DNA from: a virus
DNA length: 64,000 bases
Virus record (IMG/VR): IMGVR_UViG_3300044641_010328
Coordinates: 26,979-90,978 of that record
Strand: one strand, 5' to 3'
The notes beneath the pieces were generated by a model. It had not been told where the DNA came from. It saw only the letters and a list, made by a program, of their open reading frames with translations, and did not search any database. The translations under genes and the position numbers were made by a program. This document shows, one piece after another, positions 1 through 64,000 of this stretch (the first letter of the stretch is position 1; each line of letters starts with the position of its first letter).

Positions 1-1549
1 TCATTCCTGCAGCTGAGGCTGCATTTCGAAGCGCGCAGCGCACAACTCGAGCCGGATCGATGATTCCCATCTCAAGCATGTCTCCGTACTGCTCAGCATA
101 GGCGTTATATCCGAGACGATCGCTGCCTTCTAGCACACGTGCCAGGACAATATCAGGGACGCCTCCGCTATTCGCAACGATCTGACGAAGAGGCATGCAG
201 CAAGCGGTCCTGACAACATGCCGCCCAGCTGCCTCGGATCCCGTCAGGCTTCCGGATGAGAGCTTGACAGAGGCTCGAGATAGAGCGACGCCGCCGCCGG
301 GGACGATGCCCTCTTTCAGGGCTGCCTGAGTTGCATGTAGCGCGTCGTCAACTCGATCTCGGCGCTCCCTTAGCTCTGCCTCAGTCGCACCGCCGACTCG
401 GAGGACAGCAACACCGCCAGAAAGGAGAGCAAGCCTGCGCCGGCAGTGCTCGCGCTCATCAAGATCCGATGTCTCCTCAGCACGAGACCTGATCTCTGCC
501 ACCCTGTCTGCAAAAGTCTCAGTGTTGCCCTTTGCACCGACAAGTATCGTTTCGCCCTTGCTGATTGTGGCGCGTGTGCAAGATCCCAGGGAATCAAGCG
601 AAACGCTGCCGAGCGACTGGATATCAGCGCTGTGGAAGACTGATGTGCCAAGCAGGCTTGCAAGGTCCTGCGCAAAATCATATCTGCTCTCACCCAGGCC
701 GGGCAGCCTGATCGCGCAGACATTGAGGATGCCCTTCAGCTTGTTGACAACGAGGCCCTGGAGTGCCTCTCCGTCGACATCCTCACAAATGAGAAGCAGC
801 GCTCGCTTGGCAGCGAGGATCCGCTCGAGGAAAGGTGCAAGATCTCGCAAGGTATCAAGGCGCGCATTTAGGACGAGAACAACAGGCTTGTCAAGCTCGC
901 ACACCATCTTGTCCTGATTGGTGACAAAGTAGGGCGACAGGTAGCCTCTGTCAAGGCGTGCACCGGAGACCACACTGAGAGAGCTGTTGAATCCCTTTGC
1001 CTCCTCGACTGTGACAACACCGTCCTGCCCAACAGTCTCAATCGCGGATGCAATCAGTTGCCCAAGATCCGACTCGCCGTTCGCGGAAACTGTGGCAACC
1101 CTGAGCAGATCGTCCTTGCCGTTGACAGGAGAGGAGAGCCTGCTGACCTCCTCGAGCGCAATCTCAACAGCAGCATCGATCCCCTTCTTCAGGTCAGATG
1201 CAGAGTATCCTGCTGCAAGCATCTTGAGACCCTCAGCATAGATCGCCTGCGTGAGGACTGTTGCTGTCGTTGTGCCGTCACCCGCCTCCTCAGCAGTGCG
1301 AGAGGCGGCCTCCTTGATCATCTGCGCACCAAGGTTCGCAACCTTGTCAGACAGGTTGATCGCGCGCGCGACAGTGACTCCGTCCTTTGTTAGAATCGGA
1401 TGCTGTCCTTTCTGCTCAATGATGACATTTCTGCCACGCGGGCCCATCGTCACCTTGACTGCATCAGCAAGGACGTTGACGCCCTTCAGCAACCTGTCTC
1501 GAGTATCAGCATCGAAAATTACGAGCTTGTCTGTCTCTTCGCCGATCAT
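1..1549 (-). CDS. groEL: GroEL-like chaperonin (3' end runs off the window)
   Basis: Not in the ORF track; translated by hand from ATG at 1549 (ATGA overlap with the upstream gene). Reads MIGEETDKLVIFDADTRDRLLKGVNVLADAVKVTMGPRGRNVIIEQ..TKDGVTVA, has the GDGTTTAT ATP motif, and near position 1 reads GDMLEMGIIDPARVVRCALRNAASAAGM. Confidence 0.95.
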   Translation of the reverse strand, partial: MIGEETDKLVIFDADTRDRLLKGVNVLADAVKVTMGPRGRNVIIEQKGQHPILTKDGVTVARAINLSDKVANLGAQMIKEAASRTAEEAGDGTTTATVLTQAIYAEGLKMLAAGYSASDLKKGIDAAVEIALEEVSRLSSPVNGKDDLLRVATVSANGESDLGQLIASAIETVGQDGVVTVEEAKGFNSSLSVVSGARLDRGYLSPYFVTNQDKMVCELDKPVVLVLNARLDTLRDLAPFLERILAAKRALLLICEDVDGEALQGLVVNKLKGILNVCAIRLPGLGESRYDFAQDLASLLGTSVFHSADIQSLGSVSLDSLGSCTRATISKGETILVGAKGNTETFADRVAEIRSRAEETSDLDEREHCRRRLALLSGGVAVLRVGGATEAELRERRDRVDDALHATQAALKEGIVPGGGVALSRASVKLSSGSLTGSEAAGRHVVRTACCMPLRQIVANSGGVPDIVLARVLEGSDRLGYNAYAEQYGDMLEMGIIDPARVVRCALRNAASAAGM

Positions 1550-1734
1550 CCCTTTAGCACCTGTCGACCTGTGACCTCAGAGAGAATGCTCGGCTTCTCA
1601 ATGACGCGACGATTTCCGTTCGTGACATCCTCAGCCACAAAGAGATCGCCGACGCGCTTGGCGACCTCATTCTGTGTGATCACGCCGCTCTGGCGTAGTA
1701 GGGTCTGCTGTGAATCTGTTAGATATGTTTCCAT
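1546..1734 (-). CDS. hypothetical protein (62 aa)
   Basis: ORF coupled to groEL by an ATGA overlap; not GroES-like by eye. Confidence 0.7.
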   Translation of the reverse strand: METYLTDSQQTLLRQSGVITQNEVAKRVGDLFVAEDVTNGNRRVIEKPSILSEVTGRQVLKG

Positions 1735-1760
1735 GAGAAAATCATAGTCACCTTTTCGAT

Positions 1761-2561
1761 CTAGTAAATAACCTCAAATGTTTGAGCAAACTTCGGCCAT
1801 GCAGTGTCATTGATGACCGAGAAGAATCGCATGTCAAGAAAGCGAGACCTCAGAGCGCTCAGATCCTTGACCGGCTCCTTGAACTCGATCTCAGGCATGC
1901 TCACGATCTTGAAGCGAATGAGCTCAAGGTTGCGCGCATAGTCAGCACGATTTGTTCCCTCGTTCAGAAAGCTCTCGAGCTTGTCGGGATTTGCGAGCAT
2001 CTTCTCTGCTGCCTTATCTGTCATCTTTCCAACTGGAGGAACATTATCTGTCTTATCGCCTCGCAGCGCCTTCCAGGCGACGTAGTCGTAGGTGACACCT
2101 TCCGTGTATGTCTTCTTGATGGGATTGAAGAGCTTAACATTGGGCAGCGCTAGAAGCTGGATGAAGTCAGTATCTGTGGAGACAACGAAGCACTCATCGT
2201 CAGCGTGCGCATGGACAAGCGATGCGATGGTGTCATCACATTCCATGTCTGGGTGCTTGGCAAGGGTGATCGGCACGTGCTGGAGCATATCAATGATGAT
2301 GCGCTTCTGCCGACGAAACTCTGCCATCTCGTCCCACTTTGGAGTTCCGGGCTCAATCTGCCGGTTTGCCTTGTATTCACCGTCAAGCTGCTGACGATGG
2401 ATTGGCACGCCTTCCAGCACAAGATAGATCTTGTCGGGTGAGAGCTCCTCAATCAAGGGTCGAAGGCTCCGAAAGAAGGTGTAGATGATTCCATTCTCAC
2501 CCTTTGCACCGAATCGAGAGCGATGCATCAGGTTGTAGCCGTCAAGGAGCGCGATTCGCAT
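1761..2561 (-). CDS. 5'-3' exonuclease / flap endonuclease (T4 RNase H / PolI 5' domain-like)
   Basis: LLDGYNL, ECDD, STDTDFIQL and ALRGDKTDNVPPVG (H3TH) motifs. Confidence 0.9.
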   Translation of the reverse strand: MRIALLDGYNLMHRSRFGAKGENGIIYTFFRSLRPLIEELSPDKIYLVLEGVPIHRQQLDGEYKANRQIEPGTPKWDEMAEFRRQKRIIIDMLQHVPITLAKHPDMECDDTIASLVHAHADDECFVVSTDTDFIQLLALPNVKLFNPIKKTYTEGVTYDYVAWKALRGDKTDNVPPVGKMTDKAAEKMLANPDKLESFLNEGTNRADYARNLELIRFKIVSMPEIEFKEPVKDLSALRSRFLDMRFFSVINDTAWPKFAQTFEVIY

Positions 2562-2579
2562 TTAGGTTTACCTCTTCCT

Positions 2580-2918
2580 CTATTCTACACCATCTTGGTC
2601 GTCTCGCACGGGATCGCGCGAGGCCGCTTCCTCATTGAGGGCGCGTGACATGCGAGACGCCTTCTCGATCATCGTGTCGATCGTCTTGATCGCGTTTTCA
2701 ATCATGTGCGTCCGAATATCCTGAACTGTCGTGAACACAGAAGCGTCGATGTCTGATAGGCTCACAGTGTTCCGGTCCTTTGTGGGAAGCGCAACCTTGT
2801 AGCTCACTTCCTCAGATCCTACTCTCTTCCTAACGATCTCCTCCTCAACGCGAGCAGGAAAAATCTTCATCTCATTGTTGCTCAAGAGGTAGATAATCTG
2901 TCCAACTTCATATTTCAT
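2580..2918 (-). CDS. hypothetical protein
   Basis: 112 aa ORF, GGAG upstream, fits the gene packing. Confidence 0.75.
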   Translation of the reverse strand: MKYEVGQIIYLLSNNEMKIFPARVEEEIVRKRVGSEEVSYKVALPTKDRNTVSLSDIDASVFTTVQDIRTHMIENAIKTIDTMIEKASRMSRALNEEAASRDPVRDDQDGVE

Positions 2919-2956
2919 AAAAAAACTCCAGCCTGCTAAGTCTAACAGGCTGGAGT
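2919..2956 (-). terminator. intrinsic terminator hairpin overlapping the RBS of the next gene
   Basis: 11-bp inverted repeat ACTCCAGCCTG/CAGGCTGGAGT with a 10-nt loop, followed by a T-run on the minus strand. Confidence 0.7.
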
Positions 2957-2980
2957 AGATTTTTTAATATTATCTTCTAT

Positions 2981-3526
2981 TTAGCGCTTAAAACCAACTC
3001 CAAATCCGCCACGAGCAACCTGGCCGACGCGAGAAGCGCCTGGCTTGTTGGCGCCGTAGACCCAAGAGCCGCTCTTGTCCGACAATGCTCTTCTGATCTC
3101 GTCCTGGACAGTCTCGCGAACTGTGGCTTCCTCAAGGCGACGCTGACGCATGTCAACGAGCGCCTCCATGAGTGACATCTCATCAATCTCGTACATCTCG
3201 TCGTCGTCGATCATGCCACCCATCTCTTCCATGTGGTAGCCCTCGTCCTCGCCTTCCATGTAGTGGCCTTCGTACTCACCTTCCTCCATGTAGTAGCCCT
3301 CGTCCTCTTCCTCCATCTTTGGAGCAATGGGAGCAGCGCCTGGCTTTGCTGCGGGTGCGGGAGCCATCGGCTTCTTGGCAGCCATTGGGGGCATCGGAGG
3401 TGCCTTAGCGCCAGCAGCAGGAGCAGCAGGCTTTCCCATGGCGGGTGCGGCTGCCTCAGAAAGAAGGCCACCGGACGCAGCACCTAAGCCGGCAAGCTCA
3501 CAGATACGATCGACGTTAAAGCGCAT
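2981..3526 (-). CDS. hypothetical low-complexity protein (P/A/K-rich plus acidic EGYxME repeats), possibly head-internal
   Basis: 181 aa ORF with AGGAG RBS. Confidence 0.75.
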   Translation of the reverse strand: MRFNVDRICELAGLGAASGGLLSEAAAPAMGKPAAPAAGAKAPPMPPMAAKKPMAPAPAAKPGAAPIAPKMEEEDEGYYMEEGEYEGHYMEGEDEGYHMEEMGGMIDDDEMYEIDEMSLMEALVDMRQRRLEEATVRETVQDEIRRALSDKSGSWVYGANKPGASRVGQVARGGFGVGFKR

Positions 3527-3550
3527 AAAAACTCCTATGACATCGACTAT

Positions 3551-3892
3551 CTATCCATCAGCAGCAGTTTTTTCCGACTGCTTCATAATTTTTTCGCCTT
3601 TCTGCATCGCCTGCTCGAGAGGTTCGAGACCAAGGGCAGATCGAACAGCATCAAAAGAGGCAGGAGATAGAGATGACTTCAGCACTGCCATGTCTGCATA
3701 CTGGTGCATATCAAGCTGGAAGATAGGCAGCTGATCACCGTCAGGGCTTGTCTCAGACTCGTCTGTCTCTCTCGACTCAAGGATGTACAGAAGCTTTGGC
3801 ATCTCCTCTCCATCCGGAACGTGAATAAACGGGAATCGAGCAGAGACGCCGTTGTCGTCAAGCTCGTAAGAAATCTCAGGATACCAAGTCAT
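3551..3892 (-). CDS. hypothetical protein
   Basis: 113 aa ORF with AGGA RBS. Confidence 0.75.
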   Translation of the reverse strand: MTWYPEISYELDDNGVSARFPFIHVPDGEEMPKLLYILESRETDESETSPDGDQLPIFQLDMHQYADMAVLKSSLSPASFDAVRSALGLEPLEQAMQKGEKIMKQSEKTAADG

Positions 3893-3941
3893 TTTATTCC
3901 TAATGTATGATTCTTAGCATCAGAGGCACAAAGTAAAACGT

Positions 3942-4811
3942 CTACCTTGTTCCAGTTATTTCATTGATGTGAATCCGGGCGCGCTTTATCTCATCATCTT
4001 TTGATATTCTACTGAAGGTATCTTCGTAGACTTTTTGAAGTTTAGACTTCAATTGCTCATCATTTCTAATGCCCTTAGATTCAAGGATTTTTACATCATC
4101 GCCAAGGGCAGTCTGGATCATATCTGCGCAGTGAACTATTAGATAGGTGTAAGTAAACTTCTTCAGAGTTTCAGTTTTTCCTGCTTCTTGGCTAGTGTTT
4201 GTTATGAGGGTATCAAGGTCACCCTTGACGCTATCTGTGTACCCAGGAAAATTTGAAAAGAATTCATCATAGCTGTTTGCAACTAGAAGCTTATCTGTTT
4301 TTTCTTTGTAGTTTTGTTCAAGCTTTGAAAAAGAAGTTGCTAAATCGTCAGTGCTCGTAGCAAGATCCTTAGTTTGCAGAGCTCCTGATAGACTCCTCAT
4401 TTTCTTGTTGACTATTGCTACAACCTTTGTGTAAAAATCAGCAGCAGCATCTGTGGCATCTGATTTTTGTTTTTCATTCGCGCCCGAGTTTCCGCCGGAA
4501 AGCGCATATGCTGCTGCACCAACGCCCGCAACCGCACCAACTGCGCCCCTGGGTGCAGATGCCCATGCAGTTGAAACAGCCTTAACGAGGCCAGGTCCCC
4601 TTTTTACAGGAATTGCTGCGGAGCCTACTGTCCAAAGTGAAGTGATTCCTGCTTTTAAATTCTTGACAAAAGCTGTCTCTTCTTCGCCTGCTGGCTGTGG
4701 GGTTTCTATCTCTTTCCCGCCAATTATTTTTCTCTGAGTTCGAATCCAGGTTGCCTGTCCGACTTCCTCAAAAAGAAGCGACTGCCTAATATAGAATCTT
4801 AGGGCATTCAT
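3942..4811 (-). CDS. hypothetical protein with a Gly/Ala-rich hydrophobic segment
   Basis: 289 aa ORF, ATGA-coupled to the upstream gene. Confidence 0.75.
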   Translation of the reverse strand: MNALRFYIRQSLLFEEVGQATWIRTQRKIIGGKEIETPQPAGEEETAFVKNLKAGITSLWTVGSAAIPVKRGPGLVKAVSTAWASAPRGAVGAVAGVGAAAYALSGGNSGANEKQKSDATDAAADFYTKVVAIVNKKMRSLSGALQTKDLATSTDDLATSFSKLEQNYKEKTDKLLVANSYDEFFSNFPGYTDSVKGDLDTLITNTSQEAGKTETLKKFTYTYLIVHCADMIQTALGDDVKILESKGIRNDEQLKSKLQKVYEDTFSRISKDDEIKRARIHINEITGTR

Positions 4812-5023
4812 ATGTCATCCTCTGTGAGCACACCCACTCTCAATCCGTGTCTTGCTGCCCTTCTTTTGAGATCCCGAAGGCTCTCCATGGCACGAGATAT
4901 CGTGAACCTCTCCTTTCTCTCGAGCCTGCCAAGGTGCCCACGCACACCATCGAGGTCACCGAGGATCCGATCAAGCTCGTGAAGGTACTCAAGAGTCCCG
5001 TAATTTTCAGGTATCTTTGCCAT
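4808..5023 (-). CDS. hypothetical protein
   Basis: 71 aa ORF overlapping both neighbours. Confidence 0.65.
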   Translation of the reverse strand: MAKIPENYGTLEYLHELDRILGDLDGVRGHLGRLERKERFTISRAMESLRDLKRRAARHGLRVGVLTEDDI

Positions 5024-5213
5024 CAGAATCTAAGTATTCTGCAGCGGCACGTTTGAAGGCCGTGTCTGACGCATCACGAAAGAATCTTACGATCATTGAG
5101 TCGGTGACAGCACTCGCTGGAACAGAATGCTTCTTGGCAATGTGCTCCTCAAGCGCCTGAGTGACCTCAAGCTCCATATTTCCGCTAGGCGTTGATAGAT
5201 TTATTCTTCTCAT
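5007..5213 (-). CDS. hypothetical protein
   Basis: 68 aa ORF fitting the gene packing. Confidence 0.65.
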   Translation of the reverse strand: MRRINLSTPSGNMELEVTQALEEHIAKKHSVPASAVTDSMIVRFFRDASDTAFKRAAAEYLDSDGKDT

Positions 5214-5222
5214 GGAAGAAAT

Positions 5223-5930
5223 CTACGCCAGATTATTTCTCAGTAAATTACGGATCTTGGCACGATATGCCTCAGATACTGGGCTTCCTCCGCCTACCCT
5301 GATTGGGGGTGCTGTATCTTCTTCTGCGGATCCTGACGCCCCCTTTGGTGCGCTCGGAGCTGCAGCTGCCGGCGCCGGAGCAGCCTTCTTCTCTTGTCCA
5401 GGTGTCACAGTGGTCATGATGCCATACTGCTCAGGCTCTGCCGCCTGATCGCCTGTTGACTGCTGACGCATGATGGATCCAATGCTCCTCATCATGACAA
5501 CAAGCGCAGCCTTCTCAGCATGCTCAAGCCTGTCAAAGTATGTGCGAAGCTGCTCCTCGACAGCGCTGTCGCTTGAGCCCTTTCCACCGCGAATCTCCTT
5601 AATTGCATCAACTAGATCTCCAATCTCTGGATTGATCTGGTCAATTGACATCTCCTTGGGCGTGGGCGAGGTCTCAGCAGGTGTGGGTGCTGGCTTCTCC
5701 TCTGCAGGAGGAGGAGCGGCCGGAGCGGGAGAAGGGGGTGTCTTCTCGGGATCTTCCTCTGAGAGAGATGCCTTGCTCGCAGCGATCCGCTTGATCATTG
5801 AGGCTTGACGTCCAGCCTCTCCGGATCCAGCCTGGCTAACAGTCGCACGAGCGCTGTGGACACTTTCCTCAGCGAGCACCTTGAGAAATAGCTCAAGGTC
5901 GTTCTTCGTGTTCAGCTTGAATGTGCTCAC
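5223..5930 (-). CDS. hypothetical protein, P/A-rich linkers, possibly head-internal
   Basis: 235 aa ORF, GTG start; N-terminal LKVLAEE motif shared with 6794..9166. Confidence 0.8.
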   Translation of the reverse strand: MSTFKLNTKNDLELFLKVLAEESVHSARATVSQAGSGEAGRQASMIKRIAASKASLSEEDPEKTPPSPAPAAPPPAEEKPAPTPAETSPTPKEMSIDQINPEIGDLVDAIKEIRGGKGSSDSAVEEQLRTYFDRLEHAEKAALVVMMRSIGSIMRQQSTGDQAAEPEQYGIMTTVTPGQEKKAAPAPAAAAPSAPKGASGSAEEDTAPPIRVGGGSPVSEAYRAKIRNLLRNNLA

Positions 5931-6100
5931 TTTCCGCTCCTGTAGACGATCCTGTTCTGCGGGAGCTCTCTGTAGAGCTTATTATATCTGCGCTGCGGAT
6001 GCTCTTCCTGCCCGTGGCCGTACTCCTCGAGAAGGCGTCGACTCTCTTCCTCGCGCTTGCAGATGTCATCTATGAACTTGTCAAACTTGAAATCCTGCAT
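5927..6100 (-). CDS. hypothetical protein (57 aa, below the track cutoff)
   Basis: Hand-translated MQDFKFDKFIDDICKREEESRRLLEEY...; GGAG RBS; GTGA overlap with the next gene. Confidence 0.7.
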   Translation of the reverse strand: MQDFKFDKFIDDICKREEESRRLLEEYGHGQEEHPQRRYNKLYRELPQNRIVYRSGK

Positions 6101-6126
6101 GGGATTCTCCGATTAATCTTTATTTA

Positions 6127-6444
6127 TTACGAACAAACGCTGATGATCAATCTTCCGCCTTCCGGTGATTGCTCCCATCCTGCCTGCTTTATTACGCCCC
6201 TGACAGATAGCTCTCCGCTCCCAATTGAGAGAACAGCATCGATGCCGAGGTAATTCTTGCAGATCCTGATGGCATCAGCTGGCTTTCCACGCGCCTGCAC
6301 GCGTAAATTTTTTCCATCAGAGATGAAAGAATCAAGATCGTACCGCGCTCCTGCAATCTCTATTGTACCAATATTCTCGTTTTCACCATCAATTTCTGTC
6401 TCGTCAATGATTCCAACGAGAGAATCGCTCAGGAAGAAGCTCAT
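6127..6444 (-). CDS. hypothetical protein
   Basis: 105 aa ORF, ATGA-coupled; N-terminus MSFFLSDSL resembles its neighbour's MSFYFLNESL. Confidence 0.7.
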   Translation of the reverse strand: MSFFLSDSLVGIIDETEIDGENENIGTIEIAGARYDLDSFISDGKNLRVQARGKPADAIRICKNYLGIDAVLSIGSGELSVRGVIKQAGWEQSPEGGRLIISVCS

Positions 6445-6794
6445 TGTGCCATCACCACGAAGAGTGCGTCATCAAAGATGTTGTCACAGATCCTCGCAAT
6501 GTCAAGATCAAGCTGCGTAATGTCTTCAAGAAAGCTTGTGCGTGTCTCAACGATGACCACGTTTGATTCAATCCCGATCTTGATTGCGTGATTTCTAGTG
6601 TCAACGTCCTTTAAGACCTCAGATACAAAGTACCTCTGTTGACCAGGATCGTTAAATCTGTAGGCTCTTGCAAGTCGCCTCGGATTCTGAAGCTGTGCCC
6701 ATTCTGATTTATCAATTTTTACTGGCAAATCAGGCGCGTCAATAGAGTCTTGAACTGATCCTCTTAGCGACTCATTTAGAAAGTAGAAGCTCAT
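6441..6794 (-). CDS. pterin-4-alpha-carbinolamine dehydratase (PCD/DCoH)-like protein, divergent
   Basis: W..L.R.Y.F, NH (canonical HH), T.T...IT.LD..IA..CD pattern. Confidence 0.6.
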   Translation of the reverse strand: MSFYFLNESLRGSVQDSIDAPDLPVKIDKSEWAQLQNPRRLARAYRFNDPGQQRYFVSEVLKDVDTRNHAIKIGIESNVVIVETRTSFLEDITQLDLDIARICDNIFDDALFVVMAQ

Positions 6795-9166
6795 TATGCC
6801 TCTGGTTGAGATTCTATCATGTCATATGCAAACTTGATAATTTCGTTGACATTTTTCTTAGTGGATGTTGCTGCCTTTACCTTCTTTCCCTTAGCATCCA
6901 GAGACTTCTTGAATGCCTCTGACATCGTCTCAAACTGAGCTTCCATTTCTAGTAAGAAGGCTTCTATGTTTTCATTAATTGCTGTCTCAACCTCGGGAGT
7001 TTCCATCTCGTCCTTTCTCGCGCGAGCTGCCAGGATCTTCTCTCCGACAATGTCGAATATTTCTTCTGGGTTTATAGAGCTAAATTTATCAAACGTGAGC
7101 TTCTCGCCTTTTTCAAGCTTACCCTGGGAAACAAGCGCCTTCTGAATGACTCCTCCGTACTTGCTTATCACATCAATGGATTCCTCATCGATGTAATTCA
7201 GTATCAGACGCTTTATCTGAGAAGGCGAGAGATCTCTCCTCCTAGCCATGATGTTATACTTTGTAGTGAGCTCAACAGTCCTAATTAGAGCGCGAAGCTG
7301 CTCATCAGACTCTTTTGTGAAAAGATACCTGACAGTTGATATCTCATCAAGCCCTAGCGTCTCGTATCTCTTCTCGTCAGCGCTGGTAAGATCTGGCTTT
7401 GTTACAAGGTTGAAGAGCTGTGCGATGTTAGGGACGACCTCGTTGATATCATCACCTGTGTCAGGGCTAGTGATAAGATTCTGGCAGGCTCTGACAATTA
7501 AGGATATCCATTCTTTCATTTCGACCAAGGACAAAAATTTCTTGTAATCTTCCAGTCCCATTGTCTGGTATGTCTCTTCAAAATCTGCCTCGGGATCATC
7601 TTCAACAACTCTCTGGAAAACAAGTTTCGCAATAGGAGTGAAAGCATTGTTGAAGAAGCTTTCAGCAAGAATCTCAGCAGCAGCGCCTGCGAAAGTCTTC
7701 GTCACGATCTCGCCTTCTTCAGTGCCCTCTATGTCCTCGAGATCTGGATCAAGGATGGAAGGCCTACCTCTTGCCATCAACCCAATCTTCTGATATCTGT
7801 CTCGCTCTATGTTCTTGGAGATCTGATTGATGGTTTCTTCTTGCTCATCTTTTGACATGCTGTTGAAGTCTGATGTGCTCTTTCCAAGCTTCTTTAGCTG
7901 CTTCTCGAATGCCGAAGGATCTTCGCTTTGCATTGCTTCTGCTTCTGCACGAGAAAACTGACTACCTAGATTAGCCTGAAGGGTCGCTGCTCTCTTCTTC
8001 TTGTCTTGAGCCTTCTCAGCAGCAGCATCGAGCTTTCTCTGCTCCTTTTCACCCCTCGCTGTCAAAGCTGCCAAGGCCTTGTCGTGCATGGCGCGGCGTG
8101 CTTTGTCAAATTCTGACCGAAACGCTGCTTCGTATTCCTGGTCATTAAATGGGAAATTTCTGAGAATATAGTAAACAGTATCCTCTGTGCGACCACCTGG
8201 ATATTCAGCTGTGACAGCAATTGGGCCACCCGTGTGAACAATTGGTATCCTGAGCTCCTTCGCTAGATCCGGTCTTGGCGGGCTTGCGAGATCTGTGAAT
8301 CTGACTCTCCTAACATGTGTTGGCTCATCCATGCCATCAAGCTTTGCCATCAATGACTCTATATCAATTCCGATCTTTGCATCTTCAAAATTCTTAGGAA
8401 GTCCTAGCCCGGACTTCTCAAAAACATCAAGAACTCTATTTGCATCTCCTGACACGATGTCTGCCATCTCGATCTTTGACTGATCTCTGATTTGACGCAT
8501 TGCAATCAGATCAGGTGCCATTGTCCACTTTTGACGCATCGCTTCAAGCTCATCGATCTCGTGAGACTTCAGCCTCTTCCCGCCGATTGAGACAATTGGT
8601 GACGAAGCAGCAGTCGCGCGCGCTGCTGTTTGTGCAAGCTTCTCTGCTTTTCTTTCGTCGCCCTTCTTCTTCGATCTTGGCTTTTTTGGACCCTCGTATC
8701 TATCTTTTGTTGGGCCAGAACGAAACCCAGTATCGGGCTTCTCATCAGAGTCAGAGTCTTCCTCGTCTCCAGCCGGTATAAGGCTTCTTAGGCTTGCCTC
8801 TTTGAGCACAATCGGTCTAAGAACTTCCATGAGATCTGTCTCACTCATGCCCTTGTATTGTTCGGGGGCCTTTGATTTGCGCACAAGGTCCTTAATTCGA
8901 GAATAGAAGTACTGGACCTTTCCAGGATCAACCTCCTGTGACATCTGTGCTGCTGCCTGAGAGAGCTGCCGCTTGTTTACCGGTAGAAAGTCAGGATCAC
9001 CTACGGGAACCTTGTCAGCTGATAGCTGAGAAGCCATCTGCGCATCTGGTAGCACAGGCCTATCAGTCCCGGCAATCTGTGTCTGGTCTCTGGTGTGAAA
9101 GCTTCTTTCTTCTGCCAGGACTTTTAGGAGCTGCTCAAGTGCTCGCTTCTTGACTACAACCTGCAT
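6794..9166 (-). CDS. large acidic/helical hypothetical protein (790 aa), possibly head-internal
   Basis: Long ORF; no recognised catalytic motif. Confidence 0.8.
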   Translation of the reverse strand: MQVVVKKRALEQLLKVLAEERSFHTRDQTQIAGTDRPVLPDAQMASQLSADKVPVGDPDFLPVNKRQLSQAAAQMSQEVDPGKVQYFYSRIKDLVRKSKAPEQYKGMSETDLMEVLRPIVLKEASLRSLIPAGDEEDSDSDEKPDTGFRSGPTKDRYEGPKKPRSKKKGDERKAEKLAQTAARATAASSPIVSIGGKRLKSHEIDELEAMRQKWTMAPDLIAMRQIRDQSKIEMADIVSGDANRVLDVFEKSGLGLPKNFEDAKIGIDIESLMAKLDGMDEPTHVRRVRFTDLASPPRPDLAKELRIPIVHTGGPIAVTAEYPGGRTEDTVYYILRNFPFNDQEYEAAFRSEFDKARRAMHDKALAALTARGEKEQRKLDAAAEKAQDKKKRAATLQANLGSQFSRAEAEAMQSEDPSAFEKQLKKLGKSTSDFNSMSKDEQEETINQISKNIERDRYQKIGLMARGRPSILDPDLEDIEGTEEGEIVTKTFAGAAAEILAESFFNNAFTPIAKLVFQRVVEDDPEADFEETYQTMGLEDYKKFLSLVEMKEWISLIVRACQNLITSPDTGDDINEVVPNIAQLFNLVTKPDLTSADEKRYETLGLDEISTVRYLFTKESDEQLRALIRTVELTTKYNIMARRRDLSPSQIKRLILNYIDEESIDVISKYGGVIQKALVSQGKLEKGEKLTFDKFSSINPEEIFDIVGEKILAARARKDEMETPEVETAINENIEAFLLEMEAQFETMSEAFKKSLDAKGKKVKAATSTKKNVNEIIKFAYDMIESQPEA

Positions 9167-9202
9167 ATTTTACACCCTTTGTGAGTAAATATATGCACAG
9201 AT

Positions 9203-9484
9203 TCAATTGGTGAAATCAGATCCTGCCTTTCTTGCAGAGAACTTTTGCGTTTTAGATCTCGCCTCTTCCTTGTCTGCTAGATCTCCAAGCGCCCTAATGA
9301 GATTTGCTTGGATGAGAGCAAGTGTTGCGAGTGCACGTGCAAAATCAGCAATCTTTGTCTCAGCTGATTCAATCTTACTGTGGATCTCTCTCTGATTTTC
9401 CTCAATCTTCTGAAGCCTATCGAGGATCAGATTGACACCTGTCAGGTCCATCAGGAGATGTTGCGCACGCTTTGTCAGATTCAT
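9203..9484 (-). CDS. hypothetical coiled-coil protein
   Basis: 93 aa ORF, ATGA-coupled. Confidence 0.65.
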   Translation of the reverse strand: MNLTKRAQHLLMDLTGVNLILDRLQKIEENQREIHSKIESAETKIADFARALATLALIQANLIRALGDLADKEEARSKTQKFSARKAGSDFTN

Positions 9485-9786
9485 GAATTGTCTCTTAGAG
9501 GATTTTCTAACTCTAAGATATCATAGATCGCATCTGAATCTGTGTTATCAAGCTTCTTGATCTCTTTTTGCAATTTCTTCCTATTGACAGACTTCAAGAT
9601 CGCAATCATGTCCGGATGCCCAGTGCTGACAAGATGTGCAAATTCCTCAAATACTTCCTGCATACTCACTTTGTGCGTAAAGCAAGCAATTCTAAATCCT
9701 GCATGCGAGGAAGTTGAAAGGCTTACGTGAACTGACTTCTTTGTGGCAAAGTCTATTAGAGTCTTCTCTTTTTTTGTTCTTGCCAT
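9481..9786 (-). CDS. hypothetical protein (possibly ribbon-helix-helix-like)
   Basis: KKSVHVSL strand followed by two helices; weak. Confidence 0.6.
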   Translation of the reverse strand: MARTKKEKTLIDFATKKSVHVSLSTSSHAGFRIACFTHKVSMQEVFEEFAHLVSTGHPDMIAILKSVNRKKLQKEIKKLDNTDSDAIYDILELENPLRDNS

Positions 9787-9788
9787 TT

Positions 9789-10337
9789 TTATCCGCCGGC
9801 AGTCTTGACTCCTGCGCCTACAGAGATTGGAACATCGACCATGCGATCCTCTCCCTCAAGTCCAAAATCGTACTGCTGATCAAGGATATCGACCATCTGT
9901 TCAACGTAACTCTGCCCATAATTTTTCTTCAAAAACTCTGAGGCTCTTGATACAACGACCTCTTCGACCTGCAGAAGCGTTCTTGAATTCATCACAAGTC
10001 TTGCAATCTTTTTGGTGAACATGTCGATGTCTAGAGGAGGCTTCTCAACCACAGGCTCCTTTGGTGCTTCCTTTGGAGTCTCGCTTCCTGTTGCCGGAGG
10101 TGCGCTCTCTTCACCTGCACCCTCTTCATCCTGCTCAAGGAGGAATCGAAGAGACAGATTGTTGAGAGACTCAAACATCTCTTCTTTTTCTTCTCCCGCA
10201 TCAATTGATTCCTTCTCGTACCTGATTATGAGGGCATCTATCTGATCATCAACAGAGTCGGGTGCAGGATCAACCTCCTGCATCATTCCTTCGACTGGTG
10301 AGTCAAGATCATCCTGCTCATGTATGCGACTTCTCAT
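9789..10337 (-). CDS. acidic hypothetical protein
   Basis: 182 aa ORF, ATGA-coupled to sod. Confidence 0.75.
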   Translation of the reverse strand: MRSRIHEQDDLDSPVEGMMQEVDPAPDSVDDQIDALIIRYEKESIDAGEEKEEMFESLNNLSLRFLLEQDEEGAGEESAPPATGSETPKEAPKEPVVEKPPLDIDMFTKKIARLVMNSRTLLQVEEVVVSRASEFLKKNYGQSYVEQMVDILDQQYDFGLEGEDRMVDVPISVGAGVKTAGG

Positions 10338-11032
10338 GGTGCTGTCCCCTTGAGAGCAAGTGCGATCTTCTCAGCTCTCTTTATTCTGTCCTCGATGACG
10401 CCCCAGTTGAGCTCCTTCATCATGGCATAAGTGTATGTCTTAACATCTGAGACATAATCCCTGTAATAGGCGTGTTGCCAGACATCCATGACAATGATGG
10501 GAATACAACCAACCGGAACACTTTGGCTGTGCAGATCGATGAAAGTGTTCATGTAGGTCTGCGTAAAGATGTTGAAATATGTGACTGCCCAACCGCAGCG
10601 TGCCGCAAGGCAGCATGCAATAAAATCAGTCTGCCACTTATCAAAGTCTCCAAAATCACGAGATAGCCTCATGTAGGAGAGCGTGTCCATGGAGATGTTG
10701 CTGGTAAGATCGCTGATGTTTGAGAAGTAAAGCTCGTGTAGGTAGACGCCATTCATGTTGTACGTCTCATCCTGCTTGAGAGATCTGAAAGCAGATCCGT
10801 TTGATTTGACATCTCCTCTATCGACTGTATCAAGCTCTGCGCTTATTCGATTGAAGGCCTCAAGATATCCCAGATATAGACCATTATGTGCCTTTTTTGT
10901 GGCAGCGCTCTGGAACTCTGTTGGCAGATTAAATGTCTTCTGCTGTGCAACCAGCGCCTCGTTGAGATTTTCCCTCTCTCCGAGGTGAAGAGACTCTGCA
11001 ATAACCTTGCTAATATCTGCGTTTTTGATCAT
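10334..11032 (-). CDS. sod: Fe/Mn superoxide dismutase family protein
   Basis: H..LY..Y, NG..LHELYF, GWAV and DVWQHAYY (canonical DxWEHxYY) motifs. Confidence 0.88.
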   Translation of the reverse strand: MIKNADISKVIAESLHLGERENLNEALVAQQKTFNLPTEFQSAATKKAHNGLYLGYLEAFNRISAELDTVDRGDVKSNGSAFRSLKQDETYNMNGVYLHELYFSNISDLTSNISMDTLSYMRLSRDFGDFDKWQTDFIACCLAARCGWAVTYFNIFTQTYMNTFIDLHSQSVPVGCIPIIVMDVWQHAYYRDYVSDVKTYTYAMMKELNWGVIEDRIKRAEKIALALKGTAP

Positions 11033-11033
11033 A

Positions 11034-11297
11034 CTAGAGTCCCTCGTAGTGTTTGAAGTCCTTCTGCGTGAGGACTATCTCGTTTCCGTCGCCGCTGTGC
11101 GCAATTATGCTAATCTTTCCCTTCAGTATGCGAACATCATCGACTGTGTACGTGAGGCCTGACTTCTTGTGGATGATCTTAAAACCGGGTGTGATTAGAA
11201 TCTTTTGGTTCTTTCCCTTTCCGACAGATACTTTCAGTGCTTCCTGAATGTATCTCTTCATCATATCCTGGATGTCATTTCCTGTGATTGTTCTCAT
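11034..11297 (-). CDS. hypothetical protein
   Basis: 87 aa ORF; ATAAATA motif upstream. Confidence 0.7.
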   Translation of the reverse strand: MRTITGNDIQDMMKRYIQEALKVSVGKGKNQKILITPGFKIIHKKSGLTYTVDDVRILKGKISIIAHSGDGNEIVLTQKDFKHYEGL

Positions 11298-11763
11298 CAG
11301 CTGAATCCGCCATTATGTTATTTATCTTCCTTACACGAATTCCTGCCACATTAAGCAGCCCTATGCCACTAGAATCTCTATATTCATCTCTGTAGACGAC
11401 TTCTGAGATTCCTGCGTTGATTATTGCCTTTGCACACATCTTGCAGGGACTCATGCTAATATACATTATCTTCTTCTTCGGGTTGTTATAGTCAAGCTTA
11501 ATAAGAGCATTAACCTCAGCATGAATGAACCCAGACTCTCCTGGATCTGATGATTCACGAGTGTTTGGTCCGCCTGCGTGATCACCGTTATATCCTAGAG
11601 CAAGAAGCTGCGTGTTATCGCTTGTGACTATTATTGAAGCAACCTTGTGAACTGGATCATTTGACCTCTTCTCTATTGTTCCAATGACCTCAATCCAGAT
11701 TTGGTCCCAGGATGGTCGATGCTGGTAGGTGTGTCTGAGATCATCTAGAAAATCACTTGCCAT
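11275..11763 (-). CDS. dCMP deaminase
   Basis: GYNG, HAEVNA and SPCKMC zinc motifs. Confidence 0.92.
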   Translation of the reverse strand: MASDFLDDLRHTYQHRPSWDQIWIEVIGTIEKRSNDPVHKVASIIVTSDNTQLLALGYNGDHAGGPNTRESSDPGESGFIHAEVNALIKLDYNNPKKKIMYISMSPCKMCAKAIINAGISEVVYRDEYRDSSGIGLLNVAGIRVRKINNIMADSADENNHRK

Positions 11764-12604
11764 TGGCTTCTACCTTGCTATCAAAGATTGTCTCAATATT
11801 TGTGTGTGCAGGCAAAGCAAAGCCTGCAGCCTTGCGGTGACCGCCTCCTCCAAACCTCTTTGCAATTTCGCTTACATCGGAGTCTTCGTGATGTGCTCTC
11901 AGACTTACCTTTACCTGCTGCGTATCGTGATCATAGTACCAGATTACCGCGAAGTCGCACTTAGGAGAAAGTGCAGCACCAATCTCGGACATCCAGTGCG
12001 GAGAATTGACAACAAGAACATCCTTACCTCCCATCTTTCTAGGAGCAGCCTGCTTCGCGATCTTGGAGATCACGGTCTTCGAGTATGCGAGAATGTAGGC
12101 GCCGCGCTCCTGCGCACTGTCAACCGCCGAATCGTCGAGGTACTTGTCAAACTCCTCGAAGTCATACGGTACCATGTCAAATGCAGCGGAAAACTCCTTG
12201 CTGTACGGAATTTCCCAACGCCAAAGGTCTCGGTCCTCAATGAACTTAATGAGGCGCGGTGCTTCCTTGCCGGGATGGAAGAACTTCCAAGCAAGCATTG
12301 CTCCGCTGTGGTTCATGTCGAACCGAGTGCAAGTGACATCATGGAGCTCAACAACAGCAGACTTGTGGTGATCGATAATAAGAAGGTTCTTGGCTTCCTT
12401 CATCAGTCGTTTTGTTGTCCCGTTGTCATAGGAGAAGTCGAGAACAACGACATTCTTTCCAGAGACATCTGGAGGTTGCTCTCCGTGCTTTGCTGCGTGA
12501 TATTCAGCTCTATCTCCTAGCAGCTTCCAGGCTGAATATGCTGCACCAAATCCATCAGTGCAATTTGCATGGTAGATCACCAGATCGACGCTACCCGGAT
12601 CCAT
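11753..12604 (-). CDS. DHH/DHHA1 family phosphoesterase
   Basis: YH..C.DG, VLDF, IDHH and GGGGH..AAGF motifs; start placed at the ATG overlapping the TK stop (track start 12640). Confidence 0.9.
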   Translation of the reverse strand: MDPGSVDLVIYHANCTDGFGAAYSAWKLLGDRAEYHAAKHGEQPPDVSGKNVVVLDFSYDNGTTKRLMKEAKNLLIIDHHKSAVVELHDVTCTRFDMNHSGAMLAWKFFHPGKEAPRLIKFIEDRDLWRWEIPYSKEFSAAFDMVPYDFEEFDKYLDDSAVDSAQERGAYILAYSKTVISKIAKQAAPRKMGGKDVLVVNSPHWMSEIGAALSPKCDFAVIWYYDHDTQQVKVSLRAHHEDSDVSEIAKRFGGGGHRKAAGFALPAHTNIETIFDSKVEANGK

Positions 12605-13161
12605 CAGAAATCCTGTACTCGATTGTGGTGATTCCAGCACCTTGGTGCGTATAGCTCAGATCCTCCCACAGCTATCTCCTCTAGGTTTTCAACCTTTCGA
12701 TCTGTGAAATATGCATCTGCTCCGCATGTCGTACAAACTGCAGAGCACTTCTCAACGTGTGTTGCCCAGGGTAGTATCTCCTTGATCTCAGGAAATACAT
12801 TGCACGAGGCAGACATCTCAATAGAGGCAACCACGACTGTGAACCCTGTCCTGTACAGAGAGATGAGCGCATCAGCAACGCCATCAATCATGAATGCTTC
12901 ATCAACTGCAATTACATCGGGTCGTGTCTCTTGTGCAGTCACAAATCTAAGAATATCCTCGCCATTTGATACATTTATTGCAGGAATCTTTCCGCCGTTG
13001 TGCGTGCAGATCTCGCTCTCTGTGTACCTGTCGTCAAGACGGGGCTTGAATGCGAGAATCTTTAAACCCTTGTACCTAAATCTATCGACAAGCGCGATGA
13101 GTCGCGTTGTCTTTGAACCCATCATTGGGCCTGTAAAGACATGAAAACTTGGGTTGATCAT
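12604..13161 (-). CDS. tdk: thymidine kinase
   Basis: GPMMGSKTT, VDEAF, C..C and GG..Y.P.C motifs; start set at the ATGA overlap with the epimerase. Confidence 0.92.
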   Translation of the reverse strand: MINPSFHVFTGPMMGSKTTRLIALVDRFRYKGLKILAFKPRLDDRYTESEICTHNGGKIPAINVSNGEDILRFVTAQETRPDVIAVDEAFMIDGVADALISLYRTGFTVVVASIEMSASCNVFPEIKEILPWATHVEKCSAVCTTCGADAYFTDRKVENLEEIAVGGSELYAPRCWNHHNRVQDF

Positions 13162-14153
13162 TTGAGCTTCCACCATTGAAGAGTCCTCTCTAGTCCATCC
13201 CAAAATGTGACCTTAGGTACATATCCAAAGTCACGTTGAGCAGCTCCATAATCACCTAGCGTGTGCATAACGTCTCCTTGTCGCCAGGGAGCATTAACAA
13301 CCTCAATATTCTTGAACTCACTCATAAGATGCTCAAGAATCTCCTTGTTTGATGTGCGCTGGCCACAGCAAACATTATACCTCTCACCCGTAAACTTTTT
13401 AAGTGAAAACGCTGCAAGCACGTTTGCATCGACGACGTTGTCAACGTAACAAAGATCTCTAGACTGTGTCCCGTCTCCGTCAGACCTCAAGGGCGTTCCA
13501 GCCGATATTGCATTGCACCATGCTGAAACCGCTGTCGAATAGGGTGAATCACCCATCTGTCCCGGTCCAAATACGTTAAAATACCGCAGAAGGACAACAT
13601 CGAGATCGTATAGCCTGCTGAATAGTGCTGAAAAGTCCTCTAGGCATGACTTCTGTAGTGCATAAGGAGACTTTGGACTCTTTGGTTCAGATTCAGACGT
13701 TGGCATGACGTCAGCGCCTCCGTACACTGAGGAGGAGGATGCAGCAACGACTCTTCGTACGTTTCCGACGCACGCCTTGATTAAGATGACATACTTCATA
13801 AGATTTTCATCAGTTGTCTCAACTGGGTGCTCAACAGAGTAAGACACGCGTGGGACGGCTGCCTGGTGAAAAACGACGTCATATTTCTTCTGATGGATCC
13901 TATCAAGCACAACAGGCGACGCAAAGTCATCCTCTATCACCCAGACCTGACTCGGATTTCTGCTATCAATCTGTGACTCGTAGATTGACACAAGATTTCC
14001 AATGAATGTCTTGACATCAAGTCCAGAAAAATTATCCAGACTTCCATTCACCATATTGTCAACCACGTCTACTGTGTGCCCATCAGCAACTAGACGCTTT
14101 ACGAGGTTTGAGCCAATGAATCCGGCTCCTCCCGTCACTAGAACATTTGCCAT
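13158..14153 (-). CDS. NAD-dependent NDP-sugar epimerase/dehydratase (extended SDR)
   Basis: TGGAGFIG, HQAA, ASSSSVYG, YxxxK (YALQK) and LRYFNVFGP motifs. Confidence 0.92.
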   Translation of the reverse strand: MANVLVTGGAGFIGSNLVKRLVADGHTVDVVDNMVNGSLDNFSGLDVKTFIGNLVSIYESQIDSRNPSQVWVIEDDFASPVVLDRIHQKKYDVVFHQAAVPRVSYSVEHPVETTDENLMKYVILIKACVGNVRRVVAASSSSVYGGADVMPTSESEPKSPKSPYALQKSCLEDFSALFSRLYDLDVVLLRYFNVFGPGQMGDSPYSTAVSAWCNAISAGTPLRSDGDGTQSRDLCYVDNVVDANVLAAFSLKKFTGERYNVCCGQRTSNKEILEHLMSEFKNIEVVNAPWRQGDVMHTLGDYGAAQRDFGYVPKVTFWDGLERTLQWWKLK

Positions 14154-14186
14154 GATTTAGATTCTCCTGTGCTCCATTCTATCATG

Positions 14187-15059
14187 CTAAGGAACAATGT
14201 GTGCACAATTTAGGCACACTTTGACTCGAATATCTCTAGATTCAAGACCAATCAAATTCTGAGCCTTGAAACCAATGTGAATCAGCGCATCAAGATCTAT
14301 CTTCAGATTTTTTGGCACGTTGGTTGATCTGCACACAATGTCAAGGACATCATGCTCTGGTCTATGCATAAATCGAACGTATGATATGCAGCTTGAATTT
14401 GCTGTTACAAACCTACGGGATCCTGCTCCCTGACCCGACTCCATCTCTTTTATGATTCTGTCCATAAGATCATCATTTATCTGCCCGTAATATTCCTCTT
14501 CACCTGGCACTGAGAGTGCACCTGGTCCGAGGTTGTCAGACTGAGATGCAATCACCTCAAACTTCAAATCAAGAGATTCATTTCTCCCTGTGGCAGACAG
14601 CGCACTCTCAACATAGTTTGTCATCTTTTCTGTGCTTACAAACTCTCTGCTATGAACAATGTCGCGAACCGCCTCGGGATCTGGAATTCCCTTGCATGTA
14701 ATCACAGAAGGATGGTCTCTCAGCGCCAGTGATTGTGTGTTGAATGCCTCCCACGTGGTCCGTAGTGAACCAAGGTCGTGCATCTCATCGCCTCTGGCAG
14801 CAAACCGCGCTGTAACTGTGCTCCATTCGGGTGCAAGAAAGACGACAACATTATTCAAATCATCGAGAAACCTGTGAAGCTCGCCGGACTCGTGGCTGTT
14901 ATCACGGCCAAAGATCTTTGGATACACAGCACGACTGATGTGACCCCGATCTCGAATATCATACCTGAAGTTTGTAGACCTGTGAAGTTGTCCGTAGAAA
15001 GTTGACTTGCCCGAGAGATCACAGCCCTCAAGAACAATCTGCCTTGTTGGTAGCCTCAT
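14187..15059 (-). CDS. dNMP (thymidylate)-kinase / thymidylate-synthase-like fusion, putative dCMP-modifying enzyme
   Basis: N-terminal EGCDLSGKST P-loop plus DR motif. C-terminal SRR..SC..F..RSTN....D..AHI matches the order of TS active-site motifs. Confidence 0.75.
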   Translation of the reverse strand: MRLPTRQIVLEGCDLSGKSTFYGQLHRSTNFRYDIRDRGHISRAVYPKIFGRDNSHESGELHRFLDDLNNVVVFLAPEWSTVTARFAARGDEMHDLGSLRTTWEAFNTQSLALRDHPSVITCKGIPDPEAVRDIVHSREFVSTEKMTNYVESALSATGRNESLDLKFEVIASQSDNLGPGALSVPGEEEYYGQINDDLMDRIIKEMESGQGAGSRRFVTANSSCISYVRFMHRPEHDVLDIVCRSTNVPKNLKIDLDALIHIGFKAQNLIGLESRDIRVKVCLNCAHIVP

Positions 15060-18000
15060 ACCTGAATCTTCCTCATCTTGTTATTGTTCGTGGAGAATCC
15101 CCAGTTCGGATCCTTGCTGACCTCTGCGATGTAGATCTCGTAGTGGTTAAGTGGCATCTCGCCCCAGATCCGGAGATTGACCGTCTGCATCTCATTATCG
15201 CACACCTGTGCCCGAATGAAACCTTTACCATTCTTGGTCTTCTTTACATTGAAGTCCTTCACCAGGAACCAGCAGATCCCCTTCTCATTGTCGCCAACCT
15301 CAGTGATCGGACCAACCTGTGCCTTCTTGATCTTGGCGATGATGTCCTCGGGGAACATCAGGTCCTCACGAGAGGTCGAGGTGAGATCGAAGTACATCTT
15401 CAGCTTCTCAGATCGAGTCCAATCCGGAAGATTCTCGTAGTTCTCAAACAGCTTCCAGAAGGTGACCTCAGGCTGCCGACCTTCCTTGATCAGCTTCTTC
15501 ATCTCGGTCTTGGTGTATCCGAACCGACCGCGCCTGAGGATGTCGTAGTTCTTTTCCTCAGTCAGGGTCGCCAAGAGCTGGCGGTGATTTGTCACCTTGC
15601 CGGACTTGAAGTCCTCCAGCGATCGAAGCGCCTCGACGCTGCAGAGCGAGGTGAGTGTGGTCTTGTTCACCTTTGAGTGCCTCCAGGCGCCGTCCTCAGT
15701 GTACAGCATGGACTCGATCGAGATGTAGGGGCGGTTGTCCATGATCTCGGCAACAGCCGTTTCGCCTACTCCCTTGATGGAGGACAGCGGCGGAACGAAG
15801 CCCTGCAGTTCGTGGCTGTACATCCAGACAAGACCCGAGCTATTGATGTCTGGTGGGTGGATCTTGAATCCCTGCTCCTTGATCTCAGTTGCAACCTTCG
15901 CAAGGCCTTCGGGATTAGAGTTCTCGGACTGGAGGCAGGTGGCAAGCCATTCCTCCTCGTAGTGCTTGTGAAGCCAGGCAGCGTAGTAGGAATCGACAGC
16001 ATACGATACGGAGTGAGACTTGTTGAAGCCATATGCAGAGAATGCCTCGATCGTCTCGTAGAGCTCTGTCGCATCCTTGACTGACATGCCGTTCAGGTTC
16101 ACCGCACCATCAACAAACCGCTTGCGAAGGTCCTCGCGCTCCTTGGCCTTCTTCTCATTCATGTCCAGAGACTTCTTGACCAGAGTCTTACGCATCTGAT
16201 CAGATTCACCGGGATTGAAGCCAGCAAGCTTCTGTGCCAGGAGCATGAACTGCTCCTGGTAGACGACGAATCCGTGTGTCGGCCCGAGGACGTCCTTCAG
16301 GATTGGATGCTTATAGGTTGCAAGCCCCTTGTTCTTGACCTCGACATACTTCTTGTGGACACCGGCAGCGAGTGGACCAGGACGATAGATCGCGGTGATG
16401 GCGGACAGGTCCTCGATCGAGGTGGGCTTCGCCTCGAGGCAGAACTTTCGAGCACCGCTGTTTGTGAACTGGAAGACCTGTGTGAATCGCCCCTCGTGAT
16501 AGACGTGCTTCCAGACGTCCTGGTCATCCATCTCGTTGTATCGAATGTTTAGATTCTTGTCGAAGAAGTCCTTGACCTGTGCGAAAGTCGGATCCTTGAT
16601 GCCATGCCGTGTCTGGAGGACCATTCGAATGCAGTCCTCAACCATCTTCAGAAGAGAGAGACCGAGGAAGTCGAACTTGAGGAAGCCGTTCTCCTCGAGA
16701 TGCCGGAAGTTCATACCTTCAGACCAGGGTGTCTGGATCTCACCGCGGACTGAGATGACCGGCATGTGATCCTCAAGCTTTGGGCAGATGAGGACGCCGC
16801 CTGCATGCCGGCCAATCGATCGTGTTTCCATGAAGAGAGACTGGACCTGCTCACAGAGCTCCGGATACTTCTCCATGAAGATCTTGTACTTTTCAGAGTA
16901 CTTCATGCAGTCAGCGTGAGACAGGACGTAGGTGCTCTTTTCCTCGTGGTCACCTAGTGCCCTGTGCATGACATCGTCCTGCAGCGGACCAGTGACCTCG
17001 TTCACCTCCTCGAACGGAATACCATGGAACTTTGCGATGTCCTTAATCAGGGACTTCAGCTTCAAGGTATTGAAGTTCGAGACCGGAACAACAGAGGCCT
17101 CTCCGAATAGCTTGCGTGCCTCATCGATTAGAACATCACGATCACCGACGTCAGTGTCGATGTCAGGCCACGCGACCTTGTGGCGACCGAGGAACCGCTC
17201 CCACAGGAGGTCGTACTTGATCGGATCAACCGATGTGATGCCGAGGACGTAGTTGACCAGAGATCCTGCACCCGATCCGCGACCAGGACCGATCAGCGTT
17301 CGATGCTGTGCACGGTCGAAGACGAAATAGAGAGTGAGGAAGTAGTTCTCGAACTTGAGATACTTGATGTCATCAAGCTCCATCTTCAGTCGTTCGACGT
17401 ATTCAGGTTTCGTGTGAAGACCGAGCTCAACAAGACCCTTCTTGCACATGTCAAGGAGCTGGTTGAAGGCAGTCTGCTCGGGCTTGTTAAAGCTCGGAAG
17501 CTTTGCAGAGGAATCGAAGGAGATCTCCTCACACTTTTCCCAGGCGATGTCATGAGTCCGCTCGATCGACTCCTTGACCAGAAGCTCAGTCCCCTTGTAG
17601 AAGTCGTGCTGGTCCTTGTGAGCAAGGTACTCATCCCACATCTGCTGTGCGTTCTTAGGATACAGCTCGCACTTGAGCTCCTCGAAGGCAGGCAGCGTCT
17701 GCTTCTGCATGTCATCAGAGCGGCCGCCCATACGGCCAAGCTTCTTGTAGAGCTCACGCGCCTGCCAGACGTTCGGGCTGTAGTAGTGAGAATCTGCGGT
17801 CGCGATCGTCTTGATGCCGGTGCGCTTCGACAGGTCAATCAGGTGCTTGTTGGTCGTGTGCTGGATGTCAAGCTTGTTGAACTGGAGCTCGAGGAAGAAG
17901 TTGTCGATTCCAACCGCATCGACAAATCGATCCGTGTGATTTTGGAGCTCACGCTGGATCTGCTCATGAGGCTTCTTCAGCGCCTCACCGCGAATCGAGG

Positions 18001-18613
18001 TCGAAGCAAGAAGGCCTCCGACACATGCAGTCGAGACCACAAGCCCTTCACCATGCTGCTTGAGCATGTTGTAATCGATGCGAGGAAACTTGTAGTAGCC
18101 CTCGACGTAGGACCGCTTGACAAGGTTGAACAGGTTCTTGAGCCCAGTTCGATTCTTGGCAAAGACGACCAGATGATACCGGCGCTTCCATTCATCTGCA
18201 TCATCAGAGTCAACAGACTTGGTCTCCTCCTCGTCCTCGACAACAAGGCCTCCGGTCACCTCCTCCTCAGCGAGGATGTCAATCTTCTCAGGCTTGCCTT
18301 CCTCGTTCTTTGCGCGTTTTGCCTCGAAGTGAGCAGCGCGCTTCTTTTCCCAATCAAGAAGAGATGGGACAAAGTAGAACTCGACGCCATAAAGCTGCCG
18401 GTACTTACGTCCCTTACCCTTCATTTTCCTAGAATAGGTGTGAGCGTGAGCGAGGCCGTTGCCGCTACCGTGGTCAGTCAGCGCCCATGCGTCCATGCCA
18501 TTATGGAGGACCCAGTCGATGTGCTTATCAGGATAGCCAAGTCCGTCATTGACGCTGAAACCTGAGTGCGCATGCAAACCGACAAAACGATTCGGTGGTT
18601 CGATGATGCTCAT
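15056..18613 (-). CDS. dnaE: DNA polymerase III alpha subunit (DnaE) with PHP domain
   Basis: LHAHS, TDHG, GPGRGSGAGS, PDIDTD, HAGGV, KFDFLGL, YRPGP and GFNKSH motifs. Confidence 0.97.
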   Translation of the reverse strand: MSIIEPPNRFVGLHAHSGFSVNDGLGYPDKHIDWVLHNGMDAWALTDHGSGNGLAHAHTYSRKMKGKGRKYRQLYGVEFYFVPSLLDWEKKRAAHFEAKRAKNEEGKPEKIDILAEEEVTGGLVVEDEEETKSVDSDDADEWKRRYHLVVFAKNRTGLKNLFNLVKRSYVEGYYKFPRIDYNMLKQHGEGLVVSTACVGGLLASTSIRGEALKKPHEQIQRELQNHTDRFVDAVGIDNFFLELQFNKLDIQHTTNKHLIDLSKRTGIKTIATADSHYYSPNVWQARELYKKLGRMGGRSDDMQKQTLPAFEELKCELYPKNAQQMWDEYLAHKDQHDFYKGTELLVKESIERTHDIAWEKCEEISFDSSAKLPSFNKPEQTAFNQLLDMCKKGLVELGLHTKPEYVERLKMELDDIKYLKFENYFLTLYFVFDRAQHRTLIGPGRGSGAGSLVNYVLGITSVDPIKYDLLWERFLGRHKVAWPDIDTDVGDRDVLIDEARKLFGEASVVPVSNFNTLKLKSLIKDIAKFHGIPFEEVNEVTGPLQDDVMHRALGDHEEKSTYVLSHADCMKYSEKYKIFMEKYPELCEQVQSLFMETRSIGRHAGGVLICPKLEDHMPVISVRGEIQTPWSEGMNFRHLEENGFLKFDFLGLSLLKMVEDCIRMVLQTRHGIKDPTFAQVKDFFDKNLNIRYNEMDDQDVWKHVYHEGRFTQVFQFTNSGARKFCLEAKPTSIEDLSAITAIYRPGPLAAGVHKKYVEVKNKGLATYKHPILKDVLGPTHGFVVYQEQFMLLAQKLAGFNPGESDQMRKTLVKKSLDMNEKKAKEREDLRKRFVDGAVNLNGMSVKDATELYETIEAFSAYGFNKSHSVSYAVDSYYAAWLHKHYEEEWLATCLQSENSNPEGLAKVATEIKEQGFKIHPPDINSSGLVWMYSHELQGFVPPLSSIKGVGETAVAEIMDNRPYISIESMLYTEDGAWRHSKVNKTTLTSLCSVEALRSLEDFKSGKVTNHRQLLATLTEEKNYDILRRGRFGYTKTEMKKLIKEGRQPEVTFWKLFENYENLPDWTRSEKLKMYFDLTSTSREDLMFPEDIIAKIKKAQVGPITEVGDNEKGICWFLVKDFNVKKTKNGKGFIRAQVCDNEMQTVNLRIWGEMPLNHYEIYIAEVSKDPNWGFSTNNNKMRKIQV

Positions 18614-18630
18614 TTGTTTTCTCTCGATTT

Positions 18631-18659
18631 ATTGTATGTGTGCAGTAGCGAGAATACAA
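18631..18659 (-). promoter_or_regulatory. sigma70-like promoter of the dnaE operon
   Basis: TTGTAT-17 nt-TACAAT on the minus strand. Confidence 0.6.
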
Positions 18660-18660
18660 G

Positions 18661-19161
18661 CTAGTTGTCGAAAGCTATGACCATTCGGATCTTGTCAGAT
18701 AGATCCTGGTCTCCGACAATTTCTGCAAGGGTGCCTGTCCAGGCCATCTCCTTGCAATTATTGTCGGGACCCGGCAGAAGGATCCGAGACACTTCCATCT
18801 GTGGAACAGGAATCGTCTCGTGGTAGTTATCAGCAGCCCAGAGATCATCTGGATTTGTCTCCTCGCCATCTTCTTTTCTGTAGGAAAGAAAGAGATCACG
18901 ATTTGCCTGCCTAACTTCTGAAGGTGTTAGCCAGGTGTGGCTGTGAAGATCGCGGCCCCAGACATCAACGAGCTGCCTCCAGGCATTTGAGCAATCAGCC
19001 GGCACACCTCGTTCTGCAGTTTCTAGATTTCCAGCTGGATGCCTGACACCTGCAATGATTCCGAACCAGCTATAGCTTCTTGAGTCATTGATGTGCTCAA
19101 AGGCAATCCAGGGTCCGTCTGATGTCTTGAATTCCCAGAATCCGTGAATATCGCAACCCAC
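18661..19161 (-). CDS. conserved phage hypothetical protein (MGCDIH-type)
   Basis: GCDIH..E, R.Y..F..IAGVR, RGVP.D and HSHTWLT pattern; GGAG RBS; TGTTATAAT extended -10 upstream. Confidence 0.8.
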   Translation of the reverse strand: MGCDIHGFWEFKTSDGPWIAFEHINDSRSYSWFGIIAGVRHPAGNLETAERGVPADCSNAWRQLVDVWGRDLHSHTWLTPSEVRQANRDLFLSYRKEDGEETNPDDLWAADNYHETIPVPQMEVSRILLPGPDNNCKEMAWTGTLAEIVGDQDLSDKIRMVIAFDN

Positions 19162-19262
19162 AGTGCATCTCCTATGACTCTATTATAACACAAGCTCGGC
19201 CCGTCGCACGAGACCATGCGCGGGCCGATTGTTTTGTCGCCGACCGGCGATTAGTGACTGCC

Positions 19263-19844
19263 TCAGCCCTCGTTCTTTCTAGTGGGCTTTCCCTTCACTG
19301 CCATGAGTGCGGCATTGACAACTGCATCAGGGTTGTCTGACCACTTTGCCATCTTCTTGAGCTCCTCGTAGGATGCTCCCTTTTCAATTGCCCTTGCCAT
19401 TGCTGTAGCTGCCTTGTATGTCTCACCGTGATACTTTCCCTTCACAACTCGGCCGTTCTTCTTCTTTCCCTCAAGCATTGGCATGTCCATATATCCTGTC
19501 ATTGATGACATTGCTGGCGGCATTTGTGGCGAGTTAAACTTGTGATACTCATACTTGAGATAATCATGCACAGTTCCCATCATTGAGTCAATGACAGCAA
19601 TCTTCTCCTGCACCCACTCAGGAAGATCATCGTAATCGTTGATCATGTCATGAAGCTCGTGCGCTTTCTGTCCAGTTGTGAACAGATTTGACTTGATCAT
19701 GCCGGTCTCTTCTCCCGGAGCATTATCATGAAAAACTCTGCCCTGTGTGGTTCCCATGTGATCTTGGGGCATCTGATCCATGCCCATCTCATGCATCTCT
19801 CTGAGAACCATCTTTCTGATCTTTAGTCTATCAATCGGTGACAT
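19263..19844 (-). CDS. hypothetical protein, possibly head-internal
   Basis: 193 aa; contains an LPEWVQEKI segment; GAGG RBS. Confidence 0.8.
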   Translation of the reverse strand: MSPIDRLKIRKMVLREMHEMGMDQMPQDHMGTTQGRVFHDNAPGEETGMIKSNLFTTGQKAHELHDMINDYDDLPEWVQEKIAVIDSMMGTVHDYLKYEYHKFNSPQMPPAMSSMTGYMDMPMLEGKKKNGRVVKGKYHGETYKAATAMARAIEKGASYEELKKMAKWSDNPDAVVNAALMAVKGKPTRKNEG

Positions 19845-19886
19845 TGCTCGCCTCTGTGATCTAAATATACATCAGAGGCGAGCAAT
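19843..19886 (-). promoter_or_regulatory. RBS/AUG-sequestering hairpin with a TATATTTA motif in the loop
   Basis: Perfect 14-bp inverted repeat ATTGCTCGCCTCTG/CAGAGGCGAGCAAT with a 16-nt AT-rich loop. Confidence 0.65.
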
Positions 19887-19893
19887 TTCTTAC

Positions 19894-20328
19894 TTATTCG
19901 ATGTGTCCGTAGTAGGGCTCGAAGAGGGGCTTCCCTTCTGCAATGGATCGCTGGAGATAGTCGCGCAGATCCTCATAGGAGGTTGTAACCTTAACGCCAG
20001 ATTGAGCTAGCATCAAATTGAAGTTGCCTGTGAGACCCTGCGCAAAGTAGACAATTGGAACGCCAGCGTTGTATGCCACACCTGCCTCAAAAATTGTGCC
20101 CATGTCCTTATCGCGCGTGTTGCAGAGAACAAAGTCAGCTGTTCGAATGTGATCAACATTTCCTTTGAATGTGTCCTTCTGAACCTGGAGAGAAGCTGTT
20201 GGGGGACAGATAAAGATCTTGCGCGGCGATGCAACATCAAGACCAAGATCTCCTAGCAAATTTTCCAGAGCCTCGACTTCCTCGAGCGCCTTAGGTGTGA
20301 ACCAGCCAGATGCGAGATATACCTTCAT
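19894..20328 (-). CDS. nucleoside 2'-deoxyribosyltransferase / NMP N-glycosidase family
   Basis: KVYLAS..F, I..AD.V, D.GT..E.G.A and NLM motifs; start chosen at the ATG after GAGG. Confidence 0.85.
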   Translation of the reverse strand: MKVYLASGWFTPKALEEVEALENLLGDLGLDVASPRKIFICPPTASLQVQKDTFKGNVDHIRTADFVLCNTRDKDMGTIFEAGVAYNAGVPIVYFAQGLTGNFNLMLAQSGVKVTTSYEDLRDYLQRSIAEGKPLFEPYYGHIE

Positions 20329-20369
20329 TTTGAACCTCACATAAACAATAGTGGCGCACATCGTTGTTT

Positions 20370-21065
20370 TTAAGAAATTTGTCTCCTTTTTTGCGTCATC
20401 TCCCTTGCTTTTCTCATAACCTCTTCTCGAGATCCTGGGTGAATTCCAAGCACACGTCTGATGCTTTCAACGATCTGATCATCTGTAACATAGATCCACC
20501 CGTTTCTGCGGCAGATCTCTTTTATGATTTCAATCTTTTTATCCTCGGAAGCCTGCACCCAGAACCACTCAACAGAATTTTTTATGTTATGAATCTCATC
20601 CTCAAGGATCTTTGCTCGACGACGTAAAGATTCGGCAATCTTCAGATCATCAATTCCAATCTCAATATCAAGATCAACAGCAATCTCAATCAGAGTATCA
20701 CCATCAGCCTTGACAGATGCTGCTGTTGCACGCCTGTACGCTTTTTCTCTCTTGTCAATTTCTTTCTGAGAGAGGCCCATCTTGTCTGTCTTGTCAGGAT
20801 GTGTTTCAACAACAATCTTTCGAAACAGCTTTTTTAGGTCCGCATCTAGAGATTCTGATTTTTGATCACCAGGATCAGAAGGTGCACCTGGCGCTTCTTG
20901 CTGAGGTGGAGCCGGGGCTTGTGGCTGTGCGGTCGGGTCGACTCTGACATTTTTAAGAGATTCGAGCATCTCCCTCTTTCCGCGCTCAAACACGGATCGG
21001 TGATGCTCATTTTCCTCTCTAATATACCTGAAGAAGAGAGAGGCTCTGTTGAGCTCTCTATCCAT
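20370..21065 (-). CDS. J-domain (DnaJ-like) co-chaperone protein
   Basis: LKKLFRKIVVETHPDK with the HPD motif. Confidence 0.75.
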   Translation of the reverse strand: MDRELNRASLFFRYIREENEHHRSVFERGKREMLESLKNVRVDPTAQPQAPAPPQQEAPGAPSDPGDQKSESLDADLKKLFRKIVVETHPDKTDKMGLSQKEIDKREKAYRRATAASVKADGDTLIEIAVDLDIEIGIDDLKIAESLRRRAKILEDEIHNIKNSVEWFWVQASEDKKIEIIKEICRRNGWIYVTDDQIVESIRRVLGIHPGSREEVMRKAREMTQKRRQIS

Positions 21066-21067
21066 GG

Positions 21068-21313
21068 CTACTTTTCTCTAAGCCAGATCAAAGATGACTT
21101 AAGGCTCTTGTAGAGAGTTACAGGCCACACGATATCAAGCTTAAATCCAGATGCAAGAATCTGTGCATGACTTTTGATATGGCTCTTTTGCTCTCTTGCC
21201 CTAACAATCTGAAATTCCTGGTGAAGATCTAGAATCTTTAGGCACCTTGAAATTAAAAAAAATAAGGCTACACAAGTGTAAGATGCTGCTACAATCCCTA
21301 GAGAATCAACCAT
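21068..21313 (-). CDS. small membrane protein
   Basis: N-terminal hydrophobic helix. Confidence 0.6.
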   Translation of the reverse strand: MVDSLGIVAASYTCVALFFLISRCLKILDLHQEFQIVRAREQKSHIKSHAQILASGFKLDIVWPVTLYKSLKSSLIWLREK

Positions 21314-21827
21314 TAAAACCTCCTGTTCTTAGGATCCTTCTTAGATCTTCAGCTGTAATCTTCTTGCCATTCATCTCGCCGATGAAATCAGAAGATTCTT
21401 GACGAGGCGCTCTAGCCTGTGGTCGCGGTTGCGTCTCTTTTGACTCCAGGATCTTCTTTGCAGGCTGCGCAGCTGTGGCTATAGACGCAGTTACACCCAC
21501 CTTCTTCTGGACAGGACGTGAGACAGACTCAGCTGTCACTTTCACAGATTCTTCAAAGAGTGCATCAAAAGAAAGCGGGCTAAAATATCTGTCATCGATC
21601 ATGACTTCTAGATTGGCACGATACGTTCCTTCTTTCAGCATGTTCTTCATGGATGGGATCTGGAATGAAACCTCGCCCTGTCCAGCCTGTTGGCCGCTAA
21701 AGGCATAAGAGAGGTTCTTTCCCTCAAAGACAAGCCTGTACTTGGGTGTTCCGGGCTTTGATCCTTCGATTGCAACGTTGAATCGAAGCTCATTATCCTG
21801 ATCGAGACTTAAAGAAATATCACTCAT
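21306..21827 (-). CDS. hypothetical protein
   Basis: 173 aa ORF overlapping its neighbours. Confidence 0.8.
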   Translation of the reverse strand: MSDISLSLDQDNELRFNVAIEGSKPGTPKYRLVFEGKNLSYAFSGQQAGQGEVSFQIPSMKNMLKEGTYRANLEVMIDDRYFSPLSFDALFEESVKVTAESVSRPVQKKVGVTASIATAAQPAKKILESKETQPRPQARAPRQESSDFIGEMNGKKITAEDLRRILRTGGFNG

Positions 21828-22191
21828 CTGTTTCTCTTATTACTCTGTGCTCACCAATAACTATCTTAAAGGGATTGCTTTTCTTTGAAATCTTCTCGTT
21901 AAGGTCCGCTTTAATTCTGATCTTCTTTTCAAAGACGAGTCGTGTGATCTTATTGTAGAGCGGGTTAGAAAGGGGTGAATTGTTTACCTCTTGAAGCATG
22001 GCAGCAATCTTGTAGACGTCAATTCCATCATCAAATACGGGATCTGCTCCATCACCCCGAAGTGCCTCTCTGATGGACTCGACGATCTTGAAATACTGGA
22101 TTGCTCCTGCTGCAACCATGCCTGGCTCAGTTGCCTCTTCTTGACCCATTCCCATTGTAACAATGAGTGGGTTTCCTAGCGGACTAAGCAC
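21820..22191 (-). CDS. hypothetical protein
   Basis: 123 aa ORF, coupled. Confidence 0.7.
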   Translation of the reverse strand: MLSPLGNPLIVTMGMGQEEATEPGMVAAGAIQYFKIVESIREALRGDGADPVFDDGIDVYKIAAMLQEVNNSPLSNPLYNKITRLVFEKKIRIKADLNEKISKKSNPFKIVIGEHRVIRETDE

Positions 22192-22676
22192 TATGAGGCT
22201 CTGTTTCGATCAAAGACAGAGAGATAGCTTGGATCGCTATTCTTGTCACGCAGGTTGAACCTGGCAACCTCAGTCAAATTGTCCGCTTTGTAAAAGACCA
22301 TCTGATAATTCTCGTGATCTATGTGCCATCTTCCTCCGAGCATGTCTCGGACAAAGACAAGATCTGTGCCTAGAGTGTTCTTTATATCCTGAATCTCTGG
22401 TGTCAAAGACACAGTAGAATTTGTGAAGTTCTGCTCTTCTGATGCATAGACAGTATCATCTCCCTGTCCTGTATCCCACAGTACAGTTCCATTGAACTGG
22501 TCTGGGAATGTGATGTTTGCACCATAGATTCCGGTCATCAGCCCGATTTCATAGATGCCCATAGAAGACCTCGAGCTGATCTCCACACCATTCACATCAA
22601 AAAGCGTGTATCCGACTGTCCCAAGCCCGGACCTTGTGATCCCAAAGTTTGCTGTCTTGACAAGTGTATTTGACAT
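22191..22676 (-). CDS. hypothetical, probably virion structural protein
   Basis: 161 aa, beta-rich, G/T/S-rich. Confidence 0.7.
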   Translation of the reverse strand: MSNTLVKTANFGITRSGLGTVGYTLFDVNGVEISSRSSMGIYEIGLMTGIYGANITFPDQFNGTVLWDTGQGDDTVYASEEQNFTNSTVSLTPEIQDIKNTLGTDLVFVRDMLGGRWHIDHENYQMVFYKADNLTEVARFNLRDKNSDPSYLSVFDRNRAS

Positions 22677-22684
22677 CTACTTTA

Positions 22685-23185
22685 TCACTCTTTTTCAGAA
22701 TTAGAATCTTCTGGCGCGTAATTCCTAACGTCCTTAACTCGAAGCGGCCTCTCACCGGGCTTTCTTTTTTCTTTCAGCGCTCCAGACTGCTGCATCTCCT
22801 GTACCTCTTTGGCTCGAGAAAGCTCAACATCAAAGGCACCCGGAACTCCTTTAAGAACGGTGCTGTGATACTCAAGTGCTTCAATAGACCCAGTGAGCTT
22901 ATTAATCTCAGCTACTATCTGCTGCGGGAGAGTCTGAAGCCTTTGGTCAACTGTCTTTATCTCTGATTCCAGGAAAGCAGCACGAGATCCCTCTGGAACC
23001 CTAGCAGCGCGTTCAAGAATTGATCCCATTGCAGCAGAGATCTGCTTGACAATATCAGAAACATGCTTTAGCTGTTCTCTTGAATTGTCTCTTTTGCTCA
23101 TCAGAGAAGCGTGCATGACATCGGCATCTTGCATCGACTTTGATAGACTTGCAATTAGAACATTTTTTATAATTTCTTCTTTCAT
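22685..23185 (-). CDS. hypothetical coiled-coil protein
   Basis: 166 aa ORF. Confidence 0.75.
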   Translation of the reverse strand: MKEEIIKNVLIASLSKSMQDADVMHASLMSKRDNSREQLKHVSDIVKQISAAMGSILERAARVPEGSRAAFLESEIKTVDQRLQTLPQQIVAEINKLTGSIEALEYHSTVLKGVPGAFDVELSRAKEVQEMQQSGALKEKRKPGERPLRVKDVRNYAPEDSNSEKE

Positions 23186-23208
23186 GTCTAGATTCTATCT
23201 ATCTACAG

Positions 23209-23243
23209 AAAAAATAAAAGGGCCGCCCCTTGCGGGGCGGCCC
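23209..23243 (-). terminator. intrinsic terminator
   Basis: GGGCCGCCCC-GCAA-GGGGCGGCCC followed by TTTTATTTTTT on the minus strand. Confidence 0.9.
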
Positions 23244-23268
23244 AGTGCAGGCTAAGCCGTGAGGCTAA

Positions 23269-24918
23269 TTAGCGGATGACTGCAGCAATGACGTCGCCAG
23301 CCTTGACTGGGAAGGCAAAGTCGAGGCGATCGCTTGCAACGACAACCGAGTAGTCGGAATCCTGCACCATGAGCATGCCGTTGACGTAGACGTCGAGACG
23401 GCCGGCAGCGGCAGCAGAATCGGCAAGACCATCGAAGCGACCAGCGGCGAGGCTGACCTGGAATGGGTATGCGCCACCGGAGGAGGCGACATCGCTTGCA
23501 ACGTTCTTGACTTCCTTGCCCTTGCCGCCGCCTGAGCCGGCTGCGAGGGTGTTGAGGGCTCCGACGATCGTCTCGGTGCTGCTGAAGGCGGCGATGAACG
23601 CAGCGCGATCACCGGCCTCAGCAACAGCGTACTGGCCGTCTGCACCGGAGAGCACGAGCTCGCCAGTGGTCATCAGCTTCAGATTGGCGCCGTCTGCGAG
23701 CAGGTCGTGGGCGATTCCAATGTTGAGGGCTGAGAACTCAGGTGCAGATGCAGTGTAGATCGCCTGTGGCAGTGCCCACACCGCGCCGCCGGCTGCATCA
23801 GCAGTGACGGAGAGGTGAGTGCCGCTGACGAAGTCGATCAGACCAGCAGAGACCATGGCCTTGCCACCGTCCGACCGCATGAGGCGGTTGGCGGTGAGGT
23901 TGCTGCCCGTTACGAGTGCAAAGGTGACGCTGTCAGTTGTTGCAACAGGCTGTCCGATTGCCACAGTGATGACTGCACCAGCTTCAGAGATCGTGACACC
24001 GGTTCCGGCTGCAAGGCGGCCTTCGATGGCATCGGCGAGATCCTGGTTAGCAACCTCAATGAGGTTACCGGAAGCATCAGCCCACACGAGTGCGGAGGTG
24101 AGATCGCCGGCCTGCAGGGTGTCAGCCATGAACTTGTCAGAGGCAACCCACTTGGTGTCTGCGTGGTTCCAAGAAAGGCTCTCGCCTGCCTCGGATCCAA
24201 GGAAGATACCAGCGCCGTCGAGTGATGCACCAGTTCCGCCCTCGGCGATAACAATGTTCTTGTCATCGACGGTGAGCGTGGTGGAGTTGACGGTTGTTGT
24301 GGTTCCGTTGACTGTGAGGTCACCAGCAATGACCACGTCCTTGCTGAACAGCGAACCAGAGACTGTGAGCGTGCCGGCGGCGAAGGTCATTCTGCCGTCG
24401 TCGATCAGGTTCTTGTTCGCGTCAACAAACGTTACGCGGGTTGCGGTGAGGTTGGTGCCCTTGAACTTGGGAGCAACGAGTGCAGAGTCGATGCCGTCGT
24501 ACTTGAGTCCCACATTGTCGACGAGCTTCTTGTCTGGTCCGTGGAAGACGAGGGCGCCATCTGTGGTGCTGAGGTTGAGGGCCTTGACAGTTCCGGCACG
24601 GGCTTCGCCAGTTACGACAACGTCGTATCCGAACGTTCCTGAGCCGACGACTGCGAGGTCCTTCTTGACACCAAGAGAAGCGGCACCAGAGGCGTCAAGG
24701 TGATCGGCGAGGTCGACGATCTGAACCTTGGCGTATTCTCCGGCAATTTCTTCCTTGTAGTCAGCGGCACCGATGATGTCCTTGACCTGGCCACGAAGGG
24801 CCTCGAGGTCAATGGCGAGTGAACCAAGTCCATCCTCGGACTTGATCTGCTCGGCACGCATCTTGGTGATTGAGCCCGAGGGCTGCAAGCTAAGGGCTGC
24901 GTAATCTTTATTTGCCAT
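23269..24918 (-). CDS. virion fibre/spike-like structural protein
   Basis: A/G/T/V-rich; GDLTVNGTTTTVNSTTLTVDDKNI fibre motif; strong GC3 codon bias; followed by a strong terminator. Confidence 0.8.
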   Translation of the reverse strand: MANKDYAALSLQPSGSITKMRAEQIKSEDGLGSLAIDLEALRGQVKDIIGAADYKEEIAGEYAKVQIVDLADHLDASGAASLGVKKDLAVVGSGTFGYDVVVTGEARAGTVKALNLSTTDGALVFHGPDKKLVDNVGLKYDGIDSALVAPKFKGTNLTATRVTFVDANKNLIDDGRMTFAAGTLTVSGSLFSKDVVIAGDLTVNGTTTTVNSTTLTVDDKNIVIAEGGTGASLDGAGIFLGSEAGESLSWNHADTKWVASDKFMADTLQAGDLTSALVWADASGNLIEVANQDLADAIEGRLAAGTGVTISEAGAVITVAIGQPVATTDSVTFALVTGSNLTANRLMRSDGGKAMVSAGLIDFVSGTHLSVTADAAGGAVWALPQAIYTASAPEFSALNIGIAHDLLADGANLKLMTTGELVLSGADGQYAVAEAGDRAAFIAAFSSTETIVGALNTLAAGSGGGKGKEVKNVASDVASSGGAYPFQVSLAAGRFDGLADSAAAAGRLDVYVNGMLMVQDSDYSVVVASDRLDFAFPVKAGDVIAAVIR

Positions 24919-25006
24919 TTTAGTTTCTCCAGTTGAGATTTTTGCTCAATGAGGAGACATTCCTCATCTGAGTCCAAACTCTAACATAACTGGAACTAAA
25001 CTTGGC
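24914..25006 (-). promoter_or_regulatory. structured 5' leader (multi-branch) enclosing the RBS and AUG
   Basis: Outer stem UUUAGUU-CCAGUU / AACUGG-AGA-AACUAAA closing three short internal hairpins. Confidence 0.55.
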
Positions 25007-25080
25007 TTTTTGAGAGGGCCCAAATCTCTTATATTCTATGTATGCTTATCAAGAAAATTTATTCATAAATTCTAAAAAAA

Positions 25081-25299
25081 TTATCGTGAGTAAATCATCT
25101 TCTTTAGAGACTTCAAGTGAGCATCAAATGTGCAAAAATCTCCGTTAAAAAAATCCAGGACGTGAGAAGCACACTCACTCTTTGAATCATCAAACTTAAA
25201 GATGAATTTTCCGCTAGACTCAGAATTTGCACTAATGAGCTTTACACCCTTCATTTTCAGGTAAGCAGCTACGGGCAGCTCTGATGTTGTGTAAATCAT
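25081..25299 (-). CDS. DUF5659-like small phage protein
   Basis: Y.T..L..AAYL...G..L......F.F pattern. Confidence 0.65.
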   Translation of the reverse strand: MIYTTSELPVAAYLKMKGVKLISANSESSGKFIFKFDDSKSECASHVLDFFNGDFCTFDAHLKSLKKMIYSR

Positions 25300-25344
25300 T
25301 TTTGATTATCTCTTTTTCTTAAATAGGCACGAGGAACATCAGAT

Positions 25345-26436
25345 CTACTCTGTATAGGAGTAAGTCGCTAAAAAAATATCATCATTTTCTATAGCACCAC
25401 TAGGTAGCTGTATTTGCCTATTTAAAATTGCATAATCAGTATTTTGTGTTAAAAGCTGACCATTTCTAAAAATCATCAAAGATTGAACAGGGTCTGGATC
25501 TTTTTCAATTTGGAGCGCAAGAGATCCTGAGACTGTTATAAAAGATGCAATCTCATTGAATGAGAACTTTTTGACTGAAACTGATCGTGTGTACATCGTG
25601 ATGATGACATCACTTGGATCGAGATCAATTTGTCCGAATAGAATATTTCTTCCTGAGACTATGTAGTCCTTTAGTGCACCTTGTGTTAGCAGCTGTCCGT
25701 TTAACCAGAGCATTACACTTGCAGAATTTGCAGGATCGAATGCCAGAGTGAATGTCTTATTCAATCCATCCATGGCGCCAGATGGAATCTCATTTAAGAC
25801 TAGCTCTGTAAGTAGTCCGGAAGAGCCATTTTTTCCAAAAGAAGAAGGATCTGCGGTTGACGATATTGTTATTTGACCGCTGGATCCGGTTGATAGCGAT
25901 ATTCCCGATCCTGCAATAAGGTAGGGAGATCCATCAGATAGAGCTGTAAGCGATCCGCTTAATCCTTCCAGCGCAATAACAGAGCCTGTAACTACTAGGC
26001 TGTTTCCAACCTCAACAGGAGACCCTCCAAAAATTCTTCCTTCAACATAAACATCGCCCCCAAAAAATACGGATGATGTAGATGAAAGACTTTCAACTGT
26101 GAGAATGGTACCAGAAGTGGAAACAGTAATACTGCCATCGGCTCCTGATGTGATCTCGATTCCATTCCCAGATCGTATAAACGGTGAGCCATCAGACAGT
26201 GCCTGGATTGAGCCCATCGCTCCAGACAAGAATGTCACGGGACCAGTAAATACCGATCCCGTGACAGAAGCAACTACGCTAAAATCATTCTTTACTACAA
26301 GCAGTTCACCAATCTGTTGGCGAACAATTCCGCCTTGCGTGTCGAGCTGCAGTTCATTCTTGAATGCACCACCAGTTCCCGAATAGACGAGAACTGGTGC
26401 AAGAAGGTGTTCATCTACAACTCTAACAGCGGGCAT
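25345..26436 (-). CDS. virion structural (fibre-like) protein with internal duplications
   Basis: Repeated ALSDGSP.I..G.GI and NGQLLTQ..DY modules. Confidence 0.75.
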   Translation of the reverse strand: MPAVRVVDEHLLAPVLVYSGTGGAFKNELQLDTQGGIVRQQIGELLVVKNDFSVVASVTGSVFTGPVTFLSGAMGSIQALSDGSPFIRSGNGIEITSGADGSITVSTSGTILTVESLSSTSSVFFGGDVYVEGRIFGGSPVEVGNSLVVTGSVIALEGLSGSLTALSDGSPYLIAGSGISLSTGSSGQITISSTADPSSFGKNGSSGLLTELVLNEIPSGAMDGLNKTFTLAFDPANSASVMLWLNGQLLTQGALKDYIVSGRNILFGQIDLDPSDVIITMYTRSVSVKKFSFNEIASFITVSGSLALQIEKDPDPVQSLMIFRNGQLLTQNTDYAILNRQIQLPSGAIENDDIFLATYSYTE

Positions 26437-26476
26437 CTTTCATTCCAGATAGAATAATAAAGCGCCCGCAGAATTC

Positions 26477-27427
26477 TTAAAAATCTCTACGAGCCTTGTA
26501 ATTACTCACAATCTCGTCAATCTCTCCTAGAATCTCATTCCAGAGCGTCCGGAAGTGTGGGACACCGCCATCTGTTCCGTTCATGTCATCTCGTGTGGCC
26601 TGGTAGATCGTGTCATTCGGGTGGTAGGTGAGGTGCTTCTCGCTGTCCTCGTCAGGCCAGTAGAGGTTGGTACCTGTTCCATTGCGGAATGTCTTGATGT
26701 AGTGCCATGCAGGCTCGCGAAGATTGATCGCAACATGAGCCTCGGGGAAGACGCGGAGGATCTCACGTGCCATGAGTGCCGCAAGCATGTTATCCTCCTC
26801 AGGCTGGATCTGCTTGTCCTGACGCTGCTTAATGAACATGAAAGCATCGCGGATGTTCATGCGCATGTAGTAGAACGTCTCGAGGCACTTCGGGAGGATA
26901 TGACGAGCGTCCATGAGAGAGATCTTCTTGGAGTCGACCATGTCAACATAGAGCGCCTTTGCATCCTCTACGTGATTCTTCCAGCGCTCATAGAACTCAG
27001 GGCTATTCTGGATCGAGCCTGGAACTAGGCTGCGCTCGTGAGAGAGCCAGCGATCACCTGTGCACTGCGCCGCAAAAGATCCGGCACGATGACGAATGAG
27101 ATGAGTTACTGTCTGAGTATCGATTCCACCCACAAGGAAGGTGAGACCGATTAGCTCCATTGCTGCAGGAAGGGCACGACCCGCAAAGACGTCCTCCATG
27201 GTCTTTGAGAGATCTGCTTCAGAAGCCTCAGCATAGGGAACATGCTTATCAGCCCACGTGGACTTAACGAAACAATAAACTGCCTGTCGGATCGTCTTTG
27301 GATCAGGGCTGTCGACAAGCTCGAGCTTAAGCGCATCGAGGCTATTTACGAACTTGGTTGTAGGCCGCTCGTCGAAACGAATTGCCATGGGAAGGTTAAT
27401 GGGCTGTAGATCTAGATTTTGTGGCAT
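26477..27427 (-). CDS. divergent ThyX-fold flavoprotein (RHRx7C)
   Basis: LTF, THLIRHRAGSFAAQC, DARHILP and N.RD..F..QR motifs; lacks the GHxxxFE His and SxRY. Confidence 0.85.
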   Translation of the reverse strand: MPQNLDLQPINLPMAIRFDERPTTKFVNSLDALKLELVDSPDPKTIRQAVYCFVKSTWADKHVPYAEASEADLSKTMEDVFAGRALPAAMELIGLTFLVGGIDTQTVTHLIRHRAGSFAAQCTGDRWLSHERSLVPGSIQNSPEFYERWKNHVEDAKALYVDMVDSKKISLMDARHILPKCLETFYYMRMNIRDAFMFIKQRQDKQIQPEEDNMLAALMAREILRVFPEAHVAINLREPAWHYIKTFRNGTGTNLYWPDEDSEKHLTYHPNDTIYQATRDDMNGTDGGVPHFRTLWNEILGEIDEIVSNYKARRDF

Positions 27428-27436
27428 TAATTTCTC

Positions 27437-28354
27437 CTATCGAAGATTATCGATGATTTTGGTCAAGTTTTCAACTAGAATCACGCCTTCTTGCCGCTGG
27501 AGTGATTTATTGTAAGGCTGAATTGGGCTAAATGTCCGAAGTCCATGAGAGGCAAACTCTGCTGCATGCTTTGGCGAGTCATCTACACAGAAGGCAACGT
27601 GTCCTGCAAACTTTGACTGGATGATCCAGAGGAACTTCTCTCCGCTGAAGGCTACATCATCAAAGTAGAGACCCGAGCTGTGAAGCCATCGTGCTGTGTC
27701 AAAGAGGCAGAGAGGATTGTCTGCAGGGCGTGCTGTCAGGATCTGGACCCAATACCCAAGTCGCTGTAGCTCATGCGTGAATTCGGCTGCATCACTGACA
27801 GCCGGAATGTCGCGAAGCTTGCGCTCTGCTATGAACTCCTTGAAGAGGCGCTCTGTGTTATGCCCTAGATCTTGAGCAGCTGATGCAGCATAGTACTCTG
27901 GACAGTCATACGAAATCACTGCTCCCTTCGTCTCAGCAAGCCACTCAAAGAACGAGCGTCTGAACTCTGCAAGCACATCATCCATGTCAAGGATTGCTAC
28001 TGGACGACCATCCCAAGACTTCTTAGACAGGTTATGCCTGAAGTGAAGGTAAGCATCCTTGTCCTCGAAGGCATCAACAAGCTCTTTCTCATTGATGTCC
28101 CAGACATTCATGATTGCCATCAGATATCTGATCACATCAATGCTCTCATACAAGATCTTTGTCCGGTCTGGCATCTTGCGATCCATTCGGTGATCTTTGA
28201 AATTGATTGATGATACAAGATCTGAGATCTCAGAATGCAATTCAAGAGCAAATGATTTTGTCATCTGCTCTTTCTCTACGTCTGTGAATGTCTTGCTATC
28301 GAAGAAAAGATTAGAGAATGCACGCTGACGATGCAGCATCTCTTTTAGGGTCAC
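27437..28354 (-). CDS. all-alpha dCTPase/dUTPase-like domain fused to a HAD 5'(3')-nucleotidase
   Basis: N-terminal EISDL..FKDH..ESIDV; C-terminal DMDDV, LTAR, K, VDDSP. Confidence 0.8.
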   Translation of the reverse strand: MTLKEMLHRQRAFSNLFFDSKTFTDVEKEQMTKSFALELHSEISDLVSSINFKDHRMDRKMPDRTKILYESIDVIRYLMAIMNVWDINEKELVDAFEDKDAYLHFRHNLSKKSWDGRPVAILDMDDVLAEFRRSFFEWLAETKGAVISYDCPEYYAASAAQDLGHNTERLFKEFIAERKLRDIPAVSDAAEFTHELQRLGYWVQILTARPADNPLCLFDTARWLHSSGLYFDDVAFSGEKFLWIIQSKFAGHVAFCVDDSPKHAAEFASHGLRTFSPIQPYNKSLQRQEGVILVENLTKIIDNLR

Positions 28355-28363
28355 GTTAGTCCT

Positions 28364-28735
28364 CTAGTATTTACTCTTAATCCTATCGTGAATGATCCTA
28401 TCTTTATTAACGTACGCCTCAAAAAGCTCATCAGGCGTAACTCCCATAATAATCAGAAGAGAGAGGAAGTAGTTAAAAGAGTCAACCATCTCCTCCTTGA
28501 ATGCGGCTCGATCAAAATCGCGAATCTCTGTCTGTCGATGAGACTTTGCGTTCTTTAGCTCTTGCACTGCCTCAAAGACCTCTTCGACACCACGAAGTGC
28601 AAGATCTCTGAGATGTTGCTGTGTAGCCTTGTTTGTCAGATCGACAGGCATCTCTGGATAGACATCTGGGACCTGCTTCTGCAAGGCTGTCATGAAGTCC
28701 TTGCGAAGTTCAAACATTTGATCGAGCTTGTCCAA
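28364..28735 (-). CDS. all-alpha dNTP pyrophosphatase (T4 gp56 dCTPase/dUTPase-like)
   Basis: EEVFEA, EEMVD..YF and GVTPDELFEAY..K....R...Y motifs; TTG start. Confidence 0.8.
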   Translation of the reverse strand: MDKLDQMFELRKDFMTALQKQVPDVYPEMPVDLTNKATQQHLRDLALRGVEEVFEAVQELKNAKSHRQTEIRDFDRAAFKEEMVDSFNYFLSLLIIMGVTPDELFEAYVNKDRIIHDRIKSKY

Positions 28736-28736
28736 T

Positions 28737-28976
28737 TTAGTCCTCTAGAGACTCAGGTGGAGACATTGCGGCAATTGCAGCAATCATTCGGTTAAGGCTC
28801 TCATCAAATTTGCTGAGATAGGCGGGATCAGGAGAAAGCTGCTCTCGCTCATCGACAACCAGGCGAATCGTCCTGAGGTTGTCAACGATGTCAGTGCCTG
28901 ATAGAATCGCGATCTGAAGAAGTCGTGCAATCTGTGAGATTGTGTCATCTGATAGTCCATAAGTCGTTGTTGCCAT
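28737..28976 (-). CDS. hypothetical protein
   Basis: 79 aa ORF with AGGA RBS. Confidence 0.75.
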   Translation of the reverse strand: MATTTYGLSDDTISQIARLLQIAILSGTDIVDNLRTIRLVVDEREQLSPDPAYLSKFDESLNRMIAAIAAMSPPESLED

Positions 28977-28985
28977 TTGTTTTCC

Positions 28986-29789
28986 TTATTTCTGAATTTC
29001 TGGGATCCAAAAGGTAGTCCGTCCGTCCTTCGTCGTCTCTCTCTTTACCTCTCTACCTTCTGGATCCTTGGGCTGATTGTAGACTGCAAAGCGGCGACTG
29101 TAATCTCCCTTTTGTCCATCAAAACCTGAAAATGTGTAGATGGTGGCGCCACCAGTCTCATATGACTTCCTAATAACATTCTTAATCACAGAATTGAGTG
29201 TTTTCAACTCATCTTCAGATAAGGTGTTAGTTTCTCTATGGGGACTGAGTCTGCTAAAATACAAGCATTCAGACTTTAGATAGTTTCCTACTCCGCTAAT
29301 TACAGACTGATCCATAAGAACTTCTGCTAGCGTTCTATTCTTCTTCTTAATAGATCTAATAAAGACAGCGTCTGATACATCTTCAGCAAGCATATCTGGA
29401 CCTAAAGTCTTCAGCTTCGCTGCCAGCGAATCTTTTTTGTCAATTAGTTTTAATGTGCCGAAGTTTCTCATATCATTGAAGTAGATCTCTCCTCCGTCGT
29501 CCAAATCAAACTGAATCCTGCTGTGCTTTCTCTCAACAGCTGACCAGCTTCCAGTCATTCCTAAAGTGTTGAAAATATGCATCCCATTGTCAAGACTGAT
29601 GTAGATGAATTTTCCCTTACAGCCAACTTCAGAAACTTTGACATTCAGAAAATGATTCAGACTTTCCCATCCTTCAGGATTCTTCTTTGTGTAGCGTCCT
29701 GATAGAATTCTCATATCAGAAATCTTCTTGTTCAAGATTCTTTCACGAATCCCGTCAGATACAACTTTTACCTCTGGGCCCTCTGGCAC
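28986..29789 (-). CDS. mutM: Fpg/Nei DNA glycosylase (zincless-finger type)
   Basis: PEGPE N-terminus, KGK, LGMTG, D.R.FG, LMDQ..ISGVGNY and GRTTFW.P motifs; no Cys zinc finger. Confidence 0.92.
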   Translation of the reverse strand: MPEGPEVKVVSDGIRERILNKKISDMRILSGRYTKKNPEGWESLNHFLNVKVSEVGCKGKFIYISLDNGMHIFNTLGMTGSWSAVERKHSRIQFDLDDGGEIYFNDMRNFGTLKLIDKKDSLAAKLKTLGPDMLAEDVSDAVFIRSIKKKNRTLAEVLMDQSVISGVGNYLKSECLYFSRLSPHRETNTLSEDELKTLNSVIKNVIRKSYETGGATIYTFSGFDGQKGDYSRRFAVYNQPKDPEGREVKRETTKDGRTTFWIPEIQK

Positions 29790-29803
29790 GTAACCTCCTA
29801 ATT

Positions 29804-30226
29804 TTATTGACTATTTACCCATCGCCAGTAATTCTTCAGCGCACCGTCCTTGGGCTCTGGAATCTTTGACCACGCATGATTACAGAAGATCTTGTATGCT
29901 GCAGCAGCGTAATCTCCGATCCCATACAGATCTTTCGGATCTCTCTTATCCCACGTCAGATAGTCCTGTGACATCTTGACAAGAGTCTTGCTTCTCCGAT
30001 CTCCGAGACCAAGATCCTTGATTAGATCTCTGACTTCTTCAGTGCTTGCATTCGCAGCGTCCTTTGCAGTTGGCCACCGATCAAAGAACTGCCACATAAG
30101 TGGTTCAGCTTCGACACGCTTTGTCAGATTGCAGAAAATACAAACAACAAAAACACGCCAAGGATCATCCTGGACGTGTTCTTGAATGAGGTTGTAGGGT
30201 GAACGCGGTGCGTGCATACCATACAA
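29804..30226 (-). CDS. MBD4-like HhH G:T/G:U mismatch glycosylase
   Basis: SPYNLIQE..DPW..CIF.N.T, LGL..R, LYGIGDYA and P.D..L..Y..W match the MBD4 glycosylase domain. Confidence 0.8.
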   Translation of the reverse strand: MYGMHAPRSPYNLIQEHVQDDPWRVFVVCIFCNLTKRVEAEPLMWQFFDRWPTAKDAANASTEEVRDLIKDLGLGDRRSKTLVKMSQDYLTWDKRDPKDLYGIGDYAAAAYKIFCNHAWSKIPEPKDGALKNYWRWVNSQ

Positions 30227-30277
30227 TAAAGCAAAAATAAACGTTTTACAAGTCGAGACTCGCTAGACGCTCTTAGA

Positions 30278-30535
30278 TCACTTCTTTAAAAGTGTTCCTG
30301 CCCATTTTGGTGCTTGTCCAACGTAAACCTTGAGAGCGTACTTATGAGCTTGACGTCTACCTTGATCTTTCTCTTTCATCGCATGATGCACAACAGAGCT
30401 GTAGATTGACTTGAATCGACGATGCTCTTTGTCAATATCATCTTCATTTCTGTCTGATTTTTCAAGCAGAACTCTAAAGAATCTTATCACTCTGCTTGTG
30501 ATCTTATCAGGCTTTGGCGCGTACTTCGATGGCAT
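30278..30535 (-). CDS. basic hypothetical protein
   Basis: 85 aa ORF; GATAGTTA 6 nt upstream of the ATG. Confidence 0.65.
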   Translation of the reverse strand: MPSKYAPKPDKITSRVIRFFRVLLEKSDRNEDDIDKEHRRFKSIYSSVVHHAMKEKDQGRRQAHKYALKVYVGQAPKWAGTLLKK

Positions 30536-30544
30536 AAATCCTAA

Positions 30545-30799
30545 CTATCGATGCCTGCCGCAGTGAATGTGTCCATCTCTGTGTCGGTGGCAATCTCTAG
30601 CTGGAGCAGGCGGAGATACGTGACGAATTTGTGCTGGAGCCCATCGTCCTGGAACCCAGTATCCCCATCGATCATAGTGACCTGGCACCCAGCGCGAGGC
30701 TGGAGCTGTGTACACGACAACCTGAGCGTAATGTGCCGGTGGATGCTCAACAGGGTGAGCGTGTGCCATGCAAGCAAAGAGAAGTCCAACTAAAAACAT
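30545..30799 (-). CDS. small secreted/lipoprotein-like protein with WXXGXW repeats and a His-rich tail
   Basis: LLFAC lipobox-like motif, WVPGHY and WVPGRW repeats; AGGAGG RBS. Confidence 0.7.
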   Translation of the reverse strand: MFLVGLLFACMAHAHPVEHPPAHYAQVVVYTAPASRWVPGHYDRWGYWVPGRWAPAQIRHVSPPAPARDCHRHRDGHIHCGRHR

Positions 30800-30840
30800 T
30801 TTGCCTCCTAATATTAATACCGGCTAAGCCAGCAAAATAT

Positions 30841-31473
30841 TCAATAGCCAAATGCTTCAATTGTGTCTCGGAATGGGTTTCCTGGAATTTCTTTGACCTG
30901 ACTTAGCATGTCCTCTGCAAGCCAGCAAATCTCTCTCTGTGCATCTGGCTTCAATCGAAGCCCAAGAAAATGCGAGAATGATCGCCAGTTGAACATAACG
31001 TCCATTGTGATCTGATTTCCATATGGAAGGTAGAAACGTGCAGATTCCTTTGCTCGCTTCCTGCTCATTCCGCCATCAACAAGGCGCCTGAGTGTGTCAT
31101 GATATCGCATGATTGCGTCTTCCATGAAGGCAATGTACCGAGACTGCTCTTCCAGGGGCCAATCTTTGGGAAGATAGTACTTGTCATCCTTCAGCTCCTT
31201 GTACCTCGCTGACTCAGCATTGATTGAGACGCCAATTCTATGCTTTAGTAGCTGAATGTGCGTTGCACAGTCGACAGTTGCGAGAAAGTGCAAAGAGCTT
31301 TTCTCAAATGGCGTCTCGTGACCATTTTCAGCCAGCATCCTTAGAAGCGCCGGAATTCTTTCATGCTTTTCAGGTGTAAGATCTCGGCTTGTGCTTGTCC
31401 ACGCTGATAGCGCATGAACATCATCGCCGCCGTACCACCCGACTAGCTCAACCTTGTTTTCTTGAAATGACAC
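30841..31473 (-). CDS. thyX: FAD-dependent thymidylate synthase ThyX (canonical type)
   Basis: GHETPFE, KHR..ESARY, ARFYLP and N.RS..HF..LR...AQ.EI motifs. Confidence 0.92.
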   Translation of the reverse strand: MSFQENKVELVGWYGGDDVHALSAWTSTSRDLTPEKHERIPALLRMLAENGHETPFEKSSLHFLATVDCATHIQLLKHRIGVSINAESARYKELKDDKYYLPKDWPLEEQSRYIAFMEDAIMRYHDTLRRLVDGGMSRKRAKESARFYLPYGNQITMDVMFNWRSFSHFLGLRLKPDAQREICWLAEDMLSQVKEIPGNPFRDTIEAFGY

Positions 31474-31678
31474 TTCTAATCCTCTCTCTAATGTTTTTAT
31501 CCCAGATTAGCTCAAAGATCCATTGCAAAAACGTGAGTGACAAACCTGACACAAGCACCATGGTTGAAGAAACCAAAATGTCGCCGGTAAACAGATAAGT
31601 CACCCATGTTCCAAATAGCATTGAGAATGCACGCCACACAGCTGTCTTGATGAGGAGCTCAATACTATTTGAATCCAT
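31448..31678 (-). CDS. DUF2061-like small membrane protein
   Basis: KT..WR......Y..TG.....E..W pattern with two hydrophobic helices; start at the ATG overlapping the GS stop. Confidence 0.65.
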   Translation of the reverse strand: MDSNSIELLIKTAVWRAFSMLFGTWVTYLFTGDILVSSTMVLVSGLSLTFLQWIFELIWDKNIRERIRSVISRKQG

Positions 31679-32694
31679 CAAGATGCTTCCAGGAGCAGCC
31701 TTGTCACTGTGTAAGGATCCATGTTGGCACATGGACGTCTATCTTCGAAATATCCGCATCCTGCCTTTGAAACGTGAAGCGGGATTCTAATAGAAGCACC
31801 TCGATCGGAAACACCGCACCTAAATTCCTTGTAAGAGCATGTCTCGTGTTGTCCTGTTAGGCGCTGCTCAATTCCGTGGCCATAATACGGAATATAGTCG
31901 TCATGCAATCGCCGGAGTATGCTTAGAATTCGATCGATCTCTGCCATTCCTCCTTCCTCATCGCGCGTTGCGGCTGTTGACCAGTTTGTGTGAGCGCCTG
32001 CTCCATTGAGCTCGCGAACAGGCTTTGGATCTAGCTTGGCATTTATTCCGTAGTCCTCTCCTATCCGGTAGAGGAGCCACCTTGCAAGCCACAGATGGTC
32101 AGACACGACAACGGGATCACCTGTTCCAATCTGGAACTCCCATTGACCAGGCATAACCTCAGCATTGACACCGCAAATCATGAGCTCAGCATCCATGCAG
32201 GCTTTCATGTGCGCCTCTACGAGATCTCTTCCGCACACCTCGTCAGCGCCTACACCGCAGTAGTAGGGCCCCTGCTGTGGTGGGTAACCTCCCGTAGGCC
32301 ATCCTAGTGGAGTTCCACCTCTAAAAAGTGTATACTCCTGTTCAATTCCGCATAATGGAATCTTTGATCCCTTTCGCTCCATTAGCCTGACCAGGTGATG
32401 TCGTGTGTTAGTTCGATGGGGAGTTCCGTCTGCATTGTAGACTTCACACAGAACTAGAATTGCAGGCCTTTCCTTTGATCGAATTGGATCCTTACAGAAT
32501 GAGACAGGAAATAGAATGCAATCACTCTTGTCACCGGGAGCCTGTCCTGTCGATGATCCATCAAATGTCCACTGTGGAACATCAGATATTGATAGCTTTT
32601 CTCCTGAAAATGGAAAAATCTTGGTCTTGCTTCTTAGCTTGGACGTGGGTGTAGTCCCGTCTATCCAGATGTACTCTGCGATTATGTTTACCAT
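31678..32694 (-). CDS. glnII: glutamine synthetase type II
   Basis: AEYIWIDG, FDGSST, QGPYYCGVG, NAEVMPGQWEFQIG, NGAGAH, RLTG.HET and EDRRP motifs. Confidence 0.95.
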   Translation of the reverse strand: MVNIIAEYIWIDGTTPTSKLRSKTKIFPFSGEKLSISDVPQWTFDGSSTGQAPGDKSDCILFPVSFCKDPIRSKERPAILVLCEVYNADGTPHRTNTRHHLVRLMERKGSKIPLCGIEQEYTLFRGGTPLGWPTGGYPPQQGPYYCGVGADEVCGRDLVEAHMKACMDAELMICGVNAEVMPGQWEFQIGTGDPVVVSDHLWLARWLLYRIGEDYGINAKLDPKPVRELNGAGAHTNWSTAATRDEEGGMAEIDRILSILRRLHDDYIPYYGHGIEQRLTGQHETCSYKEFRCGVSDRGASIRIPLHVSKAGCGYFEDRRPCANMDPYTVTRLLLEAS

Positions 32695-32701
32695 TTTTCA
32701 C

Positions 32702-33304
32702 CTATTCAAACTTGTACTTCACATCAACATTGATCTTCATGTCTGGAAGTCGAACATGATTTGCTAGACCGTGACTTAGCGCTTCATTTGCATCAAGATA
32801 CCAGTCAGCATGGCTCTTTTCATGAATAATGTTGAGGAAATATTCGGGCTCCTTTCCGCAGTTGGCTGCCATCATTCGATATACTTTCTGATTTAGGCGC
32901 TCTGCCTCCTTTGAGTCAGCCTTGATATCCTCAATCTTTCCAATGGCGCCAGATGAAACATCGTGAATCATGATGGTGGCATCGGGATCCATAAACCTAT
33001 ATCCCTGTGTCCCAAAGGAAAACAGGATAGCGCCACAGCTCATTGCCTTGCCTTCAACAATTGTTGCAACAGCTGTCCGGGACGACTTGATATTCCCAAT
33101 CATTGACATGAGAGAATAGACCTGGCCGCCATAAGAATCAATGATGATTGGAATGACAGGCTGACCTGTTGACTGTGCCAAGGACATCTGCTGTGCAAAT
33201 TCCTTGGCGGAGTCTTCATCGAACTTATTGACCCGAATTACAACAGGGCTGGATCGAAGCTCAATTTCCTTGACGAGGGGAGACACACACGTGATTATGT
33301 TCAT
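32702..33304 (-). CDS. clpP: ClpP-family serine protease
   Basis: IDSYGG.V, AMSCG (catalytic Ser), MIHD and D.YL...EA...GL motifs. Confidence 0.88.
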   Translation of the reverse strand: MNIITCVSPLVKEIELRSSPVVIRVNKFDEDSAKEFAQQMSLAQSTGQPVIPIIIDSYGGQVYSLMSMIGNIKSSRTAVATIVEGKAMSCGAILFSFGTQGYRFMDPDATIMIHDVSSGAIGKIEDIKADSKEAERLNQKVYRMMAANCGKEPEYFLNIIHEKSHADWYLDANEALSHGLANHVRLPDMKINVDVKYKFE

Positions 33305-33339
33305 GGATACAAAGATACCACGTGTGTGGCTGTTTTATC

Positions 33340-35826
33340 CTACCCGCACTTGGAGTATGAGCAATTCTTGCAAGAAAGGCATCCTTCCTGGTACACGAGC
33401 TCGGTATTTCCACATTGCGGACAGCCTTTCTCTGAGGATGCTGTTCCATCCTTGATGTAACCCTTTAGAACCCGGGCAATGACCCGAGCAAAGGAGAACA
33501 TGTCGCTGCTCTTGTCCTTCTGTAGCTGCTCAACAACGTAATGAAGAGGAACCTCATGGCGTAGAGCAAGAGATACAGTCCGAGAAAAAGCGCCTTGTGT
33601 TGGATTATTGAAGAGGTTGATGATGTCCTTGAAAACAAGATTTTCATCATCTCCAACAGGAACATGAAGATTGTACGTTGTTATTCCGTCACGCTTCCCG
33701 TTCTTTATGAGCATGCCTGACTTGTACTTCTTTGGGATTTCAATATTCTCAGGAATCCCGCAGAATACCTCGTAAGGCTTTCCGTCGTTGAGCCCTACAA
33801 GAACAAGCCAGGATTCAGAGATATCTCCGTTCCTAACATTGGCACGGTGAATATCGCACGGCAATGACTTTGAACGCTTTGGAATAAGCCTGCCGTCTTC
33901 CGGCTTCTTCTCCTTCTTTGGCTCATCAGCAGCTACAAGAACTCCTGTTCGACATCCGTCCCTGTATACCGTGAACCCCTTGCAACCGGACTTCCACGCC
34001 TGAAGGTAGACATCGTTGACTGTCTCACGAGTCGCAGAGTTCGGGAGGTTGCAGGTCTTGGAGATCGAGTGATCGATCCACTCCTGCGCAACTGCCTGGA
34101 TCTCTACGGACTTCATCCAGTCGATGTCATTGGCAGTTCCGCCCCAGTATGGGCTCTCCTTCGGGTCAGTCTTGCCTGTGACGTCCATCCACTTCTTGAA
34201 CCAGTGGTGATAGACCGTGTACTCCTGCCACTTGTCTCCCAAGGGATCCACGAAGTCAACTCTGGATGTGAGGTCGCCCTGCGTGATCTTGCGGCGGCGC
34301 TTGTAGGAGAGGAGGAAGGCGGGCTCGATGCCGGATGTCGTACGGGTAAGACAAGAGACAGAACCGACCGGAGCGGTGGTGGTGAGGGCGATGTTACGAC
34401 GACCTGTTTCCTTCCACATCTTGGTGTAATCACCATTGCAAGAGGTGATCACCTTCTTCAGGTAGACGTGGTCCTTCTCCTTCTCGTAGTCCCACACAGG
34501 GAATGCTCCGCGCTCTTTCGCCATGATGAGAGAGGATCGGTGAGCACCAACTGCGAGCGCCTTATAGATCTCTCTGGTGATGTCGATGGAACAGTTATCA
34601 CCATAGCGTGCATTGAGAGCCGCGATTGCATCTCCAAGCCCTGTCACTCCGAGGCCTGTGCGACGACCGTTAGTCCCTGCAGCTCGAATCTTTTCCCACA
34701 AGTCCCGCTCGATCTGCTTCACATGCTTTGGCTGTGGATCTTTCTCAATCTTCTCAAGAATGCGATCAACGCACTCAACTTCAAGATCGACAAGGTCATC
34801 CATCAGCCGCTGCGCCTTCATCACGACTGTGTTGAAACGATCGAAGTCAAAACGAGCATTATCAGTGAAGGGATCCTTCACGAAAGAAGTGAGATTGACG
34901 ACCATGAGACGACATGAATCGTATGGACTGAGGGGAATCTCACCGCAAGGGTTCGTGGAGATTGTCTTGTAACCGACATCGCGGTAGCAATCGACGATAC
35001 CATGATTGACCACTGTATCCCAAAAGAGGGCACCGGGTTCTGCAGAGGCCCAAGCAGCATCGACGAACTTGTCCCATACCTGCTTCGCGTCGATCATCTT
35101 CACAATTTCAGCGTCTTCTGGGTGAGCCTCGACTGGCCACCGAAGGCAGAAGCCAACGTTGCTCTCGACCGCCTGCATGAATTCGTCGGTGAACCGGATC
35201 GAGATGTTGGCACCTGTGACCTTCTTCAGGTCGCGCTTGATGTCGATGAATGTCTCGATCTCCGGGTGGCGACAGTCAATGGTGAGCATGAGTGCGCCAC
35301 GACGTCCACCCTGCGCCACCTCGCGCGTGGAATTGGAGAACCTCTCCATGAAAACACCAATACCGTCCGTGGTCCGAGCAGCATTGGACGTAGGCTGCCC
35401 CTTCGGGCGTATGGTTGAGATGTCAAACCCGACCCCTCCGCGCCGCTTCATGATCTGGACCTGCTCCTGATCTGTGAAGAGAATACCTGCGTAGCTATCA
35501 TGGGGCTGGTCAACCACAAAGCAGTTTGAGAGAGACTGCAGCTGATGTGGATTTCCGATTCCTGACATCGGTGACCCCTGCGGAACTACATCAGCAAAGT
35601 TCTTGAGCAGGCTGTAAATTTCTTCCTCGCTCATCGGATTTGGATACTTTGCCTCAATTCTTGCAAACTCGCTTGCAAGACGACGGTGCATCATGTCAGG
35701 GTTTGTTTCTAAAAGATGATCACCATCCCTTAGAGCGTATTTCATAAAAACATCGGGTGCTAGCTCATCACCTTCGAAGTACTCGTTTGTCTCTCGAAGG
35801 GCCCGATCTTTGACTGACTCAGACAT
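33340..35826 (-). CDS. nrdJ: class II (B12-dependent) ribonucleotide reductase
   Basis: SNCFV, GGRRGA, TNPCGE, T.APVGS, GIEP and KGFTVYRDG motifs; C-terminal TSCPD-like region and zinc ribbon. Confidence 0.93.
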   Translation of the reverse strand: MSESVKDRALRETNEYFEGDELAPDVFMKYALRDGDHLLETNPDMMHRRLASEFARIEAKYPNPMSEEEIYSLLKNFADVVPQGSPMSGIGNPHQLQSLSNCFVVDQPHDSYAGILFTDQEQVQIMKRRGGVGFDISTIRPKGQPTSNAARTTDGIGVFMERFSNSTREVAQGGRRGALMLTIDCRHPEIETFIDIKRDLKKVTGANISIRFTDEFMQAVESNVGFCLRWPVEAHPEDAEIVKMIDAKQVWDKFVDAAWASAEPGALFWDTVVNHGIVDCYRDVGYKTISTNPCGEIPLSPYDSCRLMVVNLTSFVKDPFTDNARFDFDRFNTVVMKAQRLMDDLVDLEVECVDRILEKIEKDPQPKHVKQIERDLWEKIRAAGTNGRRTGLGVTGLGDAIAALNARYGDNCSIDITREIYKALAVGAHRSSLIMAKERGAFPVWDYEKEKDHVYLKKVITSCNGDYTKMWKETGRRNIALTTTAPVGSVSCLTRTTSGIEPAFLLSYKRRRKITQGDLTSRVDFVDPLGDKWQEYTVYHHWFKKWMDVTGKTDPKESPYWGGTANDIDWMKSVEIQAVAQEWIDHSISKTCNLPNSATRETVNDVYLQAWKSGCKGFTVYRDGCRTGVLVAADEPKKEKKPEDGRLIPKRSKSLPCDIHRANVRNGDISESWLVLVGLNDGKPYEVFCGIPENIEIPKKYKSGMLIKNGKRDGITTYNLHVPVGDDENLVFKDIINLFNNPTQGAFSRTVSLALRHEVPLHYVVEQLQKDKSSDMFSFARVIARVLKGYIKDGTASSEKGCPQCGNTELVYQEGCLSCKNCSYSKCG

Positions 35827-35857
35827 TTACAGCTCCTTGGGAATCATTATACCCGAA

Positions 35858-37225
35858 CTACTTACCGTTAATCTCTTTCCACTTCTCTTTAAGAAGAGTT
35901 TTCATTGATGTTCCATCTGCCTTAACCACGTCGTTGAGTGACATCTCATCCGCGTTGAGCAGCGTGAACTTTGACATGGAAGTATCTATCTGCATGGGAA
36001 ACAACATTCCGTCACGGCCTGCTCGATTCTTGGCAACAAAGATGCGACCAGTACCGGTTGATTTTTCATTTGGCTTTCGAGAGATGGAAAGAACAACGTC
36101 AGCAACCATCGCTTTGCCATATGCTTCAGACATGTTTTCGAGACCGACGATGTCTGCGTTAGAGGCGTCTCGATTTGCCTGTGATGCAGTCCAGATTGGA
36201 ATGCTCATCTCCATGGACATGTTTCGAAGCTCTTCATAGACAAGCTTTAGCTCATGTCGTAGAGAATCAAAGCTCCTAGATGACTTCATGATATCTGCAT
36301 AGTCAATGATCACAACACTCGGTACAAATCCCTTGAGAAGAAGCTTTTCTATATGATTACGCAGAGTCTGAACTGACGGAGTACCAGTAGGATACTCCTT
36401 AATAATAAGCCTTCCGAGTTGCGTATCCTTGTAGAAGTCAAGCACCTCTTGCTTGCGATCGATCACTTCATTGCTTGGAATGCTGCAGAGGTTAGAATCA
36501 TATCGAAGTCCGACTGCGGACTCTGTGAGCTCAAAGGTGTAATGCACCACATTCTTGCCGACTCGCAAAGCTTCTGCACCCATCTGGACCAGGAAGTGAG
36601 ACTTTCCAACCCCGGTCGGTGCAACGACAACTCCGAGCTCTCCTCTTCCAAGACCACCATTCAGAATGTCAGGCGCATCGATCTGAAGCAATCCAGTCGG
36701 GCATACCTGTCTACGTGTTCTAACAAATCTTGCCTCGATGTCCTCGAAGAAGTCATGTCCGACGGATGCAGGAGTTCCGGCGGCCAGAGCATCTTTCATC
36801 AGCCCGACAACAGAGTCAAGATTATCAGTTGCGATCATCTCAACAGCCTTCTCAAGGGCCTCTTTCATCGCCTGCTTCTTGCAGAAATCAAGAGACTTAT
36901 CCTTGACATACTGCAGATCGCCAATGTTTGGATTGGTTCTGACTCGCTGTAAGAAGTCAATGATCTGATCCCGGAGGATCGTGTCCTTTCCTTCCCGCAG
37001 ATCATCCTTGATGATCGTGACAAGCAAGGGAAGTGTAGGAAAGTCCTTGTACTTCTGGTGATAAGAGAAGTAAGACTTGCAGAGATACTGCAGGTATTTG
37101 AGATCAAAGTACTCGGGAGTCATGATCTCAATCATCTGCATTGCCCAGGATCGATCAGTCAGGAATGCCTGAAAGATCTTTTCCTGAAACTGCTTGCCAT
37201 AGTGGCTAAAAAATGCTTCGCTCAT
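35858..37225 (-). CDS. replicative DnaB-like helicase (T4 gp41-like)
   Basis: APTGVGKS, IKEYPTG, IDYAD, TASQANR and KNR motifs. Confidence 0.93.
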   Translation of the reverse strand: MSEAFFSHYGKQFQEKIFQAFLTDRSWAMQMIEIMTPEYFDLKYLQYLCKSYFSYHQKYKDFPTLPLLVTIIKDDLREGKDTILRDQIIDFLQRVRTNPNIGDLQYVKDKSLDFCKKQAMKEALEKAVEMIATDNLDSVVGLMKDALAAGTPASVGHDFFEDIEARFVRTRRQVCPTGLLQIDAPDILNGGLGRGELGVVVAPTGVGKSHFLVQMGAEALRVGKNVVHYTFELTESAVGLRYDSNLCSIPSNEVIDRKQEVLDFYKDTQLGRLIIKEYPTGTPSVQTLRNHIEKLLLKGFVPSVVIIDYADIMKSSRSFDSLRHELKLVYEELRNMSMEMSIPIWTASQANRDASNADIVGLENMSEAYGKAMVADVVLSISRKPNEKSTGTGRIFVAKNRAGRDGMLFPMQIDTSMSKFTLLNADEMSLNDVVKADGTSMKTLLKEKWKEINGK

Positions 37226-38178
37226 TCGGCACCAATGTGATTCATTGAATAGAACATGTTGTCAATGTCAAAATTTCTAATTCCAATTGATTGTGCTTCC
37301 CGCATGAATCCTATCTTATCACGCCGAGGGGCCCATTTTTCATTCGTAAACTTAATCTTTTCGATCTGTTGCGGAGGTATCGAGGATGAATCAAGGTAGA
37401 CAAGCTTCCAGTTTCGCCTGATTAGATCCTCTGATTCGCAGATCGAGTCAAAGATCTTCACCTTGCCAGTCCTTCGCTGGTCTGACAAAGAGATGAAATC
37501 ATCAACCAGCACATCTCCGGGAGCACCTAGCTCTGGAAATCTCTTTGCCAGTGTCTTGAATCCAACGCCCTGGACGCCAGGAATGTTGTCTGAGTCATCT
37601 CCGCAGACAGACTTTGCGAGTGCAAAGTTATTCGGATGTATGCTAAATTTGGATATCACCTCATCCGTGTCCACGATCTTCTTCCATGTCGGCGAGTAGA
37701 TGATTGAGTTATCACGGATGAGTTGATAGTAATCTTTGTCAGCAGACAAGATGATATGCAGACATTCCGGGTGCATATAGCGACAGATGTACGCAATAAC
37801 GTCGTCTGCTTCACAATCCTGCCCATACATCTGTACGATAGGCAGGTGATTTAGCAGCTTCACTATTGCGACAATCTGGCTATTGCGATCAGACACAGTC
37901 TGAGGAATGTCATCCTCGTAATACCTGTTTAGTTTCTCTGGTCTTCGGTGAGACTTATAGCCTGGATAGAGGGAACGTCTGCTTGCAGATCCTCCGCTTT
38001 CCCAGACGACATAGATCCGCTTGGGTCTAAATCTTGTGCTAAGAGATCGAAGCTCTCCTAAAAACCCGACAACACCACCCAGGTGATTACCGTTCACACC
38101 CATTGCTGGGTGTGCAACGAAGTGACGAGTAAAAAGGTTGAGAGCATCGACCATTAAGATCGACGCCTCTCCTTTCAT
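37222..38178 (-). CDS. 5'-3' exonuclease / flap endonuclease
   Basis: VDALN, YK..R, EADD, SADKDY and GDDSDNIPGV.GVG motifs. Confidence 0.92.
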   Translation of the reverse strand: MKGEASILMVDALNLFTRHFVAHPAMGVNGNHLGGVVGFLGELRSLSTRFRPKRIYVVWESGGSASRRSLYPGYKSHRRPEKLNRYYEDDIPQTVSDRNSQIVAIVKLLNHLPIVQMYGQDCEADDVIAYICRYMHPECLHIILSADKDYYQLIRDNSIIYSPTWKKIVDTDEVISKFSIHPNNFALAKSVCGDDSDNIPGVQGVGFKTLAKRFPELGAPGDVLVDDFISLSDQRRTGKVKIFDSICESEDLIRRNWKLVYLDSSSIPPQQIEKIKFTNEKWAPRRDKIGFMREAQSIGIRNFDIDNMFYSMNHIGAE

Positions 38179-39329
38179 TCGTCTGCTGTCTCCTCAGGAT
38201 CATCAGATCCTGCGATCTCTTCTCCTGTTCGGGTCAGAACGACATCAATCAGAGATTCAAGGTATGTCTTGTAATCTGGGTTCTCTAGCAGCTCATTGAA
38301 CTCTGCCTTGTGGAACTTCTTTTCAATGATTACCTTCCCGTCAAGATCTTTGACTGAGAATGTCTTCCAGGCTGTTGCGCCCTCGACACAGACGACCTTT
38401 CCGTCGATGGTTCTCTCACCTGCATCTCGAAGTACGTCAAAGACCTCCTCGTGCTCCACAATTCCCTTTCCAAAATGAATCTGGAAATTAGCCATTCGGA
38501 AGGGAGGTGCGACCTTGTTCTTGACAGTCTTCGCTGAGACGTTGATGCCGATAATATCGCCGTTCTTGTTCTGAATCTGCTGACCTGCACCTAGCTTGAT
38601 TCGGACTGACGCGTGGAACGGGATAGCCATTCCTCCTGGTACAGTCGTTGGATCTCCGTGAAGGACACCAATCTTTGTACGCGTCTGATTTAGACAGACC
38701 ATGAGAACTGACTGATCGCCAATGACACCCGTGATCTTGCGCATACCCTTTGAGATCGCTCGGGCCTGAAGTCCGATGCTCTCCTTGTCGTAGTCTCCAA
38801 GGAGCTCAGCCTTTGGAGACGAAGCTGCGACTGAGTCCCAGATGATTGTGATCGGAACGTCTTTCTGCATCGCCTTCGCCTTGACAATCGTCTTCTCAGC
38901 AACGTCAAACACCTCCTCAGTGCAGTGTGTATCGACATAGACAAATCGCTTTGATACGTCTACTCCGAGTGCACCAAGATTCTCAACAGACGTTGCATTC
39001 TCAGTGTCGATGTACACAACGATGCCTCCCATCTTTTGAGTGGAACGAGCAATCTGTGTCGCGATGTGACTCTTTCCGATCGAGGGTGGGCCGAAGATCT
39101 CCACGATTCGACCCTCGGGCAGGCCTCCGTTGAACCTGTTTGAGACAATGTAGTCTAGAAGCGTTGAACCAGTTGAGATCCAGCGCTTGACATGCGTAGG
39201 AGACTCATCTTCGGACAGATTGTAAGCAATTCGAGATCCGTGTTCCTTGTTCAGCGATGAGATTAGCTCTGAGGTAAAATCTCCAGAAGCGTCCTCTCCC
39301 CTTCCCTTTTCCTTTGAGATTCTTGCCAT
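38175..39329 (-). CDS. recA: RecA/UvsX recombinase
   Basis: ISTG, GPPSIGKS, IDTE, DSVAA, NQTR and GG.A..F.ASVR motifs; start after AGGAG (track start 39365). Confidence 0.95.
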   Translation of the reverse strand: MARISKEKGRGEDASGDFTSELISSLNKEHGSRIAYNLSEDESPTHVKRWISTGSTLLDYIVSNRFNGGLPEGRIVEIFGPPSIGKSHIATQIARSTQKMGGIVVYIDTENATSVENLGALGVDVSKRFVYVDTHCTEEVFDVAEKTIVKAKAMQKDVPITIIWDSVAASSPKAELLGDYDKESIGLQARAISKGMRKITGVIGDQSVLMVCLNQTRTKIGVLHGDPTTVPGGMAIPFHASVRIKLGAGQQIQNKNGDIIGINVSAKTVKNKVAPPFRMANFQIHFGKGIVEHEEVFDVLRDAGERTIDGKVVCVEGATAWKTFSVKDLDGKVIIEKKFHKAEFNELLENPDYKTYLESLIDVVLTRTGEEIAGSDDPEETADE

Positions 39330-39392
39330 TTTTTCTCCTTTATAAACAGTACGGGCCCGGAGCATGATTTATACCCCGAGCCCGAAGAACTA

Positions 39393-40211
39393 TCAAGAGT
39401 CGATTAGATCATTGAAAGCATCATCAAGTGACTTGAAAGTCTTCTTGGATGTATTTGCAGGCGTCTTGGCCGGAGGAGGAGAATCATCCTCATCAGCAAC
39501 TGCAGCAACCTTGCTATCAGATCCGCCGCGCTGCGTGCCATCAGACTCAGTCGGCATGCCACCCTCAACCCAGTCATTCACGATCTTCGAGAGCTCATCG
39601 TAAGACTTGAGTTCAAACATCTTGTTGACGTCTGGGATGTTGTCAATCCACTGCTTTGCAGTGGCTGTATTAGGAGCAAGAGTGCTAGCCTTGCCGCGAG
39701 GCATCACCTCAGTCTCAGCAAACTTCTTGCCCTGCGGCTTGTAGCACTTGACCTTCACATCGCGACCGCTCTCGGGATCGGTGATGTCACCGTAATCCTC
39801 GTCGAGCATGATGCCGAGAAGCGCCTGGTAGACCTGCTTTCCGAAGCCCCAGATCTGGACGCCCTTGTCCTCCTCGCCGCGTACCACGACAGCAGCATAG
39901 CAGCGCATCTTCGGGTAGAGCTTCTTGGCAAGCTCGTAGGAATCCTTGGTGCCCTCAGCACGGAGCTTTGTGATTAGCTCCTGGATCGGATCAGGCTTAC
40001 CGAACTGGTTCGGTGTAAGAAGGCCTGGGTTGTTGCCGATGTTGTAATAGAACCAGAGCTCCTTGAAGGGCTGGCCGTCGTTGTTTGGGAAGGAGAGAAG
40101 TCGAACAGTGTACTCTTCTCCTTCCTTCGGCTTCCAGGAGGTAGAGGACTTCTTCGTGTTTCCAGAAAGGTTGTCGAGACGCTTGCGAATAGCGTCGAAG
40201 TTAATTGCCAT
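39393..40211 (-). CDS. single-stranded DNA-binding protein (gp32-like)
   Basis: WKP..VRLL, YGDITDP..GRD and an acidic LDDAFNDL tail; lies next to recA. Confidence 0.85.
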   Translation of the reverse strand: MAINFDAIRKRLDNLSGNTKKSSTSWKPKEGEEYTVRLLSFPNNDGQPFKELWFYYNIGNNPGLLTPNQFGKPDPIQELITKLRAEGTKDSYELAKKLYPKMRCYAAVVVRGEEDKGVQIWGFGKQVYQALLGIMLDEDYGDITDPESGRDVKVKCYKPQGKKFAETEVMPRGKASTLAPNTATAKQWIDNIPDVNKMFELKSYDELSKIVNDWVEGGMPTESDGTQRGGSDSKVAAVADEDDSPPPAKTPANTSKKTFKSLDDAFNDLIDS

Positions 40212-40326
40212 TTTTTCTTTCCTTTAATGTTTAATGTGCAACTTACAAATTTTAAGTCTCTAGAGAATTCTAGTGGCTTGTCGTTGTAAGCTCACACCCC
40301 AATCATAGACTGGGGAGCGAGAGTTT

Positions 40327-41679
40327 TCATGGTTTTGGCTTAGAATTTTTTACTGGATCAACCAGGTATTCACTTCCGGCAGCCTTTGCCATGGTAGAGT
40401 AAAATTTCTTTGGATCCTTGGGACCTTGCATGGGACCAGTGTATCCTGCAACACCGGCTGTCGTGCTCATCTCGTTAGCACGAAGCTTCTTGCGACGCTT
40501 GCGCTCAGCAAGAACGTCTGGGAACGGAGCTGCGGAGACCCCAACCATGTAAGAGGATATGGAAGTGTGAGCAAGCGCAAGGTTTCCAATGAAATTTGAA
40601 ACCAAGTTCATCTTTCCAAGCGTCTCCTCAGTGAGACCAAAAAGCTTTCCAAGAGACCTCAGAGTCTCCTCAGCTTCCCTGATTGCCTGGTTATACTGCG
40701 ATGAGAATGTCATAAGCGCATCGACTATCTTCTCGCCTGTCGGGTCAGCACTGGGCCCAAGCCCTGAGATTGTAACTAGCGCAACGTCTATAACAGTGTC
40801 AACCAGCGCTAGTCCCGGGACTAGATCCAGCGGGATGCTCGTGATAAGATTCGACAGGAAGCTATAGCACTTCATTGCAATCTTTATTGTCATATCCTGG
40901 ATAACAGCCCTGTCAGCATTTGATGGAATGCTCAGAGCCTCAAACTTTGCTTCATTTTTTGCAGGATCCTCAAGCATGTCAATATCAGCACCAAGCTTAT
41001 TGAACATACCTGTTAGCGTGGCAGCAGACTCTTCTATGTTCTTAAAATCTTGAAATGCGTGATACCCGTAGTAGACGTCTCCAGCAGTTCTGACAAACGG
41101 AGCGATTACGCTCAATCCTGTCATTACCTTGCTCATGAAGCCGTCCTGCTTCTCTTCTTCCGGAGGCGCTGTGAGAACCGGGCTGTCTGTAGAGACCTGG
41201 GCTCCAATAGCCGCAAGCTTTTGACGAGTATCCTCGGATCCTCGCTTCAAGAAGTCAACAATGTCTGAGTTTGGTATGTTTTCAACAAACTCATTGAGCA
41301 CCTTCTCATACAGACGAGCTCTCATGTGAATTTCATCATCATCTCCGCGTAGAGATTCTGATATTGGTGTTGTGTTTAGAAAGTGTCTCATGTTATTTAT
41401 CTTTCTAGGTAAATATCTTCTGTCTGATACTTTTTTATCCACAATTGCGTTGATGTTCACCTGATCATCAGGAAGCTCTTCATCGACATTGTGTCGTCCC
41501 ATTGAGATCGATGCCATCGTGTCTGCTGAGGTGCTCATGCCGCCGGTCGACCGAAAGGGCTTCGGGACGAAAGGTCTTGCAAGGCGCGAAAGCGAAGTAT
41601 CTGCACCACCAAATCCGCCTGCGGCTGATGGTGCAGTAAATCTTCCTGATCTTTGGGTTCCGTCTGGTTTTCTGCTCAC
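40327..41679 (-). CDS. hypothetical protein with hydrophobic helices
   Basis: 450 aa ORF, GTG start; C-terminal EMSTTAGVAGY. Confidence 0.75.
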   Translation of the reverse strand: MSRKPDGTQRSGRFTAPSAAGGFGGADTSLSRLARPFVPKPFRSTGGMSTSADTMASISMGRHNVDEELPDDQVNINAIVDKKVSDRRYLPRKINNMRHFLNTTPISESLRGDDDEIHMRARLYEKVLNEFVENIPNSDIVDFLKRGSEDTRQKLAAIGAQVSTDSPVLTAPPEEEKQDGFMSKVMTGLSVIAPFVRTAGDVYYGYHAFQDFKNIEESAATLTGMFNKLGADIDMLEDPAKNEAKFEALSIPSNADRAVIQDMTIKIAMKCYSFLSNLITSIPLDLVPGLALVDTVIDVALVTISGLGPSADPTGEKIVDALMTFSSQYNQAIREAEETLRSLGKLFGLTEETLGKMNLVSNFIGNLALAHTSISSYMVGVSAAPFPDVLAERKRRKKLRANEMSTTAGVAGYTGPMQGPKDPKKFYSTMAKAAGSEYLVDPVKNSKPKP

Positions 41680-41683
41680 TTAT

Positions 41684-42280
41684 CTAATTATCACACGGCC
41701 CACAAACATCCTGCATACTAGTGATTCGTATTGCAGTCTGCAAGAGCGTCATGAGAGGTGACTCATTTCCGACATAGAACTTGTTCTCGTCGTACGCGCT
41801 TGACTGCGCAACAATTGCCATCCATTCATCCTGCGTAAGCGCCACACCCGCAGATTGCAGCATGTAGAGACCCCTGTGCGTGTGAGTCATGCGCTTGATG
41901 TCTGGGTTGTACACGTAATTGATACCCCTCTCAATGTGCCAGGAAGAAGTCTGTGGAAGGAAAAAGTCTCCTGTCTCATCCCCCATTCTTCCAATGTCAT
42001 GCAGCAGAGACACAATGATAACAGACTCAATTGAGATTTCTAGGCTCGAAAAAGCTGCCATGTTGCAAAGATCTCTTGCGTTTGCAAATGTCTGGAGGCT
42101 TCTCTTAACGAGTCCTCCCGGCGCAGCGGATCTCTTGTTAGATCGATCATGGCCTGGAGCGGTAGCAATTCTGTCGCCGTATTCGTCTAGAAATTTTTCA
42201 ATTCTATCCTTGCGACTTGACACCTTTAGCAGGATCTTTCTAAACTTCTCAAAATTTTCAATAATCTCTGATTCACTCAC
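41684..42280 (-). CDS. HD-domain-like protein (degenerate)
   Basis: AP....GGL..(R)SL and LLHDIGR motifs. Confidence 0.7.
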   Translation of the reverse strand: MSESEIIENFEKFRKILLKVSSRKDRIEKFLDEYGDRIATAPGHDRSNKRSAAPGGLVKRSLQTFANARDLCNMAAFSSLEISIESVIIVSLLHDIGRMGDETGDFFLPQTSSWHIERGINYVYNPDIKRMTHTHRGLYMLQSAGVALTQDEWMAIVAQSSAYDENKFYVGNESPLMTLLQTAIRITSMQDVCGPCDN

Positions 42281-43406
42281 CGCTAAATCTCCTTATTTTT
42301 ACTGGAAGAAATTGATCAATTATTTTCACAAAAAGCCCATCTTTACACACCTTTTCAAGGTGAGACAAATAGCTGTTTTTGACATCAATTACGAGAGCAT
42401 CGTGAATCAGGTAGACGGGCTTTGCAAAATCCCGATCAACGCTGTCTAGCAGCCAGCTGAATCCATGACAAGCAACATCAACTGCTGATGATTGCACGTG
42501 GTGGCTTATTCTTGCGTTTGTGTCTCCTAGCGGACGTCCAAAAGCGTTTGCAAATGAGTCCATGCCCTTGAGCTTGTCATCTAGCTCTGCAACCCTTAAA
42601 AGCGCGCGAACCGACTGATATACAGATATCGCATCAGGAATGTCCTGATATCTCAAAGCAAAATTCCTTTGTGACATGCCGTAGATCGCAGCTAGGGTCG
42701 CCTCCTTGATCACGCTTCTTCCGACGCTTGCAGCACCCGATTTCGAAGATATCCACTCGTATGTGTCTCCTTGGCCAACGTTGAGGCCTGATATCCACGC
42801 GAGAACACGCGCTTCAAGCGCATTGAAATCGACCTCGACGAGAGTTCCATCATCCCATCTTGAAACAATATTTCGACGCAAATCCTTCTGGAGTGTTAAG
42901 ATCTTAGGTCCCGCAACAATGCTCATTCTTCCGGTAGATGAATGAGCATTGTCATACTCAGGCACCCTGACAAATCCCTTTTCATCAGGAATGAAATCAT
43001 GCGACACAAGCTCATCATTTGAGACTCTTCCCTGAACTAATCTGTCAATCAGGCCCTGCTGAACCTGGAAGTGAGTTAAAAAGTATTGTGTCCGTTCTTT
43101 TGTGAGAAAGTTGACTGTCGACTCAACTTGCTGCGTCAGGAACTTAGTGTAGTCTTTCTTTGAGAGTATTCTAGACCACGCAGGATTGTCTGTGTGCTTC
43201 ATCCAGAACGCAGCCTGTGGTACATCAGGGTGAAGAACAATCTGTTCTCCAGCAGCTTCTGACGCTGCTAGGACACATCCTTTTCTTACAGCTCTCGGTC
43301 GCAAGAACCAGTCGCAGTCATCTGCAGATCCAGTCTCAATTTTTTCATCGTGCCACACGAAGCTGGCAGTTGAACCTGTGATTCTTGAATCAAAAAATAT
43401 ACGCAC
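42273..43406 (-). CDS. minimal family-A DNA polymerase domain protein
   Basis: TGRMS, motif A VDFNALEAR, motif B R...K.....YG, QSSA.D and motif C IHDA. Confidence 0.8.
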   Translation of the reverse strand: MRIFFDSRITGSTASFVWHDEKIETGSADDCDWFLRPRAVRKGCVLAASEAAGEQIVLHPDVPQAAFWMKHTDNPAWSRILSKKDYTKFLTQQVESTVNFLTKERTQYFLTHFQVQQGLIDRLVQGRVSNDELVSHDFIPDEKGFVRVPEYDNAHSSTGRMSIVAGPKILTLQKDLRRNIVSRWDDGTLVEVDFNALEARVLAWISGLNVGQGDTYEWISSKSGAASVGRSVIKEATLAAIYGMSQRNFALRYQDIPDAISVYQSVRALLRVAELDDKLKGMDSFANAFGRPLGDTNARISHHVQSSAVDVACHGFSWLLDSVDRDFAKPVYLIHDALVIDVKNSYLSHLEKVCKDGLFVKIIDQFLPVKIRRFSGE

Positions 43407-43437
43407 ACGTTATTATTCATGATTAAGAGCAGATTTA

Positions 43438-46188
43438 TCAACTGCCCGTAACTGTCTTCTTGAGCTCGTCTAGCTGTCTGGCAACTGATCTCATTGTTGC
43501 ATTGTTCGTAGGAATAAGAGTGGCTGAGGTTGTAAAAGATCCGGGACGAATGGAGTGAGATACACTCTGCACTGTGTATGAGTTGTCAAGCGTTGTCCCT
43601 GTCCCAAAGTCTACACAGTATGTCTGCCCTCTTGTGATGCAAGTATTTCCCGCCATGCTTAGCGTGATAGACGAAGGAATCACAAGAACATCATCGACCA
43701 GGTTTGCTGCTGAGCTGGCACCCGTGCTGGATCCCTGGGAGGAGTCCTGGAGGGCAGATAACAGATACCCCGAGCCTACATCAGACGCTGCTTGTGAACT
43801 ATATGATGCATTGGTCACCAGAGACCCTTCTGCCCCGATTAAGAGGTTTGGATATAGATTCATTGCAATCTGGCGTGCTACGTTCTTGTCCCTTAGAACA
43901 AGAGTTGCAAGATCTGGCGCACCTGGCTGTGTTTTTGATTTCTCAATAATTGTAAAAATGCTTGTGTCTACGTCACTTTCACTGAGCACCTTTGCAAATC
44001 CGTTCGAATTAATCATTGAAAAAATAATATTTCCAAGCTTATTGAAGCCGCCAGATCTATCATCGTAGATTACAATTCTTACTATCTTTTTGTCAAGAAT
44101 ATTGTTGCTTCTATCGTATGCATCAAGTGTATCAATTGTGCTTTTTACTCGAGGAGGAACAAACGCTGCATCAACGAAATTTATCTTCTTTCTCTTCAAT
44201 ATTCCTGAATTTCTAGCCTCGATCAGGGCCTCTGCATTTTTCATTGATTGGGCAATTGCCGCATCAAGCGCTTCAGAATCAGTCGATGTAGATTCGTTGA
44301 TGGTCTTGATAGCTTCATCCCGCTTTTGGAGAAGTGCAGCCATTCCAAAGAAATTTGATGCAGGATTGTTCACCTGCTTTAATATTGTCGAGAGTGCTGT
44401 CTCAGCGGAGGACCTTGCAGTGATGCCAGGTCCGTTTTTCTCCTTCTGAACAAGATCAGAAAGATATATTGGAAAATTTCCAATGTTCTCCTCAGCCATC
44501 TCACCGCACGCAGAGTTGAAGGAAAAGCAGTGTATCCGAACCTCTGCGACGTCAGGCTGACTAATCAATATTGGCTTAGCGACAAGCTGCGCTATTGCAT
44601 CATAAAGCGGAATGAGAGTCGGAGGAGATTCATTTGGAAAAGGCTCACCAAGTGCCGCGCTGACGTCACCCACAAATGCCCTAAGTGCTTCAGGAATGAA
44701 TACCTTGTGGTTGAACGTTCCAATACTACCGTACTCTGTTGCATCCGATTTGACAAAATTGACAGCAGCGCTTAACTCATCTGCGACTGCCTGGGGCTCT
44801 AGCTCTTGGACGTCTGTATTATTGAGCTTTCCTATAAGCTCGTTGAGTTTTGTTTGATCAATGATAGAATTTCTCGTAGAGATGCTCCTAATGTAATCAT
44901 ACAGGCTGTAGAAGTCCTCTGCCTTGACAAATCTGCTAGCAGAGGAAGCGTCAGATGTTGACATCTGAATTGTGGTGCCAACCCGAGTAAACTGCCTTGT
45001 TGATGAAGCATCATCAGTCCTTGATTTCTTTATGTTGATCAGCTGCTTGGCAAGCGTGAGCACCATTGCGTAAGGAACGAATCGACCGTTTGCAGACAAG
45101 ACCTTTGCAGACTTAGACACGAATGATCCCGTAGAAATCAAAGAGACAGAAATTGACATGCTGGTCGCGTCTCTCGTTGATAGCGAGACATTTTGTATTG
45201 CAAAGTTTTGAGTCACTCTCATCGCATTTAGGAGCTTCGCAAAAACGTTTCCGGTCATCTTATTGTTATCAGGATGCGACCATCCGTAGGTAATTCTAAA
45301 GTTTGTCGTGGGAAAAATCTCTGCAGACACAAGGGGCTCAATATCAGACAGCCTTGACCGATCATGAAGAATCATTTTGAGGTCAACTTTTGTCTGCGCA
45401 TAAAGGGAGCCTCCAACTCCCGTTTGCTGTATGTTTGCGCTCTCTATTGTCAAGAGAGGAACCAGCGGATCCAGTATTGTGACTCCTCTGTCGCTGATTG
45501 CGCTTGCAGCGTTCATGTTTGCTGTTGAATCAGCAAGCGTTTGGGGCATTGAAAATATTTCCATGCCCGCGACGTCAAATCCAAACTTTGTAGTCATGTC
45601 TGACGCGATGTATCCGCTCGTAATTCCTGCTGCCAGGCTAGACTCTACGCTCATGGGACGAAATCCCAAGAATCTCAGTGCGCTAAGCTGACCATTCCCA
45701 GCAGCGTCTTGTGGGTATGTAATTCTGACGTCAAAGTAGGGTGCACACAGGGACATCTCTATGGGCGGAATCATGCTGCAAAACAGCGCAGATATGTCTG
45801 TCAGAGAAGTGCTGTAGTCAACCTTTGATTGCGCTGCGTGCTGAACTAGTGAGATCGACTTTTTGCTCGCTCCTTCTCCATTTGCAGGTCTCATGCTAGA
45901 AAATGGATCAATTTTTTCCATTCTAAGCTTCGCATCTATGGTGCCTAGCGGACCCACGAGTGCCAGAGCTGTGTCGGCATCGGGAATTGGTTCTGAATTT
46001 CCAAGAAGCTTTTCGCAGACTCTGGCATCTTCAGTTGTTGATCCCCCAGCTGCCGCTGTGACAGCCACTTTTGCATCGAGCAAGTCCGACAGAGATGCAA
46101 ATGAAGCATAGGATAATATGCTATTTGCAGACTCTCTAAGCTCAGTATATGTTGAAATATTTTCTGGTAGTTGAGAAATTCCAGCCAT
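43438..46188 (-). CDS. baseplate/tail structural protein (hub-like)
   Basis: 916 aa; YGWS and C-terminal G.......Y.V..V.H.I..G.F.T; lies in the tail cluster. Confidence 0.7.
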   Translation of the reverse strand: MAGISQLPENISTYTELRESANSILSYASFASLSDLLDAKVAVTAAAGGSTTEDARVCEKLLGNSEPIPDADTALALVGPLGTIDAKLRMEKIDPFSSMRPANGEGASKKSISLVQHAAQSKVDYSTSLTDISALFCSMIPPIEMSLCAPYFDVRITYPQDAAGNGQLSALRFLGFRPMSVESSLAAGITSGYIASDMTTKFGFDVAGMEIFSMPQTLADSTANMNAASAISDRGVTILDPLVPLLTIESANIQQTGVGGSLYAQTKVDLKMILHDRSRLSDIEPLVSAEIFPTTNFRITYGWSHPDNNKMTGNVFAKLLNAMRVTQNFAIQNVSLSTRDATSMSISVSLISTGSFVSKSAKVLSANGRFVPYAMVLTLAKQLINIKKSRTDDASSTRQFTRVGTTIQMSTSDASSASRFVKAEDFYSLYDYIRSISTRNSIIDQTKLNELIGKLNNTDVQELEPQAVADELSAAVNFVKSDATEYGSIGTFNHKVFIPEALRAFVGDVSAALGEPFPNESPPTLIPLYDAIAQLVAKPILISQPDVAEVRIHCFSFNSACGEMAEENIGNFPIYLSDLVQKEKNGPGITARSSAETALSTILKQVNNPASNFFGMAALLQKRDEAIKTINESTSTDSEALDAAIAQSMKNAEALIEARNSGILKRKKINFVDAAFVPPRVKSTIDTLDAYDRSNNILDKKIVRIVIYDDRSGGFNKLGNIIFSMINSNGFAKVLSESDVDTSIFTIIEKSKTQPGAPDLATLVLRDKNVARQIAMNLYPNLLIGAEGSLVTNASYSSQAASDVGSGYLLSALQDSSQGSSTGASSAANLVDDVLVIPSSITLSMAGNTCITRGQTYCVDFGTGTTLDNSYTVQSVSHSIRPGSFTTSATLIPTNNATMRSVARQLDELKKTVTGS

Positions 46189-46193
46189 GCCCG

Positions 46194-46487
46194 CTACCTC
46201 AACAGTGAGTAGACCTGATTTAGGTCATTTGGAACTCTAAGGACTGTTCCCGCTGGGCACTGTGCTGCCCATCCAACACCAGATGCAGCTGCTATTACCC
46301 ACCAAAGAGTTGAATCTCCGTAGGTTGTTGCAGCTATGTGATCCAGCCGCTGCTTTTCTGAGAGAGTTAGCACATTGTATCCTATTTGATTATTTTGTGC
46401 GGCAAAATACAGTCTTGAAGAAATGTCGGTTGTCGCTATGCGAGTCCCGTCAAGCCTTCTCACAAATGCGTATCTACTTGTTGCCAT
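46194..46487 (-). CDS. baseplate wedge protein (LysM/gp53-like)
   Basis: SRY..RLD.IA...YGD..LWWVIA.....G..LRVP pattern. Confidence 0.8.
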   Translation of the reverse strand: MATSRYAFVRRLDGTRIATTDISSRLYFAAQNNQIGYNVLTLSEKQRLDHIAATTYGDSTLWWVIAAASGVGWAAQCPAGTVLRVPNDLNQVYSLLR

Positions 46488-46490
46488 TCA

Positions 46491-49400
46491 TCACCTGCTA
46501 ATCTTTGGACCTGGTGCGACCGCTGTCTCTGCAACGGCGCCGCCGTCTTTGAAGAGGCGCCTGCTGATCATACCGCCATCTGGCATTGGACTTCCAGCAG
46601 TGTCATGCATAATTTGTCCAACGTTGTAGATTGGTGCACGATTGAAGCCGTTCGAGTCGAGACCAGGTGCAATATCGTGAATCGGGTTAAAAGTAATCTG
46701 AACTTTGCAAGCCATGGGCGCACGAGAGTTCCAGTCCATCTCCCACGCTGCTGTATCCATCCAGGTGAAGGTCATGTTCTTTATGACTCCAGCCAGCCCC
46801 TCACCCATTCTGTCCTCAAAGGCCTTTGTGATGGGGTTTAGATAGGGAGAAGTAAAAGTTCTTCCAATAGATCCTAAGAAATCTGCAAGAGGAAGATCAA
46901 CCGGGACATCCGCTTTGTCGGTAGCTGATGTCAAGATATTTGAAACAATGCTAGATGCCACGCCTGAAGCACCGCTTACCAGACCAAGAGATAGCAGCAT
47001 GCCAGGCATTGCAGCAATGTCTACAATTGATCCGGAATCAACGTAGAGATCTGCAGCAGAGACCTTACATTTGGAACCATTTATCTGATCTGACAGCGTG
47101 TAGTCATTTAGCTCTAGTTCGTAGACTGTTCCTGTTCTTCCCTCGTATCTCTCGATAGCGCGTACATTTATCGGGCGTCTGAGCCTAAGATTTTGAGTCT
47201 TGCCGTCGGGTCTAGTTACGATGTAAGGGGTTGATCGAGCCTTTAGAATAAGCTTGCTTCTAAGTCCGATGAACTCCCTATCAGCGCGAGAGGCATCCTC
47301 ATCAACCGACTCTTCTAGCAAGTACTTGTCCCGATTCTGGAAGAAGTTTTCTCTTTCTGTGTTTAGCAGCGGATTGACGAACCCATTTTTCAGATAATAT
47401 GCAGTAAGCTCTGCTCCAAAATCAGCAGCTGCCTGTGCAACCCCTGCAGCGAAAGGATCTTTGATCATAGAGATGTAGCTTGTCAACTCGAGCGGTGATG
47501 CAGTGTAGACCAGAAAAGGCAGAAGCCTTACGTCAAAGCTTGGCAATTTGCCGCCGGACGAGAGCTGAGTGGTGTTTGCAACGTTCTGGATGAATTGAGT
47601 TGCACCAGCAGCTAGATTATCTCCCGATGCTGGATATGAGGCACCAAAGGTATCATTTCCAACACCAAAAAGTTTAGCAAAATTATATCTGCTATAGTTC
47701 GTCTTCACAAGATCACCAACGCGCAACCTAACAACAGGAGTTCCTCCTGCTATCTGGCTAAACGGCTGTTCGAATCTGACAGTTTGTTTGCTTATTTTGC
47801 CAAACGGTGTCGAATCATCATTTGTCTGTGCTGTTCTGCCTCTTGTGTACTGCGGATATACAAGCGTCGTAAGCTTGTTGATCTTAAACCACATCTCATC
47901 AAAATCTTCTTTCGAGGTCGCGACGATGTTGAATGTGAGACCAATCGTCCTGGTTGTGCTAGAATAGTTCTGGACAGGATCTGCTCTACCGAATCCCTTT
48001 GTTTCAGTAAAATTGGCTGAAAATCCATCAGTAAGGCTTTCAAGGAAAGCGTGAAAAGCGACTATCTCATTTGTTCTGAGGTCTCTGAAATAGAAGGGCA
48101 CATACTCGGCAGAAAGCCTGTTCTCAATTATCCTTGCAACAATTGGAGGAATAACTCCTGAGTTTCTATTTATGCGCGCGTAGGTCTTGTCGTAGAGCGT
48201 AGATCCAAGCATTCCCTTGATGGGATTCGATCCCTTCTCAGCATCAAACATGTAATCAAGATCAAAGGTTGCTGCCATCGCCTCCACGGGCAATATGAAC
48301 AAGCTTGGCAGGCAGCTGTTTCTCCACGCGAGTGATGAATTGCTCAAAAGCCTACCATCACGTGACTTCATCTGCCTGGTCCCTGGCGCGTCTGGGTATT
48401 CATCCATTCCGTAAGGATTGGTGATTGAACCCGGGTCCTGCTCTGCCTCTGCTGTGGTAATTCCCTGAATGACCAAGCGCTGGTATCCGATCGATGCAAA
48501 CACATTGATGATCTTCACTGCCAGAGAGTCTTTCATGCTGAGAAGGCACGCAACAAAGTCAGACCCGTCGATCTCTGCGCCACTTCTGCCAATCGAGACA
48601 TTATTGAGAACTCTTGAGAATTCTGCCAGGCTTCTCAGTGCACTCTCAGATACAGCTCGCCAAAAACCCTGGCTCATTCCCATCGAAGAGCTAAAATAGG
48701 GTTTACCAAGATTTTTTGCAATATTCTCTATCTCTGATTTGTACTTTTCTGCCAGCTGCGGCGTGTCGTATTGAATTGGCTGGACTGATGTCTGTAGAGA
48801 TTTAAACCCAAAGCAAGAGTACAATCCCTCAGAAACACAGGACGTGTAGCTGTATATTCCGGTCTGGAACATGAAAGTCCTGATGAGGGCACGTGTCTTT
48901 GTCGTGACCTTGGACTTTACACTCGTTCCCATGTAATAGGGGCCTCGGAGCACGCTGTCATTGCTGACCTGAAGCTCCTGGATGTATGAATTTATGTTGA
49001 TTAGCTTGTTGTCAATGAATGAGCAAAGTCCTAGAATTGCTATTCCAGCCTGCAAGGACTGAATTCTCTCGCTTGCTGGCTTGCTCTGGCTTTCTCCAAA
49101 GGGCTGGTCTGGTGTGTGAGTGCTGCCACGCGTGCGTGAATATTCGGCCTCACTGGCTAGACGCTGCACCGCGTCGCCTCTTCCATCCAGGAAGCTGCTT
49201 CCGTCCGAATTCTCTGGTGCTCCAAAAGCGTCTCTAGCTCTAAAGGGCTCAACTGATGATTGCTGCTTATAGAGGCTAGGAAATCTTGCAAGCGTATTTG
49301 ATGTAACATCAGAAAATGCTTTTGATGGATCTTGTGCTTCACCCGGCGTCTCGGATTGATCCCAGCCGGCCGCCTTTAAGATCATGCTCCTTGCAATGTT

Positions 49401-50108
49401 CGACAGGTCATCCTGACTAACATCAGCGGATACTTCTACAGTCTCGGGCTCGTATGTCCCACGACCAATCTGGACACGAGCCTTCCGGTCACTGATGTAC
49501 TCCTTCGTATCGATCGTGTTTCCATCTGTGTCTATGCTGTATCCGGGCGGGTCATCAGTTGGTGAGAACGTGTTATATTTTTTGAGAGAAGCAAATGCGC
49601 CCACGACCGCCCGTGATTGTTCGGGCGCCAAATCTGAGCTGGCGGGTGCAGGGACCACGTCTGTCAGGAGAGTGTTTCCATTGCTAGCCCCTCCCGCACC
49701 TGTTTTGTCAACAATGGAAGACAGGGGTACGCCAGACTGGTCAAATACTGCGCTGTTTGATCGATTGAGAGCGTCTGCATTCTGCCTGATGTTGGAATCT
49801 GCAAAGACATTCAGCGCGCTTGTTGATTCTGCAGCTGGAATTGAGGATCCACGGCCTGAGGCGGGTGCCTCGTGTGCTCCTGGAGCAATCTGGTATTCAT
49901 TTCTTTCTGTGATGAAGGACGTGTAATCTCCGAGTAGAGATTCTCCGGTCGCAAAATCAAGAAGAGGCCTGCCTGTGTTCGGCTCTACTCCAAGATCATC
50001 AAGCTCTCCGACGATGCCATCTGGGCCCGGGTCAACAGGCAGAGAGATACCAGTCGCTGTCGATCCTGCGCTTATTAGAAAATCACGTAGGGTTTGACGA
50101 GTTGACAT
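46491..50108 (-). CDS. large baseplate/tail-tube-initiator-like structural protein
   Basis: PFYF.D.R...F.AF...L.D, GR.DPV..Y..T.R, LVYP.Y and P..RLR.GD motifs; start after GGAGGAG. Confidence 0.75.
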   Translation of the reverse strand: MSTRQTLRDFLISAGSTATGISLPVDPGPDGIVGELDDLGVEPNTGRPLLDFATGESLLGDYTSFITERNEYQIAPGAHEAPASGRGSSIPAAESTSALNVFADSNIRQNADALNRSNSAVFDQSGVPLSSIVDKTGAGGASNGNTLLTDVVPAPASSDLAPEQSRAVVGAFASLKKYNTFSPTDDPPGYSIDTDGNTIDTKEYISDRKARVQIGRGTYEPETVEVSADVSQDDLSNIARSMILKAAGWDQSETPGEAQDPSKAFSDVTSNTLARFPSLYKQQSSVEPFRARDAFGAPENSDGSSFLDGRGDAVQRLASEAEYSRTRGSTHTPDQPFGESQSKPASERIQSLQAGIAILGLCSFIDNKLININSYIQELQVSNDSVLRGPYYMGTSVKSKVTTKTRALIRTFMFQTGIYSYTSCVSEGLYSCFGFKSLQTSVQPIQYDTPQLAEKYKSEIENIAKNLGKPYFSSSMGMSQGFWRAVSESALRSLAEFSRVLNNVSIGRSGAEIDGSDFVACLLSMKDSLAVKIINVFASIGYQRLVIQGITTAEAEQDPGSITNPYGMDEYPDAPGTRQMKSRDGRLLSNSSLAWRNSCLPSLFILPVEAMAATFDLDYMFDAEKGSNPIKGMLGSTLYDKTYARINRNSGVIPPIVARIIENRLSAEYVPFYFRDLRTNEIVAFHAFLESLTDGFSANFTETKGFGRADPVQNYSSTTRTIGLTFNIVATSKEDFDEMWFKINKLTTLVYPQYTRGRTAQTNDDSTPFGKISKQTVRFEQPFSQIAGGTPVVRLRVGDLVKTNYSRYNFAKLFGVGNDTFGASYPASGDNLAAGATQFIQNVANTTQLSSGGKLPSFDVRLLPFLVYTASPLELTSYISMIKDPFAAGVAQAAADFGAELTAYYLKNGFVNPLLNTERENFFQNRDKYLLEESVDEDASRADREFIGLRSKLILKARSTPYIVTRPDGKTQNLRLRRPINVRAIERYEGRTGTVYELELNDYTLSDQINGSKCKVSAADLYVDSGSIVDIAAMPGMLLSLGLVSGASGVASSIVSNILTSATDKADVPVDLPLADFLGSIGRTFTSPYLNPITKAFEDRMGEGLAGVIKNMTFTWMDTAAWEMDWNSRAPMACKVQITFNPIHDIAPGLDSNGFNRAPIYNVGQIMHDTAGSPMPDGGMISRRLFKDGGAVAETAVAPGPKISR

Positions 50109-50262
50109 TCTCCTCCGATGACGAGTGTGCACCTACAAGATTAGGTATCTCACCGATCGACTGGTCGACAGCGCGCAAAAAATCCTCTGAGAGATGCGCA
50201 GATTCAAGCGCATCACAGGCCTCCTGCAGTAGAATTTCAAGCTCTTTTGCAAATTCTTCCAT
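50083..50262 (-). CDS. hypothetical protein (59 aa, below the track cutoff)
   Basis: Hand-translated MEEFAKELEILLQEACDAL...; fills the gap between genes. Confidence 0.5.
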   Translation of the reverse strand: MEEFAKELEILLQEACDALESAHLSEDFLRAVDQSIGEIPNLVGAHSSSEENVNSSNPT

Positions 50263-50273
50263 TGTATTTTTCT

Positions 50274-52313
50274 CTAGGGTAGTACAACTGGCGTGTTGGA
50301 TGTATCCCGGCTAAACACAAGCTTAAGCTCTCCGCCCTCACCGGGGACATTAATATCAACTCCTTGTGAGCCTTCGTACAGAATATTCTTCGCAAGAACC
50401 TTTGTGAACTCATCGTTGCCCTCGAACGTCAAGACGATGTTGACTGTCTGCGACGTGGCGGTCCTTGCAGCGGTTCCGGAGGTCGCGGTGCTGGATGTCT
50501 CAGCTGGTGCTGCTGGCGAGCCAGCAGGTGAGGCTGCGGGTGCCGCTGCCGCGGACGCGGTTGGCGTTCTTGGAGCAACTGATGTTGCTACAGCACCTTC
50601 GCGACCCGCAGCTTCCTCTGCTGTGATTTCAGCTGGTGTGACAGCGGAGACGACCGGTGCCGCTACAGGTGCAGTTGCTGCAGCTGGTGCTGGTGGAGGA
50701 GGAGGCGGCGGATTCGGGACAGTCGTAGCCCCGCCAGAAGAAGCCGCAGATGCAGCTTCTGCCACGGCATTTACTTCGGCAGTTAAACCATCCGTCGCCG
50801 TCTTCACTGGCGTCTCTGGAGCAGGAGGCGTCTGCGACGTGCTAGAGGCTCTGCTGCTCGGCTCTGTCTTCCGCAGCATTTCATCGATTTCACGATTCAT
50901 CCCCTCGAGCTGTCTTCTTAGATTAGTAGCTGCCACAAGTGCCTGATCTCTGCTTGTTCCCATGTCCTCGACAACCTGCTGAACAATTCCAACAGTTGTA
51001 CGGTACGAGTGCTCGATCGTTTTTGCATAGTCAGCAGATGCGATCTGCATTGATGAAATTCTGCTTTGGATCTCTGTAGCAGTCAAGTTCTTCGCCTGTT
51101 CTGCCATGCTGTTCATGCTGGCTATCATGCTGTCAACTTCTGTCTTTGACATCTTACCAGCTCTCTCTTCTATCTCACCTGATATGCTCTCAATTGCACT
51201 GAAGTTGTCATTCAATAGCCGCTGTAGGATCCTGGGATCAACACCGAACGCTTGCGCAATCTGCTTTTGCTGGATGATGTTCATATTTTCAAATTCGACG
51301 CCCTGTGACTCTAGCTGGTTTCTTAGCTCCTCAATGAATCCCTCTTGATCCTCATTTGCAAGCCGGAAGAGCTCAAGCGTGTCCAGCGTGGCGCCAGTCG
51401 TGGCTGCGAGCTTGCTCATTGTCTCAGCTGCGCGATCAAAATTTGAAAACTGATCTGAAAGTCTTGTTACGTCGGATATGTTTATGCCTAGCTGGTGCAT
51501 GGTTGCTGATAGAGAGGCCATCTGCTCCTTGGTCATCGCGCCGAAGTGACCAAAGTCCTTCATCATCTTTGCAACATCTTGCGCAATCACCTGTGGCACC
51601 TGACCCGATGCTTGCGCTGCTGCCATGACAACCTTATTGAACTCATCGAGCATCTCACCGCTAATTTTTCCAGTTGTCGATAGCTCGATCTGGAAGATTT
51701 CGTTCAATTCATCTGATTGCAGCCTAAGTGCATCCATCGAGAACTTGATGTTTTTTTGCAACTCAAATGACATTCCTTCGACGCCTGCATTGAACAGCCG
51801 CTGATCGTTAAGAATGACATCCTTGAAATCGCGTGATAGCTCCTCAGCACTCTTGATGAAAGCGGCTGTAGCTAGCTTTGATCCGTCGATCATTTGAACC
51901 TTAGCAGCTGCTAGGTCCTGAACAGACTGGTATGCCTGCTTGGAAAGCTTTTGCGCAACAGTATCGATCCCGAATTCTGTTCTTTCGAGCGCGATAGCAT
52001 TTAATCCAGTGACGCTCTGCAGCATCGCCTGGACCTCAACTGTTGCGCTCGACATATTCTCAAGGCGCTGTGTAGACTGTTTGAATAGCTCTATTGCTTT
52101 ATCAGCTGTCTTGAGAGCAGTTGTCTCAATGGTCTGCGCGAACGCGTCTGCTGCAGTTCTTGCTAGTTCAAACTGGTCTGTTACTATCTTAAGAACAGCG
52201 CCTGCTGTTTCTGCAGCTGCTGTGAGACCTTCAATAGTTTGACCAATTCGCGAAGCGTAGCTTGCGTCTGATTCGCCCGGTTGTTTCTCTAGAGTATCTT
52301 GGTCTGCTGGCAT
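50274..52313 (-). CDS. putative tail tape-measure protein
   Basis: Long helical A/Q/E-rich protein directly after the tail chaperone genes. Confidence 0.7.
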   Translation of the reverse strand: MPADQDTLEKQPGESDASYASRIGQTIEGLTAAAETAGAVLKIVTDQFELARTAADAFAQTIETTALKTADKAIELFKQSTQRLENMSSATVEVQAMLQSVTGLNAIALERTEFGIDTVAQKLSKQAYQSVQDLAAAKVQMIDGSKLATAAFIKSAEELSRDFKDVILNDQRLFNAGVEGMSFELQKNIKFSMDALRLQSDELNEIFQIELSTTGKISGEMLDEFNKVVMAAAQASGQVPQVIAQDVAKMMKDFGHFGAMTKEQMASLSATMHQLGINISDVTRLSDQFSNFDRAAETMSKLAATTGATLDTLELFRLANEDQEGFIEELRNQLESQGVEFENMNIIQQKQIAQAFGVDPRILQRLLNDNFSAIESISGEIEERAGKMSKTEVDSMIASMNSMAEQAKNLTATEIQSRISSMQIASADYAKTIEHSYRTTVGIVQQVVEDMGTSRDQALVAATNLRRQLEGMNREIDEMLRKTEPSSRASSTSQTPPAPETPVKTATDGLTAEVNAVAEAASAASSGGATTVPNPPPPPPPAPAAATAPVAAPVVSAVTPAEITAEEAAGREGAVATSVAPRTPTASAAAAPAASPAGSPAAPAETSSTATSGTAARTATSQTVNIVLTFEGNDEFTKVLAKNILYEGSQGVDINVPGEGGELKLVFSRDTSNTPVVLP

Positions 52314-52321
52314 AAATATAA

Positions 52322-52535
52322 CTATCTTATCGAGGATATCGGTGTATCATCGTCTAGTCCGTACTGATCCTTGGGCTGTGATTGTTTTCTTTCTTTTATT
52401 ACGCGCCTAATGAACCAGTCCCTGTAAGATACAGGCATAGAGCGGATGGTCTCATAGCTCATTCCGAGGCTTCTCATGAGAAAATAGTGGTCTTCTAGTA
52501 TGGTCTCTCTGCTTGACTCATTGAGGCCAAAAAAA
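52322..52535 (-). CDS. tail assembly chaperone C-terminal part (probable frameshift extension)
   Basis: FFGL...Y.LM....SY..I..MP...R.WFI; overlaps the T7 run at the end of the upstream gene. Confidence 0.65.
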
Positions 52536-53357
52536 CGATGCACCCATTGGCAGACCCACCTTTGACTCGGCGCCGCATGAATTGCATCGCATGTCAACAC
52601 TCATGTCTAGTCCAGGCTCAATAGCCGCCATGTGCTGACGAAGCGCGCGGCTATCTGCTGCTGGCATTGCCCTGATGAAGGCGCTGATTGCATTCTTGTC
52701 TGTCTTCCCGTCGATGCTTAGGAGCTGATTTTCCAGAGACTTTGTGACCGTTCCTTCGATTTTTGCGTCGGGGAAGAGCTTTGCCATCCTTTCACGGGCG
52801 CGTGTGGCTTCCTCCTCATCATTTGCTGTCATAAGCTTGAATGTGACTCGCTTCTTTGAGACAGGAAGAGAAAATTCAAACTCATTTTGTCCAGGTGCGA
52901 CTGGATTTGTGCCCAATCGCTTGATAGCAAGATCTGATAGATCAAATGTATAGCTCCCCTGTCTTGCACACGCCGGACAAGTTGCAACAGCATTGTAGGC
53001 AGATCCGTATCCTGTAATTCTGATTGCAACCAAAATGGCAGTTCTATCTCCGATAAGCATCTCTCCAGGATCAATTGACTTATCGATAAGGCAGCTCTTT
53101 ACTAGAGATGCTACTACAGTTCCTTCCTTTGCGAGCGCGCGAGAGAGAAGTATGTCCTCCTCCTGCGCCGTCATTGCCTTGATCTGCACTGATGTCACAC
53201 CGTGCAGCGCGCTGCCTGCGGGATAAATGCCACCGCCCGATGGCAGCGGGATCTGCTCCACTGGGACTGTCCATCCAAAGACATCCTGCACAGGAGAAAC
53301 TCGAGGTATGTTGCTAACAGCTAAATTTTGTGTCCCAAGATCGATCTTCTTTGGCAT
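52518..53357 (-). CDS. baseplate hub assembly / tail chaperone (T4 gp26-like)
   Basis: LPS.G..Y, MTA..EDIL, GDR....R..GYG, two CxxC motifs and an FFWP end. Confidence 0.8.
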   Translation of the reverse strand: MPKKIDLGTQNLAVSNIPRVSPVQDVFGWTVPVEQIPLPSGGGIYPAGSALHGVTSVQIKAMTAQEEDILLSRALAKEGTVVASLVKSCLIDKSIDPGEMLIGDRTAILVAIRITGYGSAYNAVATCPACARQGSYTFDLSDLAIKRLGTNPVAPGQNEFEFSLPVSKKRVTFKLMTANDEEEATRARERMAKLFPDAKIEGTVTKSLENQLLSIDGKTDKNAISAFIRAMPAADSRALRQHMAAIEPGLDMSVDMRCNSCGAESKVGLPMGASFFWPQ

Positions 53358-53445
53358 TTTCTCTCTTGAATCGGGCGAATGCAAATCTGCCCGCAATTTC
53401 ATCTAAAATATAGAATTGCGGGCAGATCTTGTAAAATATTCTAAA

Positions 53446-53943
53446 TCAGTACTGGAGCACGCACTGATCGAATCGAATTGTCAGTGCAATATCAACAATA
53501 TCGTCGCCGCCATAATCGACGTTTCCAAAGGTTGCATTTGTCAGGAAGCAGCCCTTCATGTCCCAGAGCTCGACGACTGTTCCGATAGGATCCAGCATCT
53601 TTAGCTGGCAGTCACGCTTGTAGAAGTCAGCGTAACCAGAACGACCCGAGACTGACTCGTGGTGAGTTCTGATCCACTCCATCACCTGCTGCGCGCCTGA
53701 AGGAGCGATTGGGTCGTGCAAGTTTACGTTGATGGTGTTGAATGTCATCTTTCCCGAGATGTAACGTGTTGTATTAATCCAGGGAATAGCCTTGTCTGGC
53801 ATCGTGAAGGTTGGCCTGCCGGCGGTCTTGATGAGAAAGGCGTCAATGCCCTCAATTGAAAATATCCATCGGTGCTTCCTCTTGGGTTCAAACTTATTTG
53901 GAAGCATATCCGTGACAGAAAGCGTCTCTGCCGATGTTGCCAT
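53446..53943 (-). CDS. tail tube protein (gp19-like)
   Basis: FEPKR..R, L.DPI.PSGAQ.VMEW and GY.DFYK motifs; follows the sheath genes. Confidence 0.9.
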   Translation of the reverse strand: MATSAETLSVTDMLPNKFEPKRKHRWIFSIEGIDAFLIKTAGRPTFTMPDKAIPWINTTRYISGKMTFNTINVNLHDPIAPSGAQQVMEWIRTHHESVSGRSGYADFYKRDCQLKMLDPIGTVVELWDMKGCFLTNATFGNVDYGGDDIVDIALTIRFDQCVLQY

Positions 53944-54010
53944 TTTTAGCTCCTGTGTACCTTTACTTATTTATCACTGTGAAATCTTCTGATTTAACAA
54001 AAATCATGCA

Positions 54011-56893
54011 CTAGACCGAGGCGCTCCTTCCTGTTACAACGAAGTCAACCGAGATGAACTCTGCTGTCCTTGTTGGCTGGATGAAGATCTTGCCCCTAAT
54101 TGTGTTGTTCTCAATGTCTGCCTGCGTCGTGGTCGTCGTATCGATCTGAACCTTGTAGCGGTCCACACCTCCACCTGACTGAATCCTCTGCAAGATCGGG
54201 TTGACAAGCGAATTGAACCTATCAAGAGTTGCTTGCGTATTTGGCTCAAATAGGAGGCTATTTGCAACCTGCCTGACCTGACGCCTCAGGAAGATGAGGA
54301 GCCTTCTTACGTTGATCCTGTCAAGGGAAGAAGCAGCCTGGAGCAGAGTCTTCTGTCCCCAAACAACAAATCCCGTGCCTGGGAATGCAACAAGCGGATT
54401 GATCGAGGCATCGTAGAGCGTGTCAAGATCATCCTGCGATAGTGAGACAGATGAATCAACAACTGACGCCAGAGACGCTCTGTTGAATCCCGCTGGCGCG
54501 TTCCAGTATGCACCCACCCTGTCGTTCTTTGCAAACGCGCCAATTACAGCAACGCTTGGCGGCACTGAGGTGAGATCACCCGTGTCTGGATTCGTGATGG
54601 TGACGTCAGGGAAGTATGCTGCTGCAAATGAGGTGTTCAGATTCCTGCCCTCGAATGCGCTGACTGTGTATGAGACGTCAATTGTCGAGCTAGATCCCGT
54701 GATGACAGCATTGAATGCGTCTCTCTCCTCGATGTCCATGATGTACATTGCATCGAAACGATTCTCAATGGCTGTGATCGCGTAATTCGTGACCGATGAG
54801 TGTCGAATGCCTGGAATTGCAAGTATCTGGATGTCAGTATCAGACTTGCTTCCCATGATATCGACTGCCTTCTTGTAGGCTACAACAGTGGGACCGCTGG
54901 TGGATCCACCCTGGTTTCCTGCATCATCGATCTCTCTCTTGATCGCAAGGTTTGTGAGATTTGACTTTTGGCTATCAAAGATGTTCACGCCGTCAAATCC
55001 GCCCTGCATGATGACCTCAAACGAGACATACTGCGATGTTCTTGAGGTTACATTTGAAAGATCGTCAACTGTTAGGCCTCTTGTCTTGTTTGCTGCATTT
55101 GCAACGATATTTCCTTGCCTCACGTAGGATGCTGATGACCACTTAGAGGGATCGGCATACGTGCTTGAAGCGGTGACAACCTGAATGTTCTCAATTGTGA
55201 ACAGGTTGTTGCAGAAAGCGTCGGCTGCAGAAGAATTCTCCACAAAGAATTTAGCATCTGATGGTGCAAATGAAGGGAAGAATTTCGTGTAGCTTGCGAC
55301 GGAGTCGTTGACAACCTCTGTGTAGTTGTAATCAGATAGGCTCTGTAGCTGTAGCTGAGTTCCCCACGCGATGTTTGTTGATGGAATTCCGCCTGCATTT
55401 ATATTTTTACGCATTGGAACAGGAGGAATCGCAGCCCTCTGGAGATCTAACAGGTGACCTGAATCCATGGTTCCGGGGTCTGATCCTGAAGCTAGAATGC
55501 TTCCTGACGTGTTGAGGTACCCGTAGCCCTTAAATCCAAATGGTAGCGCTGTTGCAGGAACATTGCCTTGGATGACATCGTCAGATATCTCGACTCTGAC
55601 GTAGTTTCCGACTACAGGATAGTCTCCATCGATTGCCAACTTTTGAGAGCTTGAAGCTCTGTCAAAATCAAAGTAAACGTGCTGGTCGCCGATTGCACGT
55701 GCAACGTATGAAGTTGACGAGGGATCGAGGCTTAGCCCAGTAAACCGCTGTAGAAGTGTATCAGTTCCAAAGGTATAGACTGCAAGATCAAAGGTTCCAA
55801 AGCTGTAAGCAGGGTCCCTTGATGGCGTGATATTCTCAATGAGGACCTTGTACTTCTCGTTAGCGTTTGCGCCGTCAGAGAGGGACAGGACCCTAAAGAG
55901 CGGATACCTGGTTCCTCCAAAGTCCTGCGAGACGATGTACGGCGTGCGGGGAGTTGTGTAGCGCTCGCTAAAGTTTTCAAAGTTTGGAATGACAGCGGTT
56001 GACGTGTTTCTTGAGATTGAGCTCGTGGTTATGAACACAACATCTTGCTTTGTCTGGTCATTCAGTGTGTAAGGCGCATTGAATACGATTGTTCCAGTCG
56101 GCACTGCAAGCGAGGTTGGAACATCGTAATATGAATACAGATAGTGTCCCGCCTCTTCGAGCAAGAGTGGATCTGTGTTGAGCTTCTTGGAGATATGATT
56201 GTCTCCGATTTCAAGAGAAGCAGTAACAATGCTGGGATACGCGGTCGTATTTGTGTGTCCGTTTAGAAGCATCACAAACATTGATCCCGTGATTGAAAGA
56301 GATCCAGTAATTCCGCCGTTCCTTATTGCCGAGGTCGCGCCCGGTGCATTTGATCCGTTGATGTTCCCTGATAGCGTGAGTGAAACACCAGACGGCGTCA
56401 TGATGACGCCTCGAATTATTGGATAGGCAGCCCTGTCTGCCTGAAGTCCTGCCTCGCTAAAAACAGTCGAACCAGCAGACTCAGACATGAATACGCCGAG
56501 GAAATGAGTTCTACCTTCATTTCCGCCGACGGATGCATACGGATTATTAGCAACAACTCCAGAATCCTGGACCTGGCGGACACCAACAACAAATCCGGCA
56601 TTTGTGATCTGACCAGTTGCTGCGCTTCTCTTGTTTCCATCACCAATTCCTAGCACGCGGAGGTAAGTGGCCTGGCTTGCATTGGCAAGCCACTGACTTA
56701 CAGCTAGCGGACCAAATCTATCTCCGCTCTCTCCAAACAAAGTCTTCCATACGCCGTAGGTCGTGAAAGTCACAGGAACAAACGCGGGACCCGTCTCAGA
56801 AGTTCCGATTATTCCGGCCGGAATGCCTGACGCAACTGCTTGCGTAGGCTGCGACTGGTCTATGATGTTTACTGTTACGTTGGCACTGCCCAT
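54011..56893 (-). CDS. tail sheath protein (paralog 2)
   Basis: GPAFVP, GGFDG, W.APAGFNR, WGQKTL, LDRINVRRL and FEPN motifs. Confidence 0.95.
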   Translation of the reverse strand: MGSANVTVNIIDQSQPTQAVASGIPAGIIGTSETGPAFVPVTFTTYGVWKTLFGESGDRFGPLAVSQWLANASQATYLRVLGIGDGNKRSAATGQITNAGFVVGVRQVQDSGVVANNPYASVGGNEGRTHFLGVFMSESAGSTVFSEAGLQADRAAYPIIRGVIMTPSGVSLTLSGNINGSNAPGATSAIRNGGITGSLSITGSMFVMLLNGHTNTTAYPSIVTASLEIGDNHISKKLNTDPLLLEEAGHYLYSYYDVPTSLAVPTGTIVFNAPYTLNDQTKQDVVFITTSSISRNTSTAVIPNFENFSERYTTPRTPYIVSQDFGGTRYPLFRVLSLSDGANANEKYKVLIENITPSRDPAYSFGTFDLAVYTFGTDTLLQRFTGLSLDPSSTSYVARAIGDQHVYFDFDRASSSQKLAIDGDYPVVGNYVRVEISDDVIQGNVPATALPFGFKGYGYLNTSGSILASGSDPGTMDSGHLLDLQRAAIPPVPMRKNINAGGIPSTNIAWGTQLQLQSLSDYNYTEVVNDSVASYTKFFPSFAPSDAKFFVENSSAADAFCNNLFTIENIQVVTASSTYADPSKWSSASYVRQGNIVANAANKTRGLTVDDLSNVTSRTSQYVSFEVIMQGGFDGVNIFDSQKSNLTNLAIKREIDDAGNQGGSTSGPTVVAYKKAVDIMGSKSDTDIQILAIPGIRHSSVTNYAITAIENRFDAMYIMDIEERDAFNAVITGSSSTIDVSYTVSAFEGRNLNTSFAAAYFPDVTITNPDTGDLTSVPPSVAVIGAFAKNDRVGAYWNAPAGFNRASLASVVDSSVSLSQDDLDTLYDASINPLVAFPGTGFVVWGQKTLLQAASSLDRINVRRLLIFLRRQVRQVANSLLFEPNTQATLDRFNSLVNPILQRIQSGGGVDRYKVQIDTTTTTQADIENNTIRGKIFIQPTRTAEFISVDFVVTGRSASV

Positions 56894-56919
56894 TTATCTG
56901 CTCCTATTCGTAAGTATTC

Positions 56920-59900
56920 TCAAACAAACTCTACGCCAGCATTCGTGATGATGAAATCGATAGCAATGTACTCAACAGCCCTGGTTGGGACAATTACTAT
57001 TCTTCCATTAAGCTTGTTTTGCTCAATATCAGTCTGCGTGTTATTGGTCTCATCCATTGTAATAGAGAATGTCTCTATTCCGCTTTGGCTCTGGACGAGC
57101 GTCAGCTCAGGTGTGAGCTGGCTCACAAACCTTGCACGAGTTGAAGCTGTGTTTTGCTCAAACACGTACTGGAGTCCTATTCTTGAGACGCGCCTCGCGA
57201 GCTCGATGAGCATGCGCACGACATTGACACGATCAAGAGCAGAACGCGATATCTGCAGCGTCTTCTGTCCAAATATGACGAATCCTGCACCCGGGAATGA
57301 AGTGATCGGATTGATCCTTGCATCATAGAGACTATCTCGATCAGTGCTCGTCAGCCTCGTTGCAAGGCTTGTGACATCTGCAAGTGAAGCTCTGTTGAAT
57401 CCGGCGGGTGCATACCACGGGAATCCAACTTTATCATTCTGAGCAAAAGCGCCCAGTGCAGCGACGGATGCTGGAACTCTGACCCTTCTTCCTGATGTTG
57501 AATCAAGGAGATTCACGTCTGGGAAGTAAACAGCCGCATACCTGTTGTCGATATTTCTACCAGAAAACACCTGGATGGTGTATCCGACATCGGGCTGGAC
57601 TGTAGCATCGAATATCCTTGCGCCCGCATCGCTGTATGCAGGAACATCCATTATGTAGAATGCACGTGCAAAATCTCGGGTCTTCAGCAGCGCATAATTT
57701 GTGATGTTTGGATCCCTAATTCCTGGAATTGTAATTGTGTTTACCTGGGAGTTTAGAGTATCCGTGATGATGTTAATTGCGCCCCTGTAGGAGTTTATTG
57801 CAGAATTCGTTACGCCGGATCCAAAGACGTTGGATGTAGCGCTAACGTTCAGACCTATGTCGGGCGAGGATATTGCCTTGCCGCCAGATTCCTGTGATGA
57901 CCCCTTGTCATTAAGGGCAGACATATCTGGATCTAGGATGTTTGTGCCATCCCAGCCTCCGTACATGACGTTTGTGAACTTTGTGAACTCGCTAAATCTA
58001 TTGAACTGGTAGGACGAAGTGAGTGCACACAGAGATGCAAGCGTCACGCGCGCTGTTGTCTCTCCTGCAAAAGTAATGGTATAATTCGGTGCAGCCGGCT
58101 TGCTTCCTCTGCCGTAGAAGGCATTGATCATGTGCTGGTCAACTGTACCGGTTAGATCTGCTGTAGCACCATTGTAGAATGCCACACGAGCCAGCGTGAA
58201 CTTATTTGAGCAGAATTTATCAGCACCCGATCCAGTCACAAGGGTGTCTAGCTTCTGGATGCCAGCGAATTTGACAATATTGTCGATGAATTCATTTCTG
58301 TATCCGCCTGCATTTGGATTCAGAGTGCTTGTAACTCTCTCTGGCTTCACGCCCCAGTAGAGTCTTGCGTCGACCTGCTCAGATGATCCTGCATCTCCGA
58401 GGAAGGCTCCGGATCCCTTTGTATCACCGGTCGTAACCTTGAATCTCATTGGAACTGGTGGGACAATTGATGAAGTTAGGTCTGTGCTTGCCCCTCGAAC
58501 TGTTAGACGACGAGTCTGTGTTGGTGTGCCAGTGTCAGTAAGGAAATCATTTGTCTTGAGTACTGGCAAGCCGCTGAAACCGAACGGGAGAGCTGCAGAA
58601 GGAACATTTCCCGATTCAACCTGGCTATTCATTACAACCCTGACAAACCTTGAGACGTTTGGATACTTGCCTGATGCAATGAATCTCCTCTCGCTCTCAT
58701 TTGCTGCATCAAAGTTAAAGTAGACTTTCTTGTCTCCGATGACCTTGGCGATGTATCTATCGCTAGCAGGATTCAGATTACAGAGCGGGAACTGCTCAAG
58801 TATTCTGACGTCTGTATCGTTGTCAAAGAAATCCCTAACAACAACCATAAAGGTTCCGTATGGATCTGCAGGATCGTCTGACTTCCTGAGATTTGATATC
58901 GAGATCTTGTACTTTGTGCTTGTGTCAATTCCGCTTCCAATTGTCTCAAAGTGGAAAAGCTCGTATTCCTTGTCGACAAACGGCTGACTGATGAACGAAG
59001 TTGTGCGTGCAGCCTGGAATCTTGCATCAAACTTTCCAAAAGCCCTGACAAACGGAAGAGAAGAATCGCCCGATGCAGCAGAAGTGTCCAGAGATCCGCT
59101 AGCAAGCCCGACTGAATTTGCAGCATTATCAAGCGAGGCAACTGTTGAATCGACAGGAAAGTGCGAGTAGAGAAGATGCTCCTGTGACTGAAATAGTGAA
59201 GGCGAGGTATTAAGGATCTTTGAGATGTAATTTTCACTATCGGGATCAAGCGATGCAGTGTAAATTCTTAGGCATGTCTGACCATCAGCAGTTCCAAATC
59301 CAGGAGAAGAGCTTGATATTACGAGCTTGAACTCCCTTGTTGAAGCACCTGCAGAAGCGATATCATCAGCTGTATTGGCAGTGCTATATGCCTGATTCTC
59401 GTTCATGATCATAGCACGTGTGCCAGACGCAAGAAGCAGGACACCCCTAACTAGATTGACAGTCGAAATTGATCCAACCTCTGGGAATGATTCATTCTGA
59501 GTGAATACAGGGTATGAATCTTCAATATCGCCCGTTGTAACATCGTGTCTTGCCACAATAAGCTGAACGAAACCCTTGCCCCTAAGATCGTTGACAGCAG
59601 CTGTAGTTCCAGAAATAACCATTCCAGCCCCGGCTGTAACTCCCTGCGTCTGTGTATTGAGGATATCTCCTGTCGTAGCGTTTCCACCTGCGCCTAGAAC
59701 TCTAACGAATGTTAGTGCATTTCCGTTCTTGAAATATTCCTGAGCTGCGTAATAGGCAGAGGATCTGTTATTTCCAGCATCTCCGAAAATGTTTGTGAAC
59801 TCGCTTAAGGATGTTACGGTAGTCGGAACAAAAGCCGGACCCATTGGTGAGGTTCCGATAAGACCTGCAGGTGTACCCACGATACCCGCAGTTGGTCCGC

Positions 59901-59955
59901 TTAGATCTATCTCGGCCTCAAAAAATCCAGGGGACCGATAGGTCACTTCTGCCAT
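56920..59955 (-). CDS. tail sheath protein (paralog 1)
   Basis: SPGFF..EID, GPAFVP, PWYAPAGFNR, FGQKTL and LDRVNV.R motifs; start after GGAG. Confidence 0.95.
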   Translation of the reverse strand: MAEVTYRSPGFFEAEIDLSGPTAGIVGTPAGLIGTSPMGPAFVPTTVTSLSEFTNIFGDAGNNRSSAYYAAQEYFKNGNALTFVRVLGAGGNATTGDILNTQTQGVTAGAGMVISGTTAAVNDLRGKGFVQLIVARHDVTTGDIEDSYPVFTQNESFPEVGSISTVNLVRGVLLLASGTRAMIMNENQAYSTANTADDIASAGASTREFKLVISSSSPGFGTADGQTCLRIYTASLDPDSENYISKILNTSPSLFQSQEHLLYSHFPVDSTVASLDNAANSVGLASGSLDTSAASGDSSLPFVRAFGKFDARFQAARTTSFISQPFVDKEYELFHFETIGSGIDTSTKYKISISNLRKSDDPADPYGTFMVVVRDFFDNDTDVRILEQFPLCNLNPASDRYIAKVIGDKKVYFNFDAANESERRFIASGKYPNVSRFVRVVMNSQVESGNVPSAALPFGFSGLPVLKTNDFLTDTGTPTQTRRLTVRGASTDLTSSIVPPVPMRFKVTTGDTKGSGAFLGDAGSSEQVDARLYWGVKPERVTSTLNPNAGGYRNEFIDNIVKFAGIQKLDTLVTGSGADKFCSNKFTLARVAFYNGATADLTGTVDQHMINAFYGRGSKPAAPNYTITFAGETTARVTLASLCALTSSYQFNRFSEFTKFTNVMYGGWDGTNILDPDMSALNDKGSSQESGGKAISSPDIGLNVSATSNVFGSGVTNSAINSYRGAINIITDTLNSQVNTITIPGIRDPNITNYALLKTRDFARAFYIMDVPAYSDAGARIFDATVQPDVGYTIQVFSGRNIDNRYAAVYFPDVNLLDSTSGRRVRVPASVAALGAFAQNDKVGFPWYAPAGFNRASLADVTSLATRLTSTDRDSLYDARINPITSFPGAGFVIFGQKTLQISRSALDRVNVVRMLIELARRVSRIGLQYVFEQNTASTRARFVSQLTPELTLVQSQSGIETFSITMDETNNTQTDIEQNKLNGRIVIVPTRAVEYIAIDFIITNAGVEFV

Positions 59956-60009
59956 TTTCACTCCAGTTGCATTCTTAACAAATACATATCCCGAGAACTA
60001 ATGAAATGA

Positions 60010-61197
60010 CTAATCCTTAGTCTCTTCGATCTGTGTAAGAACTCTTCCGCTAGAAATTTTTTCACCCTGTCTAGGCTCTCTGGTCACAAGAGTTTCGTAT
60101 CTACGTCCCGATTGTGTGTCATCCACAGTTTCGAGGTAGTTATTGTCTCGATTTTCAACCGGTGTACCGTCTTCATTTAGACGCGCGACGTCAGTCAAAA
60201 TAAATGAGTTAACCTTCGCATTTGCACCAGGTGTGTATGGTGGCTCTGCTATTTGCTGTCTGATCTCGTATGTGTCAAAAGTAATGTCAGGTGCTGTGTG
60301 AAATACACGGTAAGGAGTGCTAATTCCGGGATGCTTTGGTGCCAAAATGTATGCAGGAACTCTTATTGAAAAATTGTACTTTATGACCCTTTCTGTTCCT
60401 GAGTAGTTTTCGAAGTTGTCTCCTGATGTAAATGTTCCCATCAAGAATGCAGTAAAAGTGAATCCCTTGTTTGAGACGATGTTGAACTCTCTTCCCTGAC
60501 CGTCTGTCTTGGCCAGCATTGTCTCTAGAAGCTGATTCATCTGTGACATGTACTGAGTCCAGAAAGTGACATCATAATTGAGCTGTACGAAAATCGGGTA
60601 TGGAATTGTTATAACCTCCATGATATTATTTCCAATATCATTATTGAGGGCAAATCCTAGCCTTCCTCCTCCAAATGCAATTCCAGGTCCATTTCTTCTC
60701 GATGTCTTGGTTCCAGGAATTGTTCCCGCGCCTGGTGAGACATCATTTCTAATGAAGTGTCCTCGAGAAGTGACGTTGTCCTGGTTTTTTATTGAAAGCT
60801 TGTTGACTATATTTTGATAATCTCTATCTGACGTATCAAGTCGCTTTCTGATCACATAATCAGTGTTTTGCCTGAATGAGATTGCAGTGCCTCCCGCCTC
60901 TGCTTCGGTCTTGAACCCAATGTTGGACCGCTTGATTGCAATTAGAGGTAGAATTAATGCGTTATTTTTATCACGTATCGGCTTTTGACGCCGAGTCAAT
61001 GCAAACCGCTCACCTGCAGCAAACACGACTGGGACCTTTGTTGTCTGCTCATTGACCTTTATCTCGAATGCAAGGCGCCTATCAAATAGCTCAAATAGGG
61101 CACGATCAACATCCTCAATTCCGCATGACGGAAAAGAAAAGTTTTCAGGTACATTGAACCCTTCGTATCCCTTTTTTAGTTGTTCTTTGGGTGGCAT
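60010..61197 (-). CDS. tail terminator / sheath stabilizer (gp15-like)
   Basis: D.D.A, VPV....GER, LP.I.I.R and P.P....Y....WT....MN motifs; lies between the neck and sheath genes. Confidence 0.75.
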   Translation of the reverse strand: MPPKEQLKKGYEGFNVPENFSFPSCGIEDVDRALFELFDRRLAFEIKVNEQTTKVPVVFAAGERFALTRRQKPIRDKNNALILPLIAIKRSNIGFKTEAEAGGTAISFRQNTDYVIRKRLDTSDRDYQNIVNKLSIKNQDNVTSRGHFIRNDVSPGAGTIPGTKTSRRNGPGIAFGGGRLGFALNNDIGNNIMEVITIPYPIFVQLNYDVTFWTQYMSQMNQLLETMLAKTDGQGREFNIVSNKGFTFTAFLMGTFTSGDNFENYSGTERVIKYNFSIRVPAYILAPKHPGISTPYRVFHTAPDITFDTYEIRQQIAEPPYTPGANAKVNSFILTDVARLNEDGTPVENRDNNYLETVDDTQSGRRYETLVTREPRQGEKISSGRVLTQIEETKD

Positions 61198-61199
61198 CT

Positions 61200-61865
61200 T
61201 TACGACTCATCGTAGAATGAAGATCCAACGCTGTCTGGGTCCCCAAGCGGAGATACTTCTGCAGGGCCTGTGATGGGAGCGTCGAGAACACCGTTTTGCT
61301 GCAAAGCTCGAACATCTCCTGTCTTCCCAAGCTTGTTCTTTTCGTAGCCGCGCTGCTGAACAAACGTCTCCTGGACCGCATCTGGATCGCTGTACCACTC
61401 TGAGGTTGGTCCAAAGATCTTTGAAAGGAACTGTCCTTTTCTCGACTGCTTGCCAGTAATTGTAATAAAGCTTTTGTGCTCAATCTGGCCAAAGATCGTA
61501 TCGGTTCTCGGCGCTTTGACTATTTCAAAGAATGTTTCTCCGTAAGTAAAGAAGTCACCTTCTTTTAGGTCAATTCCCTTGTCAATAAGATCTCTAACCT
61601 GAATGTATGCCTCAACTGTGTAGTATTCTTCTGAACCGAACTTGTTTGTCACGATCTCCTGGGGAGAGTACTTGACGAGGCATTCGAGCTCGATTGGAGT
61701 TTCAAATATCTTGTCAGGAGATTCTTCATATACATCATGCACTTGGGACTTGATCTCGCTGATTGCGAAATAGTAGATCTTCTGTCCAACAACATCCTTG
61801 ACAAGCTCTTTTGCAATATCATTGATGAAGTTTATCTCTCTAGGTGTTACAAATAATCTTGACAT
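61200..61865 (-). CDS. neck / head-closure protein (gp14-like)
   Basis: E....VGQ.I.Y, YEE, EGDF...G..FEI and FGQ motifs. Confidence 0.75.
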   Translation of the reverse strand: MSRLFVTPREINFINDIAKELVKDVVGQKIYYFAISEIKSQVHDVYEESPDKIFETPIELECLVKYSPQEIVTNKFGSEEYYTVEAYIQVRDLIDKGIDLKEGDFFTYGETFFEIVKAPRTDTIFGQIEHKSFITITGKQSRKGQFLSKIFGPTSEWYSDPDAVQETFVQQRGYEKNKLGKTGDVRALQQNGVLDAPITGPAEVSPLGDPDSVGSSFYDES

Positions 61866-61868
61866 CTA

Positions 61869-63044
61869 TCACCCCATGAATATGGCTTTGCCGTTTGGAA
61901 CAGGTATCTTTTGCAATTGCTTGGTTAGATTCTCTGCACGAGTAGCAGCAACTTCAATAAGCTTATCATATGTCAGCGTATCAAGCATCTCCCTCAGCTT
62001 GGTGACAAGATTTGTCTTGTCTTCTCTTCCCTTTCCTATGAGATCAGCACCGTTGAGTGTGACTGTTCCACCGGGAATTGGAATATTTCCAAACTTATTT
62101 CTGATTAATCCGAGCTGCTCCATGCAGAGAGCGATCGTATACTGCCTAATCCACTGCCTTCCTATACTGTTGACTCTTGTGTAGGTGATGTTTCCAAAGG
62201 GAATGTTTGACAAGTTTGAAACGCCGTTTATTGTCTCGTCTCCATAAGCTGGATCAAGTGGATTTGCATAGTATCTGACCCGCACCCAAAGCTTGTTTGG
62301 TACCTCGTTTAGTGTAGGCGTCGGAAAAATTCTTAAACTCGTTCCTATGACTCGATAAGCATAGTTTGATCTTCTAACTCTGTTTGACATATCAAGCATG
62401 CCAGCCCTAAGCACGTCCTCAAACACTGGCAAAACATAGAATATTGTTTCCGGTGTAAATGACTCGAACGAGAAGGCGTTATTGAGGTAGTTAATTGCTG
62501 ATGTAGTGTCAAAGAATCTGTAAGCTGCTTGCGGGCTGAAGTGGAAGACTTCCATTATTCTCATCTTTGTTCTAGGAGATGAGTTGTCACTTCCGCTAAA
62601 GAGCGAAATGCCAGATGAATCGACCAAGTCTGTGTATAGATCGTAATCTTGTCTGCCTGGCTGGAGAGTAATTGATCCAGAATAGTGGTTGTATGATCCT
62701 CCGATTCCTGCTTCAGTGGCATACGGCTCAGCAAATCTCGCGAGATACTCAAGGCTCTCACGCGGCATCTTATTGCTTGCCTCAGCTCCTGATCCCGTGT
62801 TAAATCCAAGATAGGTCAGCATCTGAGATTTTGCTTGATATTGATTCAGGACTGCGCCGTATTCCAGCGATGCTTCTTCGAAGTTTCCCCAGATCATCTT
62901 CTTTGTGAGCTCAACAGACAGAACGTCATCACCTAGCTTTCTCTTGACAAAGGTAATCATCTTGTCTGCTTCATCCTGGAAGGCAGCATCAGAGTCAAAA
63001 ATACCAAATGGAGTAGGATTCAAAGTGGTGCTGAATGTTGACAT
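61869..63044 (-). CDS. neck protein (gp13-like)
   Basis: LG..VL.VEL, WIRQY..AL..E.LG.IR.KF and VTLNG motifs. Confidence 0.85.
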   Translation of the reverse strand: MSTFSTTLNPTPFGIFDSDAAFQDEADKMITFVKRKLGDDVLSVELTKKMIWGNFEEASLEYGAVLNQYQAKSQMLTYLGFNTGSGAEASNKMPRESLEYLARFAEPYATEAGIGGSYNHYSGSITLQPGRQDYDLYTDLVDSSGISLFSGSDNSSPRTKMRIMEVFHFSPQAAYRFFDTTSAINYLNNAFSFESFTPETIFYVLPVFEDVLRAGMLDMSNRVRRSNYAYRVIGTSLRIFPTPTLNEVPNKLWVRVRYYANPLDPAYGDETINGVSNLSNIPFGNITYTRVNSIGRQWIRQYTIALCMEQLGLIRNKFGNIPIPGGTVTLNGADLIGKGREDKTNLVTKLREMLDTLTYDKLIEVAATRAENLTKQLQKIPVPNGKAIFMG

Positions 63045-63078
63045 CGTCACACTCTCAGATATTAGATACATATGCACT

Positions 63079-63113
63079 AAAAAATCATCGCCACCCAAAT
63101 CGGGTGGCGATGA
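63079..63113 (-). terminator. intrinsic terminator
   Basis: TCATCGCCACCC/GGGTGGCGATGA 12-bp stem followed by T6 on the minus strand. Confidence 0.85.
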
Positions 63114-63132
63114 GATTAATGTTTAGAGATTA

Positions 63133-63579
63133 TTACGCGAGTGTGGGGGTATCGTTCGTCCAACCAAACACGTAATAATTGGTGCCATCACCAACTATCG
63201 ATATGTAGTCACCAACTGCTGGGTTGGCGAGTGTAATTGAAGATCTATTTGACACAGCGTTGCGAGCAAGCGTCGTGCCGTTTGTGTTGTCAAAAATGGC
63301 ACCCTGGATCTTGGAACCGCCACCGTTGATGACATGAGCCTGCGCGCTTCCTGCGTGGAAAGTGACATGGAAACCTGCTGCTGTGGCAACAGCTGGAAGC
63401 GTGAATGTCTGAGCTGAACCCGCCACAGGAGCGAGAACTGCGCCGCTGTCATCAAGGGTTAGTGTCGATGTTGTAGCGACAACCTGCTTCTTGGCACCGC
63501 GGATCTCACTTGAGACGTCAAAACCCGAGCCCGATGACTGAACAAGTCCCTTACCGGGAGTGTATGTAACCTTTGGCAT
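63133..63579 (-). CDS. small virion structural/decoration-like protein
   Basis: 148 aa, beta-rich; TL...DSG, TLP and GD....DGTNYYV motifs; AGGAGG RBS. Confidence 0.75.
   Translation of the reverse strand: MPKVTYTPGKGLVQSSGSGFDVSSEIRGAKKQVVATTSTLTLDDSGAVLAPVAGSAQTFTLPAVATAAGFHVTFHAGSAQAHVINGGGSKIQGAIFDNTNGTTLARNAVSNRSSITLANPAVGDYISIVGDGTNYYVFGWTNDTPTLA
63346..63414. repeat. 69-bp exact direct repeat, second copy at 63932..64000
   Basis: gcttcctgcgtgg...gaatgtctgagc is identical in both paralogs; it may extend past the window edge. Confidence 0.9.
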
Positions 63580-63718
63580 GTGAACCTCCTATGCTCCGAA
63601 TGCTTCCAATCCCCTGTCGGTGTCAGGTGTTCACTCAGATTGGGCCTATTGATATCTATAACAGACAACCTTCTTGATTTTGTTCTGTCGTAAAATAATA
63701 TGCTAGAAACAGCGTCAA

Positions 63719-64000
63719 TCAGGCAAGTGTTACTTCGTCTTCACACCAGCCGAACACATAATAGTTAGTTCCATCACCGATGATAGTGAAGTAATCACCA
63801 ACTTCGGCACCTGACAGGGTGATCGAAGATCTATTCGTCACAGCCTGGCGGGCTAGTGTGCTCCCTGCAGTCGCGTGGTAAACTGCACCTTGCATCTTGG
63901 CTCCGCCGCCGTTGATGACGTGGACCTGTGGGCTTCCTGCGTGGAAAGTGACATGGAAACCTGCTGCTGTGGCAACAGCTGGAAGCGTGAATGTCTGAGC
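63719..64000 (-). CDS. paralog of 63133..63579 (5' end outside the window)
   Basis: Hand-translated AQTFTLPAVATAAGFHVTFHAGSPQVHVINGGG...DGTNYYVFGWCEDEVTLA*. Confidence 0.85.
   Translation of the reverse strand, partial: AQTFTLPAVATAAGFHVTFHAGSPQVHVINGGGAKMQGAVYHATAGSTLARQAVTNRSSITLSGAEVGDYFTIIGDGTNYYVFGWCEDEVTLA

What the first reader, a model, noticed from the sequence alone, without database searches (positions are those of the whole stretch)
11275..31473. Candidate new cytosine-substitution (DNA base modification) pathway spread over two clusters
Seen in sequence: (i) a kinase-TS-like fusion translationally coupled to dnaE and followed by an NDP-sugar epimerase, TK, a DHH phosphoesterase and dCMP deaminase; (ii) two tandem gp56-like all-alpha dNTP pyrophosphatases (one fused to a HAD nucleotidase) followed by an altered ThyX; (iii) a separate canonical ThyX that can already supply dTMP; (iv) NDT-family, MBD4-like and Fpg enzymes. 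Established: T4 replaces C using a dCTPase (gp56), a TS homolog with Asp (gp42, near the polymerase gene), a dNMP kinase and later glycosylation. Inference: this phage follows the same logic but with a truncated TS domain and a flavin-dependent ThyX paralog, so it may make a different modified cytosine, possibly sugar-decorated. No glycosyltransferase is visible in this window.
Basis: partly seen in the sequence, partly recalled or inferred. Interest (0 to 1): 0.9.

Follow-up and report, generated by a model that had tools for sequence, protein, structure and literature searches.

The report
Phage module for altered DNA cytosine
A fragment of a giant uncultured phage carries a widely conserved gene set, centred on a nucleotide kinase fused to a stripped-down cytosine-type thymidylate-synthase domain and on a rewired second ThyX flavoenzyme. 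The set most likely replaces cytosine in the phage DNA with a modified cytosine, but no chemistry has been measured.

Summary

- **Kinase-TS fusion.** The 290-aa protein after dnaE (ATGA overlap) joins a YorR/Tmk-like kinase to a 148-aa minimal thymidylate-synthase (TS) fold. Its best structural matches are the flavin/O2-dependent dCMP 5-hydroxylase AfhB (PDB 9iqc/9iqu), ThyA, MilA and T4 dCMP hydroxymethylase.
- **Active-site residues.** The catalytic Cys, Arg-Ser and His are kept. Asp sits at the ThyA Asn177 position in 139 of 139 aligned family representatives, which is the cytosine signature. Asn sits at the Asp169 position here, the published 5-hydroxy-dCMP synthase signature, but the family splits 63 D to 62 N.
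- **One conserved module.** In 80 viral contigs the rewired ThyX lies within 10 kb of MazG (77), MazG-NT5C (73), NDT (74) and DnaE (58), followed by the kinase-mini-TS fusion, an epimerase, TK and dCMP deaminase.
- **A cultured carrier.** Geobacillus phage GR1 carries the split core, with the ThyX-like gene overlapping a stand-alone mini-TS gene by one base.
- **Canonical ThyX** coexists with the paralog in 4 of 5 large relatives.

My best reading is a T4-style cytosine replacement using new enzyme forms. The product is unknown, and sugar decoration is unproven.

This scan has noted the same module before on other genomes. I rate it a new variant of a known kind.

The parts
14637..15059 (-). 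N-terminal domain (residues 1-141) of the 290-aa fusion protein P0001: a YorR/thymidylate-kinase-like P-loop nucleotide kinase. Its start codon overlaps the dnaE stop (ATGA).
   Evidence: VIA Z 12.2 to YorR 3kb2, and Z 10-11 to dTMP and deoxynucleoside kinases. Profile E 1.7e-8 to YorR. ATGA overlap.
14190..14633 (-). C-terminal domain (residues 143-290) of P0001: a minimal thymidylate-synthase-superfamily fold. Key residues are S214-R215-R216, C224 (ThyA C146), R244-S245 (R166-S167), N247 (D169), D255 (N177) and H287 (H207). The folate-binding segments and the C-terminal tail are missing.
   Evidence: Model pLDDT 92.7. All top-50 Foldseek hits are TS superfamily, with AfhB 9iqu/9iqc best. In the unbiased VIA search the 7 chains with Z>=8 are all TS superfamily: 9iqc Z 11.7, rmsd 2.9 A, 140 aligned. 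Gapless motif alignment to RB69 gp48. Residue counts over 149 representatives.
15056..18613 (-). DnaE-type replicative polymerase (PHP, pol III alpha, fingers, HhH), immediately upstream of and coupled to P0001.
   Evidence: Pfam. Found within 10 kb of the ThyX paralog in 58 of 80 loci.
13158..14153 (-). NAD-dependent NDP-sugar epimerase/dehydratase. The nearest named models are UDP-sugar 4-epimerases (TviC, GalE), all below their cut-offs.
   Evidence: It follows the P0001 homolog in distant loci.
12604..13203 (-). Thymidine kinase.
   Evidence: Pfam TK E 1.5e-35.
11753..12640 (-). DHH/DHHA1 phosphoesterase.
   Evidence: Pfam. PHROG 4771 E 3.5e-79.
11275..11763 (-). dCMP deaminase.
   Evidence: Pfam dCMP_cyt_deam_1 E 4.4e-19.
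19894..20361 (-). Nucleoside 2'-deoxyribosyltransferase family protein with the catalytic Glu motif kept.
   Evidence: Pfam E 4e-13. PDB 6evs E 2.3e-11. Within 10 kb of the ThyX paralog in 74 of 80 loci.
26477..27427 (-). Rewired ThyX paralog P0002 (316 aa). The RHR motif and the Arg174 equivalent are kept. Changes are H53->L, S88->C, R90->G, Y91->D and N85/E86->A/A. It has N- and C-terminal extensions.
   Evidence: Pfam Thy1 71 bits. NCBIfam thyX below cut-off. Residue mapping onto T. maritima ThyX. More than 1179 homologs. 26-sequence alignment.
27437..28354 (-). MazG-like all-alpha NTP pyrophosphatase domain fused to an NT5C/HAD 5'-deoxynucleotidase.
   Evidence: Found in 73 of 80 loci.
28364..28735 (-). 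Stand-alone MazG-like NTP pyrophosphatase (123 aa), weakly similar to RB69 gp56 dCTPase.
   Evidence: PHROG 12184 E 3.9e-19. BLASTP to gp56 E 2e-5 over 49 aa. Found in 77 of 80 loci.
28737..28976 (-). Conserved 79-aa protein of unknown family that travels with the module.
   Evidence: No Pfam hit. Found in 71 of 80 loci.
28986..29789 (-). Fpg/Nei-family DNA glycosylase.
   Evidence: Pfam, three domains. Found in 45 of 80 loci.
29804..30226 (-). MBD4-type HhH-GPD mismatch glycosylase domain.
   Evidence: PDB MBD4 E 7e-33 over the full length. Found in 38 of 80 loci.
30841..31473 (-). Canonical ThyX (flavin-dependent thymidylate synthase).
   Evidence: Pfam Thy1 119 bits. Aligns to solved ThyX structures with the His-Glu-Thr-Pro-Phe-Glu and Ser-x-Arg-Tyr motifs.

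Best explanation
This is the nucleotide-pool part of a T4-style pathway that replaces dC in phage DNA with a C5-modified cytosine, built from unusual enzyme forms.

**Shown**
- The gene after dnaE encodes a nucleotide kinase fused to a minimal TS-superfamily domain.
- That domain keeps the Cys nucleophile and the Arg-Ser and His nucleotide contacts. It always carries Asp at the position that selects cytosine over uracil in this superfamily.
- This gene co-occurs across a large group of uncultured large phages, and in split form in Geobacillus phage GR1. Its companions are a ThyX-derived flavoprotein paralog, one or two MazG-type NTP pyrophosphatases (one fused to a 5'-nucleotidase), an NDT enzyme and a DnaE polymerase.
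- A canonical ThyX, TK and dCMP deaminase are kept alongside.

**Inferred**
1. The MazG enzymes deplete the canonical dNTP (dCTP) and yield dCMP.
2. The mini-TS domain attacks C6 of dCMP and installs a C5 substituent. Because it lacks a cofactor site of its own, the electrophile comes from a flavin. This is most plausibly a hydroxyl from a flavin hydroperoxide, as in AfhB/gp48 5-hydroxy-dCMP synthases. The rewired ThyX would then act as the flavin-reducing or flavin-carrying partner. A one-carbon unit passed through the ThyX-type flavin is the alternative.
3. The fused kinase phosphorylates the product, and DnaE incorporates it.
4. dCMP deaminase plus canonical ThyX keep dTTP supplied.
5. The MBD4-like and Fpg/Nei glycosylases repair deamination and oxidation products of the modified base.
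6. The adjacent epimerase may supply a sugar donor for later glycosylation.
For: - **TS fold of the C-domain.**: Z 11.7 to 9iqc, and all 7 chains with Z>=8 among 48,161 are TS superfamily.
- **Kinase domain.**
- **Catalytic and specificity residues.** They align without gaps to RB69 5-hydroxy-dCMP synthase gp48. They are near-invariant over 149 representatives: C 142/145, R-S 142-143/144, Asp at the N177 position 139/139.
- **Published rules.** N177D marks dCMP as substrate. D169N marks a flavin/O2 hydroxylase. Known 5-hydroxy-C clusters hold a Tmk-like kinase next to the synthase, near the polymerase gene (PMC13326640; RB69 layout).
- **Co-occurrence and order in 80 loci.**
- **Whole-record checks.** The mini-TS is present in 9 of 10 relatives' records. 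Both ThyX types are present in 4 of 5. No ThyA is present.
- **GR1.** The ThyX-like gene overlaps a stand-alone mini-TS gene by 1 nt. A kinase homolog, NDT, DnaE, a glycosyltransferase and a nitroreductase lie in the same block.
- **ThyX paralog.** It keeps the flavin-binding RHR motif and Arg174 but loses His53, Ser88, Arg90 and Tyr91.
- **Repair.** The MBD4-type glycosylase fits repair of deaminated C5-modified cytosine.
Against: - No measurement shows modified DNA.
- The mini-TS domain has no sequence-level match to Pfam Thymidylat_synt, and its hhalign match to gp48 is not significant on its own.
- The D169 position is split 63 D, 62 N and 10 E across the family. The hydroxylase signature therefore does not define the family, and the product may differ between lineages or be something else.
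- The domain is 148 aa, against 217-238 aa for the known hydroxylases. Cofactor binding is unexplained.
- A MazG fused to a 5'-nucleotidase, together with NDT and TK, looks more like nucleoside-level recycling or dT/dU removal than T4's dCTP-to-dCMP feed.
- An Fpg/Nei enzyme could attack 5-hydroxycytosine.
- No glycosyltransferase is linked to the module, and an 87%-complete relative shows none.
- One relative (a 46-kb fragment, 12% complete) has only the kinase part after dnaE.
- Contig L094 has a 218-aa TS homolog as well as the mini-TS, so the mini-TS may not be the primary modifying enzyme.
Confidence: 0.55

Rival explanations
1. The module manages the nucleotide pool without replacing any base. 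The MazG enzymes, NT5C, NDT, TK, DHH and the deaminase recycle host nucleotides and sanitise the pool for a fast-replicating giant phage. The mini-TS and the ThyX paralog then serve an auxiliary role: a nucleotide-binding or regulatory subunit of the kinase, a second and differently regulated thymidylate synthase, or a flavin reductase.
For: - Most components are ordinary salvage enzymes.
- NDT looks like a true nucleoside deoxyribosyltransferase.
- The mini-TS is always fused or adjacent to the kinase.
- No DNA glycosyltransferase is linked to the module.
- No modification data exist.
Against: - Near-invariance of the Cys nucleophile, Arg-Ser, Asp and His over 149 diverged representatives points to catalysis rather than mere binding.
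- The ThyX paralog has lost residues needed for dUMP and folate handling. A canonical ThyX is kept beside it in 4 of 5 relatives, so it is not a spare thymidylate synthase.
Confidence: 0.2
2. The module modifies uracil or thymine, not cytosine. It would work like the 5-hydroxymethyl-dU phages (SPO1/SP8, phiW-14, ViI, M6). dCMP deaminase supplies dUMP, MazG-NT5C acts as dTTPase plus dTMPase, the ThyX paralog makes a C5-modified dUMP, and the kinase activates it.
For: - The pre-replicative 5hmdU pathway uses dTTPase, dTMPase, dCMP deaminase and a dNMP kinase (PMC8989533).
- A pyrophosphatase fused to a 5'-nucleotidase fits removal of a nucleotide rather than feeding it onward.
- The ThyX paralog descends from a dUMP enzyme and keeps the Arg174 equivalent.
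Against: - Asp at the ThyA N177 position is universal in the mini-TS family, which is the cytosine signature (PMC13326640).
- A canonical ThyX and TK are retained, and both would keep making dTMP.
- The MBD4-type T:G / U:G glycosylase would be hazardous in a genome with modified T. This point rests on my own knowledge of MBD4.
- No 5-HMUDK-type or aGPT-Pplase-type genes turned up among the ORFs I scanned. That scan covered only part of the contig.
Confidence: 0.12
3. The module makes a free modified base or nucleoside rather than modified DNA. It would parallel MilA (a TS-type CMP hydroxymethylase) plus MilB (an NDT-family N-glycosidase) in mildiomycin biosynthesis. The product could be an inhibitor, a signal or a salvage intermediate.
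For: - A TS-type cytosine enzyme and an NDT-family protein co-occur in 74 of 80 loci.
- MilA is among the structural matches, at Z 10.1.
Against: - The tight link to the replicative polymerase, with translational coupling, and the fused kinase both point to a dNTP destined for DNA.
- The NDT matches a transferase (6evs) rather than a nucleotide hydrolase.
Confidence: 0.05

Closest known systems
Flavin/O2-dependent 5-hydroxy-dCMP synthases of the TS superfamily (phage HY126 AfhB, PDB 9iqu/9iqc; RB69 gp48; DLP3 gp80; RL38JI gp216), with their neighbouring Tmk-like kinase
   Same: - TS fold; this is the best structural match.
- Cys nucleophile, Asp at N177, and in this phage Asn at D169.
- A YorR/Tmk-like kinase partner (Table 1 of PMC13326640).
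- A position next to the replicative polymerase gene.
   Different: - The domain is 148 aa, not 217-238 aa, and has no recognisable cofactor-binding segments.
- It is fused to the kinase.
- The D169 position is D in half of the family.
- It is accompanied by a ThyX paralog, MazG-NT5C and NDT, which the published clusters lack.
- No linked DNA glycosyltransferase or NDP-arabinose genes are present.
- The polymerase is DnaE, not family B.
T4 dCMP hydroxymethylase pathway (gp56 dCTPase, gp42, gp1 kinase, cd deaminase, td)
   Same: The overall logic is shared: a pyrophosphatase, a cytosine-type TS homolog, a kinase, a deaminase and a separate thymidylate synthase. Asp sits at the specificity position, and T4 dCH is a structural match at Z 8.8.
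   Different: - The folate-binding part of the TS fold is absent.
- The thymidylate synthase is ThyX rather than ThyA.
- Similarity of the pyrophosphatase to gp56 is marginal.
- An extra flavoenzyme paralog is present.
Canonical flavin-dependent thymidylate synthase ThyX (T. maritima TM0449, PDB 1o26 and others)
   Same: The paralog P0002 scores above the Pfam Thy1 threshold. It keeps the RHR motif, the Arg174-Leu-Pro motif and the core helices.
   Different: - His53, Ser88, Arg90, Tyr91, Asn85 and Glu86 are replaced.
- It has about 70-aa N-terminal and 90-aa C-terminal extensions.
- It scores below the NCBIfam thyX cut-off.
- It coexists with a canonical ThyX.
MilA/MilB of mildiomycin biosynthesis
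   Same: A TS-type cytosine-nucleotide enzyme is paired with an NDT-family protein.
   Different: The setting is phage replication, the TS-type enzyme is fused to a kinase, and the NDT resembles a transferase.

Membership tests
Thymidylate synthase superfamily (fold level) | The TS alpha/beta fold, with the central sheet carrying the Cys strand and helix J. | tested here: met
   C-domain model pLDDT 92.7. VIA wide search: the 7 chains with Z>=8 out of 48,161 are all TS superfamily, and the next hit is Z 6.4. The Foldseek top 50 are all TS superfamily.
Thymidylate synthase superfamily (sequence family Pfam PF00303) | A match to the Thymidylat_synt profile above the gathering score. | tested here: not met
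   No hit at E<=1 in a six-frame search of the genome and a relative. No Pfam hit for P0001. One stand-alone relative gives 12.7 bits.
Thymidylate synthase superfamily | A catalytic Cys (ThyA C146) with the Arg166-Ser167 and His207 contacts. | tested here: met
   Gapless alignment to RB69 gp48. C in 142/145, R in 142/144, S in 143/144 and H in 125/127 of the representatives.
Thymidylate synthase superfamily | Folate-binding segments (ThyA residues about 50-120 and the C-terminal tail). | tested here: not met
   The domain is 148 aa and ends two residues after the His207 equivalent. About 90-120 residues of the full enzymes have no counterpart.
5-hydroxy-dCMP synthase (AfhB / RB69 gp48 type) | Asp at ThyA N177 (dCMP substrate). 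| tested here: met
   D255, with Asp in 139/139 aligned representatives.
5-hydroxy-dCMP synthase (AfhB / RB69 gp48 type) | Asn at ThyA D169 (the diagnostic residue in PMC13326640). | tested here: inconclusive
   N247 is present in this phage, its close clade and GR1. Across the family the position is D 63, N 62, E 10.
5-hydroxy-dCMP synthase (AfhB / RB69 gp48 type) | A bound flavin and O2-dependent hydroxylation. | not testable with these tools
   This needs purified protein, spectra and 18O2 labelling.
5-hydroxy-dCMP synthase gene cluster | A Tmk/YorR-like nucleotide kinase next to the synthase. | tested here: met
   It is fused in one polypeptide. The N-domain gives Z 12.2 to YorR 3kb2, the same PDB hit that the paper lists for DLP3 gp78.
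5-hydroxy-dCMP synthase gene cluster | DNA glycosyltransferases and sugar-nucleotide genes in the cluster. | tested here: inconclusive
   Only an epimerase is adjacent. No GT1/GT2 matches occur in the 91-kb record or within 10 kb in 80 loci. GT clusters occur elsewhere in 4 of 6 relatives' records. The record is only 27% complete.
ThyX / FDTS (for the paralog at 26477-27427) | Pfam Thy1 above threshold, and the RHR flavin/nucleotide motif. | tested here: met
   71.3 bits against a 24.8 cut-off. RHR is invariant in 26 sequences.
ThyX / FDTS (for the paralog at 26477-27427) | The equivalog score, and the residues His53, Ser88, Arg90 and Tyr91. | tested here: not met
   NCBIfam thyX gives 46.8 bits against an 87.9 cut-off. 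The alignment to T. maritima ThyX gives Leu, Cys, Gly and Asp at these positions.
gp56-type / MazG all-alpha NTP pyrophosphatase | A profile match and similarity to T4/RB69 gp56. | tested here: inconclusive
   Pfam dUTPase_2 (21.9 bits) and PRA-PH (19.3 bits) are just below their cut-offs. PHROG 12184 gives E 3.9e-19. BLASTP to RB69 gp56 gives E 2e-5 over 49 aa. No PDB sequence hit. Substrate was not tested.
MBD4 glycosylase domain | Full-length similarity to the MBD4 catalytic domain. | tested here: met
   phmmer E 6.9e-33, with residues 6-138 aligned to 4ew4.

The most novel reading that the evidence does not exclude
The mini-TS domain and the rewired ThyX form a two-part pyrimidine C5-modifying enzyme of a kind not yet described. 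The TS-type half has kept only the Cys-nucleophile nucleotide site and lost its cofactor site. The ThyX-type half has kept the flavin and lost its nucleotide-phosphate and folate residues. The flavoprotein would hand an oxygen or a one-carbon unit to dCMP held by the mini-TS. The result would be a modified cytosine that replaces dC in a cosmopolitan group of large marine phages and in Geobacillus phage GR1. Support comes from the 1-nt gene overlap in GR1, from co-occurrence in relatives and from the complementary losses. The complex predictor was closed, so no test of binding could be run.
Probability: 0.25. Interest if true: 0.9.

Novelty: new variant of a known kind. Interest (0 to 1): 0.75.

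Why it matters
Phage DNA hypermodifications decide the outcome of restriction, CRISPR and other defences, and they supply enzymes for biotechnology. Flavin-dependent hydroxylation of dCMP by TS homologs was described only in 2025-2026.

This module would extend that chemistry, or a sister chemistry, in three ways:
- to a much smaller TS core fused to its kinase;
- to a dedicated ThyX-derived flavoprotein family with more than 1000 members in metagenomes;
- to abundant uncultured marine giant phages that replicate with DnaE.

The idea is directly testable, because a cultured phage (Geobacillus phage GR1) carries the core genes.

Tried and rejected
- **Sequence searches of P0001 and P0002 against PDB.** Nothing useful for the TS-like domain or the ThyX paralog as single sequences. 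The profile of the whole fusion found only YorR.
- **BLASTP of the two ThyX copies against each other.** No alignment.
- **Megablast of the 20-kb region against cultured phages.** No match.
- **GlnII as an amidoligase.** I considered the glutamine-synthetase-like gene at 31678-32694 as a thymidine-hypermodification amidoligase, as in the GR1 neighbourhood. I rejected this because it is a near-equivalog GlnII (454.6 bits).
- **Epimerase as GDP-fucose synthase.** I considered the epimerase as GDP-fucose synthase feeding the fucosyltransferase cluster of relative G001. I rejected this because it scores only 29.9 bits on Fcl, against 137-147 bits on UDP-sugar 4-epimerases.
- **Glycosyltransferases near the module.** tblastn with the G001, GR1 and RB69 enzymes found none in 80 loci or in the 91-kb record.
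- **Stand-alone mini-TS alignment (A4).** It was too diverse for a locus scan. A narrower alignment gave two loci.

Full report
**What the record is**

The window is the last 64 kb of a 90,978-bp viral record. CheckV rates the record 27% complete, and IMG/VR labels it a provirus cut-out. A 140-kb relative is rated 39% complete. Relatives of 200-236 kb are rated 61-87% complete. The virus is therefore a giant phage of roughly 270-340 kb.

It has T4-like baseplate, sheath, gp32, UvsX/RecA and DnaB-type genes, but a DnaE polymerase. All genes of the finding lie on the minus strand.

**Check of the observation**

- dCMP deaminase, DHH phosphoesterase, thymidine kinase and an NDP-sugar epimerase nearest to UDP-sugar 4-epimerases;
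- DnaE and an NDT-family protein that matches a true N-deoxyribosyltransferase and keeps the catalytic Glu motif;
- two paralogous MazG-like pyrophosphatases, one fused to an NT5C nucleotidase;
- a divergent ThyX (71 bits) and a canonical ThyX (119 bits);
- Fpg, and an HhH-GPD protein that is a full-length match to the MBD4 glycosylase domain (E 7e-33).

The 290-aa gene starts inside the dnaE stop codon (ATGA). The link to gp56 is weak.

**The 290-aa protein**

It has no Pfam, NCBIfam or PDB sequence match except a P-loop. A 23-sequence alignment gave a confident model (pLDDT 89.5).

Residues 2-141 are a YorR/thymidylate-kinase-like kinase (Z 12.2; profile E 1.7e-8).

I folded residues 143-290 alone, using a more diverse alignment built from distant homologs (pLDDT 92.7). 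The results were:
- All top-50 Foldseek hits are thymidylate-synthase superfamily members. The best two are the dCMP hydroxylase AfhB of phage HY126.
- In an unbiased comparison with 48,161 representative chains, the only seven with Z>=8 are AfhB (9iqc: Z 11.7, rmsd 2.9 A, 140 of 148 residues), three ThyA chains, a plant DHFR-TS, MilA and T4 dCMP hydroxymethylase. The next hit is Z 6.4.
- Z values within 1 unit count as ties, so AfhB is not clearly closer than ThyA by that measure.

A profile comparison with RB69 gp48 is not significant by itself. It does place the motifs without gaps: C224 on the catalytic Cys, R244-S245-T246-N247 on Arg-Ser-Gln-Asn, and D255 on Asp.

**How this relates to published work**

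Lee et al. 2026 (PMC13326640) show the following:
- RB69 gp48, DLP3 gp80, RL38JI gp216 and other ThyA homologs make 5-hydroxy-dCMP with a flavin and O2.
- Asp at ThyA N177 marks dCMP as the substrate.
- Asn at D169 is diagnostic for the hydroxylases.
- A thymidylate-kinase-like gene lies beside the synthase.
- The hydroxyl is later glycosylated by GT-B enzymes.

In RB69 the cluster lies directly downstream of the polymerase gene. The protein here is a natural fusion of that kinase with a much smaller version of that enzyme. In this phage it carries both signature residues.

**Family-wide residues**

A profile search of 1.84 billion representatives found 373 clusters. Most are fusions of about 300 aa, and some are stand-alone proteins of 160-200 aa. 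The stand-alone forms belong to no Pfam family.

Over the best 149 representatives:

| Position (ThyA number) | Result |
|---|---|
| Cys (C146) | present in 142 of 145 |
| Arg-Ser (R166-S167) | present in 142-143 of 144 |
| His (H207) | present in 125 of 127 |
| N177 position | Asp in 139 of 139 |
| D169 position | D 63, N 62, E 10 |

The cytosine signature is therefore universal. The hydroxylase signature is not.

**The ThyX paralog**

More than 1179 homologs exist, at about 325 aa and highly conserved. Mapping onto T. maritima ThyX shows that the RHR motif and the Arg174-Leu-Pro motif are kept. His53 becomes Leu, Ser88 becomes Cys, Arg90 becomes Gly, Tyr91 becomes Asp, and Asn85/Glu86 become Ala/Ala.

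Four of five large relatives have this paralog plus a canonical ThyX, and none has ThyA. It is therefore not the phage's thymidylate synthase.

**Co-occurrence**

I fetched eighty IMG/VR loci around the paralog (50-94% identity). Within 10 kb they hold:

| Gene | Loci out of 80 |
|---|---|
| MazG | 77 |
| NDT | 74 |
| MazG-NT5C | 73 |
| 79-aa unknown protein | 71 |
| DnaE | 58 |
| Fpg | 45 |
| MBD4-like glycosylase | 38 |
| full-length kinase-mini-TS fusion (28-33% identity) | 29 |

The order is constant: glycosylases, 79-aa protein, MazG, MazG-NT5C, ThyX paralog, NDT, DnaE, fusion, epimerase, TK, DHH, deaminase. The count of 29 for the fusion is limited by the 10-kb flank.

In whole records the mini-TS is present in 9 of 10. 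The exception is a 46-kb fragment whose post-dnaE gene encodes the kinase part only.

In this phage it is split by about 7 kb of other genes, among them fibre-like ones.

**A cultured carrier and other layouts**

Geobacillus phage GR1 (79 kb siphovirus) has, in one block:
- the ThyX paralog (46% identity);
- a 151-aa stand-alone mini-TS, overlapping the ThyX paralog gene by one base, with the Cys, Arg-Ser-Ser-Asn and Asp motifs (hhalign 92.6%, E 4.4e-7);
- the kinase as a separate 145-aa protein (96.5%);
- NDT (43% identity), a DnaE-type polymerase, a glycosyltransferase and a nitroreductase.

Its published description says nothing about its DNA.

A 72.6-kb contig (L094) has a translationally coupled row of genes: a gp56-like MazG, a 218-aa TS homolog with Asp at N177, a divergent ThyX-like protein, a Rossmann flavoprotein, NT5C, the kinase, the mini-TS and dCMP deaminase. 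There the mini-TS coexists with a larger TS homolog.

**Glycosylation**

No glycosyltransferase is in the 91-kb record or near the module. The 140-kb relative has a 20-gene glycan cluster about 100 kb away. It holds two GT4, three GT2, GT10, GT11, GDP-mannose dehydratase, DegT and a PD-(D/E)XK nuclease.

Three of five other relatives have GT clusters, but an 87%-complete one shows none. Sugar decoration of the DNA stays open.

**Interpretation**

I put the reading that the module makes a C5-modified cytosine nucleotide for incorporation by DnaE at about 0.55. Within that, 5-hydroxy-dCMP made with flavin help from the ThyX paralog is the single most likely chemistry. One-carbon transfer is not excluded.

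The rivals are:
- pool management without base replacement (0.2);
- a uracil- or thymine-directed pathway (0.12);
- a free-base product as in mildiomycin synthesis (0.05).

**Earlier notes of this scan**

Other agents reported the same fusion and the same ThyX paralog on other genomes, with similar readings. I reached the structural and co-occurrence results independently here. Those notes are not counted as evidence.

Noticed in passing
window 31678-32694 (-): A type II glutamine synthetase (GlnII, 454.6 bits, just under the 500 equivalog cut-off) encoded by the phage. It sits between the canonical ThyX and ClpP and is conserved at 83% in the 140-kb relative.
   Followed up: partly
window 10334-11032 (-): A 232-aa protein with an Fe/Mn superoxide dismutase C-terminal domain, downstream of the dCMP deaminase.
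   Followed up: no
window 54011-56893 and 56920-59961 (-): Two adjacent, very long tail-sheath paralogs (960 and 1013 aa), each with the sheath subtilisin-like and C-terminal domains only at its end.
   Followed up: no
window 1761-2561 and 37222-38178 (-): Two separate 5'-3' exonuclease (FEN/RNase H-type) genes in one phage fragment.
   Followed up: no
L011 (G001:C1:106001-126000), about 7141-19451 (-): The 140-kb relative has a long one-strand glycan cluster: two GT4 (also hitting the GT4-conflict family), a PD-(D/E)XK nuclease, GDP-mannose 4,6-dehydratase, a DegT-like protein, a GDSL-like protein, GT10 and GT11 fucosyltransferase-like proteins, and three GT2. The target (virion protein, host surface or DNA) is unknown.
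   Followed up: partly
L094 3535-9058 (+): A 72.6-kb viral contig has a coupled row of genes: gp56-like MazG, a 218-aa TS homolog (Cys, Arg-Ser-Leu-Glu, Asp), a divergent ThyX-like protein with RTR instead of RHR, a GxGxxG flavoprotein, NT5C, the kinase, a stand-alone mini-TS and dCMP deaminase. This phage therefore has two TS-type enzymes plus a ThyX-type one.
   Followed up: partly
L001 (Geobacillus phage GR1, OK896991) 23306-24538 of the locus: Besides the core module, GR1 has an amidoligase-family protein and a gamma-glutamylcyclotransferase about 10 kb downstream. These gene types are associated with thymidine hypermodification clusters, so GR1 may carry more than one DNA modification.
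   Followed up: no
L024 15304-15849 (+): In one relative (a 46-kb fragment) the gene after dnaE encodes only the kinase part (181 aa) and stops just inside the mini-TS region. This is either a lineage that lost or moved the mini-TS, or a truncation.
   Followed up: partly
whole record G000: IMG/VR labels the 91-kb record a provirus, yet the same fusion protein lies on a 167.6-kb contig elsewhere and CheckV gives 27% completeness. The 'provirus' trimming probably removed bacterial-looking parts of a giant phage genome.
   Followed up: no

Follow-up and report, generated by a model that had tools for sequence, protein, structure and literature searches.

The question raised by this locus is whether a ThyX-like protein in which the residues of methylene transfer have been replaced, and which is encoded close to a canonical ThyX, still makes dTMP or modifies another pyrimidine nucleotide. 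The window, which is the whole stretch of 64,000 nucleotides analysed here, has a giant marine phage as its source. The reading frame spanning 26477–27427 on the minus strand is open and codes for a predicted ThyX-like flavoenzyme of 316 aa (P0001) with a ThyX-fold core and N- and C-terminal extensions. Its ATG follows an AGGAG ribosome-binding site at a distance of 7 nt, and the stop codon of the preceding gene overlaps this site; the scans for promoters and terminators gave nothing above chance level. The first-pass annotation had described this ORF as a rewired ThyX carrying the strings RALPAAME and RHRAGSFAAQCTGD; both are present, at residues 84–91 and 112–125, respectively, and the ThyX fold was assigned with confidence. 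The protein scored 71.3 bits with Pfam Thy1 (PF02511; cut-off 24.8), and its AF2 model (pLDDT 95.9) matched ThyX structures with Z scores of 15–17 over ~200 aligned residues and a target-normalised TM score of up to 0.77. Because the ThyX alignment covers model residues ~29–241, the two extensions, which had also been noticed from the sequence, amount to ~28 aa at the N terminus and ~75 aa at the C terminus. The canonical copy (P0002) at 30841–31473 on the minus strand reads GHETPFE and ESARY as claimed, and gave 118.9 bits with Thy1. It also passed the cut-off of the thyX equivalog TIGR02170 (99.1 bits; cut-off 87.9), whereas P0001 stayed below it with 46.8 bits; four other members of the P0001 family scored 26.8–58.8 bits.

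The active site of P0001 was compared with that of T. maritima ThyX, in which folate and reduced flavin are stacked by His53 and Asn85 (PMC11940539, PMC8316439), the His53 lying on both the folate pterin and the reduced flavin (PMC11940539). Ser88, Arg90, and Tyr91 of the same enzyme aid the transfer of methylene from the flavin N5-carbinolamine, and the carbinolamine-consuming step is slower in the S88A, R90A, and Y91A mutants, by >100-fold in Y91A (PMC8316439). The RHR motif and Arg147 contact FAD and the nucleotide phosphate, and Arg174 activates the pyrimidine (PMC11940539, PMC8316439). In P0001, His53 is changed to Leu, Asn85 to Ala, Ser88 to Cys, Arg90 to Gly, and Tyr91 to Asp, followed by a new Arg126. 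The position of the stacking His is taken by Leu86 (L86-P87), and the place of Ser88-x-Arg90-Tyr91 after RHR-x7 is occupied by C122-T-G124-D125, within Q121-C122-T123-G124-D125-R126. The RHR motif itself (R112-H113-R114; Arg78-His79-Arg80 in T. maritima) and the equivalents of Arg147 and Arg174 (R175 and R202) are retained. The folate His is thus absent from P0001 as the first-pass annotation had stated, but its loss is not by itself diagnostic of altered function, as the ThyX forms of PB1-like, Onyinye, and Pluto phages also lack it and yet retain Ser and Arg. The ThyX proteins of Onyinye, Pluto, and goonie were considered as members of the P0001 family and rejected, being of a different long form with Ser/Arg kept. 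The Cys of the claimed RHRx7C motif is likewise present as Cys122, but the Ser-to-Cys change alone is weak evidence for altered function, as the T. maritima S88C mutant has been crystallised and is reportedly active. Cys122 is absent from the biggest lineage of the family (104 loci, AQVHGDR) and from 27% of its diverse members.

With the canonical catalytic residues gone, P0001 might be what is left of a duplicated thyX, either decaying or no longer catalytic, and the first-pass annotation had named decay as one of the outcomes that would overturn its reading. The conservation of the family contradicts this. Among 22 relatives with 52–89% identity, the string THxIRHR..AQCTGDR was invariant, apart from an L/I alternation at x and near-invariance at positions 115, 116, and 119. 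When 130 diverse members were compared, position 86 had Leu in 87% and His in none, position 122 was Cys in 73%, and position 125 was Asp or Glu in 85%, so that the replacement residues are conserved themselves; R112 (99%), R114 (95%), R175 (96%), and R202 (98%) were nearly constant and H113 was variable. The median dN/dS of P0001 over 55 pairs was 0.049, which indicates strong purifying selection, and P0001 was the most conserved protein of the region (89% versus 81% for the canonical ThyX). The homologs found number more than 1,179, and 117 clusters at 50% identity reached E<1e-10. The probability that this gene is a remnant is therefore negligible in our estimate.

The P0001 family is a large branch of the ThyX (Thy1) superfamily, with more than 1,000 proteins, and occurs almost only in viruses. 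In a FastTree phylogeny, where the label “canonical” was assigned to ThyX by motif checks, the family split from canonical ThyX, but the support for the split was only moderate (SH-like 80). The tblastn search of P0001 against 50,697 phage records returned Geobacillus phage GR1 as the sole full-length match; no near-identical DNA was found in cultured phages, and no characterised member of the family was found in the literature. A search for longer fused forms of P0001 found none, which is weak evidence. P0140 is a single weak GT2/ThyX-like fusion, for the locus of which no match was found in IMG/VR, and P0144 and P0191 were set aside as a homing-endonuclease insertion and a likely chimera, respectively.

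The genes of the P0001 cassette lie on the same minus strand and point to nucleotide metabolism. Directly upstream with a 9-nt gap, the gene at 27437–28354, whose stop codon is the one that overlaps the P0001 ribosome-binding site, encodes a fusion of a MazG/dUTPase_2-like all-alpha NTP pyrophosphatase and an NT5C-type HAD 5'-deoxynucleotidase (73 of 80 related loci). Another 9-nt gap separates it from a small MazG-like nucleotide pyrophosphohydrolase at 28364–28735 (77 of 80 loci), and the cassette is headed by a conserved 79-aa ORF (orf79) at 28737–28976, which has no family match and is present at 73 of the 80 loci. The tight string of genes with dNTP pyrophosphatase and nucleotidase domains seen in the first-pass annotation was borne out in both the spacing and the domain matches. 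Directly upstream of the cassette, also on the minus strand, are an Fpg/Nei-family DNA glycosylase at 28986–29789 (45 of 80 loci) and a short HhH-GPD glycosylase at 29804–30226 (37 of 80). On the other side, the 363-aa gene just downstream (25345–26436) was rejected as a kinase/TS, its product being a repeat-rich, structural-looking protein. A nucleoside 2-deoxyribosyltransferase-like protein (NDT) is encoded at 19894–20361 (minus strand); its gene is immediately downstream of the ThyX-like gene in most relatives and is separated from it here by a structural-looking gene block. The replicative polymerase, a DnaE-type DNA polymerase III alpha, is encoded at 15056–18613 (minus strand), and the ThyX-like cassette adjoins the phage replicative polymerase in many lineages. 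The kinase-TS fusion mentioned earlier for this phage does exist, at 14187–15059 on the minus strand (P0276), and consists of a dNMP-kinase domain and a minimal ThyA-fold domain (mini-TS) with a cytosine-type Asp. The downstream part of this conserved nucleotide block contains, also on the minus strand, an NAD-dependent sugar-nucleotide epimerase/dehydratase (13158–14153), a thymidine kinase (12604–13203), a DHH phosphoesterase (11753–12640), and a dCMP deaminase (11275–11763). A Pterin_4a match at 6441–6794 had raised the idea of a pterin hydroxylase, which was set aside as the match is ~20 kb off and outside the cassette. Since P0001 is set among enzymes that break down and rebuild the building blocks of DNA, it probably makes an unusual DNA pyrimidine. 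Ordinary dTMP synthesis is also compatible with the dUTPase-like, dCMP deaminase, and kinase genes nearby, and as the phage keeps a canonical ThyX, a thymidine kinase, and a dCMP deaminase, thymine is not obviously excluded.

The neighbours were counted within four genes of the ThyX-like gene in 33 lineages, where NDT was found in 23, MazG in 19, HD/YfbR-like proteins (HD 5'-deoxynucleotidases) in 16, DUF6378 in 8, the kinase/mini-TS fusion in 7, and mini-TS in 5. At 14 control loci, where the phage ThyX has the canonical motif, neither NDT nor HD occurred and MazG was counted in 3, and the gene-neighbourhood check proposed in the first-pass annotation thus set the family apart from these controls. 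By sequence, orf79 and the DUF6378 neighbour resemble neither one another nor the small MazG, and no solved structure matched either of them. Enzymes of hydroxyl decoration or flavin reduction recur beside the ThyX-like gene: O-methyltransferases of the TylF type were located at L086/L088 and L215, an FkbM methyltransferase at L089, GT1 at L151 and at the GR1-like locus L141, sugar epimerases at L091 and L094, and nitroreductases at L141 and in GR1. The glycosyltransferase, methyltransferase, and epimerase links were sporadic (~8–9 of 33 lineages) and were counted in family loci only.

The description of P0001 as a second paralog fits this phage and the jumbo phages related to it (both the ThyX-like and the canonical gene are present on four of five large contigs) but not the smaller phages, among which 13 of 16 complete genomes have no TS-like gene other than this one. 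The ThyX-like gene is also paired with a canonical ThyX in G026 and G027 and with a full-length ThyA in G013 and G015, and the pairings span several independent lineages. Being the only TS-like gene in most of the small genomes, it may still have the role of an ordinary dTMP synthase. P0001 would then be a divergent yet genuine flavin-dependent thymidylate synthase and the jumbo phages would simply have two TS genes, with Cys122, Asp125, and Arg126 replacing the roles of Ser88, Tyr91, and Arg90, respectively, and folate bound without a stacking His. The 95–99% conservation of RHR (the variable H113 aside) and of the Arg147 and Arg174 equivalents agrees with such an enzyme, as do the ThyX forms of other phages that lack the His and carry a TS annotation, the existence of a T. 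maritima S88C crystal structure (PDB 3g4c), and the dCMP deaminase and dUTPase-like neighbours, which would supply dUMP. On the other hand, all five folate/flavin-stacking and carbinolamine residues are altered together, and the substitution of any one of Ser88, Arg90, and Tyr91 by Ala is enough to slow carbinolamine consumption (PMC8316439), and the protein falls below the thyX equivalog cut-off. The pairing with canonical ThyX or full-length ThyA in independent lineages and the higher conservation of P0001 than of the canonical copy in this phage also speak against such a synthase, and the 5'-deoxynucleotidase and NDT neighbours, not seen at the 14 control loci, would oppose dTMP supply. We regard a divergent thymidylate synthase as the main rival explanation, though an unlikely one. 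An oxidase turning dTMP to hmdUMP by a “reverse hydride” reaction was considered as well and was judged, by reasoning only, to be energetically implausible.

The reading that we mildly favour, at slightly better than even, is that P0001 is a flavoenzyme that modifies the C5 of a pyrimidine dNMP before replication and does not serve ordinary dTMP supply. The first-pass annotation had proposed action on a pyrimidine nucleotide other than dUMP, or redox chemistry, and either may apply. Known modules of this kind are the T4 type, with the dCTPase gp56, the dCMP hydroxymethylase gp42, and the dNMP kinase gp1, and the SPO1 type, with base replacement by hmU. These modules combine a pyrophosphatase with an enzyme that modifies C5 and a dedicated kinase, while the canonical nucleotide is cleared by dCMP deaminase and nucleotidases, and P0001 would follow the same logic. 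Their modifier is a full-length ThyA homolog, whereas a ThyX-fold protein with an almost constant NDT-like companion is proposed here. In the proposed pathway, the MazG-type pyrophosphatases would convert dNTP to the dNMP substrate, the HAD or HD 5'-nucleotidases and the deoxyribosyltransferase-like enzyme would remove or recycle the canonical nucleotide, and the ThyX-like enzyme would act on the dNMP. A dedicated kinase would re-phosphorylate the product, and the phage's own polymerase would build the modified nucleotide into DNA.

Among characterised enzymes, canonical ThyX/FDTS (EC 2.1.1.148; T. maritima TM0449 and M. tuberculosis ThyX) shares with P0001 the fold, Pfam Thy1, the RHR motif, and the Arg147/Arg174 equivalents, and P0001 differs from it in the five changed residues, the extensions, the failure at TIGR02170, the restriction to viruses, and the gene neighbourhood. 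PolB, present alongside a normal TS, is a neofunctionalised ThyX paralog that methylates UMP/dUMP in polyoxin biosynthesis (PMC5954106) and matches P0001 in structure with a Z score of 16.1 (PDB 4p5a, 4p5b). PolB is, however, a cellular enzyme of secondary metabolism that still transfers a folate-derived methyl group, has extra loops for the ribose 2'-OH, and retains ES-A-RY (SFNEESARY), where the phage protein has FAAQCTGDR. The precedent for a TS scaffold turned into a flavin-dependent pyrimidine C5 hydroxylase without folate chemistry comes from the ThyA-fold flavin/O2-dependent dCMP 5-hydroxylases RB69 gp48, DLP3 gp80, and HY126 AfhB (PDB 9iqu, 9iqc), which feed DNA glycosylation and work with dCTPase, dNMP kinase, and glycosyltransferases (PMC13326640). 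Their fold is unrelated to that of P0001, which lacks their combination of ThyA fold, Cys, and Asn177-to-Asp change; it is the mini-TS domain of P0276, with both the Cys and the Asp, that resembles them.

This mini-TS has Asp, the cytosine-type residue, where E. coli ThyA has Asn177. The folate-binding N-terminal half of ThyA is missing from it, whereas RR, the catalytic Cys, R-S, Asp, and His are retained. In fold comparisons it scored Z 12.2 with MilA and Z 11.9 with AfhB, the flavin-dependent dCMP hydroxylase, on a par with ThyA. A mini-TS is directly downstream of the ThyX-like gene in five lineages (GR1 and four others), always with the Cys and the cytosine-type Asp. In cultured GR1, a nitroreductase (UDY80708), the ThyX-like homolog (UDY80709), and a mini-TS (UDY80710) form an operon in which the latter two genes overlap at stop and start, and a glycosyltransferase is also annotated in the GR1 record. 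This arrangement, the make-up and fold of the mini-TS, the nitroreductase upstream in GR1-like phages, and the mini-TS–kinase fusion in the jumbo clade are consistent with the ThyX-like protein acting mainly as the partner of the mini-ThyA in a two-component pyrimidine C5 hydroxylase or transferase. The mini-TS would bind dCMP with its Cys attacking C6, and the ThyX-like protein would supply or position flavin in its reduced form, or else an oxygen or one-carbon species bound to flavin. Such a partnership seems rather improbable, as a mini-TS was detected in just ~10 of the 32 lineages with flanks examined, the ThyX-like protein is far better conserved than the mini-TS in a close relative (89% versus 28%), and it retains the arginines of its own nucleotide site.

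Within the favoured reading of C5 modification before replication, the chemistry is put forward tentatively. Reduced flavin might hydroxylate C5 with O2, Cys122 serving as the nucleophile at C6 or as an acid; this has perhaps a one-in-several chance, and the C5 hydroxyl would be a handle for later O-glycosylation or O-methylation. We give the same low credence to a C5 hydroxymethylation or methylation of dCMP/dUMP with the one-carbon donor handled differently, and somewhat less to any other flavin reaction. As to the base, uracil is favoured by the retention of the Arg174 equivalent and by the dCMP deaminase genes nearby, and cytosine by Asp125, which is new, and by the mini-TS partner of the Asp type. 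It is a long shot, though a reasonable one, that the ThyX-like protein, by itself or together with the cytosine-type mini-ThyA and a separate flavin reductase, represents a new type of flavin/O2-dependent C5-hydroxylase of pyrimidine dNMPs, or some other C5 transferase that works without folate. Such an enzyme would open an undescribed DNA hypermodification pathway, leading to an O-glycosylated or O-methylated 5-hydroxy-pyrimidine, which would be widespread both in jumbo phages of the sea and in many smaller phages not yet cultured, and present in cultured GR1. As this Geobacillus phage carries the ThyX-like operon, either outcome is directly testable. If P0001 is an ordinary TS, it would show that ThyX can do without His53, Ser88, Arg90, and Tyr91, a finding relevant to inhibitor design and to the debate on the FDTS mechanism. 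Should its product not be dTMP, P0001 would be the first enzyme of the ThyX fold taken up for base modification of phage DNA and the second independent TS scaffold to abandon folate chemistry. The family would then mark a modification pathway in well over a thousand uncultured phage proteins, many of them from marine samples, with a bearing on restriction and CRISPR evasion, on the bias of virome sequencing, and on new nucleotide chemistry.

The ThyX-like protein under study, P0001 (316 aa), is encoded at 26477–27427 on the minus strand, and the ribosome-binding site AGGAG, 7 nt before its ATG, shares bases with the upstream gene's stop codon. The strings RALPAAME (residues 84–91) and RHRAGSFAAQCTGD (residues 112–125), quoted for this protein in the first-pass annotation, were found as given, and the second ThyX gene of the window (30841–31473, minus strand), named here the canonical copy, carries GHETPFE and ESARY as had been described. 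The Pfam Thy1 score was 71 bits for P0001 against 119 bits for the canonical copy. Similarly, the NCBI thyX equivalog TIGR02170 (cut-off 87.9 bits) gave 99.1 bits with the canonical copy and only 46.8 with P0001, and four further members of the ThyX-like family scored 26.8–58.8 bits. P0001 has the ThyX fold: its AF2 model, made with 66 diverse relatives as the input, showed a pLDDT of 95.9, and all strong PDB matches were structures of ThyX or of its paralog PolB (Foldseek TM ≤0.77, normalised to target; VIA-align Z 15–17 with ~200 aligned residues). The VIA-align match spans model residues 29–241 and T. maritima residues 5–219; beyond it lie the N-terminal (~28 aa) and C-terminal (~75 aa) extensions that had been claimed, and the latter contains many family-invariant residues.

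The residues of P0001 were mapped by profile alignment to M. tuberculosis ThyX, the T. maritima numbering was checked on the alignment printed for the canonical copy, and the site geometry of P0001 was derived from these alignments. The Arg78-His79-Arg80, Arg147 and Arg174 of T. maritima correspond to R112-H113-R114, R175 and R202 in P0001, whereas His53, Asn85, Ser88, Arg90 and Tyr91 are replaced by L86, A119, C122, G124 and D125 (followed by R126), respectively. His53 is known to stack on the folate pterin and reduced flavin and is positioned by Tyr91 and Asn85 (PMC11940539). Ser88, Arg90 and Tyr91 aid the attack on the flavin N5-carbinolamine, the Ala mutants of each slow this step (more than 100-fold for Y91A), and Arg174 activates dUMP (PMC8316439). 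Taking these roles together with the mapping, P0001 keeps what are taken to be the flavin- and nucleotide-contacting residues of canonical ThyX, and those for folate and methylene transfer are all replaced as a set by residues that are themselves conserved.

A word-index search returned 1,179 homologs of P0001, and an exhaustive search gave 117 clusters at 50% identity (E<1e-10). In 22 relatives with 52–89% identity, THxIRHR..AQCTGDR was invariant except for x, which is L or I, and the near-invariant positions 115, 116 and 119. Among 130 diverse members, position 86 was Leu in 87% and never His, Cys122 was found in 73%, Gly or Ala at position 124 in 86% and Asp or Glu at position 125 in 85%; R112, R114, R175 and R202 were present in 99%, 95%, 96% and 98%, respectively. 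The ThyX-like gene is under strong purifying selection, with pairwise dN/dS of 0.03–0.07 between the window gene and its close relatives and 0.049 as the median of 55 pairs of close relatives, and P0001 is the most conserved protein of the region (median identity 89%; canonical ThyX, 81%; RNR, 78.5%). The possibility that the substitutions reflect decay, which the first-pass annotation had held against its own proposal, is contradicted by this dN/dS median and by the conserved replacements, and we consider it highly improbable.

The ThyX-like family is restricted to viruses. The gene was detected in only 3 of 185,579 species-representative genomes, all three being MAG contigs, and the Atlas clusters of the family are 86–97% viral. 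The only cultured carrier found was the Geobacillus phage GR1 (OK896991; 45.7% identity). In a tree, the family was split from canonical ThyX with moderate support (SH-like 80), and 118 of 130 rows labelled ThyX-like by score fell on one side, this score-based label being imprecise. A literature search found no published description of the family; among characterised enzymes, canonical ThyX and PolB stand closest to it. New here are the equivalog test, the phyletic survey of complete genomes, the neighbourhoods of the control loci, the neighbours linked to a hydroxyl handle, and the operon of GR1 as a way into experiments. Further long-form phage ThyX groups of 300–420 aa (loci L098–L123 and L295–L297) have motif variants of their own, such as ..MQHGGRDNDW and a QES.R[FY] form without a His53 equivalent that includes PB1-like Pseudomonas phages; none of these groups appears to have been characterised.

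The source IMG/VR record has 90,978 bases, and the window genes, nearly all on the minus strand, serve phage replication and nucleotide metabolism or encode tail-sheath/baseplate proteins. Because related contigs reach about 236 kb, the phage is taken as a jumbo phage. Several other minus-strand genes of the window were recorded. A 117-aa ORF (6441–6794) scored 33 bits with Pterin_4a (pterin-4a-carbinolamine dehydratase), which exceeds the cut-off; such a gene is unusual for a phage. It is ~20 kb away from the ThyX-like gene, beside the gene of a 790-aa protein without assigned function. A truncated glutamine-synthetase-like protein (31678–32694; 338 aa, Gln-synt_N with only the first half of a catalytic domain) is encoded between ClpP and canonical ThyX. 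It occurs in 10 of the 80 related loci and might act as an amide ligase on a nucleotide or on a DNA modification. Two separate FEN-like 5'-3' exonuclease genes (1761–2561 and 37222–38178) occur in the one fragment, the sole match of a 232-aa protein (10334–11032) is the C-terminal domain of Fe/Mn superoxide dismutase, and a 377-aa ORF (42273–43406) has a partial weak DNA_pol_A match (26 bits, below cut-off) besides the DnaE-type polymerase at 15056–18613.

The gene order conserved over 80 loci (≥50% identity) is orf79 (a 79-aa ORF heading the cassette), small MazG, MazG-HAD, ThyX-like, NDT (nucleoside 2-deoxyribosyltransferase-like) and a variable stretch, followed by Pol III alpha, kinase/mini-TS, epimerase, TK, DHH and dCMP deaminase; the window departs from it by a structural-looking gene block moved between the ThyX-like and NDT genes. 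When ~290 loci from four sub-families were collapsed to 33 lineages at ≤65% identity, the neighbours within four genes were NDT-like (23 lineages), MazG-like (19), HD/YfbR-like 5'-deoxynucleotidase (16), Pol A (10), Pol III alpha (9), DUF6378, usually at -1 (8), kinase/mini-TS (7) and stand-alone mini-TS at +1 (5), and a Pfam tally of the ±2 neighbours agreed with these counts. The control of 14 phage loci with canonical-motif ThyX, a small set scored with HMMs built from neighbours of the ThyX-like gene, gave no NDT or HD, three MazG and one DUF6378. Despite these limits of the control, the company of NDT and 5'-nucleotidase genes seems peculiar to the ThyX-like gene. Its neighbourhood is a specific one, of dNTP- and dNMP-processing enzymes beside the replicative polymerase.

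Other neighbours were sporadic. O-methyltransferases flank the gene in three unrelated small-phage lineages, as TylF type in L086/L088 (+1, 8912–9484) and L215 (-2, 1674–2444) and FkbM type in L089 (-1, 7208–7990). A nitroreductase is at -1 in GR1 and the GR1-like locus L141, GT1 occurs in L141 and L151 with a glycosyltransferase also annotated in the GR1 record, NAD-dependent sugar epimerases are at -1 in L091 and L094, dCMP deaminase is at +1 in 2–3 lineages, and a single weak GT2/ThyX-like fusion protein (P0140) was seen. In L167, a thymidylate-kinase-like P-loop fused to NDT (4388–5434, 348 aa) lies two genes upstream of the ThyX-like gene. Directly upstream of the MazG/ThyX-like cassette of the window, two glycosylases are encoded (28986–30226, minus strand), one of the Fpg/Nei family and one a short HhH-GPD protein of 140 aa, and they were found in 45 and 37 of the 80 related loci, respectively. 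These families excise oxidised or ring-saturated pyrimidines, a property of possible relevance should the phage produce an oxidised pyrimidine.

Both canonical ThyX and the ThyX-like gene were present in four of five jumbo contigs of 200–236 kb, and full-length ThyA in none of the five. The smaller phages comprised 24 records of diverse lineages, 16 of them at least 90% complete. The ThyX-like gene was the sole Thy1 protein, without full-length ThyA, in 13 of these 16; canonical ThyX was also present in two (G026 and G027) and full-length ThyA in one (G015), as well as in the incomplete record G013. The complete GR1 genome showed neither a second Thy1 nor ThyA. The designation as a second paralog therefore holds for most jumbo contigs and not in general. 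Being the only TS-like gene in most small phages gives it the look of an ordinary phage thymidylate synthase, and a divergent but ordinary dTMP synthase is the main rival explanation. This rival also gains weight from two further points: other phage ThyX forms lack His53 yet have the Ser and Arg, and Cys at the Ser88 position is structurally tolerated (PDB 3g4c). However, the repeated pairing with either canonical TS type argues that the gene is not redundant, and we regard an ordinary dTMP synthase as possible but unlikely.

The kinase/mini-TS fusion P0276 (14187–15059, minus strand) consists of a part with the dNMP-kinase fold (Z 12.5) and a minimal ThyA fold of 150 aa, which unlike ThyA is without the N-terminal folate-binding half. 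The ThyA-like part gave tied scores with MilA (Z 12.2), the flavin-dependent dCMP hydroxylase AfhB (Z 11.9) and ThyA (~Z 11). The fusion evolves very fast: in one relative it is 28% identical, compared with 89% for the ThyX-like protein. Common to fused and stand-alone mini-TS are the catalytic Cys, an invariant Arg, a His, an R-S pair and an Asp that takes the place of E. coli ThyA Asn177; this Asp is what switches TS-family enzymes to dCMP (PMC13326640). In GR1, the ThyX-like gene overlaps that of a mini-ThyA domain annotated as a 151-aa "hypothetical protein", in a string headed by a nitroreductase/dihydropteridine reductase (11286–13424 of OK896991), with a glycosyltransferase, HD protein, NDT and P-loop kinase just upstream. 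An HMM search of fetched flanks, possibly insensitive, detected mini-TS in ~10 of 32 lineages. That the ThyX-like protein serves mainly as a partner of mini-TS is improbable in our estimate.

Phages T4 and SPO1 have base-replacement modules. By analogy with these and with the 5-hydroxycytosine pathway (PMC13326640), we lean towards the ThyX-like enzyme modifying a pyrimidine dNMP. The pyrophosphatases would provide the dNMP substrate, the ThyX-like enzyme would turn it into a modified dNMP, and the nucleotidases and the NDT-like enzyme would clear or recycle the canonical nucleotide. The lost folate-side residues, the new Cys, the nearby O-methyltransferases, glycosyltransferases and epimerases, and the flavin-reductase neighbours make O2-dependent C5 hydroxylation an attractive candidate reaction. 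Equally possible is a methylation or hydroxymethylation in which the one-carbon unit is passed on differently; ThyX is able to take formaldehyde directly (PMC8316439). As for the base, uracil would be favoured by the adjacent dCMP deaminases and by the Arg174 equivalent, which is retained, and cytosine by Asp125 and the Asp-type mini-TS.
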